From NCBI GenBank assembly GCA_963812605.1, contig CAWEWF010000002.1, positions 1 to 64,000 of the forward strand: a stretch of DNA of 64,000 nt, written 5' to 3'. The notes under the pieces are model-generated. The model had not been told where the DNA came from. It saw only the letters and a list, made by a program, of their open reading frames with translations, and made no database searches. Both the position numbers and the translations under genes were made by a program. The stretch comes from an uncultured Verrucomicrobiae bacterium (GTDB taxonomy: Bacteria > Verrucomicrobiota > Verrucomicrobiia > Palsa-1439). Shown here piece after piece: positions 1-64,000 of the stretch. The first letter of the stretch is position 1. Each line of letters opens with the position of its first letter.

Positions 1-833
1 TCGACGCGGTCGAGAAGGACTGTGAAATCGTTCTTCAGAGACAGGTCATTGCGTCCGCCGTTGGGTGTCCCGGTCACGGCGAAGTACGCGGGCGCTTGGC
101 CCCTCGGCGGGATCGTGCCGCTCGCGTCGCTGATCGATTGCGCATACGTGCGTTCACCGACGCGGAGCGAAAAGCCGTCGGGCCAGTATTGAATTGGCTG
201 GTTGGTTTTGTTGCGCAGCAGAATCCGGAAAATTAGCGTGTCCTCGGGGTTGAACCGGAACACCTCGTCGAGTTGGACCTCGTAATCCTTGTAGTCCAGG
301 ACTCGCGGCTTGGTGCGGAAGTTCATGTATTCGACCTGGGCAACCGCGTCCGCGTGATACTGTTTAAGAAGCGGGTAGGCTTTGGCCTTGTCCAACAGCG
401 CCAGCAGCCGGCTCGGTGTGACGCGGGCTGAGGCGGGGCGAATGTCGGCGTCGGTGTCATCCTCAAAAATCACGGAGTAGAGCGGCGGGGAACTCTCGAT
501 CAATTCGATCACGTAGGTTTTCTTGTTCCACCGAATGTTCATGTTGGTCGTCGCTTTCTCGACCAATGCCCTCACGGACAGGAAGTAGGAGCCTTTCGTG
601 TGGGCGATTTGAAACAGTCCGGGGATTTTGGGGTCGCTGGTGACGTTTGCGGCATCAATCGCCGAGATCGGGCCGGGGAAGCTGATGGTTGTCACGCGGC
701 TGCAGGATACCGGGATTGCGTACACGGTGCGTTCGTCCAAGCGGTATTCCGCGATGGTGTTGGCGGCTTTTGCGGAGCTTGACTGAAGGCCGAGCAAGAG
801 CAGCACGAGGATGTGTTTAAGGAGATGTTTCAT
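1..833 (-). CDS. Secreted T4SS core component, VirB9/TraK-like; truncated by the window edge
   Basis: Read by hand from ATG at 833: MKHLLKHILVLLLLGLQSSSAKAANTIAEYRLDERTVYAIPVSCSRVTTISFPGPI... It has a signal peptide, stays open to position 1 and follows the virB8-like gene. Not in the ORF track. Confidence 0.6.
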   Translation of the reverse strand, partial: MKHLLKHILVLLLLGLQSSSAKAANTIAEYRLDERTVYAIPVSCSRVTTISFPGPISAIDAANVTSDPKIPGLFQIAHTKGSYFLSVRALVEKATTNMNIRWNKKTYVIELIESSPPLYSVIFEDDTDADIRPASARVTPSRLLALLDKAKAYPLLKQYHADAVAQVEYMNFRTKPRVLDYKDYEVQLDEVFRFNPEDTLIFRILLRNKTNQPIQYWPDGFSLRVGERTYAQSISDASGTIPPRGQAPAYFAVTGTPNGGRNDLSLKNDFTVLLDRV

Positions 834-1484
834 ATTTGAAATCGTACACGGCAGTCGGGAATCGTCCGTTCTGGACCATGTTGGGGTTGCGCTGGAACTT
901 GAAGGCGAGCGTGAATGGGACAGCTTCGGCGAAGGCTCTGTCCTGGAAAATCCCGGTGCGAACGAGTTGCCCGGTCACCTGGGTCAAGACGAAGTTCTCG
1001 CGGGTTTGGAGAATCGTGATCCTGGCAATCTCGGCCTTCTGATGCAATTGCTTCGCGGCGAACTCCGGCTCTTCCAAAGTCCGTAAGGTTTGAGCCTTGA
1101 CCAGGGCATTCTTTAAGAACATCTGCTTCAGCAGGTCATCGTGGTCGAAGCCTTTGGGGTTGCGCTCCAGGAAGGCGATGGTAGCCAGCGTACTTTGCTC
1201 GGCGTGGAGGTCTTTGGCCTCCTCGAACTTCAGCAGCGGCGCGAGGTGGAATGTACCGGATGGATCAAGAATAACCACGTGCTCGCGCTGCTTGAACGTC
1301 TGCACCAGAACAAAGCGGTCAATTGCCGCTCCCACAAGAATCAGTCCGGCTACGATGAACCAGAACCACGCGAGCCGTCCCGGTCGACGAAGATGCGCGT
1401 CGGGTCGAAATTCTTGCGAGAGAGATTGGGGCGCTCGGTTTTCGGCACCGGAGTTTCTCGGAGCGTTGTCTCGATTGTATTCAT
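817..1484 (-). CDS. VirB8/TrbF-like bitopic T4SS protein (apparent frameshift near 1378)
   Basis: One TM segment (WFWFIVAGLILVGAAI) followed by a periplasmic domain. The probable true start is ATG 1484, which overlaps the virB6 stop (ATGA) and reads MNTIETTLRETPVPK...IFVDRD before shifting frame. Confidence 0.6.
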
Positions 1485-2626
1485 GTTGATGGGGTGTGCG
1501 GATTCTTGGTTTTGCGCAGCAACGCTTGCACAGCATTGTCGCCGCTCATGTCCATCGTGGATGGCGTTTGGGTTGTTTTGGTCGTGTCGTCACTTTCTCG
1601 CTTCCTCGCTCCCGCACCTGCGTTGTGCATCTGCCCCAAGGCCGTAATCATCGAGCCTGTCGGCGAGTACGTGCTACCACCGATTGACGAACCAACCAGC
1701 GTGGCCCCGGCTGCCGTGACACCACCGGCGGCGGCCATCGCAGCCCCGGTAATCCCGCCGCCGGTTCCGAACGTTCCGGCTGCGATGAATCCGCCTGCGG
1801 CGGCGGTGGTTGCGGCGGTGGTCACGCCACTGATGAGAGCTGCGCCAGCCTGAACGCCGTGAGTGATGGCGCGTTGAATGATGAGGGGCGCGGCGATGGT
1901 GCTGAAGATCAGCCACACGCCGAGCGCCGCGACCCCAATGAAATTCTGAAACGCATACCCGGCCGCCCCGCCGATTGACTGATTCCAAAGAAAACTCTGG
2001 TCGGTCATGAAAGTGATCAACCCTCCCGTGACCAGCGATGCCGCGCCCCAGCCGAGCGGCCAGAGCATGACGCCAACGAGCGCGAGCAGGTAGTTCGTAC
2101 CGACTTGGTTTAGGGCGCGGATCGCCAGAAAGCCGATGAAGATGGGCGAGAGAGCATAGCCCAGGTAGAGGATGAACTTCTGGGTCAGGTACGCATAAAA
2201 AACGATGACACTGGCCAGCAAGCCGAAGATCCAGAGCAGGCCGGAGATGAGGGCCTCAAAGAAGGAAGTGGCCACGTTAAACAGCTTTTCCCACCAACTG
2301 CTTTGTGACGTGGTGGATTGCTGGGCCTGCAACGCTTGGTTGTACTGCTGGTACACATTACTGGGATCGGCGTGAAGCACATTTGTAACCGTGCTATCGG
2401 TGAGGGTGGCAATCTGATTGCCCCAATTCACCAACTGCGTGAGGACGATGATGTAAACGATGGTCCGGCCAAACGCTCGCAGGACGGCCCCGGCGCTGCG
2501 GCGACCCGCTATCGTGGACAACATCATGCCGGTGACGAGGAGAAGATACGCCACCGGCATCAGTACCGACTTCAAGGCGGCGCAACTCGCACCAAAATTC
2601 GGAAACATTGTGTCGAAGTTGTTCAT
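1481..2626 (-). CDS. VirB6/TrbL-like polytopic membrane protein
   Basis: Multiple TM segments, an Ala/Gly-rich C-terminal tail, and position after the virB5-like gene. Confidence 0.8.
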   Translation of the reverse strand: MNNFDTMFPNFGASCAALKSVLMPVAYLLLVTGMMLSTIAGRRSAGAVLRAFGRTIVYIIVLTQLVNWGNQIATLTDSTVTNVLHADPSNVYQQYNQALQAQQSTTSQSSWWEKLFNVATSFFEALISGLLWIFGLLASVIVFYAYLTQKFILYLGYALSPIFIGFLAIRALNQVGTNYLLALVGVMLWPLGWGAASLVTGGLITFMTDQSFLWNQSIGGAAGYAFQNFIGVAALGVWLIFSTIAAPLIIQRAITHGVQAGAALISGVTTAATTAAAGGFIAAGTFGTGGGITGAAMAAAGGVTAAGATLVGSSIGGSTYSPTGSMITALGQMHNAGAGARKRESDDTTKTTQTPSTMDMSGDNAVQALLRKTKNPHTPST

Positions 2627-2636
2627 GGAACTACCG

Positions 2637-2801
2637 TTAGGGGAAGTGCGGCGGTGTTGTGTCGAGATTCAGTGTCCTGTTGGTTTGGGTGGCTGGAGAT
2701 GTTGGCCGCCTTTGATTTGTCCGCCCCGCGTTGAGCGCAGCGACAATCACCGTGAGAATTACGAAGGCGACAACGAAAGTGACCATCAGTTTCCTGGTCA
2801 T
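2637..2801 (-). CDS. 54-aa single-TM protein at the entry-exclusion (TrbK/Eex) position
   Basis: ATG 2801 overlaps the virB5 stop. Sequence MTRKLMVTFVVAFVILTVIVAALNAGRTNQRRPTSPATQTNRTLNLDTTPPHFP*; below the ORF-track cutoff. Confidence 0.5.
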   Translation of the reverse strand: MTRKLMVTFVVAFVILTVIVAALNAGRTNQRRPTSPATQTNRTLNLDTTPPHFP

Positions 2802-3607
2802 TGATTGGTCTCCGGAAACTGCGCCGGTTCGGAACTGAGTTTGACCGTGTTGTTGTACTTCTGGATACCCTCCGAAAACTCGGCCTGTTGCTCCTCGACA
2901 CGCGCCTGTTGCTGCTTGGCCTGGTCGTTCTGGTTCTCGGTGTTCTGGACGATGCTTACGCTGGCGGCATGGTCGAGTTCCTTGTCCGTGGCGGAGAGTT
3001 CAGCATTCAGTCCAATCAGGACGCCCGTGAGCTTTTGCACCTCCGACGCGGTGGTGGCCGCCCGTAGTTGTTCGGTCGTGGTGGCAATGTCTTGCCGGAG
3101 CGAGTCGCGGCGGGACACCACGTCTGCATACACATTACTGAAGTTCCTGGTCGTCTCGTTGATGGCGGCGAATTGACGGTAGAGGTTGACGGCTCTCGAC
3201 ACGGCATTGCCGTCCGGCGTGGTGAACGTCGTTCCCACGTTGTGATAGAGGCCATTTGCATCGTATTGCAGGGCGTCGACGCCTTGGGCGAGATTTTCGA
3301 GCTGGCCAACGGCCTGACCGATGCCGGTGTCTTGGAGGTCGGAAATCAGGCCCGTGAAGCCAGCCAGGTTGAGGATTTGAGACGGATTGCCAAAGGCCCG
3401 GTTGTACTGTTGAAGCTGTTGCAACTGCGAGGTCAGCGTGTTGATCTGCTGAACCTGGTTGTCGATCATCTGCACGTATTTGGCAATGTTCTGGGCTTCA
3501 TTTATGATGCTTTGCGTGTGCAACGCCGGGTCGTACACGATCCACTGGGCGTTTGCGGATGCGACGCACAGCAAGCTGGCGGCGATAACGATGAGCATGC
3601 GGTTCAT
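2798..3607 (-). CDS. VirB5/TrbJ-like (DUF4141-type) minor pilin
   Basis: Signal peptide, then AQWIVYDP motif and a Gln-rich coiled coil. Confidence 0.8.
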   Translation of the reverse strand: MNRMLIVIAASLLCVASANAQWIVYDPALHTQSIINEAQNIAKYVQMIDNQVQQINTLTSQLQQLQQYNRAFGNPSQILNLAGFTGLISDLQDTGIGQAVGQLENLAQGVDALQYDANGLYHNVGTTFTTPDGNAVSRAVNLYRQFAAINETTRNFSNVYADVVSRRDSLRQDIATTTEQLRAATTASEVQKLTGVLIGLNAELSATDKELDHAASVSIVQNTENQNDQAKQQQARVEEQQAEFSEGIQKYNNTVKLSSEPAQFPETNQ

Positions 3608-3610
3608 GGC

Positions 3611-4024
3611 TTATTCCTCGATTCGTAGGAGTTTGGTTGTTGGGTTTAGAATTGTTCCGTCGATGGTTTGTTCGGGGACCGGGATCTCGTAGTAGCGGAC
3701 GTTTTCTTGGTTCTGTTCGGCTTTCTCCTTTTGTTGGTTGACCAGTATCCAGTACTGCTGTTTCACGGCGTCACTGCGCCCTTTCTCGTAGCCGGAGGTG
3801 TACGCGTTCCCGGCCTGCTTCTGGCTGGCGTAGTGCAGCCCTTCACTGACGAGGACGCCGCCGGCGGCACCGGCCGCGGTGATGGCCAGGTTGCCGTGAG
3901 ACAATTCACTCCCAAGTGCCGCGCCGCCGGCGCCCATCGCGAGATCGCTGATGGGGCGGGATGCGGCACAGCCTGTCAACAGAAGTGGAACAAGTGCTAG
4001 AGCGACGAGATGGTGTGTTTTCAT
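3611..4024 (-). CDS. T4SS-associated lipoprotein
   Basis: Lipobox LLTGC and glycine-zipper-like segments; lies inside the operon. Confidence 0.7.
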   Translation of the reverse strand: MKTHHLVALALVPLLLTGCAASRPISDLAMGAGGAALGSELSHGNLAITAAGAAGGVLVSEGLHYASQKQAGNAYTSGYEKGRSDAVKQQYWILVNQQKEKAEQNQENVRYYEIPVPEQTIDGTILNPTTKLLRIEE

Positions 4025-6750
4025 ACGGGTTCAGCTACCGGGGTTGGGTTGGCGTGGCGGATGATGCCCTCGATGATGTTGGCGCTGCCGCGCAGTTCCT
4101 TGGCCCGCTTTTCGAAGTGTTCGCCGCTGGAACTGCTGCAATACAGCATCTCGGGTGAAGTGACGTTGTGAACCGTCCCGCAAATCGGTCGGAGCGAGTC
4201 GATTTGCAGATACGTGAACGCGGCATACTTCTGCCCGACCTGGTGGTCTGGGAGCGGATAGTTCATGAGGGTGTGCTTGGTGATTTCGGGGATGGCGATG
4301 TCCTGGCCGATGTCGTCAATGTCAGCGCGGTCATTCTGCCGCATCAGGAAGAATTGCCGGCTGTTGCCGAACACCGCCGACCGGATGCGGCTCTGCTTGA
4401 AGCGGGCGTACTGCTGCACGATCGAGATATTCCAGCAGTTGAACTTGCGAAGCTGCGCGTAGCTTTCCTTGACGATCTCCTCGCCGCCGGGGATGTCGAG
4501 GAAGCGGGCGACTTCCTCGTACACGTTCCGTTTCCGCAACGCGCGGGGTAAAGTAATGATGTGTTTGCGCGCATCGTTGGTGATGAGGAAGCCGGCAGCG
4601 GCACGCAGTTCCTTCGCCGAGTCCGGAATGTAGCCCAACTCGAAGTGAGCAATCTTGCCGGTCAGCGACAAGTTGGTGACGCCATCGAAGAGCGCCCCGT
4701 AGTTGCCGTCGCGACACCACGGCAAGAGTAGCGTGGCAATCTCGTGGATTTGATCACGCTCGGCCCCGGACGCGTCGAGGAACATCAATTCCTGCAACAT
4801 CCGGTGCGTCGGAAATTCTTCCGATGTAAAATAGGCGAACGCGAGATTGCGCACCTCTTTGCTCGTGCTAGGGTCTTTGAGAAATTTGAGAACTTCACCC
4901 TCGTCGAACTGGTCGAGGTAAGCGCGAGCTTCGTCCTCGTGCTTCGCTCGCCAGTCGCGTAAGTCCGCAAACGCTTCCAACGTCGTTGCGCCGGGCGGCA
5001 TCTTGTCATGCCGGTAGTGGCTCAAGGCGTAGGCATGCCGGGCAATGGCAAGCAGTTGCTCGGAACGTTTACGCGACCAGTCCTGGAAAACATCCTCATA
5101 GAGCAGACTGATATACTTGGCGATTTGCGCCTGCCGGAGCATCTGTTTGTCTTCGTGCTGACTGAGGCCAACCATGCGTGCGACCAGCGCCGTCGCAGAC
5201 GCGAGATGATCGGGAGTTAGCGGGAGACTTTTCGTGTCGAGGTAATTGATGGTGATGTTGCCATCCGGCTGGATGATGATGGGCTTGGCATCGGGATCGA
5301 CGGTTTGGACGTAGATGCCGTAGGACAGCCCTTCCTCGATGATGACCGTGTAGGCGAAGTAGCCTTCCGTTTGTGTCAACAGATCGCAGACGGTGACGGA
5401 CTTGCCGGCGCCACTCATGCCCAGCAACACGGCGTGCTGCGGCGAGACGTTCGACGCCTGCCCTGCGAACGTCTTGATGCCGACCAGATTGCTTGCCGAG
5501 CCTTCGTAGATCGCTTCGGCAGTATCCAAGTGACCGGTGAAGGTGGCGCAGAATGGGAGCAGGTCCGCGATGTACCGGCTCTCACCGTAAAGTTTGCGGT
5601 GCTCGTAGCGTCCCCATGTCCAGCCGGGCCACGTCTCGTAGAACAGCAGGCGCGACGTGCTTGGCAGCGCGCTTTCGACATACTGCGCGCTGTTCATGCT
5701 GTTGATGGCGTTCTTGATCGCGCTGGTCTTGACGGACAATCCGTCCTTGGTCTTGTCCCAAGTCCGCACGATGAATTGCGCATGAAACGGAAGTGTGTCG
5801 CCTCGGGCGAGCGCGGCGATTTTCCGCTGTTTCTTTTCCAGCACGGTCAGGAGTGACACTTTCTTTTCGCTGGCGTAGTCACCGGCGATCCGGTCGTGCT
5901 CCTTTTCTTCCTTGAGGATTTCCTGCCGAACGGGCAGCGGGTCGACATTGACCGTGATCGTGTAGTCGAGGAGCCGGAGATTGGTCAACCGGCGAACCAG
6001 ACCGGGATGGGTCATTTTCGGCCAGCGAGTGAGGGCAATGATGGAGTGGTAGTAGCCGTCCATCCAGAAACCGTAGTCGGGTTGGCCGTTGGCCTCGCAG
6101 TGCCAGCAGTTCTCCTGGATGGACAACTCCGGGTCGAATGCGTCGAAAATGTCGTAATCGAATCGCTCGGCCAGAGACGGATTCAGGAACATCTTGTAGT
6201 GCCGGTAATGGTCGGCATCGGTCATCGGAATGATGCGGGCGCCCTGGCCGGAGAAAATGCTGGCCAGCATCTCGTGGACTTGGGCGAATTCAGCCTGCAT
6301 CTGCTCAAGCGTCATCTCGTAGAACGCCGCCAGCGCCTTGGCGGTGCTGGTGGCCTTCGGCGAGGTGTCTATCTTGCGCGAGATGTAGAGGACGAGACGC
6401 TGACGGCGGAGATTACGGTCCGCCATCGCCTGCCAGTAACGCATGAACCGCTCATTCCGGCAGCGTTTCGTCCAGACGTTCTGCATCTTCTCGGTTTCCT
6501 GTTGGTAACGAAGCAGCGGGGCGCGATAGTCCGAGTCGCAATAAAATTGCACCTGTAGCCGGCGCGCGTCACCGAGTGAGGCCAGGAGGAGGGTGATTTG
6601 GTCTTGGAACTCGTTCAGGTCGGAGACCTGGGCGTTGTCGAGGTCGGGTGGTTCGAAGATGAATCCTTTGGAAACGAAGCAGCCCTGGCGCAGACCGTTG
6701 AAGACGAGCAGGTCGCGGATGAAATAGCCGTGTGGGGCGTTATCGAACAT
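4021..6750 (-). CDS. virB4: VirB4-family conjugation ATPase
   Basis: About 910 aa from MFDNAPHGY, with Walker A GMSGAGKS and a C-terminal YEEV...QLRKFN...IVQQ motif. Confidence 0.9.
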   Translation of the reverse strand: MFDNAPHGYFIRDLLVFNGLRQGCFVSKGFIFEPPDLDNAQVSDLNEFQDQITLLLASLGDARRLQVQFYCDSDYRAPLLRYQQETEKMQNVWTKRCRNERFMRYWQAMADRNLRRQRLVLYISRKIDTSPKATSTAKALAAFYEMTLEQMQAEFAQVHEMLASIFSGQGARIIPMTDADHYRHYKMFLNPSLAERFDYDIFDAFDPELSIQENCWHCEANGQPDYGFWMDGYYHSIIALTRWPKMTHPGLVRRLTNLRLLDYTITVNVDPLPVRQEILKEEKEHDRIAGDYASEKKVSLLTVLEKKQRKIAALARGDTLPFHAQFIVRTWDKTKDGLSVKTSAIKNAINSMNSAQYVESALPSTSRLLFYETWPGWTWGRYEHRKLYGESRYIADLLPFCATFTGHLDTAEAIYEGSASNLVGIKTFAGQASNVSPQHAVLLGMSGAGKSVTVCDLLTQTEGYFAYTVIIEEGLSYGIYVQTVDPDAKPIIIQPDGNITINYLDTKSLPLTPDHLASATALVARMVGLSQHEDKQMLRQAQIAKYISLLYEDVFQDWSRKRSEQLLAIARHAYALSHYRHDKMPPGATTLEAFADLRDWRAKHEDEARAYLDQFDEGEVLKFLKDPSTSKEVRNLAFAYFTSEEFPTHRMLQELMFLDASGAERDQIHEIATLLLPWCRDGNYGALFDGVTNLSLTGKIAHFELGYIPDSAKELRAAAGFLITNDARKHIITLPRALRKRNVYEEVARFLDIPGGEEIVKESYAQLRKFNCWNISIVQQYARFKQSRIRSAVFGNSRQFFLMRQNDRADIDDIGQDIAIPEITKHTLMNYPLPDHQVGQKYAAFTYLQIDSLRPICGTVHNVTSPEMLYCSSSSGEHFEKRAKELRGSANIIEGIIRHANPTPVAEPV

Positions 6751-7087
6751 GGTGACCCTTTTGCGGATACCCGGGCTGGCGGCATAAATCAGGGCCGAAG
6801 CCAGAACCCTTGATCCATAAATCCAAACAATCCGTGTCGTAGCCCGGCGGTTTTCCATTTCGGAAGCCATACACGTACAGGAGCGTGAGCAGTAACGGAA
6901 TCGCCGCGATTACCAAGGAACCCAGAAATGACACCTTCGCGACGCTGAACGTAATCAACAGCGTCATCACGGATGCGAAGCAGCCGCCGGTCATGTACCA
7001 GAACAGATTGCCCTCCAGCCCCCATGTCCGGCCTTTGGAGTCGTCGGCGCTGTTGGTCTCGGTAAGTCGCAGCATTTGATTGCTCAT
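6740..7087 (-). CDS. VirB3-like membrane protein
   Basis: 115 aa with two TM segments and a GKPPGY motif; between the pilin and virB4. Confidence 0.75.
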   Translation of the reverse strand: MSNQMLRLTETNSADDSKGRTWGLEGNLFWYMTGGCFASVMTLLITFSVAKVSFLGSLVIAAIPLLLTLLYVYGFRNGKPPGYDTDCLDLWIKGSGFGPDLCRQPGYPQKGHHVR

Positions 7088-7386
7088 TGGAACGTGCCCA
7101 CGTCAACGGTGGAGGTGCCGATGCCGAACGCGACGAAGAGTGCTTTCACGATCACAGGCGCACCGGCGATGATGAGGCCGCCGACGATGGAGAGTTTCCC
7201 GGAATCGGTGTCGCCACGGCGGATCGCAAACCCGCCGCTAATGACACAAATCGTCCCGAAGAGGAACCCGATGAGCATCACGATGCCCAACGCGCTGCTG
7301 GTGCCTTGCGTTAGGGTCGTTCCGCCGCCGGCCTGAGCAAGGATCGGAGCGAACCGCAGTGTTGCTGTAACGAATATTGTTTTCAT
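7084..7386 (-). CDS. VirB2/TrbC-like pilin
   Basis: 100 aa, signal peptide plus two hydrophobic helices; first gene of the operon. Confidence 0.75.
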   Translation of the reverse strand: MKTIFVTATLRFAPILAQAGGGTTLTQGTSSALGIVMLIGFLFGTICVISGGFAIRRGDTDSGKLSIVGGLIIAGAPVIVKALFVAFGIGTSTVDVGTFQ

Positions 7387-7394
7387 GTGCCTGG

Positions 7395-7440
7395 GTTATA
7401 CTGCGATTAGCTGCGGTAGTTGTTCCCGTTTGGGAACAAC
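7395..7440 (-). promoter_or_regulatory. Palindromic operator plus -10 box for the T4SS operon (copy 1)
   Basis: GTTGTTCCC-GTTT-GGGAACAAC at 7419-7440. On the minus strand, 19 nt later comes TATAAC (7400-7395), then 8 nt to the pilin ATG. Confidence 0.75.
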
Positions 7441-7472
7441 TTTTGATGGGGTAGTCTGCAAGATATGAGTTG

Positions 7473-8396
7473 ATGAAAACGACCATCCCTCCGGCAAAAT
7501 CCAATGAAAAACTGCACGAACTGGAATTACACCTGCGGCAGCGGATTCGCGGCCAAGATCACGTGTTGCCGCGTATCGTGTCGCTACTTCAGCGTGGTGA
7601 ACTCGGCTTGACGAAACTCGGTCGCCCTCGTGGTAGTTTCCTGTTTCTTGGCCCAACCGGCGTGGGCAAGACGGAAGTCACACTGGCCTTCACCAGTTTT
7701 CTGATGAGCAAGGACCATGTGTTCCGCTTCGACATGTCCGAATACCAGACCCAGGAGAGTTTGGGGCTGTTGCTGGGCGGCAAGCTCGGTGAGCGCGGAA
7801 CGCTTGGGATGGTTTATGACCGGTCAAGAGTCGGCACGTTGCTTTTTGACGAAATCGAAAAGGGGCATCCCCGCGTTCTGGATGTCTTTCTGCAAATCCT
7901 GGACGCAGCGCGTGTGACAATGGCCAGTGGCGAGACACTTGAATTGAGCGGGTTCTACGTCGTGTTTACATCTAACATTGGCAGCGCCGACTTGATGAAC
8001 CTGCAATACTCAACGCCAGCCACGATGGAGCGGCACGTTCTGACACGCGCACAACAATCGATGCGCCCTGAATTGTATGCGCGCATCACCGAGAAGCTGG
8101 TGTTCAACCGACTCAGTTACGACCACCAATTGGAGATCGCGCAGCTTCTGTTAACCCAGGAGTTAGCATTCCTGAAGTACAAGGGCCATGAACTCAAACC
8201 GGATGCCGCGGTTCTCCCCTTCCTCGTCCGTCGAGGTTTTCATCCTAAACTGGGCGCTCGTCCGATGCGTGATGCCGTCGAAAAACTTATCGGCGATGCA
8301 GTGGCGATTGATCTGCTGACCGGCGGTTCTGGCTGCGGAAAGCTTGTCGTAGATGAGGCAGCGAATTGCCTGGCAATCGGATATTCGAGCGATTAA
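7473..8396 (+). CDS. Stand-alone ClpB/ClpA D2-type AAA+ ATPase
   Basis: Motifs IRGQDH, GPTGVGKT, FDMSEY, LLFDEIEK, TSNIG and GARPMR. No N-domain or D1 ring. Confidence 0.85.
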   Translation: MKTTIPPAKSNEKLHELELHLRQRIRGQDHVLPRIVSLLQRGELGLTKLGRPRGSFLFLGPTGVGKTEVTLAFTSFLMSKDHVFRFDMSEYQTQESLGLLLGGKLGERGTLGMVYDRSRVGTLLFDEIEKGHPRVLDVFLQILDAARVTMASGETLELSGFYVVFTSNIGSADLMNLQYSTPATMERHVLTRAQQSMRPELYARITEKLVFNRLSYDHQLEIAQLLLTQELAFLKYKGHELKPDAAVLPFLVRRGFHPKLGARPMRDAVEKLIGDAVAIDLLTGGSGCGKLVVDEAANCLAIGYSSD

Positions 8397-8506
8397 GCGG
8401 AGGCGACGGTGAGTCGTTTGGAAATGTTCGAGGTTCTTCGTTGCGCTTATTAGTGCTGGCAAACCGCGCCCCTTTTAGGAAACGTCAAAACCGACGCGCA
8501 CGGCGG

Positions 8507-10447
8507 CTAGAAAGGGATTTCTGAAGCATCGGTCGGAGGGGGCGCAGGGGCGGCGTAGTTCTCTTCCGTCACCCCCGCCTGCTTGAGCAATCCATAGAGG
8601 GTTTCAATCGCATCACGTGATTGTCCTTCAAGGATTGCGGTCCGACGGTCGGGCCGCACTTTAGAGAACGTGAAAATCACACGTGTGATGGCACGGGAGA
8701 AGGCTACAAAAAAGGCACATGTCTCCTCCACGGGCGCCCGCCTGAATCCCCACAAGGCAGAATCTTCTAAACCGATGAATACGATCGTGTGGTATTCGAG
8801 CCCCTTGCTCTTATGAATGGTCATTATAGGCACCGAATCGCTTCCCTCGAAATCGTCTACTGCTTCGAGCCAATTGGTGGTTCGTTTGCGTGCGTCAGCG
8901 AGCCGGCGGGCGCAGTGAGTCAGGTTCTCCTCGTAGAAGTTCCCCCGACGGTATTGATGGTGATAGTTCCGGAATGCGTCTGGACCGACAAAATCCATAA
9001 TCTCAGACAGCATAGTCCGGACGGCTTGCTCCTCCGCGGGAATTGTGTCCACCATTTTGGCGAGGACGTTACAATGCGCGGCGATTGCACGTTCTGCGTT
9101 GGCTGCACGCGGGTCATCCGAGTCAACTCCTTGTGCATCAAAATATACGCTACGAGCGACGCTCCACGCATCCGGCGATCTTTCCATTAGAGCGGTTCTC
9201 AGGAAGGCCAGCAAGGTTGTGGTCAGCGGTTCGGCGAGCAGGTCTTGGAGATCATTCTCGACGCGCGATTTGACTGACTGGGCCTGCAGCGCTTCAGTGA
9301 TAGACTTCGTGTAGTGGTCGGGAGTCTGGCGAGTCAGGAGACAGATATCGCGAGGGCGCAAGCCATCTTGACGAATCCATCCGGCTACCATTTCTGCAAC
9401 GTGAGCCGCCTCTGTGTTGTGATCGGGATAAACGATGACACGGCATTCGCCTGCCTGCTCCTTCTTTTCTTCCGAATGTTCAGACATCGGCGCTGTTGGG
9501 TCGAGCGCATGAACTAAATGACACTGGATTCGTACCAACTCAGGCGCGGAACGATGGTTTATCCGCAGGAGTTCGGGGTTCGCGCCGAAGTCGTTCTTGA
9601 ATTGCTTGAGTATACCCTCAAGGGCACCGGCCCATCTCATGATGCATTGTTTGTTGTCGCCAACCGCAGTGATGACGGCTTTGGAGGCCTTGAAGGCGGT
9701 GACAGTCAGGTCGTAATGGATATTTGTGGTGTCTTGGAACTCGTCTAGGAAGACGAATGCGTACGTCGCACGGAGTGCGCGCAGAATGCATTCGTTTTGT
9801 CGGAGGATCAGTTCAGCCATCCGCCCGATCATTGGGAAATCGAGTTGTGAAGGCTGTTCGATGTGTACAAGTCGTCGCCAAAGTTCTTGGCTCGCTCCTT
9901 CAGCTATCGACGACGCAGGCAGCAGTGAAATGGGCAGTGGTGCGAAGAGAAATTGACCACGGTAGAAAGCGTAGTGACCAATTGTTGCCACTTGGGCTGG
10001 CGTCAGGTTGTTGTCGGACGACGGCAGGGTGTCGAGTAGGTACCTCATTTGCTTCGCAATATCGAAGTTAATTTGGTAATCTTGGTTCGGTCGGTAGGTA
10101 TCCGGCAAGCCGTTACGGAACCGGTCGAGAAGCCCTTTTGAAAATGCATCAAATGTCAGCGAATCGAAGCGGCGCGCCAACTCGCCGCCGCAGCGCCGTT
10201 TGACTCGCTCCCGGAGATTCCTGGCAGCGTCGCGCTTGAAGCTAATTGCCAAGATTCGGCGAGGATACGGACAGAGTCCGGTTTTTAGCAGGTAGCTGGC
10301 TCTTTGCGCAAGCAGTTCGGTTTTGCCCGCGCCTGGACCGGCCACGACAAGCGTGTTGGTTAGGTTCTTAACCGCCCTCTCGGCGGCAGGCTCAAGGCTT
10401 CGGATTCCTTCAGGCTGCCATTCCGATGGTTTAACTAATCGGCTCAT
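8507..10447 (-). CDS. gajB: UvrD-like helicase, Gabija GajB
   Basis: Motifs AGPGAGKT, LDEFQD, VGDNKQCI and MTIHKSKGLEY; overlaps the upstream OLD nuclease. Confidence 0.8.
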   Translation of the reverse strand: MSRLVKPSEWQPEGIRSLEPAAERAVKNLTNTLVVAGPGAGKTELLAQRASYLLKTGLCPYPRRILAISFKRDAARNLRERVKRRCGGELARRFDSLTFDAFSKGLLDRFRNGLPDTYRPNQDYQINFDIAKQMRYLLDTLPSSDNNLTPAQVATIGHYAFYRGQFLFAPLPISLLPASSIAEGASQELWRRLVHIEQPSQLDFPMIGRMAELILRQNECILRALRATYAFVFLDEFQDTTNIHYDLTVTAFKASKAVITAVGDNKQCIMRWAGALEGILKQFKNDFGANPELLRINHRSAPELVRIQCHLVHALDPTAPMSEHSEEKKEQAGECRVIVYPDHNTEAAHVAEMVAGWIRQDGLRPRDICLLTRQTPDHYTKSITEALQAQSVKSRVENDLQDLLAEPLTTTLLAFLRTALMERSPDAWSVARSVYFDAQGVDSDDPRAANAERAIAAHCNVLAKMVDTIPAEEQAVRTMLSEIMDFVGPDAFRNYHHQYRRGNFYEENLTHCARRLADARKRTTNWLEAVDDFEGSDSVPIMTIHKSKGLEYHTIVFIGLEDSALWGFRRAPVEETCAFFVAFSRAITRVIFTFSKVRPDRRTAILEGQSRDAIETLYGLLKQAGVTEENYAAPAPPPTDASEIPF

Positions 10448-12510
10448 CTTTGACCGGAAGTTGAGATTGAATCGCCTTGTTCAATCGAGAGAGTACTGGC
10501 GGCATGTGTTCGGCCAGATCAGTAGGTTTGAGGCGATTCAACGCTAGGAAATGGCTGGTGGGTTTGCCCTTACCCAAAAACAGGTATGAGTACCAGATGA
10601 ACTCCTGTTTCTCTTCTTTCGTGTAGGTGGCACCGTCGCCTCCGCGGTCTTTCAACACGGCGGCAATCGCCTTTTGAACTCGCTCGGCATGCTTCGCTTC
10701 CTCTTTCGGTATCTGTGGGGTACCGCCCCCAGCGGCGTGGTATTCGGACGGAAATGCACAAAGCATCAGGAAGTCGAGGTCGAGTGGTGCGGAAAAGAAT
10801 ACGCCATGTTTTTCGAGCATTTCCATCCATCCCGGAAGGGTTGTTTTATCCGTGACATCGTATTTCAGCATTTCTTCAAACGCCTTCGCATCCATTACCT
10901 TGGTTCCTCCCTTTCCGTCACTTATCGACAGAATATCCTCTCGTGGAACCCCTGCTTCCATCAATTGCTCGCAGGCGTAATGGATGCGCCCCCAGCCACC
11001 GCCGAGTCGTTCGCGGTCGAGGTCCAGTAGCGTGAGGTGAGGGATGTCGAGGCCGCGCAGAAGTTTCCAAAAGTGGTTAACGTATCGTCCGCCAAGAGGC
11101 ACGACGGAGATGAGGTTCGTGTCGATCGCGATTCCGTCAGCCGCAGCGGCGCGCGGTAACACGACTTCTTCGCTGTCACCCTCTCCCAAAACTACGAGTC
11201 GGGCAAAGTAGAGTTCCTGGGTATGCCCTGACGGCTTCTTTCACGTATTTAAATGCCTCATCGGCACTGGCAGGAAGGGCGATTTCCTTTACCTGGGTCG
11301 CAAGCGATTCGGTGTCTAGGCGCAAGTACCGAACGCGCTCCGGATCTAGCCGGGACATTATGGCGGGAGAGTGACTTGTAAGAACGACTTGTCCCGAGCT
11401 GGAGTTCGCGATGGTCTGTAGAAGTTCAATGATTCTCCCGAGGTAATGGGGAGCAAGGTGGTTCTCGGGTTCTTCAATTGCGAACAAGGTGAGGGCGGGC
11501 GGCCGGAGCCGATCCACCGAGAACGCCGCTAGCGGGTCGGGGTCTAGGGCGTTAATCTTGGCATTGTCTTGTCCTGCTTCGCTCGCTGATGCGAGTTGCT
11601 TCTCTTTGACTGCCTCTTCGATTTGGAATACCGAAGCGACGAGAGAAAAATAGAAGAGGGATTTCAGCCCCTCACTCAATCGCTCAATCGGGTGCTCCCG
11701 CCCATCGCCACCGGGGCTGAATACCGCTTCGACGTGTCTCAGCAGTTCCTCCAAGGCACCGCCCACGGGTTGGAACGCGACATTCTTGAATGCGGGCATG
11801 TCGTGGAGTTTGCGCCACGCCGTTCCTAGACATTCGTGCAAGTAGCGAATGGATTCCTCGTGGCTCACCGATTCCCGGATTGATTGCGCGGAGTCTTTGA
11901 CGGACAGTTTCACGGCTTCCGACCATTCGATTGCGTAGAGAAGACGGTATACCAACGAGCCGGAAGCCTGGGATAATTGTTTGGATGCGTCCCTGAACGC
12001 CGGCACATATAGCACGTGAATCATGCTCCGTTCATATGCCTGCATCGGACGTTTATGCTCTTCCTTGACGTCGTCGGACTCCGTCGTGATCCAGTACGCG
12101 TTATCATCAACGTCCCCACCTGGAAGGTTGCTTCGTGTCCAGGCGCCTTCCAATCGAACACGACAGAATAGTTTGCCATTTTCCCCTAGAACCATGTGGT
12201 TGAAGCAGGGGGGGATAGCCGCTCCTTCGGCGGCAGGAACCGCCAACTCAGGAAACTCGAACCGTGCCTCAATTATGAGATCGATTTGGTCTATCGTGTC
12301 GGGGTCGGCGTTGTGGGGAATGTGAAAGTCTTCCGGTTGGAGGCGGCGATCGCCTTGCGATATGCCGAATAATCTGGCGAGTGCCAGAAGGACGGTGGTC
12401 TTTCCGGAACCGTTCGCACCTATGAGTGCCGTGAGGTCGTCGAAAGCGATGGTTCCTGGCTCCGCACCGAAGCAGCGAAAGTTCTTCAAGGTCAATTGGG
12501 TAATTCTCAT
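10431..12510 (-). CDS. gajA: OLD-family ABC-ATPase/TOPRIM nuclease, Gabija GajA (frameshift near 11218)
   Basis: MRITQLTLKNFRCF, GANGSGKT, IEEPENHL and LTSHSP; the second frame has the TOPRIM motifs GEGDSE and LLDLD. Confidence 0.8.
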
Positions 12511-12719
12511 GGCGCTAGTTTCCGTGGCCTTTCCGTTCCACCGTCGCTCGGAAAAACGAGGAATAATGGCGTTGGCCCATGCGCGAGCCGAGACTCGCTT
12601 GCTTTGGTATATGCCTGGCTCCGGGCAGTGCATTGCCTTTGACTCGGGCTCGTTTCGGGAGTCCGTTCGGATTCGTCTGTCTTCGCATCTGTGTCTATCA
12701 ATACCATACGTCATGCGGC

Positions 12720-12748
12720 TTGACAAGTAGATTTAACCCGTGTTAAAT
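12720..12748 (+). promoter_or_regulatory. Sigma70-like promoter with overlapping inverted repeat
   Basis: TTGACA (12720-12725), N17, TTAAAT; palindrome ATTTAAC-CCGT-GTTAAAT at 12731-12748. Confidence 0.6.
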
Positions 12749-12761
12749 GTGGTGCATACAA

Positions 12762-15700
12762 ATGACAAACGTGCCAAACAATTATGCGGAGATCGTGCGG
12801 GCCAGAAGGCTGGCGAGGGGTTGGACGCAGACAGAACTTGCGGAACGGCTTGGCATGACGAACGTCACAATTTCCCGATGGGAGAAAGGGCGAGTCGAGC
12901 CGTCACCCACTTTTTGGGAAAAGTTCCTGGATGTCGCCGGTGAGCGGAAAAAGGGAGATGCACACCTGCGCAAGGCCGGCCTACCTCAAACGGTGGATTT
13001 CATGGGTGACGGGTTGGCCGTCCGGGCGATGGTGGAAGGCGAACGGCTGGCGTTCGGGCATCTGGCAAATCCGGCGTTCGCCACGGAAGTTTCCAAGATT
13101 GATCCCCTGCCACACCAGCGGATTGCGGTTTATGAGCACATGCTCAAGCAGCCACGCCTCCGCTTCCTGCTGGCCGACGACGCAGGCGCCGGCAAGACCA
13201 TTATGACGGGGCTTTATATCCGCGAAATGCTCGCCCGTCGTTTAATCCGGCGCATTCTCATCGTGCCGCCGGCGGGGTTGGTCGGCAACTGGCAGAACGA
13301 ATTGCGAGAATTGTTCGGTATGGAATTTGTGATCGTCACGGGTGCTGATCTCATCGCGCGCAACAGCAATCCCTTTTCCACCGGACCGCATTGCGACCGA
13401 GTGATCTGCTCTGTGGACACGTTGCGAGGCGAGCGGGCGTTCCTGCGGCTGGCGGAAGCCGGGGTATCGCCTTACGATCTCGTGGTGTTCGACGAAGCGC
13501 ACAAACTTTCTGCGCGGCAGGATGCGGACATGACGATCCGGCGCTCGGCGCGGTATGAGTTGGCAGAGGCACTGGCAGGCGTCGCGAATCGCAAGACCGA
13601 ATGGAATCTCGGCTGGAGCGCGCGGCATCTGCTGCTGCTGACGGCGACGCCGCACATGGGCAAGGATTACCCGTTCTTTGCGCTGTGGAAACTGCTCGAC
13701 CCGCAAACCTTCAGCACCATTGATGCGTTCCAAGCGATGCCGCGTGAAAGCCGCGAACGCTTTTTCATCCGGCGCACGAAGGAGGAAATGGTGACGTTCG
13801 AGGGGAAGCCGCTTTATCCCCGGCGCACGACGGACACTTTTTCTTACGATCTGACACAAGGGCTGGTGAGTGAGCAGGCGCTTTACGACCAGACGACGGA
13901 TTATTTGCGCTTCATCTACAACCGGGCGAAAATGCTGAACAAGACAGCGGCGCAACTGGCGCTGGGCGTTTTCCAGCGGCGCATGGCGAGTTCAACCTAC
14001 GCTCTGCTGCGTTCATTGGAGCGTCGATTGGAACGGCTGGAAGGCGTGATTCAGGACGTGGTTGCCGGGCGTATTGATTTGGTGAAACTCGCCAAGCAGG
14101 CGGAGCGGCTGCGCGACGATGACGATCCATTTGAAGCGCATACCGCCGATGAGGAACAGGAACGCGACGGCGAAGAAGAGAATGAGCGTTCCGAGGCGGA
14201 AATTCTCGGTAGCTTCGTCGCGACCACCATCGCCGACCTGGAAATCGAAAAAGATTATGTCGCGAAATTGCTGGTGCTGGCGCGCAAGGTACAAGAGCTG
14301 GGTCACGAATCAAAATTTGAGCGACTGCGAGCCATCATCGAGGACAAACGGTTTCGCAATGAAAAGCTGCTGGTGTTCACCGAACACCGGGACACGATGA
14401 CGTATCTCAAGAGCCGGCTGGACGGATTGGGCTTCACCGGTCAGGTCGCCAGCATCCACGGCGGCATGAATTACGTCGAACGTGGCGAGCAGGTTGCGTT
14501 TTTCAAAAAACCCATCGAAGAAGGCGGCGCGCGCCTCATGGTCTGCACGGATGCGGCCGGCGAAGGCATTAACCTGCAATTCTGCTGGGTGATGGCGAAT
14601 TATGACGTGCCATGGAATCCAGCGCGGCTGGAGCAACGCATGGGCCGCATTCACCGTTACGGCCAGAAGCGATCGGAAGTTTTCATCATCAACCTGATTG
14701 CGGGCAAAACCTGCGAGGGCAAAGTCGTCAAAATCCTACTGGATAAATTGGAGACCATCCGCAAGGAACTGAAATCCGAGAAGGTGTTTGATGTCATTGG
14801 CCGCATTTTCGAGGGCAAGAGCATCACCGATTACATGCGCCGGTCGCTGGAAGGCGAGGACATGGAGCAACTTGCGCTCGACCTGGGTGGGCAACTAACG
14901 AAGGAACAAGTCGCGGCCATCGCCGAACGCGAACGACGGCTTTACGGCGACGGCGGTGACGTGGCGCGACAACTGCCGGCGCTGAAAGAAAAGATGGCGA
15001 CGGAAGTTTATTCGCAACTGCTGCCGGGTTATGTGCGGCAGTTTGTCCAGGATGCGACGCCGTTGCTGCATCTGCGCCTGTCGCCGCTGGAAGAAAACCG
15101 TTTCCGGCTGATACCAACACGGCCACGGGCACTTGATCCGCTTCTGCCGATGCTGGAGGCCAAAAGCGGCGACTATTTCGACATCACGTTTTCACGCCCG
15201 GAACGCGGCGTGGACGGGCCGGTATGGATTCATCCTGGCGAGCCGGTTTTCGACCAACTCCGAGACTTGGTGAATTTTGCGGCAATGCCGCAGGCCATGC
15301 GCGGCGCGGTGGTGGTTGACCCGTCCTCGACCCATTCTTATTTGCTGCACCTGGCGTCCGTGACGATTTTACGACGGGCTGATCCCTCGCTGGCGGCTTT
15401 GAAGGGCGACGAAGTGCTGGAACAATCCCTTGTGGCCGTGCGGCAGCATGAGGACGGAACGATGACGGTGCGACCAATCGAGGAATTTCTTTTGCTTGAG
15501 CCGCGGACGGGCGGGCTGCCGCTGGACGCGCAACGGCTGGCGGTGTCGGCACAAGGCCGCATCGAGGAAGCGCGGGCTTTCATGGTGGCGACGGTGGCAA
15601 AGGAGTTCGCGCAGAAACATCGCGACCGGTTGAACGCGGACCTCGCCTCGCGCATTGAATTCTTGCGACAGGGCTTTTTCTACGAGCAAAAAGAACTTGT

Positions 15701-16328
15701 CCAGGCGCGGACGGTTTGGAGCAAGCGGCGGAACGAGGGTCATCCCTCGGCGGAACGTGAAGTTGCCCGCATTCGCGATTTACAGCGGGCATGGGAAGCG
15801 CGGTCGCAAGACGCGGAGCAAACGGCATTACGCGAGCCGGCGCTCATCGGCGTCGGGCCGGTGGAATTTCTGGCGCATGTGCTGGTGCGCCCGGCCGCAA
15901 GCGACGAAGAGAGTATGCGCTATGACGCCGAAGTGGAGCGCATCGCAATGGAACTGGTCATGGCGCACGAGCGGGCGCTGGGCGCACGGGTTCACGACGT
16001 TCACACACCGGAGTTGGCCTTGCAGACGGGGCTGAACGCATCGCATCCCGGTTTTGATGCCTTGAGCCATCGACCGGATGGCGCGCGGCGGTGTATTGAG
16101 ATCAAGGGCCGTGCCCGGCAAGGGAACATCCATATCAGCACGAACGAATGGGCGGCGGCGGCCAACCGCCGTAGAGAGTATTGGCTGTACGTGGTGTTCG
16201 ACTGTGCCTCTGCGTCGCCTCGTTTGGTGGCGGTGCAAGACCCGTTCCGCAAACTGGTCGAGAAAGCCGCTGGATTTGAGCTAAATGCTGCGGATATTCT
16301 GGCCGCCGGGGAACATCTGGCGATATGA
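12762..16328 (+). CDS. XRE-HTH fused SNF2 helicase with C-terminal DUF3883-type nuclease
   Basis: N-terminal WTQTELAERLGMTNVTISRWEKG; LADDAGAGKT, DEAH, LEQRMGRIHRYGQ; C-terminal GFD...IEIKGR...NEW...YWLYVV. Confidence 0.9.
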   Translation: MTNVPNNYAEIVRARRLARGWTQTELAERLGMTNVTISRWEKGRVEPSPTFWEKFLDVAGERKKGDAHLRKAGLPQTVDFMGDGLAVRAMVEGERLAFGHLANPAFATEVSKIDPLPHQRIAVYEHMLKQPRLRFLLADDAGAGKTIMTGLYIREMLARRLIRRILIVPPAGLVGNWQNELRELFGMEFVIVTGADLIARNSNPFSTGPHCDRVICSVDTLRGERAFLRLAEAGVSPYDLVVFDEAHKLSARQDADMTIRRSARYELAEALAGVANRKTEWNLGWSARHLLLLTATPHMGKDYPFFALWKLLDPQTFSTIDAFQAMPRESRERFFIRRTKEEMVTFEGKPLYPRRTTDTFSYDLTQGLVSEQALYDQTTDYLRFIYNRAKMLNKTAAQLALGVFQRRMASSTYALLRSLERRLERLEGVIQDVVAGRIDLVKLAKQAERLRDDDDPFEAHTADEEQERDGEEENERSEAEILGSFVATTIADLEIEKDYVAKLLVLARKVQELGHESKFERLRAIIEDKRFRNEKLLVFTEHRDTMTYLKSRLDGLGFTGQVASIHGGMNYVERGEQVAFFKKPIEEGGARLMVCTDAAGEGINLQFCWVMANYDVPWNPARLEQRMGRIHRYGQKRSEVFIINLIAGKTCEGKVVKILLDKLETIRKELKSEKVFDVIGRIFEGKSITDYMRRSLEGEDMEQLALDLGGQLTKEQVAAIAERERRLYGDGGDVARQLPALKEKMATEVYSQLLPGYVRQFVQDATPLLHLRLSPLEENRFRLIPTRPRALDPLLPMLEAKSGDYFDITFSRPERGVDGPVWIHPGEPVFDQLRDLVNFAAMPQAMRGAVVVDPSSTHSYLLHLASVTILRRADPSLAALKGDEVLEQSLVAVRQHEDGTMTVRPIEEFLLLEPRTGGLPLDAQRLAVSAQGRIEEARAFMVATVAKEFAQKHRDRLNADLASRIEFLRQGFFYEQKELVQARTVWSKRRNEGHPSAEREVARIRDLQRAWEARSQDAEQTALREPALIGVGPVEFLAHVLVRPAASDEESMRYDAEVERIAMELVMAHERALGARVHDVHTPELALQTGLNASHPGFDALSHRPDGARRCIEIKGRARQGNIHISTNEWAAAANRRREYWLYVVFDCASASPRLVAVQDPFRKLVEKAAGFELNAADILAAGEHLAI

Positions 16329-17158
16329 AACCGCTCCCTCCTTTGAACGACACGATTGGGTATGCACTCGCCCGCGTTGTCGATGACGGACAACAAACTG
16401 ACAAACGTGACCCCAGTCATTCGGACATCGAGTTTTGCATCAATAAATGGAAGCTGACTGTTGGCGATCCTAAGTCCAAAGGGATTGTTTGCGGAAAAGC
16501 CAAGCGAGTGAGGGGTGTGTTGAGTTGGGCTATCGAAAACGACTTCGATGGTGGGCGCGGTTTTGTCGCTCAGCTTGTCACGATGGTACGGAGTTGCGGC
16601 GGATTCCGGCCTGAATCTCCAAATTATGTCGGCGCGGATGCGGTGAGTAGTATCCGCGACGCGTTGGCTTCGGAGGGCTACCTGCTTTCTTCGGATGGCG
16701 AACTTCAGCCGCAAGTGCTGGACAGCCTCAACGGTGTGGAACTGACTAAAGCGTTGGAAGCCTATGTGCGCCGTGCGCAACGCGGCGCGGAGGACGCAGC
16801 GCTATTGGCTGGTACTAGCAAGGATCTGCTGGAGGCAACCGCTACGCATGTTCTACGCGAACTTTGGCCTGCTACCAATCCACCCCAGCATTTCCCGGCG
16901 CTGCTGGGGATGGCGTTTGTCGCGCTAGGACTGAAGACGCCGGAAGATAAACCGGTGAATGGTGAACCGCCTCAGCACCGACTTCATCGAGGACTTTATG
17001 AAGCCGCGTGTGCTATCAACACGCTTCGTAACAAGCAAGGTACCGGGCATGGCAGACCGTGGCCGTCATCGGTGACACCCGGCGAAGCGCGTCATGCGGT
17101 TCAAGTCATGGGCACAGTGGCCGAGTTGCTCCTGCGCACCTTGAAAGAGAAGAAATGA
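16325..17158 (+). CDS. Abortive-infection family protein (Abi_C/HEPN-like)
   Basis: C-terminal LRNKQGTGHGR (RNxxxxxH) and SKDLLEAT motifs; translationally coupled inside the operon. Confidence 0.7.
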   Translation: MKPLPPLNDTIGYALARVVDDGQQTDKRDPSHSDIEFCINKWKLTVGDPKSKGIVCGKAKRVRGVLSWAIENDFDGGRGFVAQLVTMVRSCGGFRPESPNYVGADAVSSIRDALASEGYLLSSDGELQPQVLDSLNGVELTKALEAYVRRAQRGAEDAALLAGTSKDLLEATATHVLRELWPATNPPQHFPALLGMAFVALGLKTPEDKPVNGEPPQHRLHRGLYEAACAINTLRNKQGTGHGRPWPSSVTPGEARHAVQVMGTVAELLLRTLKEKK

Positions 17159-17162
17159 TTTT

Positions 17163-20100
17163 ATGAAGGATTATCCTCGCCTCATTGAACACGCCTTTCC
17201 GTTGCGGCAGGCATCACTTGATTCTGTTCACGAGAAAACCGTGAGACATGGACACATCTCTACACTGCATATCTGGCCGGCGAGGCGTCCTCTGGCCGCA
17301 GCGCGGGCGGCATTGCTGGCAACGCTGTTGCCTGATCCGGGCACGGCGGAGGGGCGCAAGGAACTTTGTGAGACAATTGGTGGTAAGCTGACGACGGAGA
17401 CGGACAAGGAAGGCCGGGTGATGGAAATCACGGAAGGCGGCATTTTGCGTTGGAAACGTGAGATTGGAAACAAGGCGACGCTCGACTTGCTTCGGCAAGA
17501 AATTCGGAAAGCAAATGGTGGACGCGCACCAAAGGTTCTTGATCCATTCTCCGGCGGCGGCGCGATCCCTCTGGAGGCAATGAGGCTGGGGTGCGAGGTG
17601 ACTGCTGCCGATCTGAACCCGGTAGCGTGGTTCATTTTGAAATGCACGCTGGATTATCCGCACAAGATGTTAGGCCAAAAGCGGCCATTGCCGGATTTCA
17701 TTTTACGCGATCGCGCATTCATGGAGGACTTTCTCAAGGATGTCAAAGGACTCAAGGGTGCAAAGTTGCGGAAAACGCTGGATGCGTTGGGGCATCGCGC
17801 CAATGCGGGTGAACAACAGCAGGATGAGTGGGATTTTGAACAGGCTGCCGCCAATGCGGGTGTAACGCTGGATGCAGACTTGGCTTGGCAGGTTCGCGCT
17901 TGGGGGCGAAAAGTTATCCACGATTCGCGCAAAGAATTGATCCTCGTTTATCCTACTTATGCCGACTGGCAGCCGTTGGTATCGGGGAAAGCATTTGAGC
18001 CTCAGCCAATGCGGTTGGTTGAACCGGACGACAACGGTGTGGCGAACGCGGACAAGTTGAACGTGGAACTTGGTGAGGATTATTTGGAGGACAAGTTCAA
18101 TCCACGATGGGTCGTAAAACCAATGGTTGCATACCTGTGGGCGCGTACAGTGACCTGCAAGAATTGCCGAGCGACCTTGCCTCTTCTTAAAATGAGGTGG
18201 TTATGCAGGAAAGCCAACAACCGTATTCGTTTATTGTTTGAACCGAATGCTGCAAAAACAGGAGTGGAGTTTTCGATTGAACACAATGTGCCCGAGCGCG
18301 GCGGCAATGCTGCACAAAAACGCGAACATGACAAAAAGTTGGCGGTGGGCACGATGTCTCGCGCGGGGGCGCAGTGTCCATGTTGCCAAGCAATAATGAA
18401 GATGGAGGACATTCGTTATGAGGGAAAAAACGGGCGCTTGGGGGAAATGATAACGGCTGTTGTTGTGGACGCGCCTTGCGGGAAAGAATTTAGGTTGCCA
18501 ACCGATCACGAGAAGAACGTCTGTATCGTCACCGATGATGCTCTTGAAAAAGCATACAAAGACATTCCATTCGGTCTGCCTCAGCAATTGATTCAGGAGG
18601 ACGCAAAGAAAAACACATGGTGTGTCCAATATGGCGTTGACAGATTCTTCAAACTTTTCACTCGCAGGCAATTGTTGGCATTGTCATCACTCATTCGTAA
18701 CACCCGGAAGTCTTATATTTGAGCATCAGGGCTCTGACAAGCTATTTATTGAAGCAATTGAAGCCTATCTAACTTGCGGATTGAGCAGGCTGTTGGACTT
18801 TTGCAATTGTGCGACACAATGGAAATCAGACGTTCCAACAATCAATCACTCATTTGCTAGATTTGCACTTCCATTGGTTTGGGATTATTGCGAAGGAAAT
18901 CCGATTGGCGCACTTGCGGGCGGCTACCTCATGTGTTTAGACCGGGTCTGTATTGGTTTAGATTCATTCTCGGCTTGGTCTTTGGATTGTCCATCACCGA
19001 ATGTGGAAATTGCTTCTGCCACCAGCTCGAAGCATACAACATTCGACTGCATCGTCACCGATCCTCCCTACTACGATGCCATTGGTTACGCCGTTTTGAT
19101 GGACTATTTTTACGTCTGGTTAAGGCGGATGCTATCTGGGGTTACAACACAATTTGACACAGCGTTTTCGGGTGATTTGACCCCAAAGTGGGATCATCAA
19201 AGTCAAGACGGCGAACTCATTGACGATGCCTCTCGTCATGGCGGCGACAAGGATGCATCGAAGAAAGCATACGAGGATGGAATGGCACGAGCGTTTAAGG
19301 CTTGTTACGCTTCATTAACAGAAAATGGTCGCTTCGTCATTGTCTTTGCCCACAAGCATCCCGACGCTTGGGAAACGCTGGTGTCGGCAATCATTCGCGC
19401 AGGATTTGTGGTGGATGGTTCTTGGCCTATTCAAACCGAACAAGAATCCCGCATGAGAGCGATTTCGTCTGCTGCCTTGGCTTCCTCTGTCTGGCTGGTT
19501 TGTCGCAAACGCAATCCGTTGGCAAAAGTTGGTTGGGACAATCGTGTGATGGCCGAAATGCGCGAGAATATCGCGGTGCAGTTGCGCGAATTCTGGGACG
19601 CTGGAATTAAAGGGCCGGACTTTGTTTGGGCGGCAACCGGCCCGGCAATGGAGGCTTACAGCAAGTATCCGGCGGTGAAAAAAGCTAACAGTCCGACGGG
19701 AGAGTTTTTGTCCGTGAAGGAATTTCTCGGCACAGTGCGGCGGTTAGTCATCGAGTTTGTTGTGGGCCGGGTGCTGCACATCGAATCCGGCACTGAACGG
19801 CTCGACCCGGTCACCAGTTATTATCTGCTGCATCGAAATGATTTTGGTTTTGAAAAGGCGCCCGCCGGCGCGTGCATCCTGTATGCGGTGAGTTGTGGCC
19901 TCTCGGATGCAGAACTCGAACGCACCTGGAACTTGGTCAAGGTGAAGGGCAGCGTCGTGCCCGAACCCGAAGAAGTGGAAGAAGAAGCCGGTGAGGAGGA
20001 AGGCGAACCGACGGAAGAAGCGAGCGGTGGCGAATTTATTCTGCGGACGTGGAAAGAGCGGAAGGAAAGGCGGATGGGCTTTGAATCCGTGGGCGGTCGC

Positions 20101-20364
20101 GAAATACCGTTGATTGACCGGGTTCACCGTCTCATGCACCTGTGGCGCGACGGCGACGTGCGCAAGGTGGATGAATATCTCGACGAATACGTACTACGGG
20201 GGAACGAGCTGTTCTTGCGGCTGATCCAGTCTTTGATTGAGGTCTCGCGAAATGAAAAGGCGACGGAAGAATGTACGTTGCTGGAAAGTTTAAGCAACCA
20301 CCTCGGCGCGAAGGCGGCAATGGCCGACACGACACGTTCGCTTGGATTGGACGTGGAGACCTAA
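17163..20364 (+). CDS. DUF1156 adenine-specific DNA methyltransferase (frameshift near 18715)
   Basis: STLHIWPARRPLAAAR, VLDPFSGGGAIPLEA, zinc ribbon CKNC/CPCC and catalytic TDPPYY. Confidence 0.85.
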
Positions 20365-20395
20365 ATTTAGCACACTGATACAACAGGAAAACATT

Positions 20396-23300
20396 ATGCC
20401 GCCAACAACCAAATGGAAACCGTGGCACGAAGTGGTCCAGCTTCGTGATGAACTGAAATCGGGCGAGCTATCGCTGGCGATGTTTGCCGCCGATCTGGAT
20501 GAGGTCATCCTCAAGAAAGGCAAGCGCCCGATTTACGAAGACCCGAAGAAATTCTTCGCGCTCACCTATCCGACGTACAATCTGCGCAACCTGGCGCGGG
20601 ACGTAGTCCGGCGGCTGGCGGGCAAGAGCGACAAGGCAGTGCGCCAACTGAATCTCACCTACGGCGGAGGCAAGACTCACACACTGATCACGCTTTTCCA
20701 TCTGGTAGATGATCCAACAAACCTGCCGGACCTGCCGGCGGTGGAAGAATTTCGCACGTCCATTGATCTGGGCAAGAATCTGCCGAAGGCACGGGTGGCA
20801 GCCATTTCCTTCGACAAACTGGATTTGGAAACGGGCATGGACGTGGCCGACCCGAAGGGAAAGATGACGCGGTTGTTCCATCCGTGGAGCATCCTGGCGT
20901 GGCAACTGGCCGGCAAGAAAGGGCTGGAAATCCTAAATGGCGGCAAGGGCATGGCCGAGCGCGACAGCGCCCCGGCGGAAAATGTGTTGATGGATTTGCT
21001 GGCGATTCCCAACGCAGAAGGCGAGTCGTCGTTGATCCTGCTGGATGAAGTGCTGATGTATGCCCGGCAAAAGGTCGCCGAGGACAAGCTCATGGATTGC
21101 CAAGCTTCAAGCGTTTTTCCAAGCGTTGACGCAAGCTGCTGTGAAAACCGACCGGTGCGCCGTGGTTGTTTCCTTGCTCGCCTCGCAACTGAATCGCATG
21201 GACCAGTTGGGGCTGGAAATCACCAACGCGCTGAAAGACATCTTTGCGCGCCAGCAAGAAGAGCCGGTCGAACCGGTAGTGAAGGAAGACGTGGCGGAAG
21301 TGCTGCGCCGCCGGTTTTTCAAACCGGAAAGCATCAAGGACAAGGAAGCCTTGCGACCGCACGCGATGGCCGCGTTCAAAGGCATCGCTGTGCATGATGA
21401 AATCGTGAAGAAGCAAGGCGCAGAGGCGGAGAAGCGCTATGTGGAGAGCTACCCGTTTCACCCGGAACTGACGGAAGTCTTTTACTCGAATTGGGTGCAA
21501 CTCGACCAATTCCAACGGACGCGCGGTGTGCTGCGACTGTTCGCGATGGCGCTGCGCGACTCGGCGGGGACTGATCCCTGTCCGGTCGTCGGCGCGAATG
21601 TATTTTTGAAAAAGCTGGGCGACGAAGGATTGTCCGACGCCATGCGTGACCTGGTGGAAATCGCCGATGCGCAATCCGCCGAAGGGCAGAGGGTCGCCTG
21701 GAGCGGCATCCTGAGCCGCGAGCTTGGGTTTGCGAAAGAAATCCAGCGAGATTTCGCAGGAGTGGCCTATCGCGAAGTCGAGCAGGCGGTGCTGACAACG
21801 TTTTTCTATTCGCAACCGGTCGGCCAAAAGGCGCACCTGCGGGAATTAAAGCTGGCGGTCGCGGCGACGAATCCAGATCGAATCGAACTGGAAAAGGCGC
21901 TGCTGCGGTGGGCACAAGACAGCTATTGGCTGGACGACAAGTTCACGACGACGGAAGGCGGGGCGTTGCCCGAAGACTGGCGCTTGGGCAACAAGCCGAA
22001 CCTGACGCAAATCCATCGCGAGAAAAAGAGCAAGATCGAGAACGACAAGGGACTGATTGCCGTGCGGCTCGACAAGGCGATTCGCGACGTGAAGAAGCTG
22101 ACGGAAGGCGCTCAGGGCTTGGGCGTGCGCGTGCATCAACTACCGGACAAGCCAGCGGACATCGAGGACGACGGTAAGTTTCACTTTGCCGTGCTTGGGC
22201 CGGACGCAGCATCGGAATCCGGCAAGCCGTCGGCGGTGGCGAAGCGATTCATTGATGAGACGACCAGCGCGGCCAAGCCGCGGGTGTATCGAAACGCGGT
22301 GATTTTAGCCGTGCCGTCAAAAGACGGCCTGGGCATGGTGTGCAGCCGCATCGCGGACTTGCTCGCGTGGGAGCAAGTGGAATCGGAATTGAGGGAGCAG
22401 TCCAAGAAAGGTAGCGTGGACGCCCAGCGGATGCAACGCCTCACGGTGGAAATGGAAAAGGCGAAGAAACTCATGCCGGACGCCATCCGGCAGGCGTGGT
22501 GCATGATGGTGACGGTTTCGGAAACGAACGACATCCAGGCATTCAAATTGAGCATCACGGATGATCCGTTGTTCATGACGCTGAAGGCGGACACCGCGCG
22601 CTCGCGGTTGCAAGAAACAAAAATCACGGCGGAATCGCTGCTGCCCGGACGGCCCTTATGATTTGTGGAAAGAAGGAGACACGCTGCGGCGCGTGAAGGA
22701 TTTGGCGAGTGCGTTTGCACAACATCCGCATCTGCCGAAGATGCTGAGTGCGACAGCCATCGTGGATACTCTTGTGGACGGCTGTGTGGCGGGTGATTTC
22801 GTGCTTCGATTAAAACGCCCGGACCAAACGGTGAGGACTTGGTGGCGCTCGCGTCCCGATGAGGAGGCCTTGAAAGACCCGGATTTGGAAGTCGTGTTAA
22901 GCACAGCGGCAGAGCTGGCAGAGATTCCCGGCTCGCTTCTGCGCAAAGGGGTGGCACCCGGCCTGTGGGAGATGAAGGCGGAATTGGCATTTGTTGAGAT
23001 CAAGTCTCACTTCGCTGGAGGCAAGGTCGTTCAAGTAGATCGAGGCGGTTACGTGGAAGGTCAGCAAGTGCCGAAGGCAAATCCAGAAGTGGTGAGTGCG
23101 GCTGTCGAAAAAGCTGTGTTCGATGGCGATTTGTGGCTCGTATCCGGACCAACGTCGTTGTTCAAAGAATCCATCCCAGCAGGTGTGCTCACGGATGTGA
23201 GTCTATTGTTGCCTCCGCCTGAACCAATTGTCGCCGCCGCAATTTTGGAGGCGAACGTTCCGCCCGCTTGGAAAGCCGGCAAGGCAACGGTGGCCGGCGT

Positions 23301-23730
23301 GCTTGCACAATTGTCCGTCCAGCGAGGGAAGCCGGTGCCGTGGTATCAGATCCAGCAAGCGGTCGATGGCGCAATTCGCGCGCGGCTCGTGGAGTTGGAT
23401 GCACAATCAGTGTCTTGGCCGTGCGATCCTTCTGCAGCCGCTAAAGTTGTGTTGAAGGCGGCGGTGGGTGGTGGAAAAGGTTACGGGACCGATGGAGACG
23501 GCGTCACCAAGGTTAAGGAAGGCAGCGTGGCATATTCTGCTAATTTGCGTCCCAATGAATTGCAGGACCTGGCTGATAACCTTCCAAGCATCATGGAGCT
23601 ACAGGCGAAGCACGGCATCAAGATACAGTTTGATGTTACCGTGGGGGCGACGGCAGAGGGCAGCGTGAAGCCAGAGGCGGCAGAGGCACTGCGGAAGTCG
23701 CTGGACGACATTTCTGACGCGTTTCATTAA
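20396..23730 (+). CDS. DUF499 AAA+ ATPase (frameshifts near 21090 and 22658)
   Basis: KPWHEVVQLR...FAADL, YGGGKTH, LLDEV, SYPFHPEL and FQRTRGVLR across three abutting ORFs. Confidence 0.85.
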
Positions 23731-23763
23731 GAGGCCAAGTTTTGCCCGACTAATATCAATCAC

Positions 23764-24786
23764 ATGCCAACCGAAAGCATTCATCTTGCGTCCAAGCATA
23801 TTCTTCTGCCGGAAGTGGTGTCGGCCGCGCTTGATCAACTTCTTAGAGGAGAACCCACTGACCTCGATGCGTACCTAAGTAATGTGGCTTCCAATGTTTC
23901 CCTACGTGATACAAAGGCCGCTGTGCACTGCCATTGTGTATCCTGCGATGGCAATGGGAGACCACGGATCGGAGACCTTGCACGTGCGGTGGCTTTGCGT
24001 ATCGTCGATTACGCAATTCCTCGTTCTGAGATCATTGCAGCGCGGGACTATGACACTCGCTTCAATACCACTGTCAAGGCGAACGAATTGAGAACCAAAG
24101 CCGCACAGTTATTCACTGATCTTTCCACCACCGGTGAAGGGGGTGAATTGCTGCTCTACATGTTGATCCAGAGCTACCTGAAGATTCCGCAATTGCTATG
24201 CAAGATGCCGTTGAAAACCAGCGAGAGGATGCATTATCACGGAGTTGATGGTGTTCACGCAACAGTTGACTCGACATCCAACAAGCTGCTTTTGTACTGG
24301 GGTGAATCTAAACTTCACAAATCGATTGATAACGCGATATCCGGATGTTGTGTCAGCTTGCGAGACTACCTTGTTGATGCCGGCGGTTCTGGATCGCCGC
24401 TACAGCGCGACCTGCATTTGATTCGTGACAACCTTGATTTGAATGATGCGACACTTGAAGAGGCTTTGTTACGCCTTCTTGATCCAAATAACCCCGCCTT
24501 CAACCAGATCGAATACCGGGGGGCAGTACTAATAGGATTTGATAGCGCCTGTTACCCAGTCCTTCCCGATTCTAAAACCAGCCAACAGGTGTGCGAAGCA
24601 GTAAAGAAGGCCTTCGCAAATTGGCAGGAAAAGGTTCACTCCAAGATTCTCGACACTTCTCCTTTAGCGACATTCACCCTTGAAGTCTTTTTGCTGCCTT
24701 TTCCCACTGTCGAAGGCTTTCGGAGCGCATTTTTGAAAGAGCTGGGGCACAATGTCAAAGGAAACGCTACAGCAGAAGCTGTTTGA
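23764..24786 (+). CDS. hamA: Hachiman HamA (DUF1837 nuclease)
   Basis: GEGGELLLY, KMPLKTS...HGVDGVH, WGESKL and FLLPFP; coupled to the helicase. Confidence 0.85.
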   Translation: MPTESIHLASKHILLPEVVSAALDQLLRGEPTDLDAYLSNVASNVSLRDTKAAVHCHCVSCDGNGRPRIGDLARAVALRIVDYAIPRSEIIAARDYDTRFNTTVKANELRTKAAQLFTDLSTTGEGGELLLYMLIQSYLKIPQLLCKMPLKTSERMHYHGVDGVHATVDSTSNKLLLYWGESKLHKSIDNAISGCCVSLRDYLVDAGGSGSPLQRDLHLIRDNLDLNDATLEEALLRLLDPNNPAFNQIEYRGAVLIGFDSACYPVLPDSKTSQQVCEAVKKAFANWQEKVHSKILDTSPLATFTLEVFLLPFPTVEGFRSAFLKELGHNVKGNATAEAV

Positions 24787-27318
24787 GTTACCACGTTTCC
24801 AGAAAGAACTTCTCACTCTTACCGTTCAATCGGTTCGGGGAAGCTTTTTCAGTTTAATTGTTCCTTCTGACGCACCCTATATCGACCCGGTCGATTGGCG
24901 TTACATGCTGACGTGCGCAAGTCTGCTAGCTCAGTCCGACACGCGCGCGTATCAGGATGCTGCATTAAGAATTGCGCAGTCGTGTTTGTCGAGTCGAAGC
25001 ACGACTGAAGATGAGCGTACTGCTGCGGCAGTCGTTCTCGACACATTGACAAATGCTCCCGCCCTCACGCTTGCCATTGAGAGACATCTGCTTGAGTCTG
25101 AGTTTCAGACGAATATCCCAATCCCGCTTCGTTTGGACATGATTCGGAGGAGGGTTGAACATTCGATTGTGACGCGCGACAATGAATTGCTCTTTTTCAA
25201 CCGATTTCAGTCCAATGTGTTCAGAAGCGCGCCTGATAGTGATTGGCTTAGTATTTCTGCCCCTACATCCGCAGGGAAATCCTTTGTCCTGAACAAAATC
25301 CTACAAGGCTTTCTGCGCGGAGCCGAAAGAGCGCACGTTGTTTACATTGTCCCGACCAGGGCATTGATTCAGCAGGTGGAACTCGATCTCACGTCGCTCT
25401 TGGCGCAAGAGCAGTTTCCAAATCTACTTATCACCGAGTTCCCCAAGTTCCTGAAAACTGGAAAGAGCTTCGCTGCGATTTGTGTACACGCAAGAACGAT
25501 TGCATTACCTCCTAAATGACGCACCGCCTGAGTTCACCTTTGACCTATTGCTGGTTGACGAAGCGCAAAAGATTGATGACGGGTCGCGTGGAATCTTGCT
25601 CCAGCAAACGATTGAGAAGGTTGTGGGTAGGTCTCCTCGGGGGAGAGTGATTTTTTCCAGCCCGATGACGTTGAATCCCAGAACTATTCCTGAGCAGGCA
25701 CCCGAGGGCGTTAGCAAGAAGGATATATCCTCTGAGCAGGTGACCGTTAATCAAAACCTAATCTGGGCCTCCCAAAATCAGGGCAACACAAAACGGTGGT
25801 CAATTTCGCTGTATGTCCGGAGCATCAAGCATTCTTCTCGGAGCCATAGAATTACATCGAGCGCCCTGCCCCGGACAGTAAACGACTGCCTTACATCGCC
25901 TTCACGCTATCGGACCGCTCTGGTGGCGCCGTGATCTACGTCAATGGACCGGCCGCTGCGGAAAAGGCAGCGGAACAACTCATGGGGCTGCAGCCAGTTG
26001 AAGATTCTTAGATCCGGAACTTCACAATCTAAGCGAGCTTGTGGGGAAGATCGTTAACCGGAACTATGCTCTTGTAGAGGCGCTCCAAAAGAGGGTGGCA
26101 TTTCATTATGGGAACATGCCCTTGCTAATACGCACCGAAATTGAAAGGCTTTTCAAAAGTGGCAAAATACGATTCCTGATATGTACAGCGACATTGGTTG
26201 AAGGAGTCAATCTACCTGCTAAATCGATATTTCTCCGCGGTCCAAAAAAGGGGCAGTCTCCGCTAAATGAAACAGACTTCTGGAACCTGGCTGGTCGAGC
26301 GGGCCGATTAGGAAAGGAATTTCAGGGGAACATAGTCTGCGTCGATCCAACTGAGACAAGCATATGGAAGACGCAACCACCTCGCTCACCAAGCAAGTAT
26401 ACGGTCCGCCGTGCACTCGATGTTGTTGCCTTGAATCCTGCGGAATTGCTGGCCTTCATAGCGCACGGGACACCGCGGAATGAGGCGAGTGAGAGGCCAG
26501 ACCTTGAGTACGCATTCGTGTATTTCATCAATAGCCTCATTAAGAACGAAACGCTCGCAACTCCATATTTCATTTCAAAGTACGGAATAAAATTCGTTTC
26601 TGAGATTGAAGCGGCGTGCAAGAACACATTGGAGTCGGTTGCCTTACCTTCTGAACTAATAAGCAGGAATCCCGGTGTGAGCCCAATAGCGCAGCAGAAT
26701 CTACTCAAACACTTTCAGACCTGCGCAGAACCACCAGAATCCTTAATTCCGTTCCCTCCAGAAAGCCCGGACGCTGTCAGAGACTCGTACGTCAAGATCA
26801 TCGGGGTTATCAGTGAACATCTTTCGGGAGATCCACAGCAGCTCAATTGGCCACGCGCAATTCTGGTCGTCAATTGGATGCGCGGGACGGCCCTTTCGAG
26901 AATCATAACCGACAATTGGAGCTATTGGAGTACACATGGAAAGACTCTACCGGTCGTGATTCGCGAGTCGATGCAAGACATTGAACAATTCGCTCGGTTC
27001 AAGTTTGTGAAGTATGCATCCTGTTACATTGACGTGCTGAAGCAGTTTTTTGTGACAACCAATCAGGTCGGTTTGATCGATCTCATTCCGCAACTCCACA
27101 TATTCTTGGAGTTTGGCGCTTCGATCCAGACGCAGATTTCATTGATGGATTTGGGTTTGTCGCGCGTATCAGCAATTGCGATATCAGATTACATGACAGG
27201 CACGAATTTGAGCCGGAACGAGTGTCTAACGTGGATTAAGCAGCAGAGTTTTGAGAGGTTCGATTTATCTCCAATAATCACGGCTGAACTCGAACGCTTG
27301 AAGCGCCTAGTACATTAA
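24752..27318 (+). CDS. hamB: Hachiman HamB Ski2-like SF2 helicase (several frameshifts, 25440-26030)
   Basis: SAPTSAGKS, VPTRALI, VDEAQK, AFHYGNMP, TATLVEGVNLP and NLAGRAGR. Confidence 0.85.
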
Positions 27319-27541
27319 CGCCGAAATGCGCTTCGCATGGGCAGCATGCCCGCGTCCTTGCGCCCGAAGTATTGCGCGGAGAAATGGGGCAAACAATCAG
27401 AACGCTGGCCGAGTATTATTCGTAGAGACGGCATCCAGAGACTACCGTTACGGATTGCTTCAAGAAGACGGATGTTTTTTTGTTGATTGATTACGCTACC
27501 GGCGTAATGCAAATCGCATAGTTTAAGTCCCGACACAGGAC

Positions 27542-28678
27542 TCAAAGCGTCTGCACTGCGGGAATCCACAAACGGAAGAAGCGGTCGGTGATGAGGAACG
27601 AGCCATTGTCACGATCAATGATGTCCTTCTCCAATAGCGCTTTCACCACCCGTTGCACGTTCGAAGCCGTGCCGAGCCCATGCTGTCCCACGAACTCCCC
27701 CGCAAAGACTTTCACACCTGCCGCCTCAGTCGCCAGGCCCTTCAAGAAGCGCTTTTGCGGAATGGTTAGCGACTCCCACAGAGTCGTGTAAGCGTAGTTC
27801 TCCCGATCCAGCAACACCTGCACTGCCTTGTGGATCATCTTCTCGGTGACTTCGGCTTTGGATTCGCATAATTCCCAGAGGACATGGCAAAGATGCTGCG
27901 TGTAAAACGGATGGCCTTGGGTCAACTCGCAAACCTGATGAATGCATTGTTTGCTGATGACTTTATCGGCACTGTGAAACCGTTTAAGGACGAACGGTTG
28001 CCAGTGCTCTTCGGCAATCGGTCCGAGCGGATAGTGACCCCCGGCACGATACAAAGGCCGGGCACGATCCATGAACATTTTCTCGATCAGATGCTTACGG
28101 CTACCGAGAAAAATGTAGCCCACTTGACTGTGGTTCTGGATGACACTTCGCAGCTTCCGCTCCACCTGATCGCTGCCATATTCGAGAATCTGCTGAAACT
28201 CATCAAACACCACTACGACGCTCTGTCCGCCCTTGGCGGCAATCTTGGCCGGGGTTTCGAGAACCTCGTCCAATGCCGGACCGAGCTTGGTGCGCTTGCT
28301 GAATCCGAATGTCAGCTCCGGCTTGCCTTCCTCGTCCATGGTCACGCTGGGGGCAAGATTGCTGAAAAACTTCTTCCCGGTTTCCAAAAGTTTCTCCACC
28401 GACGAACTCATTGACTCCGTGATGGCCTTCGCCAAGGCGGTGACGAATGTTGCTTCGCTGTCCGTTGGCCACAGATCCACGTAGGCACAAACGCAGTCTT
28501 TCTTCGGCAGTTTGCCGAGCGCGGTACGCACCAGCGAGGTCTTGCCATAGCGCCGCTCCGAGAACACGAACAGCTTCTCGTTGTTCTCCATAGCCCGCAA
28601 CAGATCAGCGACCTCCTTCTCGCGATTGCAGAAGGCGTTCCCGCTGACCACGCCACCGTATTCAAAAGGGTTTTTCAT
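27542..28678 (-). CDS. Archaeal-ATPase-like (STAND/AAA) protein with C-terminal winged helix
   Basis: MKNPFEYG...FCNREKE, RRYGKTS, VFDEFQ, GHPFYTQ and a C-terminal DRFFRLW. Confidence 0.8.
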   Translation of the reverse strand: MKNPFEYGGVVSGNAFCNREKEVADLLRAMENNEKLFVFSERRYGKTSLVRTALGKLPKKDCVCAYVDLWPTDSEATFVTALAKAITESMSSSVEKLLETGKKFFSNLAPSVTMDEEGKPELTFGFSKRTKLGPALDEVLETPAKIAAKGGQSVVVVFDEFQQILEYGSDQVERKLRSVIQNHSQVGYIFLGSRKHLIEKMFMDRARPLYRAGGHYPLGPIAEEHWQPFVLKRFHSADKVISKQCIHQVCELTQGHPFYTQHLCHVLWELCESKAEVTEKMIHKAVQVLLDRENYAYTTLWESLTIPQKRFLKGLATEAAGVKVFAGEFVGQHGLGTASNVQRVVKALLEKDIIDRDNGSFLITDRFFRLWIPAVQTL

Positions 28679-28713
28679 ATTACGCAAACTGCGTAACGCA
28701 TCTTGCGTAATAT
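28677..28713. promoter_or_regulatory. Inverted repeat/operator at the ATPase start
   Basis: 11-bp IR ATATTACGCAA/TTGCGTAATAT enclosing two overlapping ATTACGC-N5-GCGTAAT-like palindromes. Confidence 0.55.
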
Positions 28714-28740
28714 CAGAACCGTCTATAGAAGTAAAGGGTA

Positions 28741-30231
28741 TCACAGCCATCGCCTCCTAAACCACCGCGAGACCCTGCCGTTCGGTTCGATAGGCGGCAA
28801 AACGGTGCGCTTGAAGCCATGTTCGCAATGGACCAGAACAGCGGTGTGCTTCGGCAGTGCGCGGAGAATGTGGGTCTTGAGCTTGTGTTCTTCGTGCTCG
28901 GCGTAGCTGCGGTTGGTTTGGCCGGCGGAAACACCCCAGGTTTTCTTGACAACCCGCTTCTTGCCAAGGAAATCGGCGCTGTCCAGTGCGCCCTCCTCGT
29001 CAGCGGCTTTGAAAATGATCCGATTACGAAGATTGAGCACGAGCACCTTCGCCTTTTCCTTCCCCAACGCCGGTAGGAGCGATGTAGATGATTGGACGGC
29101 GGCAACGATGGTGGCGTTCGCTTCGCGGATCACGTCGATCGTGTTGTAGTCGCTCATTCCTTCGTCATTCGAGGTAACGAATCGCTGCGCTTCGTCAGCC
29201 CACAGAATAAGGAGATTCTTGTCTTTACGCTGGTCCTTTGGCCGGTCGAAGCGCCGCAAGACGTGCGTGTAGAACAGCATCTTCAGGAACGTGTTCACGT
29301 ACCGACGTTCGGTTTGGTACTTCTGCGGCATGGCGACGCAGATGATCTTTCCTCGGTCGATGTCACTGAACTCGAAGGTGTTGTTGCCGGGACAAAAGAC
29401 CTGGGCAATGTCCGGCGTGAGGAAGTTGTGCAAATAGTTGGCGATGGTCTCCTTCACGCCGCCCATTTGCTCCGGCGGTTGGGTGCGGTAGCGGAACTGG
29501 AGATGCTCCACGAGCGCGCGGCGACGCTCGGTCGGGTAGCCTTCCGACAACTCGGCCAGCGTGTCGTCCAATTCCTCCTCGTTCAGCAGTAGGTCGTGGG
29601 CATTCTCCAAGGTCACATCGGCCTGAACTTCGCGCAGCGCCTCCAACGCGTGGGCGATGTGGGTCTGCGCCTGGCTCTTGAAGAATCCCTTGTCGCCCTG
29701 TTGATTGAGGCTGGTGGCGGTATCGACGACGAATTTGGCAAAGGTGCTGTACGGGATGCCGGTATCGGACGTGAGATTGTAGGTGTGGGTTGGTTTCCAA
29801 CTGAGGAGCGCGTTGTCGGGCCTGATCTGGAGCAGGATCAAATCGTTTTGCCGGTTGAAATGCCGGGCCATCTCCGAGAGCGTTTCCCAAAATATGCCCT
29901 TGTCATCAATGCAGAGGCCACCCCAATGCGGTTCATTCTGAAAGACTTGATACAGGAGCGGGGTAATCCCGGAGCGGGTTTTCCCCGAGCCGGTGTCGCC
30001 GGTAATCAGCCAGCCGCGACAGAAATCCTCCCGTGACCACGACAGTCCCTTCAGGTGCACGATGGCGTTACGAGGCGGGCGACGCGTAGCCGCAATCGCG
30101 TTGCCCGCCAGAGTCCCAAAAACCACCGCCAACGTCCACGAGAGCGGTGGAGCCAGACTCAGGAGAAAGTACGCACCGGCGGCAAGAGACAAGCCGGCAA
30201 TTGTGAATCCGAGATACCGAGCGTTGCTCAC
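28741..30231 (-). CDS. VirD4/TraD-like type IV coupling protein
   Basis: GTG start overlapping the upstream stop; two N-terminal TM segments; GDTGSGKT; LILWADEAQ. Confidence 0.85.
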   Translation of the reverse strand: MSNARYLGFTIAGLSLAAGAYFLLSLAPPLSWTLAVVFGTLAGNAIAATRRPPRNAIVHLKGLSWSREDFCRGWLITGDTGSGKTRSGITPLLYQVFQNEPHWGGLCIDDKGIFWETLSEMARHFNRQNDLILLQIRPDNALLSWKPTHTYNLTSDTGIPYSTFAKFVVDTATSLNQQGDKGFFKSQAQTHIAHALEALREVQADVTLENAHDLLLNEEELDDTLAELSEGYPTERRRALVEHLQFRYRTQPPEQMGGVKETIANYLHNFLTPDIAQVFCPGNNTFEFSDIDRGKIICVAMPQKYQTERRYVNTFLKMLFYTHVLRRFDRPKDQRKDKNLLILWADEAQRFVTSNDEGMSDYNTIDVIREANATIVAAVQSSTSLLPALGKEKAKVLVLNLRNRIIFKAADEEGALDSADFLGKKRVVKKTWGVSAGQTNRSYAEHEEHKLKTHILRALPKHTAVLVHCEHGFKRTVLPPIEPNGRVSRWFRRRWL

Positions 30232-30584
30232 CGTGCGTACCTCCCGATCAGGATGCCCGCCAGCAGGGCCAACGCAGCACTGAACACCAAGGCGAATATC
30301 GGGAAACGGTTCAGGTCGCTGCGAATCTTCGGCACATCCCGCAATTCCTTGATGATGTCGGCGGCGCGTCCCGTGAAGTCGCCGCATAACCGCTCCAACT
30401 GTTCCATGGTACTGCGGAAGTCTTCAAACGACGGGGGTTTTGGTCCGTTGAGTTGGGCGTGGGTGAAGTAGATTTCCCACAATTCCACGGCGGCCAGCAT
30501 CGGATCGGCATCTTTAACATTGTACTTCTTCTGCCATTCCAGAATGGCGTTCTTCAGCGCCTGTTTTGGGTCGTCGTCGCTCAT
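30228..30584 (-). CDS. Mob-region hypothetical protein with C-terminal TM
   Basis: 118 aa, translationally coupled on both sides. Confidence 0.7.
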   Translation of the reverse strand: MSDDDPKQALKNAILEWQKKYNVKDADPMLAAVELWEIYFTHAQLNGPKPPSFEDFRSTMEQLERLCGDFTGRAADIIKELRDVPKIRSDLNRFPIFALVFSAALALLAGILIGRYAR

Positions 30585-31279
30585 GGCTCACCCGGCAAAA
30601 TGATCTGACGGATGGAGTCGATTTGTTCGTGGAACTGCCGCTGCCAGTTCTTGAGCCGCTGTCGATCCATGATGGAGAATGTCTGGTGCTCAATCCCCTG
30701 CCCGACCGGCAGATTGTCCTGCTGTAGCAACGCGACCAACCAGTCATGGAGTTTGGGCATGGTCATTTCCTTGGCGGCGAGTTCCTCCAGCAATCGCTTC
30801 CGTGTCTCGCTGGCATCGTAGATGGCAAACTGTTCCGTGAAGGCGCGGTTTTTCACCACCAGATAGCGGCACCGGCGGTCAAATGCGTTCGAGATGATCC
30901 GGGCCTGTTCCACGCTGTCGAGATCGTGATTGATCGGCGACACAACCGTCAGAACTGCGTCCATACTTTTAAGGACATCGAAGACGGCTAACTCGGCGAA
31001 ATAGTCCAAGAACAGGTCCGTCGACGCGGCCCGGCAATCCACCACCACCAGCGGTACGGTTTCGACGGCGGCAACGAGTTCGTCGAGTTCCCGTGCGTTC
31101 GCCAGATTCACGAATCGCGCCTCCGGGTGGAATCGCTTCAAGGTCGAGTTCTCATTGTCGGTGTCAATGGCGGTATGCTGGATCTGTTGGTCCTTAAGGT
31201 ACTGGATGAAGTTGACGGCAAAGAAACTCTTCCCGACGCCGCCCTTTCCGTTAAGAATCAGGTTTAGCTGCCTTTGCAT
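30581..31279 (-). CDS. ParA/StbB/MobD-like ATPase
   Basis: MQRQLNLILNGKGGVGKS, IDTDNENSTL and VVVDCRA. Confidence 0.75.
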   Translation of the reverse strand: MQRQLNLILNGKGGVGKSFFAVNFIQYLKDQQIQHTAIDTDNENSTLKRFHPEARFVNLANARELDELVAAVETVPLVVVDCRAASTDLFLDYFAELAVFDVLKSMDAVLTVVSPINHDLDSVEQARIISNAFDRRCRYLVVKNRAFTEQFAIYDASETRKRLLEELAAKEMTMPKLHDWLVALLQQDNLPVGQGIEHQTFSIMDRQRLKNWQRQFHEQIDSIRQIILPGEP

Positions 31280-31281
31280 GG

Positions 31282-31636
31282 CTAGATGGTCCGGGGGTTG
31301 GCGATGCGCGGTCCGCCGGTGTTCACGGGCGGCACGGAAGATCGCTGTGGTTGAGATGGCGAGTTTCGGGAAGCGGGACGGCGCTGCTTCCTTGGACGGG
31401 ATCGGGCGCAGGACGTCCCGGCAAAACCGCGCGACAGTCGTGCGCGAAACCGGCACATCGGCGGCACGCAGAATTTCCGTGATGGACTGGTACGACGCGC
31501 CCCTGCGCCGAAGCTCGGCAATCCCCGGTTTAAGCGTGAGAAGCTTCTGCCACTTCCGTGGCACAGTCGGGGCATAGGCCCGCACGGCCTCGGCAAATCG
31601 GTGGTTCGTCTGATCAGACGTAGACGGCGCATTCAT
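31282..31636 (-). CDS. Small HTH-like DNA-binding protein, StbA/relaxosome accessory-like (frameshift near 31340)
   Basis: ELRRRGASYQSITEILRAADVPVSRTTVARFC helix pattern. The likely true end (GPRIANPRTI*) is in another frame, so the ORF track fuses it to the ParA-like gene. Confidence 0.55.
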
Positions 31637-31670
31637 TGGTACACGTGATTGTCATCCCGGTGGCACTCAA

Positions 31671-31706
31671 ACTTCTAACGCGAGTTAGAGGTCGTGCGTC
31701 TTTTGT
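31671..31706 (+). other. Candidate oriT hairpin
   Basis: ACTTCTAAC-GCGA-GTTAGAGGT stem-loop followed by CGTGCGTCTTTTGT, between the divergent stb-like and relaxase genes. Confidence 0.45.
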
Positions 31707-31744
31707 TTTCATGCGCTCCAGTAAAGCGCATCCGGCAGAAAATG

Positions 31745-31789
31745 TTGTTCCCAAATGGGAACAAGTTTCGCGGTGGGAAGTGATAGAAC
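31745..31789 (+). promoter_or_regulatory. Palindromic operator plus -10 box for the relaxase (copy 2)
   Basis: TTGTTCCC-AAAT-GGGAACAA (31745-31764), 19 nt, TAGAAC (31784-31789), 7 nt, ATG 31797. Confidence 0.75.
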
Positions 31790-31796
31790 CACTCGC

Positions 31797-34536
31797 ATGC
31801 TGTCGCCGAAAACGAAATACAGCCTGATTAACGCCAAGCAGTACTTTGAGGAACACCTCTGCGCTGGCGATTATTACAGCGAGAGCGAACGCGTCCTGGG
31901 GCAATGGTTGGGAAACGGCGCTGAGCTTCTGGGACTGTCGGGCCGGGTAGGCCAAGAGGAATTTCTCCGCCTGTGCGACAACCTCCACCCACAGACCGGG
32001 GAGCGATTGACGCAACGACTCAAGACCACCCGCACGGTCGTCGATGAAACCGGTCGGGCCTATGAAGTGGCGAATCGGCGAATCTTCTTTGACTTCACCT
32101 TCTCACCACCCAAATCGGTTTCGATTGCGGCCCTGGTCGGTAATGATCCACGCATTGTGGAAGCCCACCACCGTGGCGTGGAAGCGGCGTTGCGGGAACT
32201 GGAGCAGTTCGCGGGAACGCGGGTGCATGCGGGAGAACGAATGACCGACCGCACCACCGGGAACATAGTTTGTGCCATCTTCCGGCACGATACGTCGCGG
32301 GCGCTTGATCCGCATCTGCACAGCCACTGCATCGTGTTCAACGCCACGCGCGACCCCGTCGAAGGCCGTTGGAAAGCCTTGCAGAATTTCGAGATGCTGC
32401 GGGCGCGTAAATACGTGGAGAATGTCTATTACCACGAGTTGGCGCGTGATCTGAAACAATGGGGTTACAACATCGTCAACCATCCGCGCGGTGACTTTGA
32501 GATTCAGGGTGTTTCCCCGGAATTGTGCGAACGGTTCTCCAAACGACATCAGGAAATCGATCAGAAGACCCGCGATCTCTTGGCACAGAATCCCGAACTG
32601 GCTGGTGGGAACGTCGCCCAGATCCGCGAGAACGTGGCTCAGAAGAACCGAGCGCGGAAACTCAAGAACGTTCCACAGGCAAACGCTCCAGGCACTTTGG
32701 GGGAGCCAGGTTACCGAAACTGAGAAAGCAGCGATCTCGGCGTTGCAGCATGGTGCGCTGCTGAAGCCGGATGAGTCGAAAGCGGGCGATGCACTGGCCG
32801 CCGTTACCTGGGCGGAGGAGCACCTGTTCGACCGCCGGTCCGTGGTTCTGGAGCACGAGTTATGGCGGCACGCCTTGGAGCACGCGCGCGGTCAAAACAT
32901 CACGCTCACGGCTATTCGACAAGCCACGCGTGATCGGGATTACATCCGCGCCGACCGTGGCCCATTTCAAATCACGACCCGGGCGGCGTTGGAACGGGAA
33001 TGGGCCATCGTGTGCCTGGCGAGACACGGGAGTGGTCGGTTCCGCCCGTTCAGCAATCACTTCTCGTCTTCCAAGCGTTGCTCTTGACCCGGACCAGCGG
33101 AGGGCGGCTGAGCATATCCTGGCTTCGCGCGACTTCGTCACCTTGTTTCGCGGCGGGGCCGGCACCGGAAAGAGCTTTACGTTGCGGGAGGTCAAGAATG
33201 GTCTTCGGACAGCCGGGCATTCCCTGCAAGTCCTCGCGCCGCAACGGCAGCAAGTCATTGACCTGGAGCGAGACGGAATGACGGGAGCCCAAACGGTGAG
33301 CGAGTTTCTCACGAAGCAGGACATGCCTCGGGGTGCCGTCATCATGGTGGATGAGGCCGGTCAGATTGGCGCGAAACAGATGCAACGACTGTTGCGTTTC
33401 GTCCGAGATAACCATGGCCGCGTCATCCTCTCCGGCGACACGCGGCAGCACGGCGCCGTCGAGGCATCCGATGCACTTCGGGCCATTGAGAAATACTCCG
33501 GTCTACGAGCGGCAGAACTCCAGGAGATCCGACGACAGGACCCCGCTCGCGCCCGGACCAAAGCGGAGCAAGCACAGATCATCGAGTACAGGCAGGCGGT
33601 GAAGGAAGCATCCGAAGGGAAGTTGGTGGATTCATTTCGCCGTTTGGATCGGCAGGCGCAATTGTGGAGTGTGAGTCCCTCAACCAACAGGAGCGAGCTT
33701 GCGGAGACGTTCCTCGAATTAGCGGAAGGCAACCACTCGGTCGTGGTGGTTTCGCAAACGCGGTCGGAGATCCATCAGGTGAATGACCATGTGCGCTCGG
33801 CCCTGAGATCGCGTGGCAGGATCGGCGCGAACGAGCAGGTAGTGGCGGCGCTTGAACCGGTCGATCTGACGGCAGCGCAGAAACGGGATCGGCGTTTCTA
33901 CGATGAGAACAGCGTGGTGCTCCTGAACCGTAACGCGGGCGGTTTCAGGAAAGGCGAAACGGCACGTCTCGTAGCCATCACCCAGACCGGGTTGGTGCTG
34001 GAAGGTGGAGAGAGAATACGGAGAGTACCCGTTCCGATTCCTGGACCGGTTGACTGTTTGCCAGCCTCGCGAACTCGCGTTGAGCATCGGGCGACCGTCT
34101 GCAACTGAAAGCCAATGGCCGCACCCGGCAGGGCCGTCGTCTGGCCAACGGCGAACTGGTCACAGTGGACAGAGTCCTGAACGGTGGCCGCGTCAGGCTG
34201 CAAGATGGACGCATTCTCGAAAGCGATTACCGGCAGTTCGTGCGGGGCTTTGCCATCACCTCGTATGCGTCGCAAGGCAAGACAGTCGATTACGTCCTGT
34301 TCTCTGATTCGACGATCAAGGCCGCGACCAACCAGCAGCAGTGGTACGTGACGATTTCGCGGGGGCGCAGGGGAATACGGGTTTTCACCAGCGACAAGGA
34401 GCAACTGCGGGAAAACATCTGCCGGTCCGGTGACCGCGAATTGGCCTTGGACATGGCTGGGGCGCTCCGGCAAGGGATGGACGTGGGCGTGAGTATGGAC
34501 AAAGCACAAGGCATCGGACGATCACCTTCCGTTTGA
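31797..34536 (+). CDS. MOB-F (TrwC/TraI-like) relaxase-helicase (several frameshifts)
   Basis: GDYYSE, FDFTFSPPKSVS, HDTSRALDPHLHSH, GGAGTGKS, VDEAGQ, SGDTRQH, TSYASQGKTVD and YVTISRGR. Confidence 0.9.
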
Positions 34537-34544
34537 GGAAACCT

Positions 34545-35012
34545 ATGAAACGAAGCCAAAGTAAAGACGCACCTTCGGGTGACCCGCCGAAAGGGAATTT
34601 TCTCTCGTGGAACAGAGCCGGTCAGCCAAGGTGTCTGCGGGTCGAATTGGCTGACGGCACCTTCTATGTGTTCCCGTACCAACACCTAGCCCACGTGAAA
34701 TTTGAGCCGGGAACCGACGAGACGATCAACATCACCATCTCTAGCCACGAGGTGAAGATCACGGGCAAGAACTTGCGAGAGTTGGCCTTGGCGTTTCAAA
34801 AATTCACGATTGATTGGGTGAAGGAATTGCAGGCCGGGACGCTTCGTTGCGGCTGCCAATGGCGAGGGCGTCCATATTGCCAGCATCGCGGTCACCAAAA
34901 TTCAAGCGTCGCAATGACCGGGTCTATCTTTGCTGATATGCGCCGCAAATTTATCTTTTTTGACTTGCAATTTATGCCCTCCAATCGCTCATATGTACTG
35001 ACTTATACGTGA
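34545..35012 (+). CDS. Hypothetical protein downstream of the relaxase (3' end uncertain)
   Basis: Protein-like ORF (LRVELADGTFYVFPYQHL...ITGKNLREL); probable frameshift near 34840. Confidence 0.55.
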   Translation: MKRSQSKDAPSGDPPKGNFLSWNRAGQPRCLRVELADGTFYVFPYQHLAHVKFEPGTDETINITISSHEVKITGKNLRELALAFQKFTIDWVKELQAGTLRCGCQWRGRPYCQHRGHQNSSVAMTGSIFADMRRKFIFFDLQFMPSNRSYVLTYT

Positions 35013-35037
35013 GGGTGGGGAGAAAGGGGGTTGGCGT

Positions 35038-35731
35038 ATGCAAGGCGAGACGCCAGTGAAATTTGAAGGGCCGGGCAAACGGCAAGTCTTGGTCGTCGAT
35101 GATCACACCAGTGTGCGGATGGCACTGCGATTCGTGATTAATGGCGAGCCGGACATGGTCGTTTGCGGTGAGGCTGAGGATGCGCAACCCGCGCTGGCAT
35201 TGGTCGAACAACTGCTGCCCGGACCTCGTGATCGTCGATATTGCTCTGAAATACTCGCACGGGTTGGACCTGCTTCGCGACTTGCACATTCGCTATCCGA
35301 GTATGCGGCTATTCGTCCATTCCGCTCACAACGAAGAGCTGTATGCCCCGTTGTGCTTCGATTGCGGCGCGTACGGGTACATGAACAAGGGCCAGGATAT
35401 ACAGACTATCGTTCACGCCATCCGGACAGTGTTGGATGGGGGAGTATATCTTAGCCCACGGATGTTGCAGTGGTTTACCGGTTGCGCGCTGACCCGCGAA
35501 ACGGTTGAGATGGCACACCCACTTGGTATGCTCAGCCCGCGCGAATTACAGGTTTTCGAGATGTTGGGGCGGGGGCTGGATATCAAGGAGATCGCCGGGC
35601 AACTCTCGCTGGACCACAAGACCGTCGAGCTTTACCGTCAACGCATCAAGACCAAGCTGGGGGTCAACTCGGCGTCCGCAGTGCTTCGTGCTGCTGTTTT
35701 GTGGGACAATTCACCCGCGTCGTCAGACTGA
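35038..35731 (+). CDS. NarL/LuxR-family response regulator (frameshift near 35220)
   Basis: VLVVDDH...VCGEAED, PDLVIVDIAL and LSPRELQVFEMLGRGLDIKEIA. Confidence 0.85.
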
Positions 35732-36112
35732 TGAACCTGCGTCCGATTCTTTAGACCAAGATTACGGACGACCCGCTGGCCGCGGGCGGGTAGCGGCTGT
35801 GGTTTATACCGGCGTCAACAGACCTACTCCTTTGACCTACACGAGAATCTTCCTTTTCCCGTCATGACGGATTTCGTGCGCTGCGGTAGAACAGGCGCAC
35901 GAGATGATCACTGAGACCCTACGGTTGGCAAACCTAACGGCGCAATACGCCGCGCTCGTCATTCTCACGGCTGGAGAACTGGCTCCACTGTCGCCTGCAA
36001 CATGCGGTCGGGAGATGTCCTGTCACCGGGTCGACCAGAAGTCAGTCGATCATCTGAGAACCTTCATGTTTCACCTGAACACGCTTCGTGCGGAAAACGT
36101 TGGCGGCGACAG

Positions 36113-36463
36113 ATGAAGTACCTAAATATGGTGGGGCCTCAGATACGCAAGTTGCGGTATGTGAGGGGGTGGTCGCAGGAGAAGCTCGCGGAGAAACTGC
36201 AGCTACTGGGCTGGGACATCGGCCGCGTGAGCCTGGCCAAGATCGAATCCCGGCTGGTGCACGTGGAAGAATATGAGTTGCTCTTCTTCGCCAGGGCGTT
36301 CAACGTTCGTCTGGACGACCTCTTTCCCCCGATCGATACGGGGCGTCAAATGCGTGACGTAGTAGCAGAGTTGATGCACCGAAGAACGTCCTCAGAAGCT
36401 TCTCTCAAAAAAGTGATTGCGGTTGGAAAGATAGCGAGGGCTCCGCGCCGATGGTCGGATTGA
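36113..36463 (+). CDS. XRE-family HTH transcriptional regulator
   Basis: VGPQIRKLRYVRGWSQEKLAEKLQ...SLAKIESR. Confidence 0.85.
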   Translation: MKYLNMVGPQIRKLRYVRGWSQEKLAEKLQLLGWDIGRVSLAKIESRLVHVEEYELLFFARAFNVRLDDLFPPIDTGRQMRDVVAELMHRRTSSEASLKKVIAVGKIARAPRRWSD

Positions 36464-36566
36464 TGATTTCGGCGGACCAGCCCGCCTTGGAACAAGTTTA
36501 TGGCGCGAGACGGATGCGATAAAAGCGTAGTCTGGCGAGTTGGTCGCGCCACCAGTATCTGTCCAG

Positions 36567-39500
36567 TTAGTGAATACGGCCCCTGACCGGGAAGATGATC
36601 TCCGGGATTAGTATCGCTGAAGTTACCGCTGCCAACCATGCTAGTACCGGGTGCCGCACCACGTCCGTCCGTCCGCCTCCAGCCTGCCAAGCAATAAGCG
36701 TGTTATTCCCATTCCGAGCAAGCGACGTAATACGGAATACTGAGGCCGGATTGGTCGGATTAAGCCCCACCAGATACTTCAGCAGGTTGTTCTGGCCGGT
36801 GCCGTCTGCATCACAAGTAGCGCAGGAAACGCTGTTGGTGTCGGTGCCGCCCCCGCCAAAGTATTGCGCCCGCCACCAATCTGGAATTCCGTCGCCCACA
36901 CTGTCACCTGAATTCTGCGTAACGGAGAAAGTCTGCCGGCGATGGCCAAGGAGCCACTCCGGGCCGTGGTGTTGGAATTGACTGCAACGGCGTAGTTGAC
37001 TGTGCCATTGCCTGTGCCATTGCTGCCCGAGTTGATTGTGATCCAGTTTGTACTGCTGGCGGCCATCCACACACAATTACTTGTCGGGCAGGCCACTGTC
37101 ACATTGCTTACGCCACCAGAAGAGCCAAAGTTGGCAACATTCGGGTCGATGGCGAAGTTGCAGATCAGCGGAGACTGGTTCGTTGTGAGCGAAATGTCGA
37201 CGCGATAGAACTTCTTGGATTGCACAGCGTTAAGGTCAGTTGTAGTGACCTGATTGCCGTTGGTCAGCGGGCCTGCAAGGCCCATGAGTGGCGACCAAGC
37301 GCTGCTTACCAACTCGGTAGTGAATTGCAGGGTGTACGTCGGCCCTATTACCATCGGGCTAAAGATCAAGTTCTTCTGCGCGGGCTGACCGGCAACATTG
37401 ACGATTTGCAAAATGAAGATCGACGCTGGATTCGTCGGGTTGAGTCCAGCCACGTACTTGAACAAGTTGTTTTGGCCCGTGCCATCGGCGTCGCAGGTTG
37501 CACAGGAATGGTTGTTGGTAGTTGTACCGCTGCCGCCAAAATACTGCTGTCGCCAAGAATCGGGTATCCCGTCACCGACACTGTCCACACCCGGGCCAAC
37601 GGGCACGTTGAACGCAAGCAGCATCTTCGAATAGTTCGTTACCGCGCCAACTGCCGCAACTGACTCCACTGAATACTGGAGATATTGTGACGGCGAAAGC
37701 GACACCGTTGGCTCGGAATACACTCCGACACCTGCGGGAACCTGTCCCACCTTGGAATAGCTGCCATATGGCATTACCGCGCGGTAGATGTCATATCGAA
37801 CCACATCGCGGTCGTTGTAGCCGTCGTCCTCCGACAACGCCCACATGATGATGTTCGTGCCGTCTTGACCAAATCGTGCCGCAACCGAGGTCGGCGGAGT
37901 TGGAGGGCTAATTATGGTCGAGACCTCAATTGCTGATGACAGTGGGCTCTCATTCCCCGTTGTGTCGAGTGCACTGACGGCCACGAAGTAGTTTGAGCCG
38001 AGGGTCAGGCCGCGAAGTAGTACATTCGTGCTGCTAACCTGTACTGGTGACGGCATTCCCTCCACGGAGGCGGTTCCATCGTAAGGCGGCCCATTCTGCC
38101 CCGCTTGGTAGTAAACCGGTAGCGGCAAGGTCCGATTGGTATTGGCAGCCCACGACACCCAAATCCGGCTTTGTCCGGGGGATACGGACACACCCGTCGG
38201 CGTGGCCGGTGGCGTGGTGTCAATCAGGTTGATCTCGACACTGCCGGACGCACCTCCCGCAACTGAAGCGAGATTCACCTTTGCGACCGTTCCTCCCGTT
38301 GGCGCTTGCAATAACAAAGTCACCGTTCCGTTGCTGCTGACGACTTGGACGCCCGGGATGTTCGTATCGGCGTTTGCATTCAAAAGTTGAACACCTGTTG
38401 CCGTCGCAGTGAAAAGCCATTGTTGGGTGGCGACAGCGCCCGTGTTCAGCATCAGGTTGCTGACAACCACCGACATCTGGGTAACACCGTCGGCGGGCAA
38501 TGCGTTCGTGCTGGGGATCAATTGCAAATTCCCCGTGAGCAGAGGCGGGGCCACCGCAAACGTGCCAAGGTTTGTGATCGTGGCTGTGACCGTGTTGGAA
38601 ACAGTGTTCACTGTACCGCCGACCAATTGCCAATGATTCGAGCCATCCGGGAGCCAATAAATCTGCAAACTAGTCGGGTCCAGCCCCACAACATCCGCAT
38701 TGCTGTAGGTGATGCTCAGAATCGCAGTTCCATTGAATGTGTTGGTGCTGGCAAACCGATAAATGCCGCCGATGCCGTACACGTAGTTGCTGGCGCCATC
38801 TGGCGGAAGATAAACTCCCTGAGTCCCGCTTTCAGACGCCAACGGACGAAAGCTTAGAAGGCTCGTATTACCGCTGCCTGTCGTCAAGTGGGGCGCCCAT
38901 GACGAAACAACTTGCGCGCCCGAAGCCAAATCGCCAGCAAGGATGTTCAAATCCGCTTGACCAGTCGAGATGATCGTGTTGCCGCCGCTCTGAACACGCG
39001 TTATGAGTTGCTTGAAAGCGTCAAAAATGACGGGTGCTGCGTTGATTTCCCATTGTGATAACAAGTCTGGCCAAGTCACGGATGGGAAATAATTTGTTGT
39101 TATTGCAGGATACGATTCTGTAGGATAATGGGCAACTCCAACAACGGCTCCGCGTTCGACCACTGCTTCAGCACCGCGCTCACACTCTCCATCTACATTC
39201 AAACCAATCTCCGTCAAGTCCACATTTAACCCAAGATCGAATCCGTTGGTGGCAGCGTAAACCGACCGTTCGTAGGTTATAGGACTCCCTGTGTATAGCA
39301 TTTCCCATTTTTCTGTCAGTCCACGTGGATAATTTGGAAGGTCATATTGCTGCCAGTCTCCAAGAAGTCCGGACCAATAGGTTCTAAGTTCGACAAGGCC
39401 AATTTCCCAGACACTTCTGTACGATAAGGGCTTGTGCCACCTTGTTGGTCCAATTCTTCCAAAGGAGTGACCCACCGTAATTGAGGTTTAAGAAGAAACC

Positions 39501-42500
39501 ACCTTGGAATGGCAAGCCAGACGAAGCTGAAACTTGCTGGGCCGTATCCTTTATCTCCGCGGCAATGCCAAGGTCTGCCATCACACTGCATTCTCCTGTC
39601 AATCCAAGGACGGTCGCCGACTCGCCATGCGCAAATGACTTTTTATAGCCAACTATCGCAGCGATATCAGCGAAGCATTCGCTTCAAAGCTGACGGGGGT
39701 ACTTTGACCGCTTGCGTCGAGAAAAGCGACACTTCCAAGAGTGCCTTGAAGATTGCCACCGACTTGAAAATCGCCTTCCACCGATTGGAGGTTTCCAAAA
39801 AACGACGGTTCAATGTTTGTTTTGACATTGTCATAAAACAACCATTCAAAAGCATCCAGTGCACCGCTTTCTGTAATCAGATTCCCTAAATCCAGATACA
39901 GCTTCAGCGCGTTCTCATTTGGATTAGATGAATTCGGGTCTGCAAATAAATATGTAGATTTCAGGGACCGGACCACCGAATAGTCCTGCGCCAGCAGAAA
40001 AGCCTCCACTATGATTAAACGATACGGAACTCGCTTGCAGAGAAGCGCCTACGTCGAAACCTGCGCCGATGCTTACCGTAATCTCGTCAGAGTCGATACG
40101 CGAGATAGACTCATTGTTTGTCGTTAGGCCAACAATATTGTGCCGCACTTCACTTTCAGCAGAGACATTACCTCCGATGCTGACACCCGGGAACCGGCAA
40201 TGGAACATTAACCCCCTCACCCAGTTGATGCCTCCACACCTGATCGTATTGGCGCGCGATAACCTGCGCTTGGAATGATAATGTCTGTTGGACTTGATCC
40301 CCCACGCTGACTGCAGTGTTTGAACCGTACCGACTGCACCCAAGACGGATGAGGGAATGCAAACGCACACTGTTCCAATTCCATCTCCGAAAGAAACGCC
40401 GGCAACTTCGCCCGGCCAAATACTTGAAATGTCGTTTGTCTGAGGGATTGCAGTGCCACCCGCCTGCACCAAAACAGCAATCCCGCCTTGCGGGCCGTTA
40501 GTGGAATTTACAACGCAATAGTAGCGGTACGCCGTGCCGCCTTGTTCAATCGTTGTTATACTTGGATTCACGTCCGGCGATATTCGGATGAGATGATACG
40601 GCCCGCCCGTACCCGTGAGCGGAATATCGCCCACATTTTCGGTTCCGGATGGCACATTCACACCGGTCAACTGCACCAAAGTGTAATCAGCGGCAGAGAC
40701 ATCCACGACATAACCGTTAGCAGCAGGAATATTGGGCAGTGTGAATGTCCCGTCGCCGAGTGTGCTTGTGGCAAAAGGTTTGTTTTTAACCCTCACCTGC
40801 GCGTTAGCCAGTGGTGAGCCGTTGCCCAACACGCGACCAGTGAGCGCGCCTGTTGCGACATTGCGGGTATCAAGTGTAAAGATGGGAGACACTGCTTGTG
40901 CGAAGTTCCCGCCACCGGGTATTGATAGTTGAATACGCATAGTCCGGGACAGTGTATTTGGAAGGTCTAACCCGGCGTTCCAAATCAAATGATAGTTGGA
41001 ACCGGAGCCGACGGCCGTGGTCACACCGTCACCGGTGATGTTGGCCGGCTGCAGGGTGTAGGAAGCTCCGCTGTTGGTGGAAACCGAGGCTGACACAAAC
41101 ACGGAAGCGGTCACCCCACTCAAGTCGTAGTACACATCCACTAAATCTGTGCCGGTGCGCTGTACTGCACGCACCTTAGAGAGAGCAGCGCTGCTGCCAG
41201 CACTCAAGATCGTGTAAGAAAGATTATCGATTGCGAATCCGTCCGGTTCGCTTCCGACAATAGCTATAGTAAAACCCCCGATGGGGACGGGAATAGAGAA
41301 CTCCTCGATTCCAATCTGTGTGTCTGACGCGAGCCAAGTACCACTCCGTTTGTGTCGAACCAAGTGACAACCGTGCTTCCAATCTTATCGAAGTAGCCGG
41401 CATCGAAAGTGACGTTGTAGGCAACCGTTCTGATAGCCGGATCAGATGGCTCTACGAAGATGACAGTAATAGGGCCCTGGAACTGCGGTGATCCGGACAG
41501 CACCGGCGAAGTTGGATCGGAACCGTCTGCAGTGATGAATGCTGGGCCGTTGGTTCCTGATGAAAACAAAACGCCGGAGGACGAGTATTGGTTGCTGATT
41601 AGCGTTCCTACGGGAAACTCACTGAACGTCTCTGTATTGATCGTGTAATTGTCGACACTGGAGCTCGACTCCAGCGCTCGCAATGCTCCCCACGACATTA
41701 GCGCCCGCCATACTCTGGACCACCACATCGTAAATGCCGACTTCATCCGGTTGCACGTTGCTAAGTGTAAGTGTGCTATTCGTGGCTCCGTTGATGTCGG
41801 CACCATCTACCTGCCATTGATATACCAACGGCAATGCGCTTACCGCTGTGACGCTAAAAATCGCAGTTGAACCAATATTCGCATATTGATCTTGGGGCTG
41901 CGTCGTGATCGCGAGAGCGAGGTTTGTCACAATCGTCACATTGTCCATCGCGAAATGCTCGGCGCTCGAACTATCGCCGGGATGGGGTGTGCCTCCGTAG
42001 GAATTGAAATACACCTCATTTACTCCGAGATAATTGAAGTTGATCAGGGTGGGAGCAGTCGCACTCAACGTGTAGAGGTTGGAATATGTCAACGAGGCAT
42101 CTACGAATCCCAACACTTCCACCTGTAAATTGTCACGCCACGCAGCGGTCATGTAAGCGGATACGAAATTAAACGGTTGAGCACTGGTGATACTGCCTGA
42201 ATTCCCTGACCAATTGTAAGCCACGTTGGGCGGAGAAATCGTGGCGGCGGGATAGCCGCTTGGATTGCCCACATTCGTCGCGCCATCCCAGTAGCCGAAA
42301 TTATTCCAATTCAGCCCCTGATAACCGGCCGGTATGTTCAATCCGTTTGTAGTCACCGTCAGATCGTCGAACGTTATTAGGGATGTACTGGAGGTGGGAT
42401 AAATCGTCAGAACGGCCCCGACACTTGCCGCTGACCCAATATTGTTGCTCACTATTACCGAATACGTCCCTGTGTCAGGCGCGGACACATTGCTTACCGT

Positions 42501-43328
42501 AAGAGTGGTCGCGCTAGAGCCGGCAATATTGTCTCCATCCGTTAAGTTGCTTCCGTTCTTCTGCCACTGATAACTCAAGGGGGCCGTGCCGACAGCCGTC
42601 ACTGTGAAGTTTGCGTTCCCTCCAATGGCAGCAGCCTGCCCCACAGGTTCCGTAGAAATGCGTGGATTCAGGTTTGTCACAATCGTCACGTTGTCCATAG
42701 CGAAATGCTCAGCGCTCGAACTATAGCCGAGATGGGGTGTGCCTCCGTAGGAGTTGAAATACACCTCGTCTACTCCGAGATAATTGAAGTTGATCAGGAT
42801 GGGAGCAGTTGCACTCAACGTGTAGACGTTTGAATATGTCAACGAGGTACCTACGAATCCCAACACTTCCACCTGTAAATTGTCACGCCACGCAGCGGTC
42901 ATGTAAGCGGATACGAAATTAAACGGTTGAGCACTGGTGATGCTGCCTGGATTCCCTGACCAATTGTAAGCCACGTTGGGCGGAGAAATCGTGGCGGCGG
43001 GATAGCCGCTTGGATTGCCAGCATTCGTCGCCCCATCCCAGTAGCCGAAATTATTCCAATTCAGTCCCTGATAGCCTGCCGGTACATTCAATCCGGTTGT
43101 AGTGACGGTGAGATTGTCGAAGGTCACAAGCGTCTGTTGTGCGGGAGCGTTAGTTGGTCCGGATACCAATAAGAGAACGAGAGATCCAAGCCAGACGGAG
43201 GTAAGCGGCTTGAGCCAAATCCCCAGCCGACTCGGGGGAGCGCGAAATACATCGGCCATCCCGCCAGTTGTTACGGCCTCGCCTGGCTCTAGCGGACTGC
43301 GGTGCCAATCATAACTACGATCTCGCAT
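36567..43328 (-). CDS. Giant secreted/surface protein (~2200 aa) with Ig, FN3, carboxypeptidase-regulatory-like and BACON-like domains; multiply frameshifted
   Basis: Abutting minus-strand ORFs; signal-like TM near the N-terminus; Ig motifs (PLSYQWQKNG, DTGTYSVIVSN); FN3 (DTTPPATPTG...GNES); DGIPDxW repeats. Confidence 0.75.
41921..43125. repeat. Near-identical ~450-bp intragenic duplication (copies at ~41921-42372 and ~42671-43122)
   Basis: Long exact runs are shared at a 750-bp offset, e.g. CACCTGTAAATTGTCACGCCACGCAGCGGTCATGTAAGCGGATACGAAATTAAACGGTTGAGCACTGGTGAT. Confidence 0.9.
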
Positions 43329-43473
43329 CTTACCCTCGCCCAGATTCGGGTTGGTTTTCTGTATCAGATTCAGACTCCAAATCCAATCACAATCAGAGAG
43401 GGGAAGAAGGTGTCTGGAGGTATTCATCGAGACGCAAACGTGGGCTGTCAAATGGAGTTTCGTGCAATCGATT

Positions 43474-43518
43474 TTGTTCCCAAATGGGAACAACTTACCA
43501 GCCGGTGACGAGTACACT
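43474..43518 (+). promoter_or_regulatory. Palindromic operator plus -10 box for the excisionase operon (copy 3)
   Basis: TTGTTCCC-AAAT-GGGAACAA (43474-43493), 19 nt, TACACT (43513-43518), 7 nt, ATG 43526. Confidence 0.75.
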
Positions 43519-43525
43519 CGCGGCA

Positions 43526-43756
43526 ATGTCAGGGAACAACGAAGCAGTGAATACCTCGCCACAGGCACCCGCACCATCGCTGCCGGATTCAGAACGCCTT
43601 GCGTATTCCGTCGAGGAAGCGGCGCAGCTATTAGGTGTGCACTACTTCAGTGTCTACCGGATGATCCAGCGCGGGAAACTTCGCCCCTGCCGTGTGCTGC
43701 GCGGCAAACTACTCGTGCCTCGGTCGGAACTGCTCAAACTCTTGAAGACTGAATGA
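43526..43756 (+). CDS. Excisionase-like HTH_17 protein
   Basis: RLAYSVEEAAQLLGVHYFSVYRMIQRGKL...LVPRSEL. Confidence 0.85.
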   Translation: MSGNNEAVNTSPQAPAPSLPDSERLAYSVEEAAQLLGVHYFSVYRMIQRGKLRPCRVLRGKLLVPRSELLKLLKTE

Positions 43757-43775
43757 GGGCACGGAAAGGAGACGC

Positions 43776-44426
43776 ATGATCAAGAGAAATGGCCAACCGC
43801 GACAGGGAGTGGCGCCGCCCTCGTTGAAGCGGATGAGCGACGCGGAGTACGCGGCATATTTCGAGGCATTCGGCGTTATCAAGGGCGATTACCAGGCCCT
43901 CTGTTTGATCGGCGACAAGCTGCGCGAGGTGGAGGCAAGCGCGCGTGGGCTTGGTTCTCTTGATTCTCAAGCTCAGGGTGGGCATGCGGAGTTGCCCGAC
44001 TCGGCAGGCGACCGAAGTCCATGGGAGGTTTGCGCTTCGTTGATGAGGCTGAACAACAACGAAGTTTTCCTCTGCAAGCGAGTTTGCGAGCACGGCTTGG
44101 AATATGCCGTGATTGACCAGGCATCGGTTGCTTCGGCTTACGCCAAGGCGCGTGGACCGCTGGATGTCTTGCGCACGGGAGACAACCCGCGCCAAGTGCT
44201 TCGCGACTACCTTCGCAGCGAAAGCGAGACCCTGCAACTGATGGTCAACGACATCACCGCCAATGTCCGACTGGTCATCGCGGAGCGTTTTCCGAAGCAG
44301 GATTTGCGGCGCGTCGTCAACGAGATCACACGCATGTGCAAGAAAGTCGCCCGCCTCGGTTTCTCCGAAACAATCGAAGAACATGCCTCTCATACGCAGA
44401 ACCAGGCGCGCGGCGTGCGAACCTAA
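43776..44426 (+). CDS. Hypothetical protein
   Basis: 216 aa with an AAAGGAG RBS; no recognisable motif. Confidence 0.7.
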   Translation: MIKRNGQPRQGVAPPSLKRMSDAEYAAYFEAFGVIKGDYQALCLIGDKLREVEASARGLGSLDSQAQGGHAELPDSAGDRSPWEVCASLMRLNNNEVFLCKRVCEHGLEYAVIDQASVASAYAKARGPLDVLRTGDNPRQVLRDYLRSESETLQLMVNDITANVRLVIAERFPKQDLRRVVNEITRMCKKVARLGFSETIEEHASHTQNQARGVRT

Positions 44427-44444
44427 TCTCACCACTGCCCGCTC

Positions 44445-44654
44445 ATGGCGAACGAGAGACAGAAGCGCGAGGTTGACCGGCTGGCGTTGACCCGTGAAGA
44501 GGCCGCAGTCGCTTTGGGCATCAGCATCCCGACATTGCACCGGCTCGTTCAACGCGGACTACTGCGACCCAGTCGCGCACTCCGTCGTCCCCTATTCCCT
44601 GTCCCCGAAATTGCACGATTCCTCCGTGAAACCTCCGGCCCAGTCGAGTTTTAG
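44445..44654 (+). CDS. Second excisionase-like HTH_17 protein
   Basis: RLALTREEAAVALGISIPTLHRLVQRGLL...FPVPEIARFL. Confidence 0.85.
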   Translation: MANERQKREVDRLALTREEAAVALGISIPTLHRLVQRGLLRPSRALRRPLFPVPEIARFLRETSGPVEF

Positions 44655-44679
44655 CGCGCGGAATTGTTGAAACACTAAA

Positions 44680-45751
44680 CGATTTGCGAACCTCGCGGTC
44701 TGAGTTTCCGAAGGTAGCAGCAGGGAAAGATTACGAAACGGCATCTGACCGGAAAGTTCTCTCTATCGGGAGAATTGGCTCCCCACTTTGGACGGTTTGC
44801 GAACCTTGCGGTTTCAACTTCCGTGAGGCGCTGCACTAGTTAAGCCTTTGTTTTGCTAACGTCCAGAGCTCAGACCCGAGGAACCAAAGATGGATACGGC
44901 GACGGGTTAGCTCTTCTTCGTGGGAGTCCCATTGGGATTCACAGTTGTGATGGTCAACTCAAGAATAGACTTGTCGGGTAATGCAAATTGGATTTGTTGA
45001 CCAGAATCGGAGATCCCCGAAAGGAGCATCTCGGTCGTGGAGAAGGCTAAGCGATACCTTCTGGCATGGGCTGTGCTCTATATGGGTTACCGCCATCTAT
45101 CAGGAGAAACCACATGCAAGCACCGCTGCCAGCGAACGAGAACGAACGGCTCAAAGCTCTCTATTGGTATGGAATCCTCGACACGATTGCTGAGGAGATT
45201 TTCGATGACTTGACCCTATTGGCTTCCCAGGTTTGTGATACACCTATTGCGTTGATATCGCTTGTGGACAAGGACCGGCAATGGTTCAAGTCGAAGATCG
45301 GCCTCACTACGGCAGAAACTCCCAGGAGCATTTCGTTTTGCAGCCATGCGATTTTGCAATCCGATGTCTTTGAAGTAAGAGACGCCATGAAAGACGAACG
45401 ATTCGCCGACAGCCCGTTAGTGACGAACGATCCGGGAATCCGTTTTTACGCTGGTGCCCCAATACGAACGGCTGAAGGCTTCGCCCTCGGTTCGTTATGC
45501 GTCATCGATCAAGTGCCTCACGAACTCACCGCAAAGCAGACTGAATCCCTTACGCTCCTAAGTACAATCGTAGCCCGACTGTTCAAACAGCGACGATACA
45601 TCAAAGAGCTGGAGGGTATAGTTTCTGAGAGTGGCGCGACTGAACTTGTCGGGAATTTGCGGTAGATCCCCCATTAGACCTCTGAAAGAAGCGTGTGGAA
45701 AGCACAAAAAAAGGAGTCCCCGCTTTGGACGGTTTGCGAACCTTGCGGTTT
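44680..45751. repeat. Three direct repeats, att-like
   Basis: Exact 29-bp CTTTGGACGGTTTGCGAACCTTGCGGTTT at 44786-44814 and 45723-45751; degenerate copy at 44680-44704. Confidence 0.85.
45114..45665 (+). CDS. Stand-alone GAF-domain protein
   Basis: NENERLKAL...FDDLT...SLVDKDRQWFKS...RFYAGAPI...GSLCVID. Confidence 0.85.
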   Translation: MQAPLPANENERLKALYWYGILDTIAEEIFDDLTLLASQVCDTPIALISLVDKDRQWFKSKIGLTTAETPRSISFCSHAILQSDVFEVRDAMKDERFADSPLVTNDPGIRFYAGAPIRTAEGFALGSLCVIDQVPHELTAKQTESLTLLSTIVARLFKQRRYIKELEGIVSESGATELVGNLR

Positions 45752-45847
45752 GAGCATTTAAGGCCTGCCACAATGGGCAATGCCTTGTTCGCCTAGGCAC
45801 TGAATCATCGTGTTGGCGATGGTGGTAACAATCTGTCCATATCGTGC

Positions 45848-46165
45848 CTAAAGTAATAGAGGAATGCGAGTATCACGGCCACACACACAAGTATCTGCAA
45901 ACTTACGACGCTTAATGTGCCGGTGCGAACGGGCAGACTCCTCGGGCGTCTTCTCGCCATACAGCAACCAGTCCGTGCAAGTCAGACCCAGAATCGCATA
46001 ACTGCCGCCGAGCAAAACGACTCCGATCATGAATATCAAGCCGCTTATCAGTTGATACATGGCGGAGAAAACCAACAACAGGAAGGCGGCAACGTAGCCA
46101 AGCGCGACTGCTTCCTGCGGCTTCAATGGGCCGCTTGGCCTATGCAATGGCCTGAAAATGCTCAT
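45848..46165 (-). CDS. Small two-TM hypothetical protein
   Basis: Two hydrophobic segments. Confidence 0.45.
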   Translation of the reverse strand: MSIFRPLHRPSGPLKPQEAVALGYVAAFLLLVFSAMYQLISGLIFMIGVVLLGGSYAILGLTCTDWLLYGEKTPEESARSHRHIKRRKFADTCVCGRDTRIPLLL

Positions 46166-46459
46166 CGATATTTTCCGCCTGTCATGTGTTAGGTTTCAGA
46201 AATACTACCTATCACGGTCGCCGTTTTCCACCCATTTCTGCCGTAAGAGAAAATACATCAAGAGCTTATACCTTTGGGATTGGCTTTGACCTTGCCAACA
46301 AAGTGGCACTGCCGAGCCCCAACAGGCCCGCACGTAGGATTCGAACCGATCTAGGCCAGCCGACTTGGGAAGTCGCCTGACACAAAGTCTTCAGTACCGC
46401 GCGGTCACGCTTGATTGTTTTTGAACTCCTACAACTTCGTAGATGATCCCGACGAAAAA

Positions 46460-46485
46460 AAGTTGTAACCCTAAGTTGTAACCCT
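46460..46485. repeat. Tandem 13-bp repeat, candidate integrase arm site
   Basis: AAGTTGTAACCCT twice, ~130 bp inside the tRNA junction. Confidence 0.6.
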
Positions 46486-46612
46486 ACGACCGATTTTGGG
46501 AGTTTTCGTGATTTCACCTGATAGCAGGCAATCGCCGTGCAACCATTGTAACGATTGGGCTGGCAGGCGATAGCTAAAAATGTGCAAAGGTGGCTAAAAT
46601 GCCCGTTTCGAA

Positions 46613-46650
46613 TTAAAAGGCCGTTGCTCTACCAACTGAGCTACCGGCTC
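46613..46650 (-). tRNA. 5' half (nt 1-38) of tRNA-Lys(TTT), truncated after the anticodon loop; island attachment site
   Basis: GAGCCGG TA GCTC AGTTGGTA GAGC A ACGGC CTTTTAA is followed by TTCGA instead of the GCCGT needed to close the stem. TTGACG-N17-TACATT promoter upstream. Confidence 0.85.
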
Positions 46651-46775
46651 GCCGGTCACGTGGGAGCCGCGCGGGGAACGGGAGCGGCGCGAATGTAGCG
46701 AGTTTGGCGAGCGGCGTCAACTTTGGGATTCGGGGGCAGTGTCTTAATTTGCCGCGTTGCTCATCGTTCGTGTTT

Positions 46776-46839
46776 TGTAGCCGAAGCGTAAGCTTCGGTG
46801 GTAGCAATGTGGATTCCCGAAGCTTACGCTTCGGCTACA
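46776..46839. repeat. GTAG-type REP doublet (perfect 23-bp inverted repeat)
   Basis: TGTAGCCGAAGCGTAAGCTTCGG at 46776-46798 and its reverse complement at 46817-46839; each arm is itself a hairpin. Confidence 0.75.
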
Positions 46840-47033
46840 GTTGGCGGATGCAAATTAAGACATCACCATTCGGACGGCTGTTGCTTCATAGGGTGGACAA
46901 ACGGGGAAGCCTGGGCCAAAATAAATCGCGGCGCGCCGATGCGGCGGATTGAATTGCACGGACTGAGCGATCACGGGCAGGGACGCCCGTGCCACCATCG
47001 CCGGTGCGCACATTAAATTACACGGAGTGAGCG

Positions 47034-48047
47034 ATGCCAACGCCGGAGACCATGCGCGCGATGCTGTTGGAGGGGCCCAAGCAGGCGCTGCGTCTCAAGG
47101 AAGTACCCCTTCCCCGTCCCGAGCCGAACCAAATCCTGATTCGGGTCCATGCCTGCGGTGTCTGCCGCACGGATTTGCATATCGTCGATGGTGAACTTAC
47201 GGAACCAAAACTGCCGTTGATCCCCGGTCATGAAATCGTGGGCCGGGTCGTTCAGGCGGGTGAGAAGGTTGAAAACTTTCGCGTCGGCGACCGGGTTGGC
47301 GTGCCCTGGCTGGCATCGGCCTGCGGGCATTGCCGTTACTGCCAGAAGGGCCGGGAGAATCTTTGCGACAATGCGCAGTTCACGGGGTACACCGTCAACG
47401 GCGGCTTTGCCGAATACACCGTGGCGGACGCGCGGTTCAGCTTTCACCTGGCGGAAGGTCCCGGGGACGCCGAGACTGCGCCCTTGTTGTGCGCCGGCCT
47501 GATCGGCTACCGCTCGTATCGAATGGCCGGGCAGGACGCGCAAACCCTCGGGCTTTACGGATTCGGCGCGGCGGCCCACATCCTCACGCAGGTGGCGGTT
47601 TATCAGCAAAGAAAAGTTTATGCCTTTACGAGACCGGGGGACACCAAAGGGCAGGAGTTTGCGCGACGTCTCGGGGCGGTGTGGGCTGGTGGTTCCGATG
47701 TCAAACCGCCGGAGCCACTGGATGCGGCGATCATTTTCGCGCCGGTTGGCGCGCTGGTCCCAGCGGCTCTGCGCGCGACCGGCAAGGGCGGCACCGTGGT
47801 CTGCGGCGGGATTTATATGAGCGATATTCCCTCCCTTCCCTACAACCTGCTCTGGGAGGAACGAGTCCTTCGGTCGGTAGCCAACCTGACGCGTCGTGAC
47901 GGCGAGGAATTCCTGGAAATCGCCTCGAAGGTACCGGTCAAGACCCAGGTACGCGTGTATCCGCTCGATCAGGCCAACGAAGCGTTGGACGACTTGCGTA
48001 ACGGGAAAATCGAGGGCGCGGCCGTCCTGTCAATGGGCGTGCCCTGA
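47034..48047 (+). CDS. Zinc-dependent alcohol dehydrogenase
   Basis: CGVCRTDLH, PGHEIVG, CGHCRYC...C and GLYGFGAAAH. Confidence 0.92.
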   Translation: MPTPETMRAMLLEGPKQALRLKEVPLPRPEPNQILIRVHACGVCRTDLHIVDGELTEPKLPLIPGHEIVGRVVQAGEKVENFRVGDRVGVPWLASACGHCRYCQKGRENLCDNAQFTGYTVNGGFAEYTVADARFSFHLAEGPGDAETAPLLCAGLIGYRSYRMAGQDAQTLGLYGFGAAAHILTQVAVYQQRKVYAFTRPGDTKGQEFARRLGAVWAGGSDVKPPEPLDAAIIFAPVGALVPAALRATGKGGTVVCGGIYMSDIPSLPYNLLWEERVLRSVANLTRRDGEEFLEIASKVPVKTQVRVYPLDQANEALDDLRNGKIEGAAVLSMGVP

Positions 48048-48079
48048 TACGGTCGTCAATCTCAGCCGCATTCTTGTCG

Positions 48080-48664
48080 TCATTCCCCATCCGGTGACGA
48101 GCCGGCTTCGCGCATCGACTGCCGCATCTGTAGCTGGCTGTAAATCCACGCCGCGGACATGCCGAAAACCAAATGCGTGACCACGACAATCCAGTTTCGC
48201 CAACTCGCCACCCAGGGGTAATAGGCCGCCAACCCGTAGAAGTGAAACCAATACATCAGGAGGCCAAATCCGGCGCCCACCAGCACCGCCACGGCGGGCC
48301 TGAGTTTGCGGATCAACAACCCCAGCACCACCGCATACCAGATCGACAACACGAAGTGCATCAACATCCCGATAAAGAAAATGTCGAACGTGAACGGTGT
48401 CGAGGTGGCTACCGCCCGATTTCCCAGGGTGATCGAGGCGCTCAAACGCACCGGATCCCAAATATCGCCCCGGCCAAAAGCTTCCATCAAAAACATTTCC
48501 ACAGCCATAAACAGCGCGCCTGCGATCACTCCCGCGACAGCGCCTTTGCCCCAACGCGTAATGCGTTTTCGTTTCCGTGCTTGCGCTTGGATCAGTGCTT
48601 GCGCGTTCTGCGAGGAAATGTTGGTCGACTGCGCATTCATCTGCATCTCCTTTCCCTCCCTCAA
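48080..48664 (-). CDS. Four-TM membrane protein
   Basis: Hydrophobic helices with conserved-looking His residues (MHFVLS, HLVFG). Confidence 0.75.
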   Translation of the reverse strand: MREGKEMQMNAQSTNISSQNAQALIQAQARKRKRITRWGKGAVAGVIAGALFMAVEMFLMEAFGRGDIWDPVRLSASITLGNRAVATSTPFTFDIFFIGMLMHFVLSIWYAVVLGLLIRKLRPAVAVLVGAGFGLLMYWFHFYGLAAYYPWVASWRNWIVVVTHLVFGMSAAWIYSQLQMRQSMREAGSSPDGE

Positions 48665-48670
48665 TAATAA

Positions 48671-49126
48671 TTACTGGTTTGACCTCATGCGAGTGCGGGC
48701 CGCCTTTCTCGCGGCGGCGGAACGCTGCTTTGCAGATCTCCGGCGTGCACTGCTTCGGGCCTGGCGCGAAAGCGCAGCAGGCGACGCCGCACGATGACCT
48801 TCGCGTCGCAACGCATTTAGCGTGGCGCTCGCGCGTTTGGCCGAGGGCCGTTTCTGTATTCCGCTCTGGCCTTTGGCATAATCGCGCCTGGCTCTGCGTC
48901 GCGTTTGGGCGGACGTTGTGCCTCTTCGCGGAGGAGGCAGCTTCACTCCGGCGCGACGGGCTTTCGACAAGCCAATGGCAATGGCCTGTTTGGCGGATCG
49001 GGCCCCGTGCACCCTTTCGCGAATATGCTCCATTTCCTCCCGGACAAACTCCCCAGCCTGCGTGCTCGGAGATTTGCCTTCCTGTTTATCCTTATGCGCT
49101 CGTGCGATGGTTTTCTTTTCAGGCAT
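48671..49126 (-). CDS. Basic DUF6496-like putative DNA-binding protein
   Basis: GKSPSTQAGEFVREE...HGARSAKQAIAIGLSKARRAG. Confidence 0.8.
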   Translation of the reverse strand: MPEKKTIARAHKDKQEGKSPSTQAGEFVREEMEHIRERVHGARSAKQAIAIGLSKARRAGVKLPPPRRGTTSAQTRRRARRDYAKGQSGIQKRPSAKRASATLNALRREGHRAASPAALSRQARSSARRRSAKQRSAAARKAARTRMRSNQ

Positions 49127-49681
49127 ATGTTTTGGTCCTCCGTTGATTCCCAACGTAACTTATCCTCACTACAAACATACGACTGACTTTCGTGCGCTCA
49201 AATAGGAGATTGTCCGAATTATCTCCCAACGAAGCTCCTAGTAGATTAGCCTGTACATCGGATTCCGATAATGGTATGATCCGCGCAGTTCTTTGACAAT
49301 CCGCCTTCGCGAAACCGCTGCGGCGGACAAGGAGGGTGGAGTTTTTTTAGGGGAGGAAGAGGCTTGAAAAACATGCGTTTCTGCGAAACGAACCCGATTT
49401 TGTTTCGCTCGTTTTCATATGGAAATAACAGAACAGCAACATTTTATGACTGATGAGGCGTATTTTCGAATCGGGTTCGTTTTCGGCTCACCAGGAGGTT
49501 CGCCCTCCAAATGATACGGGAGCGGCGCGGTCGGGCCCAGAAAGTGTTCGGGGTAAAAGACCGTCGTCGAACAATGCGCCCAGCGGTCAGGCCCTGGCGG
49601 GGCGCGTTGCGTGACCGAGGAGGGCAAAGCCCATCGCGATACCGATGAAGGCTCGGTTCATACAAGCGCAACGATGCCAGC

Positions 49682-50587
49682 TTAGGAACGGGGCACGAAG
49701 CCCATTTGGTTGAGGACCTGCTGCCCAGCGGGAGATTGGACAAACTGAATGAAGTCGTGCGCCGTGGGTGGTTCCTTGGCCTTATCGGTCAACAGGTGCA
49801 GCGTGCGGGCATAGGGATACTGGCCCTGGTTCACTGCCGCGGCCGTCGGGGCGACGCCGCCGATGGATACGGCTTTGACGCCGGACTTCGTCGTCAATTC
49901 CAGACTGCAATAACCGATTCCGCCCGTGTCATTGGCCACGGCTTCCACAATGGTGCCGTAACTGGTGAAGGGTTTCATGTCCGGGCCATACGGCTTGTTT
50001 TCCATCGCCAATTCCCGAAAGCCCAGATGCGTCCCGGAAATGGGATCGCGGATGTACAGATGAATGGGCGCATCCGTCCCGCCGATATCCTTCCAGTTTT
50101 GGATGACCCCGGTAAAAATATCCCGCACTTGATCACGCGTCAGGTTCGTGACGGAGCTGCCGGCGTTGACGACGACGGCAATGCTGTAGGAGCCGATGAT
50201 ATAATCGTTACATTGGACATTGCGTGTCCGAGCCAGCTCCTGTTCGTTCACGCTCATCGGACGGGAAGCCGCGGCGATATCGCTCAGCCCGCCGATCAAT
50301 GCCGCCACCCCGTACCCCGTCCCTTTGAATTCGGTCTGAAACGCGGCCTCGGGATGAGCCTTCTTGAACTCCGCGATCAGTCGCGGGGCCAATTCTTCTC
50401 CGACGGTGTTCGAGCCACTGAGGATCGTGGATCCCGACTTGTCAGTCCTTTCAAGCTTGCCGGCCTGATTATCCAGAGCGCTCGGCGAACAACTGGCGAC
50501 CATCGCGCCGAGCAATAATACGCCGAGGTTCTTCACGGGGTTTAATTTCTTCAGGCAAAAGGCTGCCCGGCACAAAGTCGTTTTCAT
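49682..50587 (-). CDS. pstS: PstS-like phosphate ABC substrate-binding lipoprotein
   Basis: GSNTVG, GTGYG, DIAAASR, RDPISGT and YPYARTL; lipobox-like VASC. No pstCAB nearby. Confidence 0.8.
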   Translation of the reverse strand: MKTTLCRAAFCLKKLNPVKNLGVLLLGAMVASCSPSALDNQAGKLERTDKSGSTILSGSNTVGEELAPRLIAEFKKAHPEAAFQTEFKGTGYGVAALIGGLSDIAAASRPMSVNEQELARTRNVQCNDYIIGSYSIAVVVNAGSSVTNLTRDQVRDIFTGVIQNWKDIGGTDAPIHLYIRDPISGTHLGFRELAMENKPYGPDMKPFTSYGTIVEAVANDTGGIGYCSLELTTKSGVKAVSIGGVAPTAAAVNQGQYPYARTLHLLTDKAKEPPTAHDFIQFVQSPAGQQVLNQMGFVPRS

Positions 50588-50773
50588 GGCGCTTCCTCCG
50601 TTACGTGGGAAATGAAATGATCTGGTAGGAATCTTCTTTCGCTCGGGCGCAAAGATCAAGAAAAAACTCAACAGGTCAGAAGGAACGTTTGTGGTGATTA
50701 CAAACAAGGGGCCGCTTTTATAGTGGCGCTTACCGTAGCGTTGCGGCACGATACAGGGGAAGGGATTGAGCCG

Positions 50774-52207
50774 ATGTTGTTAAAGAAGACAAAGAGCGAC
50801 GGGTGCGGTGCGGCACTCTTTCTAGCGCGGGCCGTGACCATCCTGGCGGTCATGTTTGCCGCCCCGGCTTCCATTCGAGCTGCCGATAATCCCACAGTGT
50901 GTGTGCTGACCATTCACGAGGAGATCACACCCAATACGCTGTATCTTGTCCGGCGCGGGTTGCGTGAGGCGGAAGAGAAGAAGGCGGCGGCGGTCGTGAT
51001 CGAGATGCGGACGAATGGCGGCAGCGTGGACGCAATGGAAGACATTATCGGCCAGCTCGAGCGCGCGCCGATGAAGACCTACACGTACGTCGATGACAAG
51101 GCCTACTCGGCCGGGGCGTACATTGCCGCGGCCACGGATGAGATTTTCATGGCACCCGGCAGCGTGATTGGCGCCGCGACGCCCATCGTCGTTGGCAGTT
51201 CGGGGGTGCAGCAGTTGCCGAAGAGTGATGAGGAGAAAAATATCTCGGCAATGCGCGCACGGATCCGCAGTGCGGCGCAGGAGAAAGGCCATAACTCGGC
51301 AGTATTCGAAGCGATGGTCGACGCCGACCTCGGGTTGACCATTGACGGCAAGGAGATCACGCCCAAGGGCAAGCTATTGACCCTGACGAATGAAGAGGCG
51401 GCCCGCGAGTACGGACACCCACCCACCCCGCTATTGTCCGCGGGCACCGTAAAGTCTCTTGATGAGTTACTGCAAAAGGCGGGGTTGACGGGAGCCCGCA
51501 CATTCGAAGTGGCACCGTCCGGATTCGAGCAACTGGCGCGGTGGATCACGACCATCTCCCCGCTGCTCATCCTGGTTGGATTCCTGGCGTTGTACATTGA
51601 ACTGTCGCATCCCGGTGTGACGTTACCGGCGGTGGTGGCGGTGATTTGTTTCGCCATCTATTTCCTCGGCTATATTGTGGCGGGACTGGCGGGCTGGGAG
51701 GAAGTGGGGCTATTCGTTTTCGGGTTGTTGCTACTGGCGGTGGAGTTCTTCCTGTTTCCCGGCCATTTTCTCTCCGCGGCATTGGGCACGGTCGCCGTGC
51801 TGGCCGCGCTGGTGCTGGCCATGGCCGGCCATCTGCCGGGCGCGCCGATCCTGCCGGGCTGGGACCAGGTGCAGGTGCCACTGATGAAAGTCCTTGGAAG
51901 CGCGATCGGCGCTTTCCTGGCCGCGATGCTACTTGGTCGCTACCTGCCGAAGAGCACACTGTTTCGGAGAATGGAATTGGTGGCGGCGACGAGCACGGCG
52001 GAAGGATATACAACGAGTCTGGGCGAAGCCAAGGCTCTGCTCGGCGTGGCGGGTGTCGCGGAGACAAACCTGCGTCCGTCAGGCAAGGGACGTTTTGGCG
52101 ACAAGCTGGTGGATGTCGTTACGGAGGGCGATTTGATTGAAAAGGGCAAGCCGATCACGATTGTGGAAGTCCAGGGCAGCCGCGTCGTGGTGAAAGCCGT
52201 GGCCTAG
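50774..52207 (+). CDS. nfeD: Long NfeD (ClpP-like protease domain + TM + OB fold)
   Basis: TNGGSV, AYSAGAYIA, GKLLTLT and LRPSGKG. Confidence 0.9.
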   Translation: MLLKKTKSDGCGAALFLARAVTILAVMFAAPASIRAADNPTVCVLTIHEEITPNTLYLVRRGLREAEEKKAAAVVIEMRTNGGSVDAMEDIIGQLERAPMKTYTYVDDKAYSAGAYIAAATDEIFMAPGSVIGAATPIVVGSSGVQQLPKSDEEKNISAMRARIRSAAQEKGHNSAVFEAMVDADLGLTIDGKEITPKGKLLTLTNEEAAREYGHPPTPLLSAGTVKSLDELLQKAGLTGARTFEVAPSGFEQLARWITTISPLLILVGFLALYIELSHPGVTLPAVVAVICFAIYFLGYIVAGLAGWEEVGLFVFGLLLLAVEFFLFPGHFLSAALGTVAVLAALVLAMAGHLPGAPILPGWDQVQVPLMKVLGSAIGAFLAAMLLGRYLPKSTLFRRMELVAATSTAEGYTTSLGEAKALLGVAGVAETNLRPSGKGRFGDKLVDVVTEGDLIEKGKPITIVEVQGSRVVVKAVA

Positions 52208-52216
52208 GGAATCGAC

Positions 52217-52693
52217 ATGAACTGGACGGCCATTGTCCTGTTAACGGTGGTGGGACTGGTGTTCATCGCCGTGGAGTTTTATCTGCCCAGTCTGGTGCTG
52301 GGGAGTATCGGGGCGGTGCTGATGTTGTTCGCGACGGCAATTTGTTACAGTAATACGGGCAGCCGGGACGAGACGCTGGTCTTGTTCGGTGTGGAGATGG
52401 TGCTGGGCATTGGCGTGGGTTACGCATCCATCAAATACTTCCCACGAACGGCCATGGGCAGAAAAATGATTTTGGCAAAGATGGAAACGGGAGCCAGCGC
52501 CCCAACGGAGCGGGTGAAGGATTGGATCGGACGAGAAGGGGTTGCACAGACCGTGTTGCGACCCGCTGGCCTGGCGCTGATCGGCGGGCAGCGGTTGGAT
52601 GTGGAGGCCGAATCCGGCATGATTGAAAGCGGCAGCCCCATCAAGATTGTGGCAGTGCACAAAAATCGACTCGTGGTAAAAAAACTTGGTTAA
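52217..52693 (+). CDS. Short NfeD-family protein
   Basis: Three TM segments and [13 protein letters not shown] fold. Confidence 0.85.
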
Positions 52694-52706
52694 AGGACAC
52701 GGAATT

Positions 52707-53738
52707 ATGGAAAATATTGGCTCACTCATTGCGATGGCGGCCCTGGCGATTGCCGGCATTTTCGCGTTGATCGCCTTCTTCGTGGTGATCTCGTTTATCA
52801 ACATCTGGATTCAAGCGCGCATGACCGGCGCGCCGGTGTCGTTCCTGACGCTGTTGAGCATGCGGCTGCGGCGGGTACCCATCGCGTTGGTGGTCCAAAG
52901 CCGCATTACCGCGGTAAAAGCCGGTATACCGCTTACCACCGACCAGCTTGAAGCGCACTATCTGGCCGGCGGCAACGTCAACCAGGTCGTTCGCGCCCTC
53001 ATCGCCGCGGAGAAAGCCAACCTGAATCTCGGCTTCAACCAGGCCGCCGCCATCGACCTCGCCACCCACCAGTCCGGCAAGAGCGTTTTCGAGGCCGTGA
53101 TGACCTCGGTGAATCCCAAAGTCATCGACTGCCCCAACCCGGCCAGCGGCAAGCAGACAATTGCCGCTGTTGCCAAGGATGGCATCCAGCTCCAGGTCAA
53201 GGCACGCGTCACGGTACGCACGCACCTCGACCGGTTCGTCGGCGGCGCGACGGAAGAAACCATCATTGCCCGCGTCGGCGAAGGCATCGTCACCGCCATT
53301 GGCTCCGCCAATTCCTACAAGGACGTGCTTGAGAACCCCGACACGATCTCCAAGCGCGTGTTGGAAAAGGGTCTCGATGCCAGCACGGCGTTTGGCATCA
53401 TGTCCATTGATATCGCGGACGTGGATGTCGGCGACAACATCGGCGCGCGCCTGCAGCAGGAACAAGCCGAGGCCAACAAGCAAATGGCCATCGCCAACGC
53501 CGAAACGCGCCGCGCCATCGCCGTAGCCAATGAACAGGAAATGAAGGCCCGGACGCAGGAAATGCGCGCGAAGGTCGTCGAAGCGGAAGCCCAAATCCCG
53601 ATGGCCATGGCGGAAGCCTTCCGTAGCGGTCGGCTCGGCGTCATGGATTACTATCGCATGCAAAACATCCAATCGGACACGCGCATGCGCCAATCGATCG
53701 CCGGCGAAGACGTCAGCAAATCCGGCACGGCCAGCTAA
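52707..53738 (+). CDS. floA: Flotillin-like FloA (YqfA/UPF0365)
   Basis: [26 protein letters not shown] and GVMDYY. Confidence 0.92.
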
Positions 53739-53742
53739 CACC

Positions 53743-54324
53743 GTGAAACTTGCCGACATGCAAGGCCTGATTTGGGCGATCATTGTCGTGGTAGTTGCCC
53801 TCGTCAAAGGCCTGACGAAACTGGCGAAGCCGGCTGATGAAGACACGGCTGACTCGGTCGAGACGCCGCCGGTGGCCGCCCCAAGGCCGTCGCGTCCGCG
53901 GCCACAACCACGCCCACAACCGCAGCCACGTCCGCCGGTTGTGCCCGCCCCGCGGCTCCCTCCGCCGCTCCAGCGGACTGCGGCGCCTCTGGGCCCTCGT
54001 CCTGTTGCTGCGCCGGCGGGTGAAGCTAGAAAAATCGATGCGGATCAGATCCGCCGCTTTATCGAACAGCTAAGTGGCCAGACCGCAGCGCCGCCACCGG
54101 TTGCTGCGCCACCCGTTCCCACTGCGGCGCCTCCTTCTCTGCCTCCGCAACCAGAGGCCGTCCTGGACACGACAGACCCAAAACAAACGATTGCAGACGC
54201 ACCGGCACCGGCGCAACCCTCCCGCGCCACGCAATGGGCGCAAGCCTTGCGCGATCGACAGAACGTCCGTAACATCGTTATCGCCGCTGAAATCATCGGT
54301 CCGCCCAGAGGCGAGTCAGCGTAG
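53743..54324 (+). CDS. Pro-rich membrane-anchored protein (YqfB position)
   Basis: N-terminal TM; C-terminal IVIAAEIIGPPR. Confidence 0.75.
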   Translation: MKLADMQGLIWAIIVVVVALVKGLTKLAKPADEDTADSVETPPVAAPRPSRPRPQPRPQPQPRPPVVPAPRLPPPLQRTAAPLGPRPVAAPAGEARKIDADQIRRFIEQLSGQTAAPPPVAAPPVPTAAPPSLPPQPEAVLDTTDPKQTIADAPAPAQPSRATQWAQALRDRQNVRNIVIAAEIIGPPRGESA

Positions 54325-54395
54325 TCAGCTCGCCGTTTGGCGCTCGAATGACAATTGCATGACAACTAATAGGGTTGCCTATTAGTTTGGTTTTT

Positions 54396-54412
54396 TTGGC
54401 ATTTCCAGTGCT
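54396..54412 (+). promoter_or_regulatory. Possible sigma54 promoter
   Basis: TTGGCATTTCCAGTGCT (GG-N10-GC) upstream of the pilin gene. Confidence 0.35.
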
Positions 54413-54474
54413 GCCAAATCTCTCCCGTAGGAACAGCAATAATTAACGTGATGCATAAAGGATTAGAGGGAATT

Positions 54475-54858
54475 ATGGCTTACGGTACTCTCAAACGGGA
54501 TAACCAGGGTTTTACCCTGGTGGAAATAATGATAGTCGTCGCAATTATTGGATTGTTGGCCGCGTTGGCGATCCCAGCGTTTGTCAAGGCGCGCAAACAA
54601 TCGCAGGGACGCCGCATTCTGAACGATTGCCGCCAGATGGATTCGGCCATCAACCAATGGGCTCTCGAAACCGGCCAGACGGATGGCAACACGATCGATA
54701 CCGTCGCCTCGCAGAGTTACCTGAAGACTGCGTGGAACACGGTTGATTTGCTCGGCAATACTTACAGCCTGACCGTGGTTGGCTCCACCCAAATCTCGGT
54801 CAACACCTCGACCAAGTCGTCCCTGGATGGTGTGGGCATCGACTGGGGCGCGTATTGA
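54475..54858 (+). CDS. Type IV pilin/pseudopilin
   Basis: GFTLVEIMIVVAIIGLLAALAIP. Confidence 0.92.
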   Translation: MAYGTLKRDNQGFTLVEIMIVVAIIGLLAALAIPAFVKARKQSQGRRILNDCRQMDSAINQWALETGQTDGNTIDTVASQSYLKTAWNTVDLLGNTYSLTVVGSTQISVNTSTKSSLDGVGIDWGAY

Positions 54859-55079
54859 TGATTCATCGGTGACCTTGTCGTGGCACGCTGCGACGCGCGG
54901 GAGCAAGGGGAACCCAGCACGCCGCAGCGTCGTCACGCGATTGAGCCCTCCACGATTCCGGGGGCAGTGCCAGAGCGGTCCTCTGTCAGCGGTGTAACAT
55001 TCCGCGTGTGAATCGGCTTGCTCTCGGTCTCCGAATTCCGTATTCGGATGCGGTGCTTATCCATCGACAGGGGGGCCTT

Positions 55080-55943
55080 ATGAAAATCGGAGTCATTGGC
55101 GGCAGCGGGCTTTACGAAATGGAGAGTATCGAGCGAAAGCGCTGGAACCGCGTGACGACGCCGTTTGGCAAACCATCCGACCAATACCTGAGCGGGCGCA
55201 TCGGCGCGCGCGAGGTCGTGTTTCTGCCGCGCCACGGACGCGGCCACACGATTCTGCCCAGCGAACTGAATCATCGGGCGAACATCTATGGCATGAAGAA
55301 GCTGGGGGTCACCCACATTATCAGCGTTACTGCGGTTGGCTCCTTGAAGGAAGCGTACCGACCGACCGACATTGTGATCATCGACCAGTTCTTCGATCGC
55401 ACGAAGCGGAGTGAAGCCTTCACCTTTTTTGGCGACGGCATGGTGGCGCACATCGCGTTTGCCGACCCGATCTGCCGACGCGTGCAGCAGATACTCGCGG
55501 CCTGCGCCCAGCGCGCGGCGGCGAACGTCCACGTAGGGGGCACTTATGTGAATATGGAAGGACCAGCATTCTCAACGCGCGCCGAGTCGCAGTTTCACCG
55601 CCAGATGGGTTGGGACGTGATTGGCATGACGAACTATGGCGAGGCGCGGTGTGCGCGGGAGGCGGAGATTTGCTACGCGACGCTGGCCATGGTGACCGAC
55701 TATGATTGCTGGCACGAAGCCCACGAGGCCGTCACGGTGGAAATGGTCGTGGCCAACCTGAAGAAGAACTCGAAGACCGCGCAGGAAATTATTCGTCGCG
55801 CCGTGGCGGTGCTCGACCCGGCGGCGGATTGCACCTGCCGTCACGCGCTGGCGACGGCGATTATGACACATAACCAGGTCCTGCGGCCGGCTACGCGGAA
55901 GAAGCTGGGTTTGCTCCTCGAGAAGTATTCCTCAAAGAAGTAA
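55080..55943 (+). CDS. mtnP: S-methyl-5'-thioadenosine phosphorylase
   Basis: IGVIGGSGLY, RHGRGH, EGPAFSTRAES, IGMT and TDYDCW. Confidence 0.93.
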   Translation: MKIGVIGGSGLYEMESIERKRWNRVTTPFGKPSDQYLSGRIGAREVVFLPRHGRGHTILPSELNHRANIYGMKKLGVTHIISVTAVGSLKEAYRPTDIVIIDQFFDRTKRSEAFTFFGDGMVAHIAFADPICRRVQQILAACAQRAAANVHVGGTYVNMEGPAFSTRAESQFHRQMGWDVIGMTNYGEARCAREAEICYATLAMVTDYDCWHEAHEAVTVEMVVANLKKNSKTAQEIIRRAVAVLDPAADCTCRHALATAIMTHNQVLRPATRKKLGLLLEKYSSKK

Positions 55944-56149
55944 ATGAGGAGATGGGGCAACCACCTCTTTCAGTGCAACATGGGCGTTTGCGCGCGACGC
56001 CGGACGCTCACTATACCCAATGGAGGTCATAACAATAATGAGATTTGCCCAGGATCCGCGCACGAGCCTTTGCACTTCGCGCTTGTCGGCCCTCGATGAT
56101 ACCCCTACACTCCGTCGGATGCTCGAACGAAACTGCGAAAGGTTCACCC

Positions 56150-57301
56150 ATGAATAGCACTCGATACCGATTCTCGATGGCCACAATGGTTCGGATGGCC
56201 CTGTTGGCGGCCAGCCTGTTACTACCTGTCCACAGCAGCCGCGCAACTTCCATGGATGATTGGCCCGTCAAATTTCATCCGCACTTGGATCTCGGTTCGA
56301 CCTATAACGACAATATCACGATCTCCCACGATGACAAGCTCGGCGACTTTTCCTTTACAGTCAGCCCGGGATTACAGCTGGCCTACGGCAATGCCGATCA
56401 CAATTACTTGTCGCTCGATTACACGGCGGGAATCGAACGATTCTATCGTGACACGGAATTCGACGCCGTCAATCACTATGTCACCTTTCACAGTCTGTTC
56501 AGCTTCAGCCGGCTCAAACTGCAAATAGACCATGCGTTCAAGGATGAAGCCTCGGAAAACTTTCAGGCGGCTACGCGCATTAGGGAGGACCAAAACCTGA
56601 CCAGCATCAGCGCGGAATACAGCTTGAACCAGTATTTCTCGGTTGGCGCGCTGTACCATCAGGAATTCCACCATTTCCCAACTCCGGGGCAAATTGACTT
56701 TGAACTTTTTGAGCCGGGCGTGGCCTTGTACTATCATCTGTTGCCCAAGACGGATTTATTTGGGGAAGTCGATTATGGATGGGTCCTGGTGGCAAAGGGC
56801 GATGATGAACAATTCCAGAAAGTGAATGTTGGCGTGCGCGGCCAGATTACCAGCAAAATCAAGGGCCAACTCGAAGTCGGCTATGAAAATGATGATTTCG
56901 CCGGTTCCACTCCGAATATTGAAACCGTGGTCGCCAAGGTCACGTTGCATGCAGATTTTACGCGGCACACCTTCGCCGACCTCGTCGTCACGCGACAGGT
57001 CAATCCTTCGATTACCAATTCGGCCAGCTCCGTCACCACTACGCGCGCCGATTTTACGATCAACCAGAAAATCTACCGGGAAAAGTTTCTGGTCTACATC
57101 GGCGGCGCGTACGAACACGACGCTTACAGCGGTGTGAGCCGCACGGACGATATTTGGGAGGGACGCACGGGCGTCCGGTATTTCGCGACGAAGTGGCTGG
57201 ACTTTGGCGCGTCCTACCGCTACCAGCACGATGGATCGACGGTGAGCACAGTTTCGTTCGATCAGAACCTCGTGAGCGTCGATGCCCTTTTGCACTTCTG
57301 A
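56150..57301 (+). CDS. Outer-membrane beta-barrel protein (polysaccharide-export associated)
   Basis: Signal peptide, YNDNI motif, alternating beta strands and C-terminal Phe. Confidence 0.8.
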   Translation: MNSTRYRFSMATMVRMALLAASLLLPVHSSRATSMDDWPVKFHPHLDLGSTYNDNITISHDDKLGDFSFTVSPGLQLAYGNADHNYLSLDYTAGIERFYRDTEFDAVNHYVTFHSLFSFSRLKLQIDHAFKDEASENFQAATRIREDQNLTSISAEYSLNQYFSVGALYHQEFHHFPTPGQIDFELFEPGVALYYHLLPKTDLFGEVDYGWVLVAKGDDEQFQKVNVGVRGQITSKIKGQLEVGYENDDFAGSTPNIETVVAKVTLHADFTRHTFADLVVTRQVNPSITNSASSVTTTRADFTINQKIYREKFLVYIGGAYEHDAYSGVSRTDDIWEGRTGVRYFATKWLDFGASYRYQHDGSTVSTVSFDQNLVSVDALLHF

Positions 57302-57826
57302 TCACCAGCACCGAAGAAGTGTGTAGCCGAATGAACACCTTGGCCAAAATCTGGACAAGAAAGGGCCTTGCGACCGTCCTTTAGCCTGCCCGTTGGCGCA
57401 TCCTGGCGACTGTTTTGCCGCACTAACCCGCGTCCCTGAACTACTTTACAGCGCTGGGGCGTTGCCATAGCAACCCGGTAGAGGGAAAGACTCGCTTTTG
57501 GCACGCGGGCCGCTGATGATAAGTATTCTGGACGGAATGGGATACGGCGAATTTGCCCCCACGCAGGCTGGTTTGCGGTTGACGCGGTTTCGAAAACGAG
57601 CATAATTCAGTACAATCAAGCGGGGCGAACGCGGCCAACGCTACGGCCCGCAGTTGTTGGAATCAATTACGGTCTTCGATTGGCCGAGACTGGACGCGAG
57701 TGACGGACGAGTTATTTGATCGCTGGTGGCTGCATACGAACAGAATCGTTCCAAGAACATCGATCAGCCGAGTCCGTGCAGGAACATCAACGAGGTTTTT
57801 TGGTGCGTAGTTTGCTGAAGAAGCAT

Positions 57827-58546
57827 ATGGCAATGGCTGGACAGAATTTTTTTGAGGCACAAAAGTCAGCGCTCGCCCTCGCAGGTGGGGCATTGGGGCT
57901 CCTTCTCTGCCTGGCACTTGCGGCTTGCAGTTCGACCTCGACGCAGGTCAGCACGGTCACTCCTGCTGCGCCGCAACTTCCGCAAAGCGCGCCCGCTGTT
58001 TTACCGGATGCCCAAACAACCGCCAACAACCCGCCGTCCCTTCAAAACGATTATCGTATCCAGCCCCTGGACACGATCGATATCTCCGTTTTCAATGAAG
58101 CGGAGCTTTCCGTACAAAGACGCGTCTCGCCCCGAGGCTTCATTACGTATCCGATGGTGGGTCCGGTCCAGGTTGGCGGCCTGACCGTCGGGGAGACCGA
58201 AAGCAAACTCAAGGACTTGTTGGGACGCAGCTTCCTCGTCAATCCGCAGGTCACCATCTTGGTGAATCAAGCTACCAGCCGTCATATCGTCGTTCTCGGC
58301 CAGGTAAAATCACCGGGTTCCTATGACATTCCTTTTGAAGGGCTCACCTTGGTGCAGGCCATCGCGCGGGCGGGCGGATTCACCGATGTGGCGGCTACCG
58401 ACCGTGTTGTTGTGATCCGCTCTGAAAATGGCGAGGAAAAGAAGATCGTTGTCAATGTGGCCGCAATCATCAAGGGTGGAGACCGCGGCAAGGATCTCCA
58501 ACTGAAACCTGACGACGTTGTTTCCGTACCCGAAACCATTTTTTAA
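57827..58546 (+). CDS. Polysaccharide export lipoprotein (OPX/Wza-like)
   Basis: Lipobox LAAC; YRIQPLDTIDISVF; GQVKSPG; AIARAGGF. Confidence 0.9.
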   Translation: MAMAGQNFFEAQKSALALAGGALGLLLCLALAACSSTSTQVSTVTPAAPQLPQSAPAVLPDAQTTANNPPSLQNDYRIQPLDTIDISVFNEAELSVQRRVSPRGFITYPMVGPVQVGGLTVGETESKLKDLLGRSFLVNPQVTILVNQATSRHIVVLGQVKSPGSYDIPFEGLTLVQAIARAGGFTDVAATDRVVVIRSENGEEKKIVVNVAAIIKGGDRGKDLQLKPDDVVSVPETIF

Positions 58547-58551
58547 CACCC

Positions 58552-60675
58552 ATGGAAACGCTTATTCCTTATAACCCTAACGGGCAGCCGCGCGCTCACG
58601 GCGGACACCGACCCACGGGCGGGGTGCATTGGCAACATTACTTCCTGATGATCCTCGAACACAAATGGGTGGCGCTTTTCTCGTTTCTGACCGTGTTGGC
58701 GATCAATCTCATCTACACCTATCACCAGACTCCCGTTTACCGGGCAACCGCTGCGCTGGAGGTGGCCGCGGAAACGATGAAGGTACTGAACATTCAGGAT
58801 GTGTTGAGCACCGATACGCGCGACGAACAATACATCAATACGCAAATCAAGATTATGCAGAGCCGCACGCTCTGCGAGCAGGTCGTCCAGACATTGCAAT
58901 TGGACAAGAATCCCAGCTTTCTCGCGCATGCAGGCGCCCAAGCCGACCTCGCCGGGGCGCTCCAGTCATATCTCAGCGTCGAGCCGGAACGAAACACCTC
59001 CATTGTCGATATTCACGCGGATCACCCGGACCCGCAACTGGCGGCGGATCTCGCCGACGGGGTGGCTCAACAATTCATCAAGCAGAACCTCGAAAAGAAG
59101 ATGCTGGCCTCGACGGACGCCGTTCGCATGCTGCGCGAACAGGCTGACGAATACAAAATCAAGGTCGAAAAATCCGAATTGGCGCTGACCCAATACCGAC
59201 AACGCACGCAGTCCAGCGAAGAAAACCAGGCCAACGTGGTTGACAAGCTAAAGGACCTCAACAACGCCGTGACCCAGGCGCAGAAGACGCGCCTCGCCGC
59301 CGAAGCCGAATGGAACGGGATCAAAGCCCAGTTGGATGCCGGGCGCAGTGCGTCAGAAATACCGACCATTATGAACAACTCAAAGGTCAGTGATCTGCGC
59401 AAGCAATTGAACGACAAGCAAATTACCCTCGCCGTCCTGCGGGAGCGCTATCGCGAACAGCATCCGTCGATGGTCGCCATCCAGACGGAGCTGAACGAGA
59501 TTACGGATAAACTCACCAATGCCTGCAACGATGCCGTCGCAGCTGTGCAAGCCGAGTATTTAATGGCCAAAGCGAAGGAAGAAAGTCTGCAGAAGGCGCT
59601 CCACGAACAGGAACAGGAAGCGATGGTGATGGACGGCAAGCAGCCCGATTACAACATGCTCAAGCGCAACGCCGAGGCTGACCGCCAGCTTTACGACTCG
59701 ATCCTCACCCGCATCAAGGAAACCGGCGTTAACGATAAGTTGCAATTCAATAATATCCGGCTCATCGATCCTGTTCAGGTCCCGGGCGCTCCGTTCAAGC
59801 CGCAGAAAGGCCGCAACCTGGCAATCGGACTCTTCCTCGGCGTCAGCGCCGCTTTCGCCGCCTGCTATTTGCTCAACACGTTAGACGACAAGATCAAGAC
59901 CTACGAGGATATCGACTCGCTCGGACTGCCGCTACTCACGGGCGTGCCGCGCATCACTCTCAAGGACGCTTCGCAAAACGGCCGCGTGCTTCAAGCCGAC
60001 CCGCATTCCATCTCCGCCGAAGCATTTCGCAATTTGCGCGCGAGCATCAGCCTGAAGCCGGAGGCGAATTCGGCCAAGCCGCTGCTGGTCACCAGCACCG
60101 CGCCCGGGGAAGGCAAGTCCGTCGTCTCGGCCAACCTCGCGATTGCCTTCGCAGCCAACAAACAACGCACGCTGCTGATTGATTGCGATCTGCACCATCC
60201 GGTGCAACACCGGGTTTTCCCGTCCGATCCCGACAAGGGGATCTCACTTTACCTGACGAGCAATGCGACGCTGCCAGAGGTTGTCCAACCGACGGACATT
60301 CCCAATCTCGATGTGCTTCACGTTGGCAGCGTACCCCCCAATGCGACGGAATTGCTTGGGTCGGAGCGCATCCGCGAGCTGATCGCCGAGGCGTGCGAGC
60401 AATATGACCGCGTCGTCATCGACAGCCCGCCGGTCACCGCTGTCAGCGATCCGCTGGTGCTGCTGCCTTATGTGCAAGGGGTGATTTATGTCATCGGCTT
60501 TGGCAAGACTCGTCGTGAAATCGTCTCGCGCACCATGCAACGGCTGCGTGAGTGTGGTGCCCCGCTTGTCGGTGTGGTGATGAACAACATCGATCAGGAA
60601 CTGCACGGATTTTACTACTATCCGTACAAGTATTCCTACTATCACAAGAAGCGGAAGGGGAATGGCGCCGCGTAG
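58552..60675 (+). CDS. wzc: Wzc-like polysaccharide co-polymerase/tyrosine kinase
   Basis: Two TM segments, AEAFRNLR, PGEGKS, IDSPP and Tyr cluster YYYPYKYSYY. Confidence 0.92.
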   Translation: METLIPYNPNGQPRAHGGHRPTGGVHWQHYFLMILEHKWVALFSFLTVLAINLIYTYHQTPVYRATAALEVAAETMKVLNIQDVLSTDTRDEQYINTQIKIMQSRTLCEQVVQTLQLDKNPSFLAHAGAQADLAGALQSYLSVEPERNTSIVDIHADHPDPQLAADLADGVAQQFIKQNLEKKMLASTDAVRMLREQADEYKIKVEKSELALTQYRQRTQSSEENQANVVDKLKDLNNAVTQAQKTRLAAEAEWNGIKAQLDAGRSASEIPTIMNNSKVSDLRKQLNDKQITLAVLRERYREQHPSMVAIQTELNEITDKLTNACNDAVAAVQAEYLMAKAKEESLQKALHEQEQEAMVMDGKQPDYNMLKRNAEADRQLYDSILTRIKETGVNDKLQFNNIRLIDPVQVPGAPFKPQKGRNLAIGLFLGVSAAFAACYLLNTLDDKIKTYEDIDSLGLPLLTGVPRITLKDASQNGRVLQADPHSISAEAFRNLRASISLKPEANSAKPLLVTSTAPGEGKSVVSANLAIAFAANKQRTLLIDCDLHHPVQHRVFPSDPDKGISLYLTSNATLPEVVQPTDIPNLDVLHVGSVPPNATELLGSERIRELIAEACEQYDRVVIDSPPVTAVSDPLVLLPYVQGVIYVIGFGKTRREIVSRTMQRLRECGAPLVGVVMNNIDQELHGFYYYPYKYSYYHKKRKGNGAA

Positions 60676-60827
60676 CGCTCCTCGCGTGGAGCGGTGTAAG
60701 GTGTGCCGCGATGTGTTGCGGCCGACAAAGGAGTGAAGGAAGTTGGCCGGCATTCGCGTCGGAGCGCAGGCAATGCACCGGAATGGCGGCAGCTTGCCCG
60801 GACTGTACAAACACCGGTATTTAAGCA

Positions 60828-61400
60828 ATGTTTGATCCTGTGAACAATGAGGCCACTTCCCGACGGAATGCCGCGGCGGTCGATCCCCTGCCGAATGCGA
60901 CGCGCTGGCTGTGCGTCCATACGCGTCCACGCAAGGAAGCCGGCGCAGAACGGTACTGTCGCGAGGTGCTGGGCTTCGACACCTATTATCCGCGGCTCAA
61001 GCACCTCAAAACCATTCGTCGCGTCAAACGGTGGGTCGTCGGCCCCTTGTTTCCCCGCTACTTTTTCTGTCGTTTGAATCTGGCCCAAAGTTTCCGTGCC
61101 GTGCAATATGCGCCCCAAGTCGTCGGCGTCGTCAGCTTCGGCGGCCGCCCTACCCCTGTCGATGACACCATCATCGAGCAACTCCAGCAATGGGCGGGAG
61201 AGGCGGTTGACATCGTGACGGTGCGGCCCGGCTTTCACCCCGGCGATCTCGTCGAGATCGCGGATGGGCCGTTGCGTGGACTGCAGGCAGTCGTTCTACA
61301 GGAAATGAGCGACCGCGACCGCGTGGCCGTTCTGCTTTCAACCCTGGGTTGCCAGGCCCGGTTGATCGTCAGCCGTTCCCAACTCGTGGACGCGTCGTAG
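60828..61400 (+). CDS. RfaH/UpxY-like NusG paralogue antiterminator
   Basis: WLCVHTRPRKE, PLFPRYFF and GDLVEIADGPLRG. Confidence 0.9.
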   Translation: MFDPVNNEATSRRNAAAVDPLPNATRWLCVHTRPRKEAGAERYCREVLGFDTYYPRLKHLKTIRRVKRWVVGPLFPRYFFCRLNLAQSFRAVQYAPQVVGVVSFGGRPTPVDDTIIEQLQQWAGEAVDIVTVRPGFHPGDLVEIADGPLRGLQAVVLQEMSDRDRVAVLLSTLGCQARLIVSRSQLVDAS

Positions 61401-61471
61401 ACGCGGGCGGGCCGTTTCGAGACTGCTATTCCAGCGCCTGGTCGGGCTGCTTCGGCTGGCAGTATCTCAAT

Positions 61472-62323
61472 ATGACGCCATTGCCAGGTTCAACAACCAC
61501 TGACGCCGACTTCGATCTCATCATCGAACCGTCGCGCGGTTGGGTGTCGCTGCAACTACGCCCGCTCTGGGAATTCCGCGAGTTGTTGTATTTCCTCGTC
61601 TGGCGTGACATCAAAGTCCGCTACAAGCAAACCGTCCTGGGGGCAGCCTGGGCGATTCTTCAGCCGGTTTTTACCATGATTGTGTTTAGCGTGTTCTTTG
61701 GCCGTCTCGCCCGGGTCCCGTCGGATGGCCAGCCCTATCCCATTTTTTCCTTCGCCGCGCTCGTCCCCTGGACCTTCTTCTCAAACGGCCTGGTCGCTGC
61801 CGCCAACAGCCTTGTTGGCAACGCCAATCTTGTCAAAAAGGTCTATTTTCCCCGGCTTATCGTGCCCATCTCGGCTGTGCTCTCGGGCGCGGTCGATTTT
61901 GTGCTGGCGCTGGTCGTCCTCTTCGGGATGATGATTTACTATCACGTCTGGCCGACAATCCACATCGGTCTACTGCCCCTTTTTTCTCTGCTCGCCTTCG
62001 TTGCATCGCTGGGCGTGGGCTTGTGGTTGTCAGCCATGAACGTGCAGTTCCGCGATGTGCGCCACACGGTGAATTTTCTGGTGCAGGCCTGGTTGTTCGC
62101 CACGCCCATCGCCTACCCCAGCAGCCTGTTGCCCGAACCGTGGCGTTCGCTCTATGGCCTCAACCCGATGGCGGGTGTTGTCGAGGGTTTCCGCTGGGCC
62201 TTGCTCGGTACGCCGGCACCGGGCGCGATTATTTGGGTCTCAACGGCGGCGTCCGTGGTCGTCTTGGTCAGCGGCGCGTTCTACTTCCGCCGTATGGAAC
62301 GCATTTTCGCCGACACTGTATAG
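61472..62323 (+). CDS. wzm: Wzm ABC polysaccharide permease
   Basis: RDIKVRYKQTVLGAAWAILQP and LVKKVYFPR. Confidence 0.92.
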   Translation: MTPLPGSTTTDADFDLIIEPSRGWVSLQLRPLWEFRELLYFLVWRDIKVRYKQTVLGAAWAILQPVFTMIVFSVFFGRLARVPSDGQPYPIFSFAALVPWTFFSNGLVAAANSLVGNANLVKKVYFPRLIVPISAVLSGAVDFVLALVVLFGMMIYYHVWPTIHIGLLPLFSLLAFVASLGVGLWLSAMNVQFRDVRHTVNFLVQAWLFATPIAYPSSLLPEPWRSLYGLNPMAGVVEGFRWALLGTPAPGAIIWVSTAASVVVLVSGAFYFRRMERIFADTV

Positions 62324-62326
62324 CCG

Positions 62327-63598
62327 ATGAACAAAGTCGCTATTCGCGTCGAAAACCTCGGCAAAGCCTTTCGCATTGGAGCGCGGCAGGAGCGCTATCA
62401 GACCCTGCGCGATTCCCTGACACGCACGGTCACCTCGTCTTTCCATCGAGCAGCAGCGGTATGGCACGGACATGCGAGTGAAACCGACACGCATGAGATT
62501 TGGGCATTGCAAGGCGTCTCGATCGAGGTGCAGCGCGGCGAGGTCATTGGCATCATTGGCCGCAACGGCGCGGGCAAGAGCACGCTCCTGAAGGTTCTCT
62601 CTCGTATCACGGAGCCAACCCAGGGACGTGTGAGCATCAAAGGACGCGTCGGCAGCCTGCTGGAAGTCGGCACGGGTTTTCATCCCGAACTAACCGGGCG
62701 TGAGAACATCTACCTGAACGGCGCCATCCTCGGGATGCGCAAGACGGAGATCGGGAAGAAGTTCGACGAGATTGTGGATTTCGCGGAACTGGAAAGGTTT
62801 CTCGATACTCCCGTGAAGCATTACTCCAGTGGGATGTATACGCGCCTGGCATTCGCGGTCGCCGCACACCTGGAGACGGAGATCCTCCTGGTGGATGAGG
62901 TCCTTGCCGTCGGTGATGCTTCGTTTCAGCGAAAATGCCTGGGCAAAATGAGTGCGGTCGCCAAGCAAGGGCGGACGGTGGTATTCGTGAGCCATAATAC
63001 GGCGGCGATCCTTTCACTGTGTGGACGGGCAACCTGGCTGGATGCGGGAAAGGTCCGTGACGATGGTGAAACCAGCGCCGTTGTGCAGCAATACTTGAAA
63101 TCAATGAGCGCCACGGAAGGCGTGCCTCTCCAACAACGCACTGACCGCAAAGGCGATGGCAGTGCGCGGCTTGTCTCCCTGCGCATCGAGAGCGCCGATC
63201 CTGATCAGGTGATCCGGCCGGGCAGCCGCTGGAAGGTCAGCTTGCGATACCGGAGTGAGCAGCCGTTGCAGCGGGCGGACTTCTGTCTTTCTGTCTATGA
63301 TTACATTCTCGGCTGCCGAATCTTCGAACTCGACAGCGAAGTAACAGGCGGAATGACGGAGCCGTTGCCCGCGGAGGGCACCGTGACCTGCCTTACCGAC
63401 CCGGTAAACCTGAGCCCGGGACGTTGTTACGTAAATGCCACCCTGATGAAGAACGGAGTCGTGGCGGATTACATCCAGCACGCACTGAGTTTCGACGTCG
63501 AGATGGCGGATATCCATGGAACCGGAAAGATCCCAGCGCGCAACCACGTGATCAACGTAATCAAGCACCGTTGGTTCGCCGGAAACGGCACGCACTGA
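62327..63598 (+). CDS. wzt: Wzt ABC ATPase with C-terminal carbohydrate-binding domain
   Basis: GRNGAGKS, YSSGM and VDEVLAVGD, plus a ~170-aa C-terminal extension. Confidence 0.92.
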   Translation: MNKVAIRVENLGKAFRIGARQERYQTLRDSLTRTVTSSFHRAAAVWHGHASETDTHEIWALQGVSIEVQRGEVIGIIGRNGAGKSTLLKVLSRITEPTQGRVSIKGRVGSLLEVGTGFHPELTGRENIYLNGAILGMRKTEIGKKFDEIVDFAELERFLDTPVKHYSSGMYTRLAFAVAAHLETEILLVDEVLAVGDASFQRKCLGKMSAVAKQGRTVVFVSHNTAAILSLCGRATWLDAGKVRDDGETSAVVQQYLKSMSATEGVPLQQRTDRKGDGSARLVSLRIESADPDQVIRPGSRWKVSLRYRSEQPLQRADFCLSVYDYILGCRIFELDSEVTGGMTEPLPAEGTVTCLTDPVNLSPGRCYVNATLMKNGVVADYIQHALSFDVEMADIHGTGKIPARNHVINVIKHRWFAGNGTH

Positions 63599-63616
63599 CA
63601 CGGCGGCGAGGAGCGC

Positions 63617-64000
63617 ATGCGCGTTGGATTTTATGTCTATAACAGGTTTCACGATGCCATCTTGCGGCCGATCCATGAAACACTGCGTCCCCGGCACTGG
63701 TGTTTGTACACCGCCAACCGAGAAGCGCTTTTCGATTTTCAGCCCCATGTTGTGATCATGTCCGAGGCGATCTTTGGGGAGTTGCGACCGCGTCTGCCGA
63801 ACACGATCTTCGTCCACACGCGGCATGGACTGGTCAGCAAGATGGCGGCCTATCAGGGGGCCAATGAATGCGATTATCTGTGTGTGACAAGTGCTTTCAT
63901 GCGGGATTGGTATCAACAGGGCGGCACCAGACCGCGGCGGGACTTCTGGATTACCGGCTATGTGGGTTTGGACCCGCTCTTTCGTGGCGATTGCCGGGCG
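63617..64000 (+). CDS. CDP-glycerol glycerophosphotransferase-like protein (partial)
   Basis: Read by hand: MRVGFYVYNRFHDAILRP...VHTRHG...WITGY. Open to the window end. Confidence 0.5.
   Translation, partial: MRVGFYVYNRFHDAILRPIHETLRPRHWCLYTANREALFDFQPHVVIMSEAIFGELRPRLPNTIFVHTRHGLVSKMAAYQGANECDYLCVTSAFMRDWYQQGGTRPRRDFWITGYVGLDPLFRGDCRA

Follow-up and report, generated by a model that had tools for sequence, protein, structure and literature searches.

How could the pilus, relaxase and excisionase-like operons of a mobile element from an uncultured Verrucomicrobiae bacterium be switched on together, when one short palindrome stands in front of all three? The question was addressed in a window of 64,000 nt (contig CAWEWF010000002.1, positions 1 to 64,000, forward strand), to which all coordinates refer (Table 1). 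On the evidence, it is rather likely that the box serves as operator for a dimeric class II activator encoded by the element itself. This activator would act as master switch in a whole family of MOBF ICEs from soil Verrucomicrobia, and the proposal also covers the specificity classes and the use of the box by satellites.

The element and its boxes

The element carries a MOBF relaxase (MobF model, 225.7 bits against a cut-off of 100), a coupling protein (Pfam matches above cut-off) and a VirB4-type ATPase (with the TraG P-loop scoring above its cut-off and the VirB4/TraC models below theirs), the genes by which a MOBF ICE is recognised. The mating-pair genes were named from Pfam/NCBIfam matches below cut-off (B4, B5, B6) and otherwise by position, and in relatives this operon continues with virB10 and two more genes. 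The traL-like gene matches the TraL model PRK13886 below cut-off; the names traK and traM are our assumption from position and the IncP gene order, and the nick presumably lies at 31706/31707, going by the MOBF consensus. Fold searches with two core proteins of unknown fold gave a PH-like fold for one, the small protein after the relaxase (Z 8.6, rmsd 2.0, 74 residues; model pLDDT 63), and no clear match for the other, the 216-aa protein (best Foldseek E 0.06; best Z 6.7), a result with which a DNA-binding role is compatible. Protein atlas look-ups returned hypothetical proteins only, and Rfam on two loci returned tRNAs only. On contig C14 an integrase is followed by an intact tRNA-Lys, and the link between it and the window element crosses a contig gap.

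Table 1. Coordinates of the boxes, promoters and genes of the element in the window
Feature	Position	Strand	Remarks
Mating-pair operon virB2-B3-B4-lipoprotein-B5-B6-B8-B9	1..7386	-	Cut by contig end
-10-like hexamer TATAAC, virB2 promoter	7395..7400	-	TA conserved, -7 T not
Class A box 1	7420..7439	.	Divergent virB2 and AAA+ promoters; centre 43.5 nt from each ATG
-10-like hexamer CAAGAT, AAA+ promoter	7459..7464	+	
Stand-alone ClpB-D2-type AAA+ ATPase	7473..8396	+	Conserved in every element class examined
traK-like (start 31636), traL-like, traM-like (30228-30584), coupling protein	28741..31636	-	Operon, apparently leadered
oriT-like region	31674..31731	+	Inverted repeats 31674-31689, 31711-31731; GCGT-N4-T(G/C)T motif
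Class A box 2	31745..31764	.	Between oriT/traK and relaxase; centre 42.5 nt from relaxase ATG
-10-like hexamer TAGAAC, relaxase promoter	31784..31789	+	TA at +20/21 in 26/27 relatives
MOBF relaxase-helicase	31797..34536	+	Split over three frames in assembly
Small conserved protein after relaxase	34545..35012	+	Model resembles PH-domain fold
Orphan NarL-type response regulator	35038..35731	+	Frameshifted in assembly
XRE-family protein (XRE1)	36113..36463	+	
Class A box 3	43474..43493	.	Precedes excisionase-like operon; centre 42.5 nt from ATG; one-way
-10-like hexamer TACACT	43513..43518	+	
HTH_17 excisionase-family gene (43526-43756), 216-aa protein (43776-44426), second HTH_17 gene (44445-44654)	43526..44654	+	
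tRNA-Lys(UUU) 5' half	46613..46650	-	Probable right end of element

The first-pass annotation had described three copies of the box, and all three are exact. No fourth copy was found in the window, even with up to 3 mismatches, and shuffled sequence held 0.29 boxes on average and never three. The box is a perfect 8-4-8 palindrome of 20 bp, whose centre at copy 1 reads GTTT on the plus strand and AAAC on the minus strand. The geometry proposed for it was also recovered: 19 nt separate each copy from its hexamer (TATAAC, TAGAAC and TACACT at copies 1, 2 and 3), and the ATG follows 8, 7 and 7 nt on, respectively. The distance from box centre to ATG is 42.5-43.5 nt for virB2, the ClpB-D2-type ATPase, the MOBF relaxase and the excisionase-like gene. 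The hexamers TATAAC and TAGAAC both lack the T at -7.

Both reverse-direction pairs that had been reported, CAAGAT with ATG 7473 and TTTACT with ATG 31712, are present, and copy 3 has no ATG at the matching distance in that direction. ATG 31712 had been placed ahead of the coupling operon; it exists, but it opens a short frame only and is not the operon start; the first codon of the traK-like gene is at 31636. Of 24 relatives, 4 lack this ATG, which lies within the oriT-like region; its hexamer TTTACT (31720-31725) falls in a hairpin loop.

Promoter geometry in relatives

The spacing between box and ATG, which had been suggested as a check, is conserved in relatives. Start-codon positions were counted from the box end, +32-36 being the leaderless-type spacing. 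A start codon lies there in all ICE relaxase (27/27), satellite relaxase (12/12), virB2 (12/12) and XRE3 (4/4) promoters, in 11/12 AAA promoters and in 15/20 xis-like promoters, compared with 7% of random positions (ATG only counted); these promoters are drawn from related elements, so the counts are not independent. Just one of 12 helicase/tnpV operons has its start at this distance. Regarding the -35 element, the best match is at most 3/6 in every promoter set, and a TAnnnT hexamer was found in none of the 27 relaxase and 12 virB2 promoters. Many boxed promoters have a TG or CG pair just before the hexamer. SD-like motifs are absent from the relaxase (0/27), satellite relaxase (0/12), virB2 (0/12) and xis (0/20) promoters; among AAA spacers 3/12 contain such a word, and among traK-side spacers 5/24.

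A -10 hexamer about 7-8 nt before the start codon, together with the lack of an SD motif, characterises the relaxase, virB2 and xis classes and not the helicase/traK operons. This suggests that most box targets could be transcribed as leaderless mRNAs. The helicase/tnpV and traK operons, as judged from their spacing, are leadered, so not every box target is leaderless. In the host genome, a crude set of 335 genes had a peak for SD motifs and none for leaderless starts. Core genes of relatives are represented in contigs from RNA libraries, which may be DNA; these contigs run across the promoter and so cannot show transcript starts. If the conserved TA is taken as -12/-11, the box centre would be at -41.5, that is, the box would be placed like a class II activator site, near -41.5 to -43 and touching the -35 region.

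The first-pass annotation had also proposed that one dimeric regulator sits over the -35 region of the pilus, relaxase and excisionase promoters and acts through leaderless mRNAs. A single dimeric regulator at the upstream edge of -35 fits the fixed geometry, the restriction of the box to mobile elements described below and the absent -35 match, but the all-leaderless part fails at the helicase/tnpV and traK operons. In the mechanism that we favour, an activator bound around 42 nt upstream of the start would stand in for the missing -35 element and fire weak promoters with a TA-only -10, often in both directions. Its targets would be the pilus, AAA+, relaxase, traK/coupling, excisionase-like and helicase operons, and most of their mRNAs would start at the ATG or 1-2 nt before it.

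Distribution, specificity classes and satellites

It had to be considered whether the box is a generic repeat, and it is not: the genome holds 11 sites with at most one mismatch, all of them in mobile elements, with a score gap beneath them in a weight-matrix scan and just two borderline matches outside elements. The window type of box, class A, is present in 11/15 genomes of the genus and 18/41 of the family, and a reversed control motif in none of the same genomes. Genomes of more distant families were chosen for a related virB4 or small post-relaxase protein. Among these, the box was not found at the relaxase or virB2 in G539 and G490, no element was found in G091, and G516 and G468 gave the coupling protein only. 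Variant boxes occur in G110 and G076.

Three classes of box can be told apart: A (CCC), B (CGC) and C (GTGTA-N5-TACAC). Class B, TGTTCGC-N4-GCGAACA, differs from A by two symmetric base differences, found in near-identical elements, and the class changes at all promoters of one element together. On the VirB4 tree, A and B elements interleave and class B forms one clade in 0% of the bootstrap trees, with the limit that the starred branches are compatible with a single origin of class B. The comparison covered 24 stretches with at least two A/B sites, two of these stretches being apparent duplicates of others in the set. All such sites are of class A in 13 stretches and of class B in 5; the remaining 6 contain both classes and are satellite-type loci whose two boxes lie 110-210 nt from each other. 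An A-like or B-like site is also present in two class C elements, and in genome G211, which has a complete class B ICE, classes A and B are found together.

In satellites that bear a relaxase, boxes of all three classes follow one another in the order A, C, B at intervals of about 105 nt. Among 12 such satellites, the C site is present with at most one mismatch in 11 and the B site with at most two mismatches in 10 (null frequency 1/5000 for each). An ATG or GTG stands 41-47 nt away from the centre of each module; depending on module and direction, this holds for 9-12 of the 12 satellites. This ATG is conserved even where the downstream frame is not, and it may therefore be a promoter feature rather than a translation start. 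Other satellites have a box of one class before the excisionase, relaxase or oriT. These small hitch-hiking elements carry all three classes, apparently in order to respond to whichever helper is present. In the proposed mechanism, the operator would have diverged into classes A, B and C, with co-resident ICEs switched separately, and satellites would exploit the classes either with a single-class box or, in one satellite family, with A, C, B tandem modules that answer any helper. It is quite possible, although we put it forward tentatively, that co-resident ICEs have split the operator of a master activator into orthogonal classes, switchable without any change in transfer genes, and that the A-C-B array, with bidirectional modules and their own ATG, is an OR gate for three helper activators: a multi-helper listening device in an all-leaderless regulon under a small XRE-type activator.

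The three specificity classes and the satellites carrying all of them appear to be what is new here. In the open literature, searched mostly at title/abstract level, no account was found of the box, of this group of ICEs or of promoter arrays that serve several helpers. If the proposal is true, this would be a defined transfer regulon for Verrucomicrobia ICEs, none being described in the literature searched. The box would then be a compact marker to find helpers and satellites, including those lacking a relaxase, and its class would assign each satellite a likely helper class. Moreover, the A/B pair would offer a natural experiment in regulator specificity change, and the three-box array would make the broadening of helper range by hitch-hiking elements testable.

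The regulator and related systems

Kor-type negative feedback is known from IncW/IncN plasmids, and the box could accordingly be read as a repressor operator, where an XRE protein of the element would occupy -51 to -32 and block extended -10 promoters. XRE proteins are usually repressors, one XRE paralogue lies behind a box as in feedback loops, and the TG/CG pair might let many of these promoters work without a -35. Repression does not need a fixed distance, and yet the distance varies by no more than 1-2 nt across unrelated promoter classes, whichever direction is considered. The -10 hexamers are poor (no TAnnnT in the 27 relaxase promoters), and three repressor sites, each specific to one helper, would be of little use to a satellite before its own relaxase. 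We therefore consider this reading unlikely. We regard it as improbable that host transcription factors (LexA, CRP/FNR-type or ClgR-like) bind the boxes and that the classes stand for different host signals. The half-site does resemble the Verrucomicrobia LexA motif TGTTC-N4-GAACA, but the box has an N8 spacer instead of N4, and that motif was not found at lexA, as the genome's three lexA promoters show other palindromes. Class B resembles the ClgR motif GTTCGC-5N-GCG as given in PMC9775585, and no element protein tracks the class cleanly. On the other hand, no host regulon is seen beyond the two borderline matches, 4/15 genomes of the genus have no class A site, and the class changes with the element inside one genome, as in G211.

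Two further readings seem highly improbable to us. The half-site GGAAC is a typical -35 of ECF sigma factors, and most boxes serve divergent genes, as if the palindrome were two back-to-back promoters of an alternative sigma factor; nevertheless, one-way boxes such as that at 43474 retain both halves, GGAAC is 20-21 nt from the conserved GTA, longer than the usual 16-18, class C lacks the AAC word, and no sigma factor was found among the window proteins. The other keeps the activator as proposed and takes it to be the orphan NarL-type regulator (35038-35731), which follows the relaxase operon in 8/9 mapped class A ICEs (it is separated in G181), has a nearly invariant recognition helix and belongs to a family that binds 20-bp palindromes. 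Yet this helix does not change with the class, being the same in class A elements, in L183 (class B) and in G145 (class C), and the gene was not found in G211, with its complete class B ICE, nor in G133 and G110, which led us to discard it as the binder.

Regarding the element-encoded class II activator, the most promising candidate for the binder comes from the XRE family; given the rest of the explanation, the small XRE protein that each element carries is a possible, still tentative, choice. In the XRE gene after the helicase, position 2 of the helix is Val in all of 5 class A elements and Glu in all of 4 class B elements; three class A ICEs lack this gene. On another type of satellite, XREs of the Glu type adjoin A, B or both boxes, and the paralogue XRE3 itself lies behind a single box. 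The regulators named in the first-pass annotation fared less well. XRE1 (36113) is not class-specific on its own, with an identical helix in class A (L171) and class B (L182) elements, and no solved structure matching it was found; the recognition helix of the TraK-like protein (31636) varies among elements with the same box; and the helix of 43526 is the same in classes A and B. Two class-diagnostic residues of 43526 are in the N-terminal tail adjoining the promoter and are read as linkage. No core protein shows a class-diagnostic residue at a DNA-reading position, and the TraK-like, excisionase-like, AAA+, 216-aa, PH-like, TnpV-like and 136-aa proteins were set aside as binders for this reason.

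In Ti plasmids, the tra boxes bound by TraR are palindromes centred near -43 and common to divergent promoters around oriT. The arrangement is similar here, but the LuxR-type protein of the element is a regulator with a receiver domain and shows no correspondence with the box, and no AHL-binding LuxR protein or synthase was found among the window proteins, the element being incomplete on the contig. TraR, qseM and FseA were not identified.

There is a close likeness to SetCD of SXT/R391 ICEs and AcaCD of IncA/C plasmids. According to the parts of PMC4542580 that describe them, an element-specific motif lies at the -35 of excision, relaxosome and pilus promoters that have a poor -10 and no -35, and activation is class II, as proposed here from sequence; the motif also precedes xis in unrelated mobilizable islands (MGIs, SGI1), which are switched on in trans, much as the satellites appear to reuse the box. 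The site described here, in contrast, is a perfect 8-4-8 palindrome that works both ways, most targets appear leaderless, and there are interleaved specificity classes and three-class tandem satellites. Host phylum and relaxase family (MOBF here) also differ, and no FlhDC-like pair was found: none of the 64 window proteins matches the FlhC/FlhD family, part of the element being off the contig. By analogy, the regulon would work like those of SetCD and AcaCD but is apparently not a member of them.

The C-protein QseC of Mesorhizobium ICEs, in the account of PMC8789080, is a small ICE HTH protein that activates a leaderless mRNA from the operator of overlapping divergent promoters, and QseC families have distinct operators, comparable to the box classes. 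QseC controls qseC/qseM only, through paired operators, whereas a single operator precedes all transfer operons here. All boxes in the window are single, XRE 36113 has none before it, and no paired operators precede a regulator's own leaderless gene. Finally, ClgR/PopR of Actinobacteria is presented in PMC9775585 and PMC2905415 as an HTH activator of a host protease regulon that binds GTTCGC-N5-GCG, a site close to class B but with a spacer one base longer.

Promoter geometry of the box

The 20-bp palindrome (the box) preceding the virB2/AAA+, relaxase and excisionase-like genes is a real, conserved and element-specific regulatory site. The three copies described in the first-pass annotation, with their spacers, -10-like hexamers and ATGs, were confirmed exactly; allowing up to 3 mismatches, the window yielded no fourth copy, and none of the shuffles contained as many as three. 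The distance from the box centre to the ATG is 43.5 nt for virB2 and the AAA+ gene, and 42.5 nt for the relaxase, ATG 31712 and the HTH_17 gene at 43526. If the conserved TA is taken as -12/-11, the box covers -51 to -32 (centre -41.5), which matches the usual class II activator position at the upstream edge of the -35. The best match to a -35 element never exceeded 3/6 in the promoters compared. The box is most likely the operator of an activator, a reading that, like all functional statements on it, comes from sequence.

The distance to the start is also conserved in relatives. After collapsing promoters with identical first 40 nt (the sequences are kin, and the counts overstate independence), ATG or GTG follows the box end at +32-36 in the relaxase promoters of ICEs (27/27) and satellites (12/12) and in 12/12 virB2, 11/12 AAA+, 15/20 excisionase-like (xis) and 4/4 XRE3 promoters (XRE3 being an XRE paralogue itself behind a box), while 7% of random positions have an ATG in this range. 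TA is found at +20/21 in 26/27 relaxase promoters. Leaderless mRNAs would fit this geometry and the lack of SD-like words in the relaxase, virB2 and xis sets, but the proposal does not extend to the helicase/tnpV (1/12 at +32-36) and traK operons, which are leadered. Among 335 host genes, crudely selected, there was a peak for SD motifs but none for leaderless starts; thus, the leaderless-type arrangement looks element-specific.

ATG 31712, previously noted ahead of the stb/coupling operon, is shared by 20/24 relatives, yet the gene does not start there. This triplet sits in an oriT-like region, within two conserved hairpins on either side of a GCGT-N4-T(G/C)T motif that resembles the MOBF nick site.

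Host element, distribution and satellites

The window contains a MOBF ICE. Besides the relaxase and a virB-like operon, it encodes a ClpB-D2-only ATPase, a coupling protein accompanied by traK/L/M-like genes, a PH-like protein, a NarL-type regulator, an XRE and two HTH_17 proteins, and it carries defence cargo. Many of its genes are frameshifted and, because they are intact in relatives, these may be assembly errors. VirB11 had no match in the virB-like operon, and the ClpB-D2-only ATPase may serve as a second transfer ATPase or chaperone. Another element (G199 C19, L129-L131) carries three class A boxes (the version of the window), without a virB operon within the fetched stretch, and relaxase, coupling and xis genes 91-97% identical to those of the window.

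Features of the ICE and of related stretches
Feature	Coordinates	Observation
ClpB-D2-only AAA+ ATPase	7473-8396	Kept in all element classes; apparently co-regulated with virB2
Defence cargo	8507-28750	UvrD and OLD-type TOPRIM/AAA genes; SNF2-DUF1156-DUF499 cluster; Abi_C; HamA with split helicase
OriT-like hairpins	31674-31731	Paired stem changes among relatives; reverse -10 in hairpin loop
Protein after relaxase	34545-35012	Predicted PH-like fold; related proteins occur in Bacteroidota clusters and in further families of Verrucomicrobia
NarL-type regulator	35038-35731	
XRE1	36113-36463	
Large secreted proteins	36779-43577	Ig/FN3/BACON domains; 300-nt internal repeat (41920-42219, 42670-42969)
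35-nt repeated motif	44667-44814, 45717-45751	Near element end, either side of GAF-domain gene; possible integrase arm sites
Element end	46613-46650	tRNA-Lys 5' half
Hairpin-rich stretch, end of G000 C7	L007:19480-19943	Conserved, non-coding
lexA-imuA cassettes, two elements	L002:9453-14202, L003:10693-16434	ImuB and DnaE2 domains in a single frame

The box is not a generic repeat: the 11 sites of the genome with at most one mismatch, six of them exact, are all in a second ICE (C6), in satellites (C1, C3, C14) or before a helicase operon (C7), and the reversed control sequence was absent from the family's genomes. A weight-matrix scan gave 12 element sites of at least 21 bits, the next two borderline sites having about 19 bits. 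Class A is present in 30/301 genomes of the class, 18/41 of the family and 11/15 of the genus. Titled records sharing the same box and XRE relatives come from Verrucomicrobia; the scattered single matches listed in other phyla are probably due to chance. Beyond the helicase box, the end of G000 C7 (G000 being the genome of the window) and G211 C11 share a hairpin-rich stretch that recurs after the virB operon; it had no Rfam match and is possibly a single-strand promoter or origin.

What surprises in this system is its specificity classes and its three-box satellites. In 12 relaxase-bearing satellites, two of them in this genome, an A box before the relaxase is followed by C at +107 to +109 (at most one mismatch in 11/12) and by B at +206 to +211 (at most two in 10/12); the null rate was 1/5000 for each. 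Every module has a start-codon triplet 41-47 nt from its centre in 9-12 of the 12 per direction and, since the reading frames that follow show no conservation, the triplet may be part of the promoter. A second type of satellite lacks a relaxase and has a single box between the excisionase-like gene and an oriT-like region, as at C1:139007, whose oriT-like region is similar to that of the window.

Specificity classes and the candidate binder

Class B (TGTTCGC-N4-GCGAACA) occupies the same places in genomes with 95-97% identical VirB4 and no class A at that element (4/4 sites in G211 C11, 3/3 in G133 C61, 2/2 in G042 C4), and is found exactly in 18/45 family genomes. Class C (GTGTAGC-N-GCTACAC) belongs to elements less closely related to the window's (a subfamily with about 73% VirB4 identity). 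It stands at the AAA+ promoter in all 4/4 of these for which that promoter was retrieved, and the single relaxase promoter available has it too, at a similar distance from the start; its assignment rests on position, because the short pattern with one mismatch was not above control genome-wide. Variant boxes at the same position (TGTTCTC, GGGCGCAA and GGGAGCA types; L327 = G109 C3, L207, L223, G110, G076) suggest more than three classes. Among 24 stretches with at least two A/B sites, 13 were all A, five all B and six mixed. Comparing pilus proteins between A and B gives the same degree of similarity as comparing them inside one class, and class B formed one clade in no bootstrap of the VirB4 tree, which strongly supported branches do not force. 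The concerted switch at all promoters seems best explained by a cognate element-encoded protein.

Two regulators proposed earlier did not match box class by helix comparison: the TraK-like protein (gene start 31636) varies within class A, and 43526 has an identical helix in A and B. The NarL-type regulator was likewise rejected: its helix is the same in all three classes, and no copy was found in G211, G133 or G110. The third proposal, XRE1, belongs to a small family that has at least one member in every ICE mapped end to end. In a helicase-linked paralogue, helix position 2 is Val in the class A elements (5/5) and Glu in those of class B (4/4, from two sequence lineages), and class C XREs differ again. 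This points to a lead rather than a result, because the paralogue is missing from three class A ICEs, XRE1 is identical in one class A and one class B element, and Glu-type XREs are found beside A boxes too.

Relation to known systems

Judged by sequence features, the system is most likely a variant of the master-activator-plus-satellite arrangement. It appears to work similarly to the SetCD and AcaCD regulons, in which promoters lack a -35, their -10 is poor, and islands make use of the regulon's motif (PMC4542580). However, here the site is a two-way palindrome and no FlhDC-like pair was found among the window's proteins, so it is not assignable to those regulons. QseC is an ICE-borne HTH protein able to activate leaderless mRNA (PMC8789080), and the ClgR motif is similar to class B (PMC9775585, PMC2905415). 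In agreement with the earlier remark that the box was not recognised from characterised ICEs, the literature search gave no description of it or of multi-helper arrays. The promoters of the lexA-imuA cassettes carry TGTACA repeats, not the box; a Verrucomicrobia LexA paper is cited in PMC8565304.
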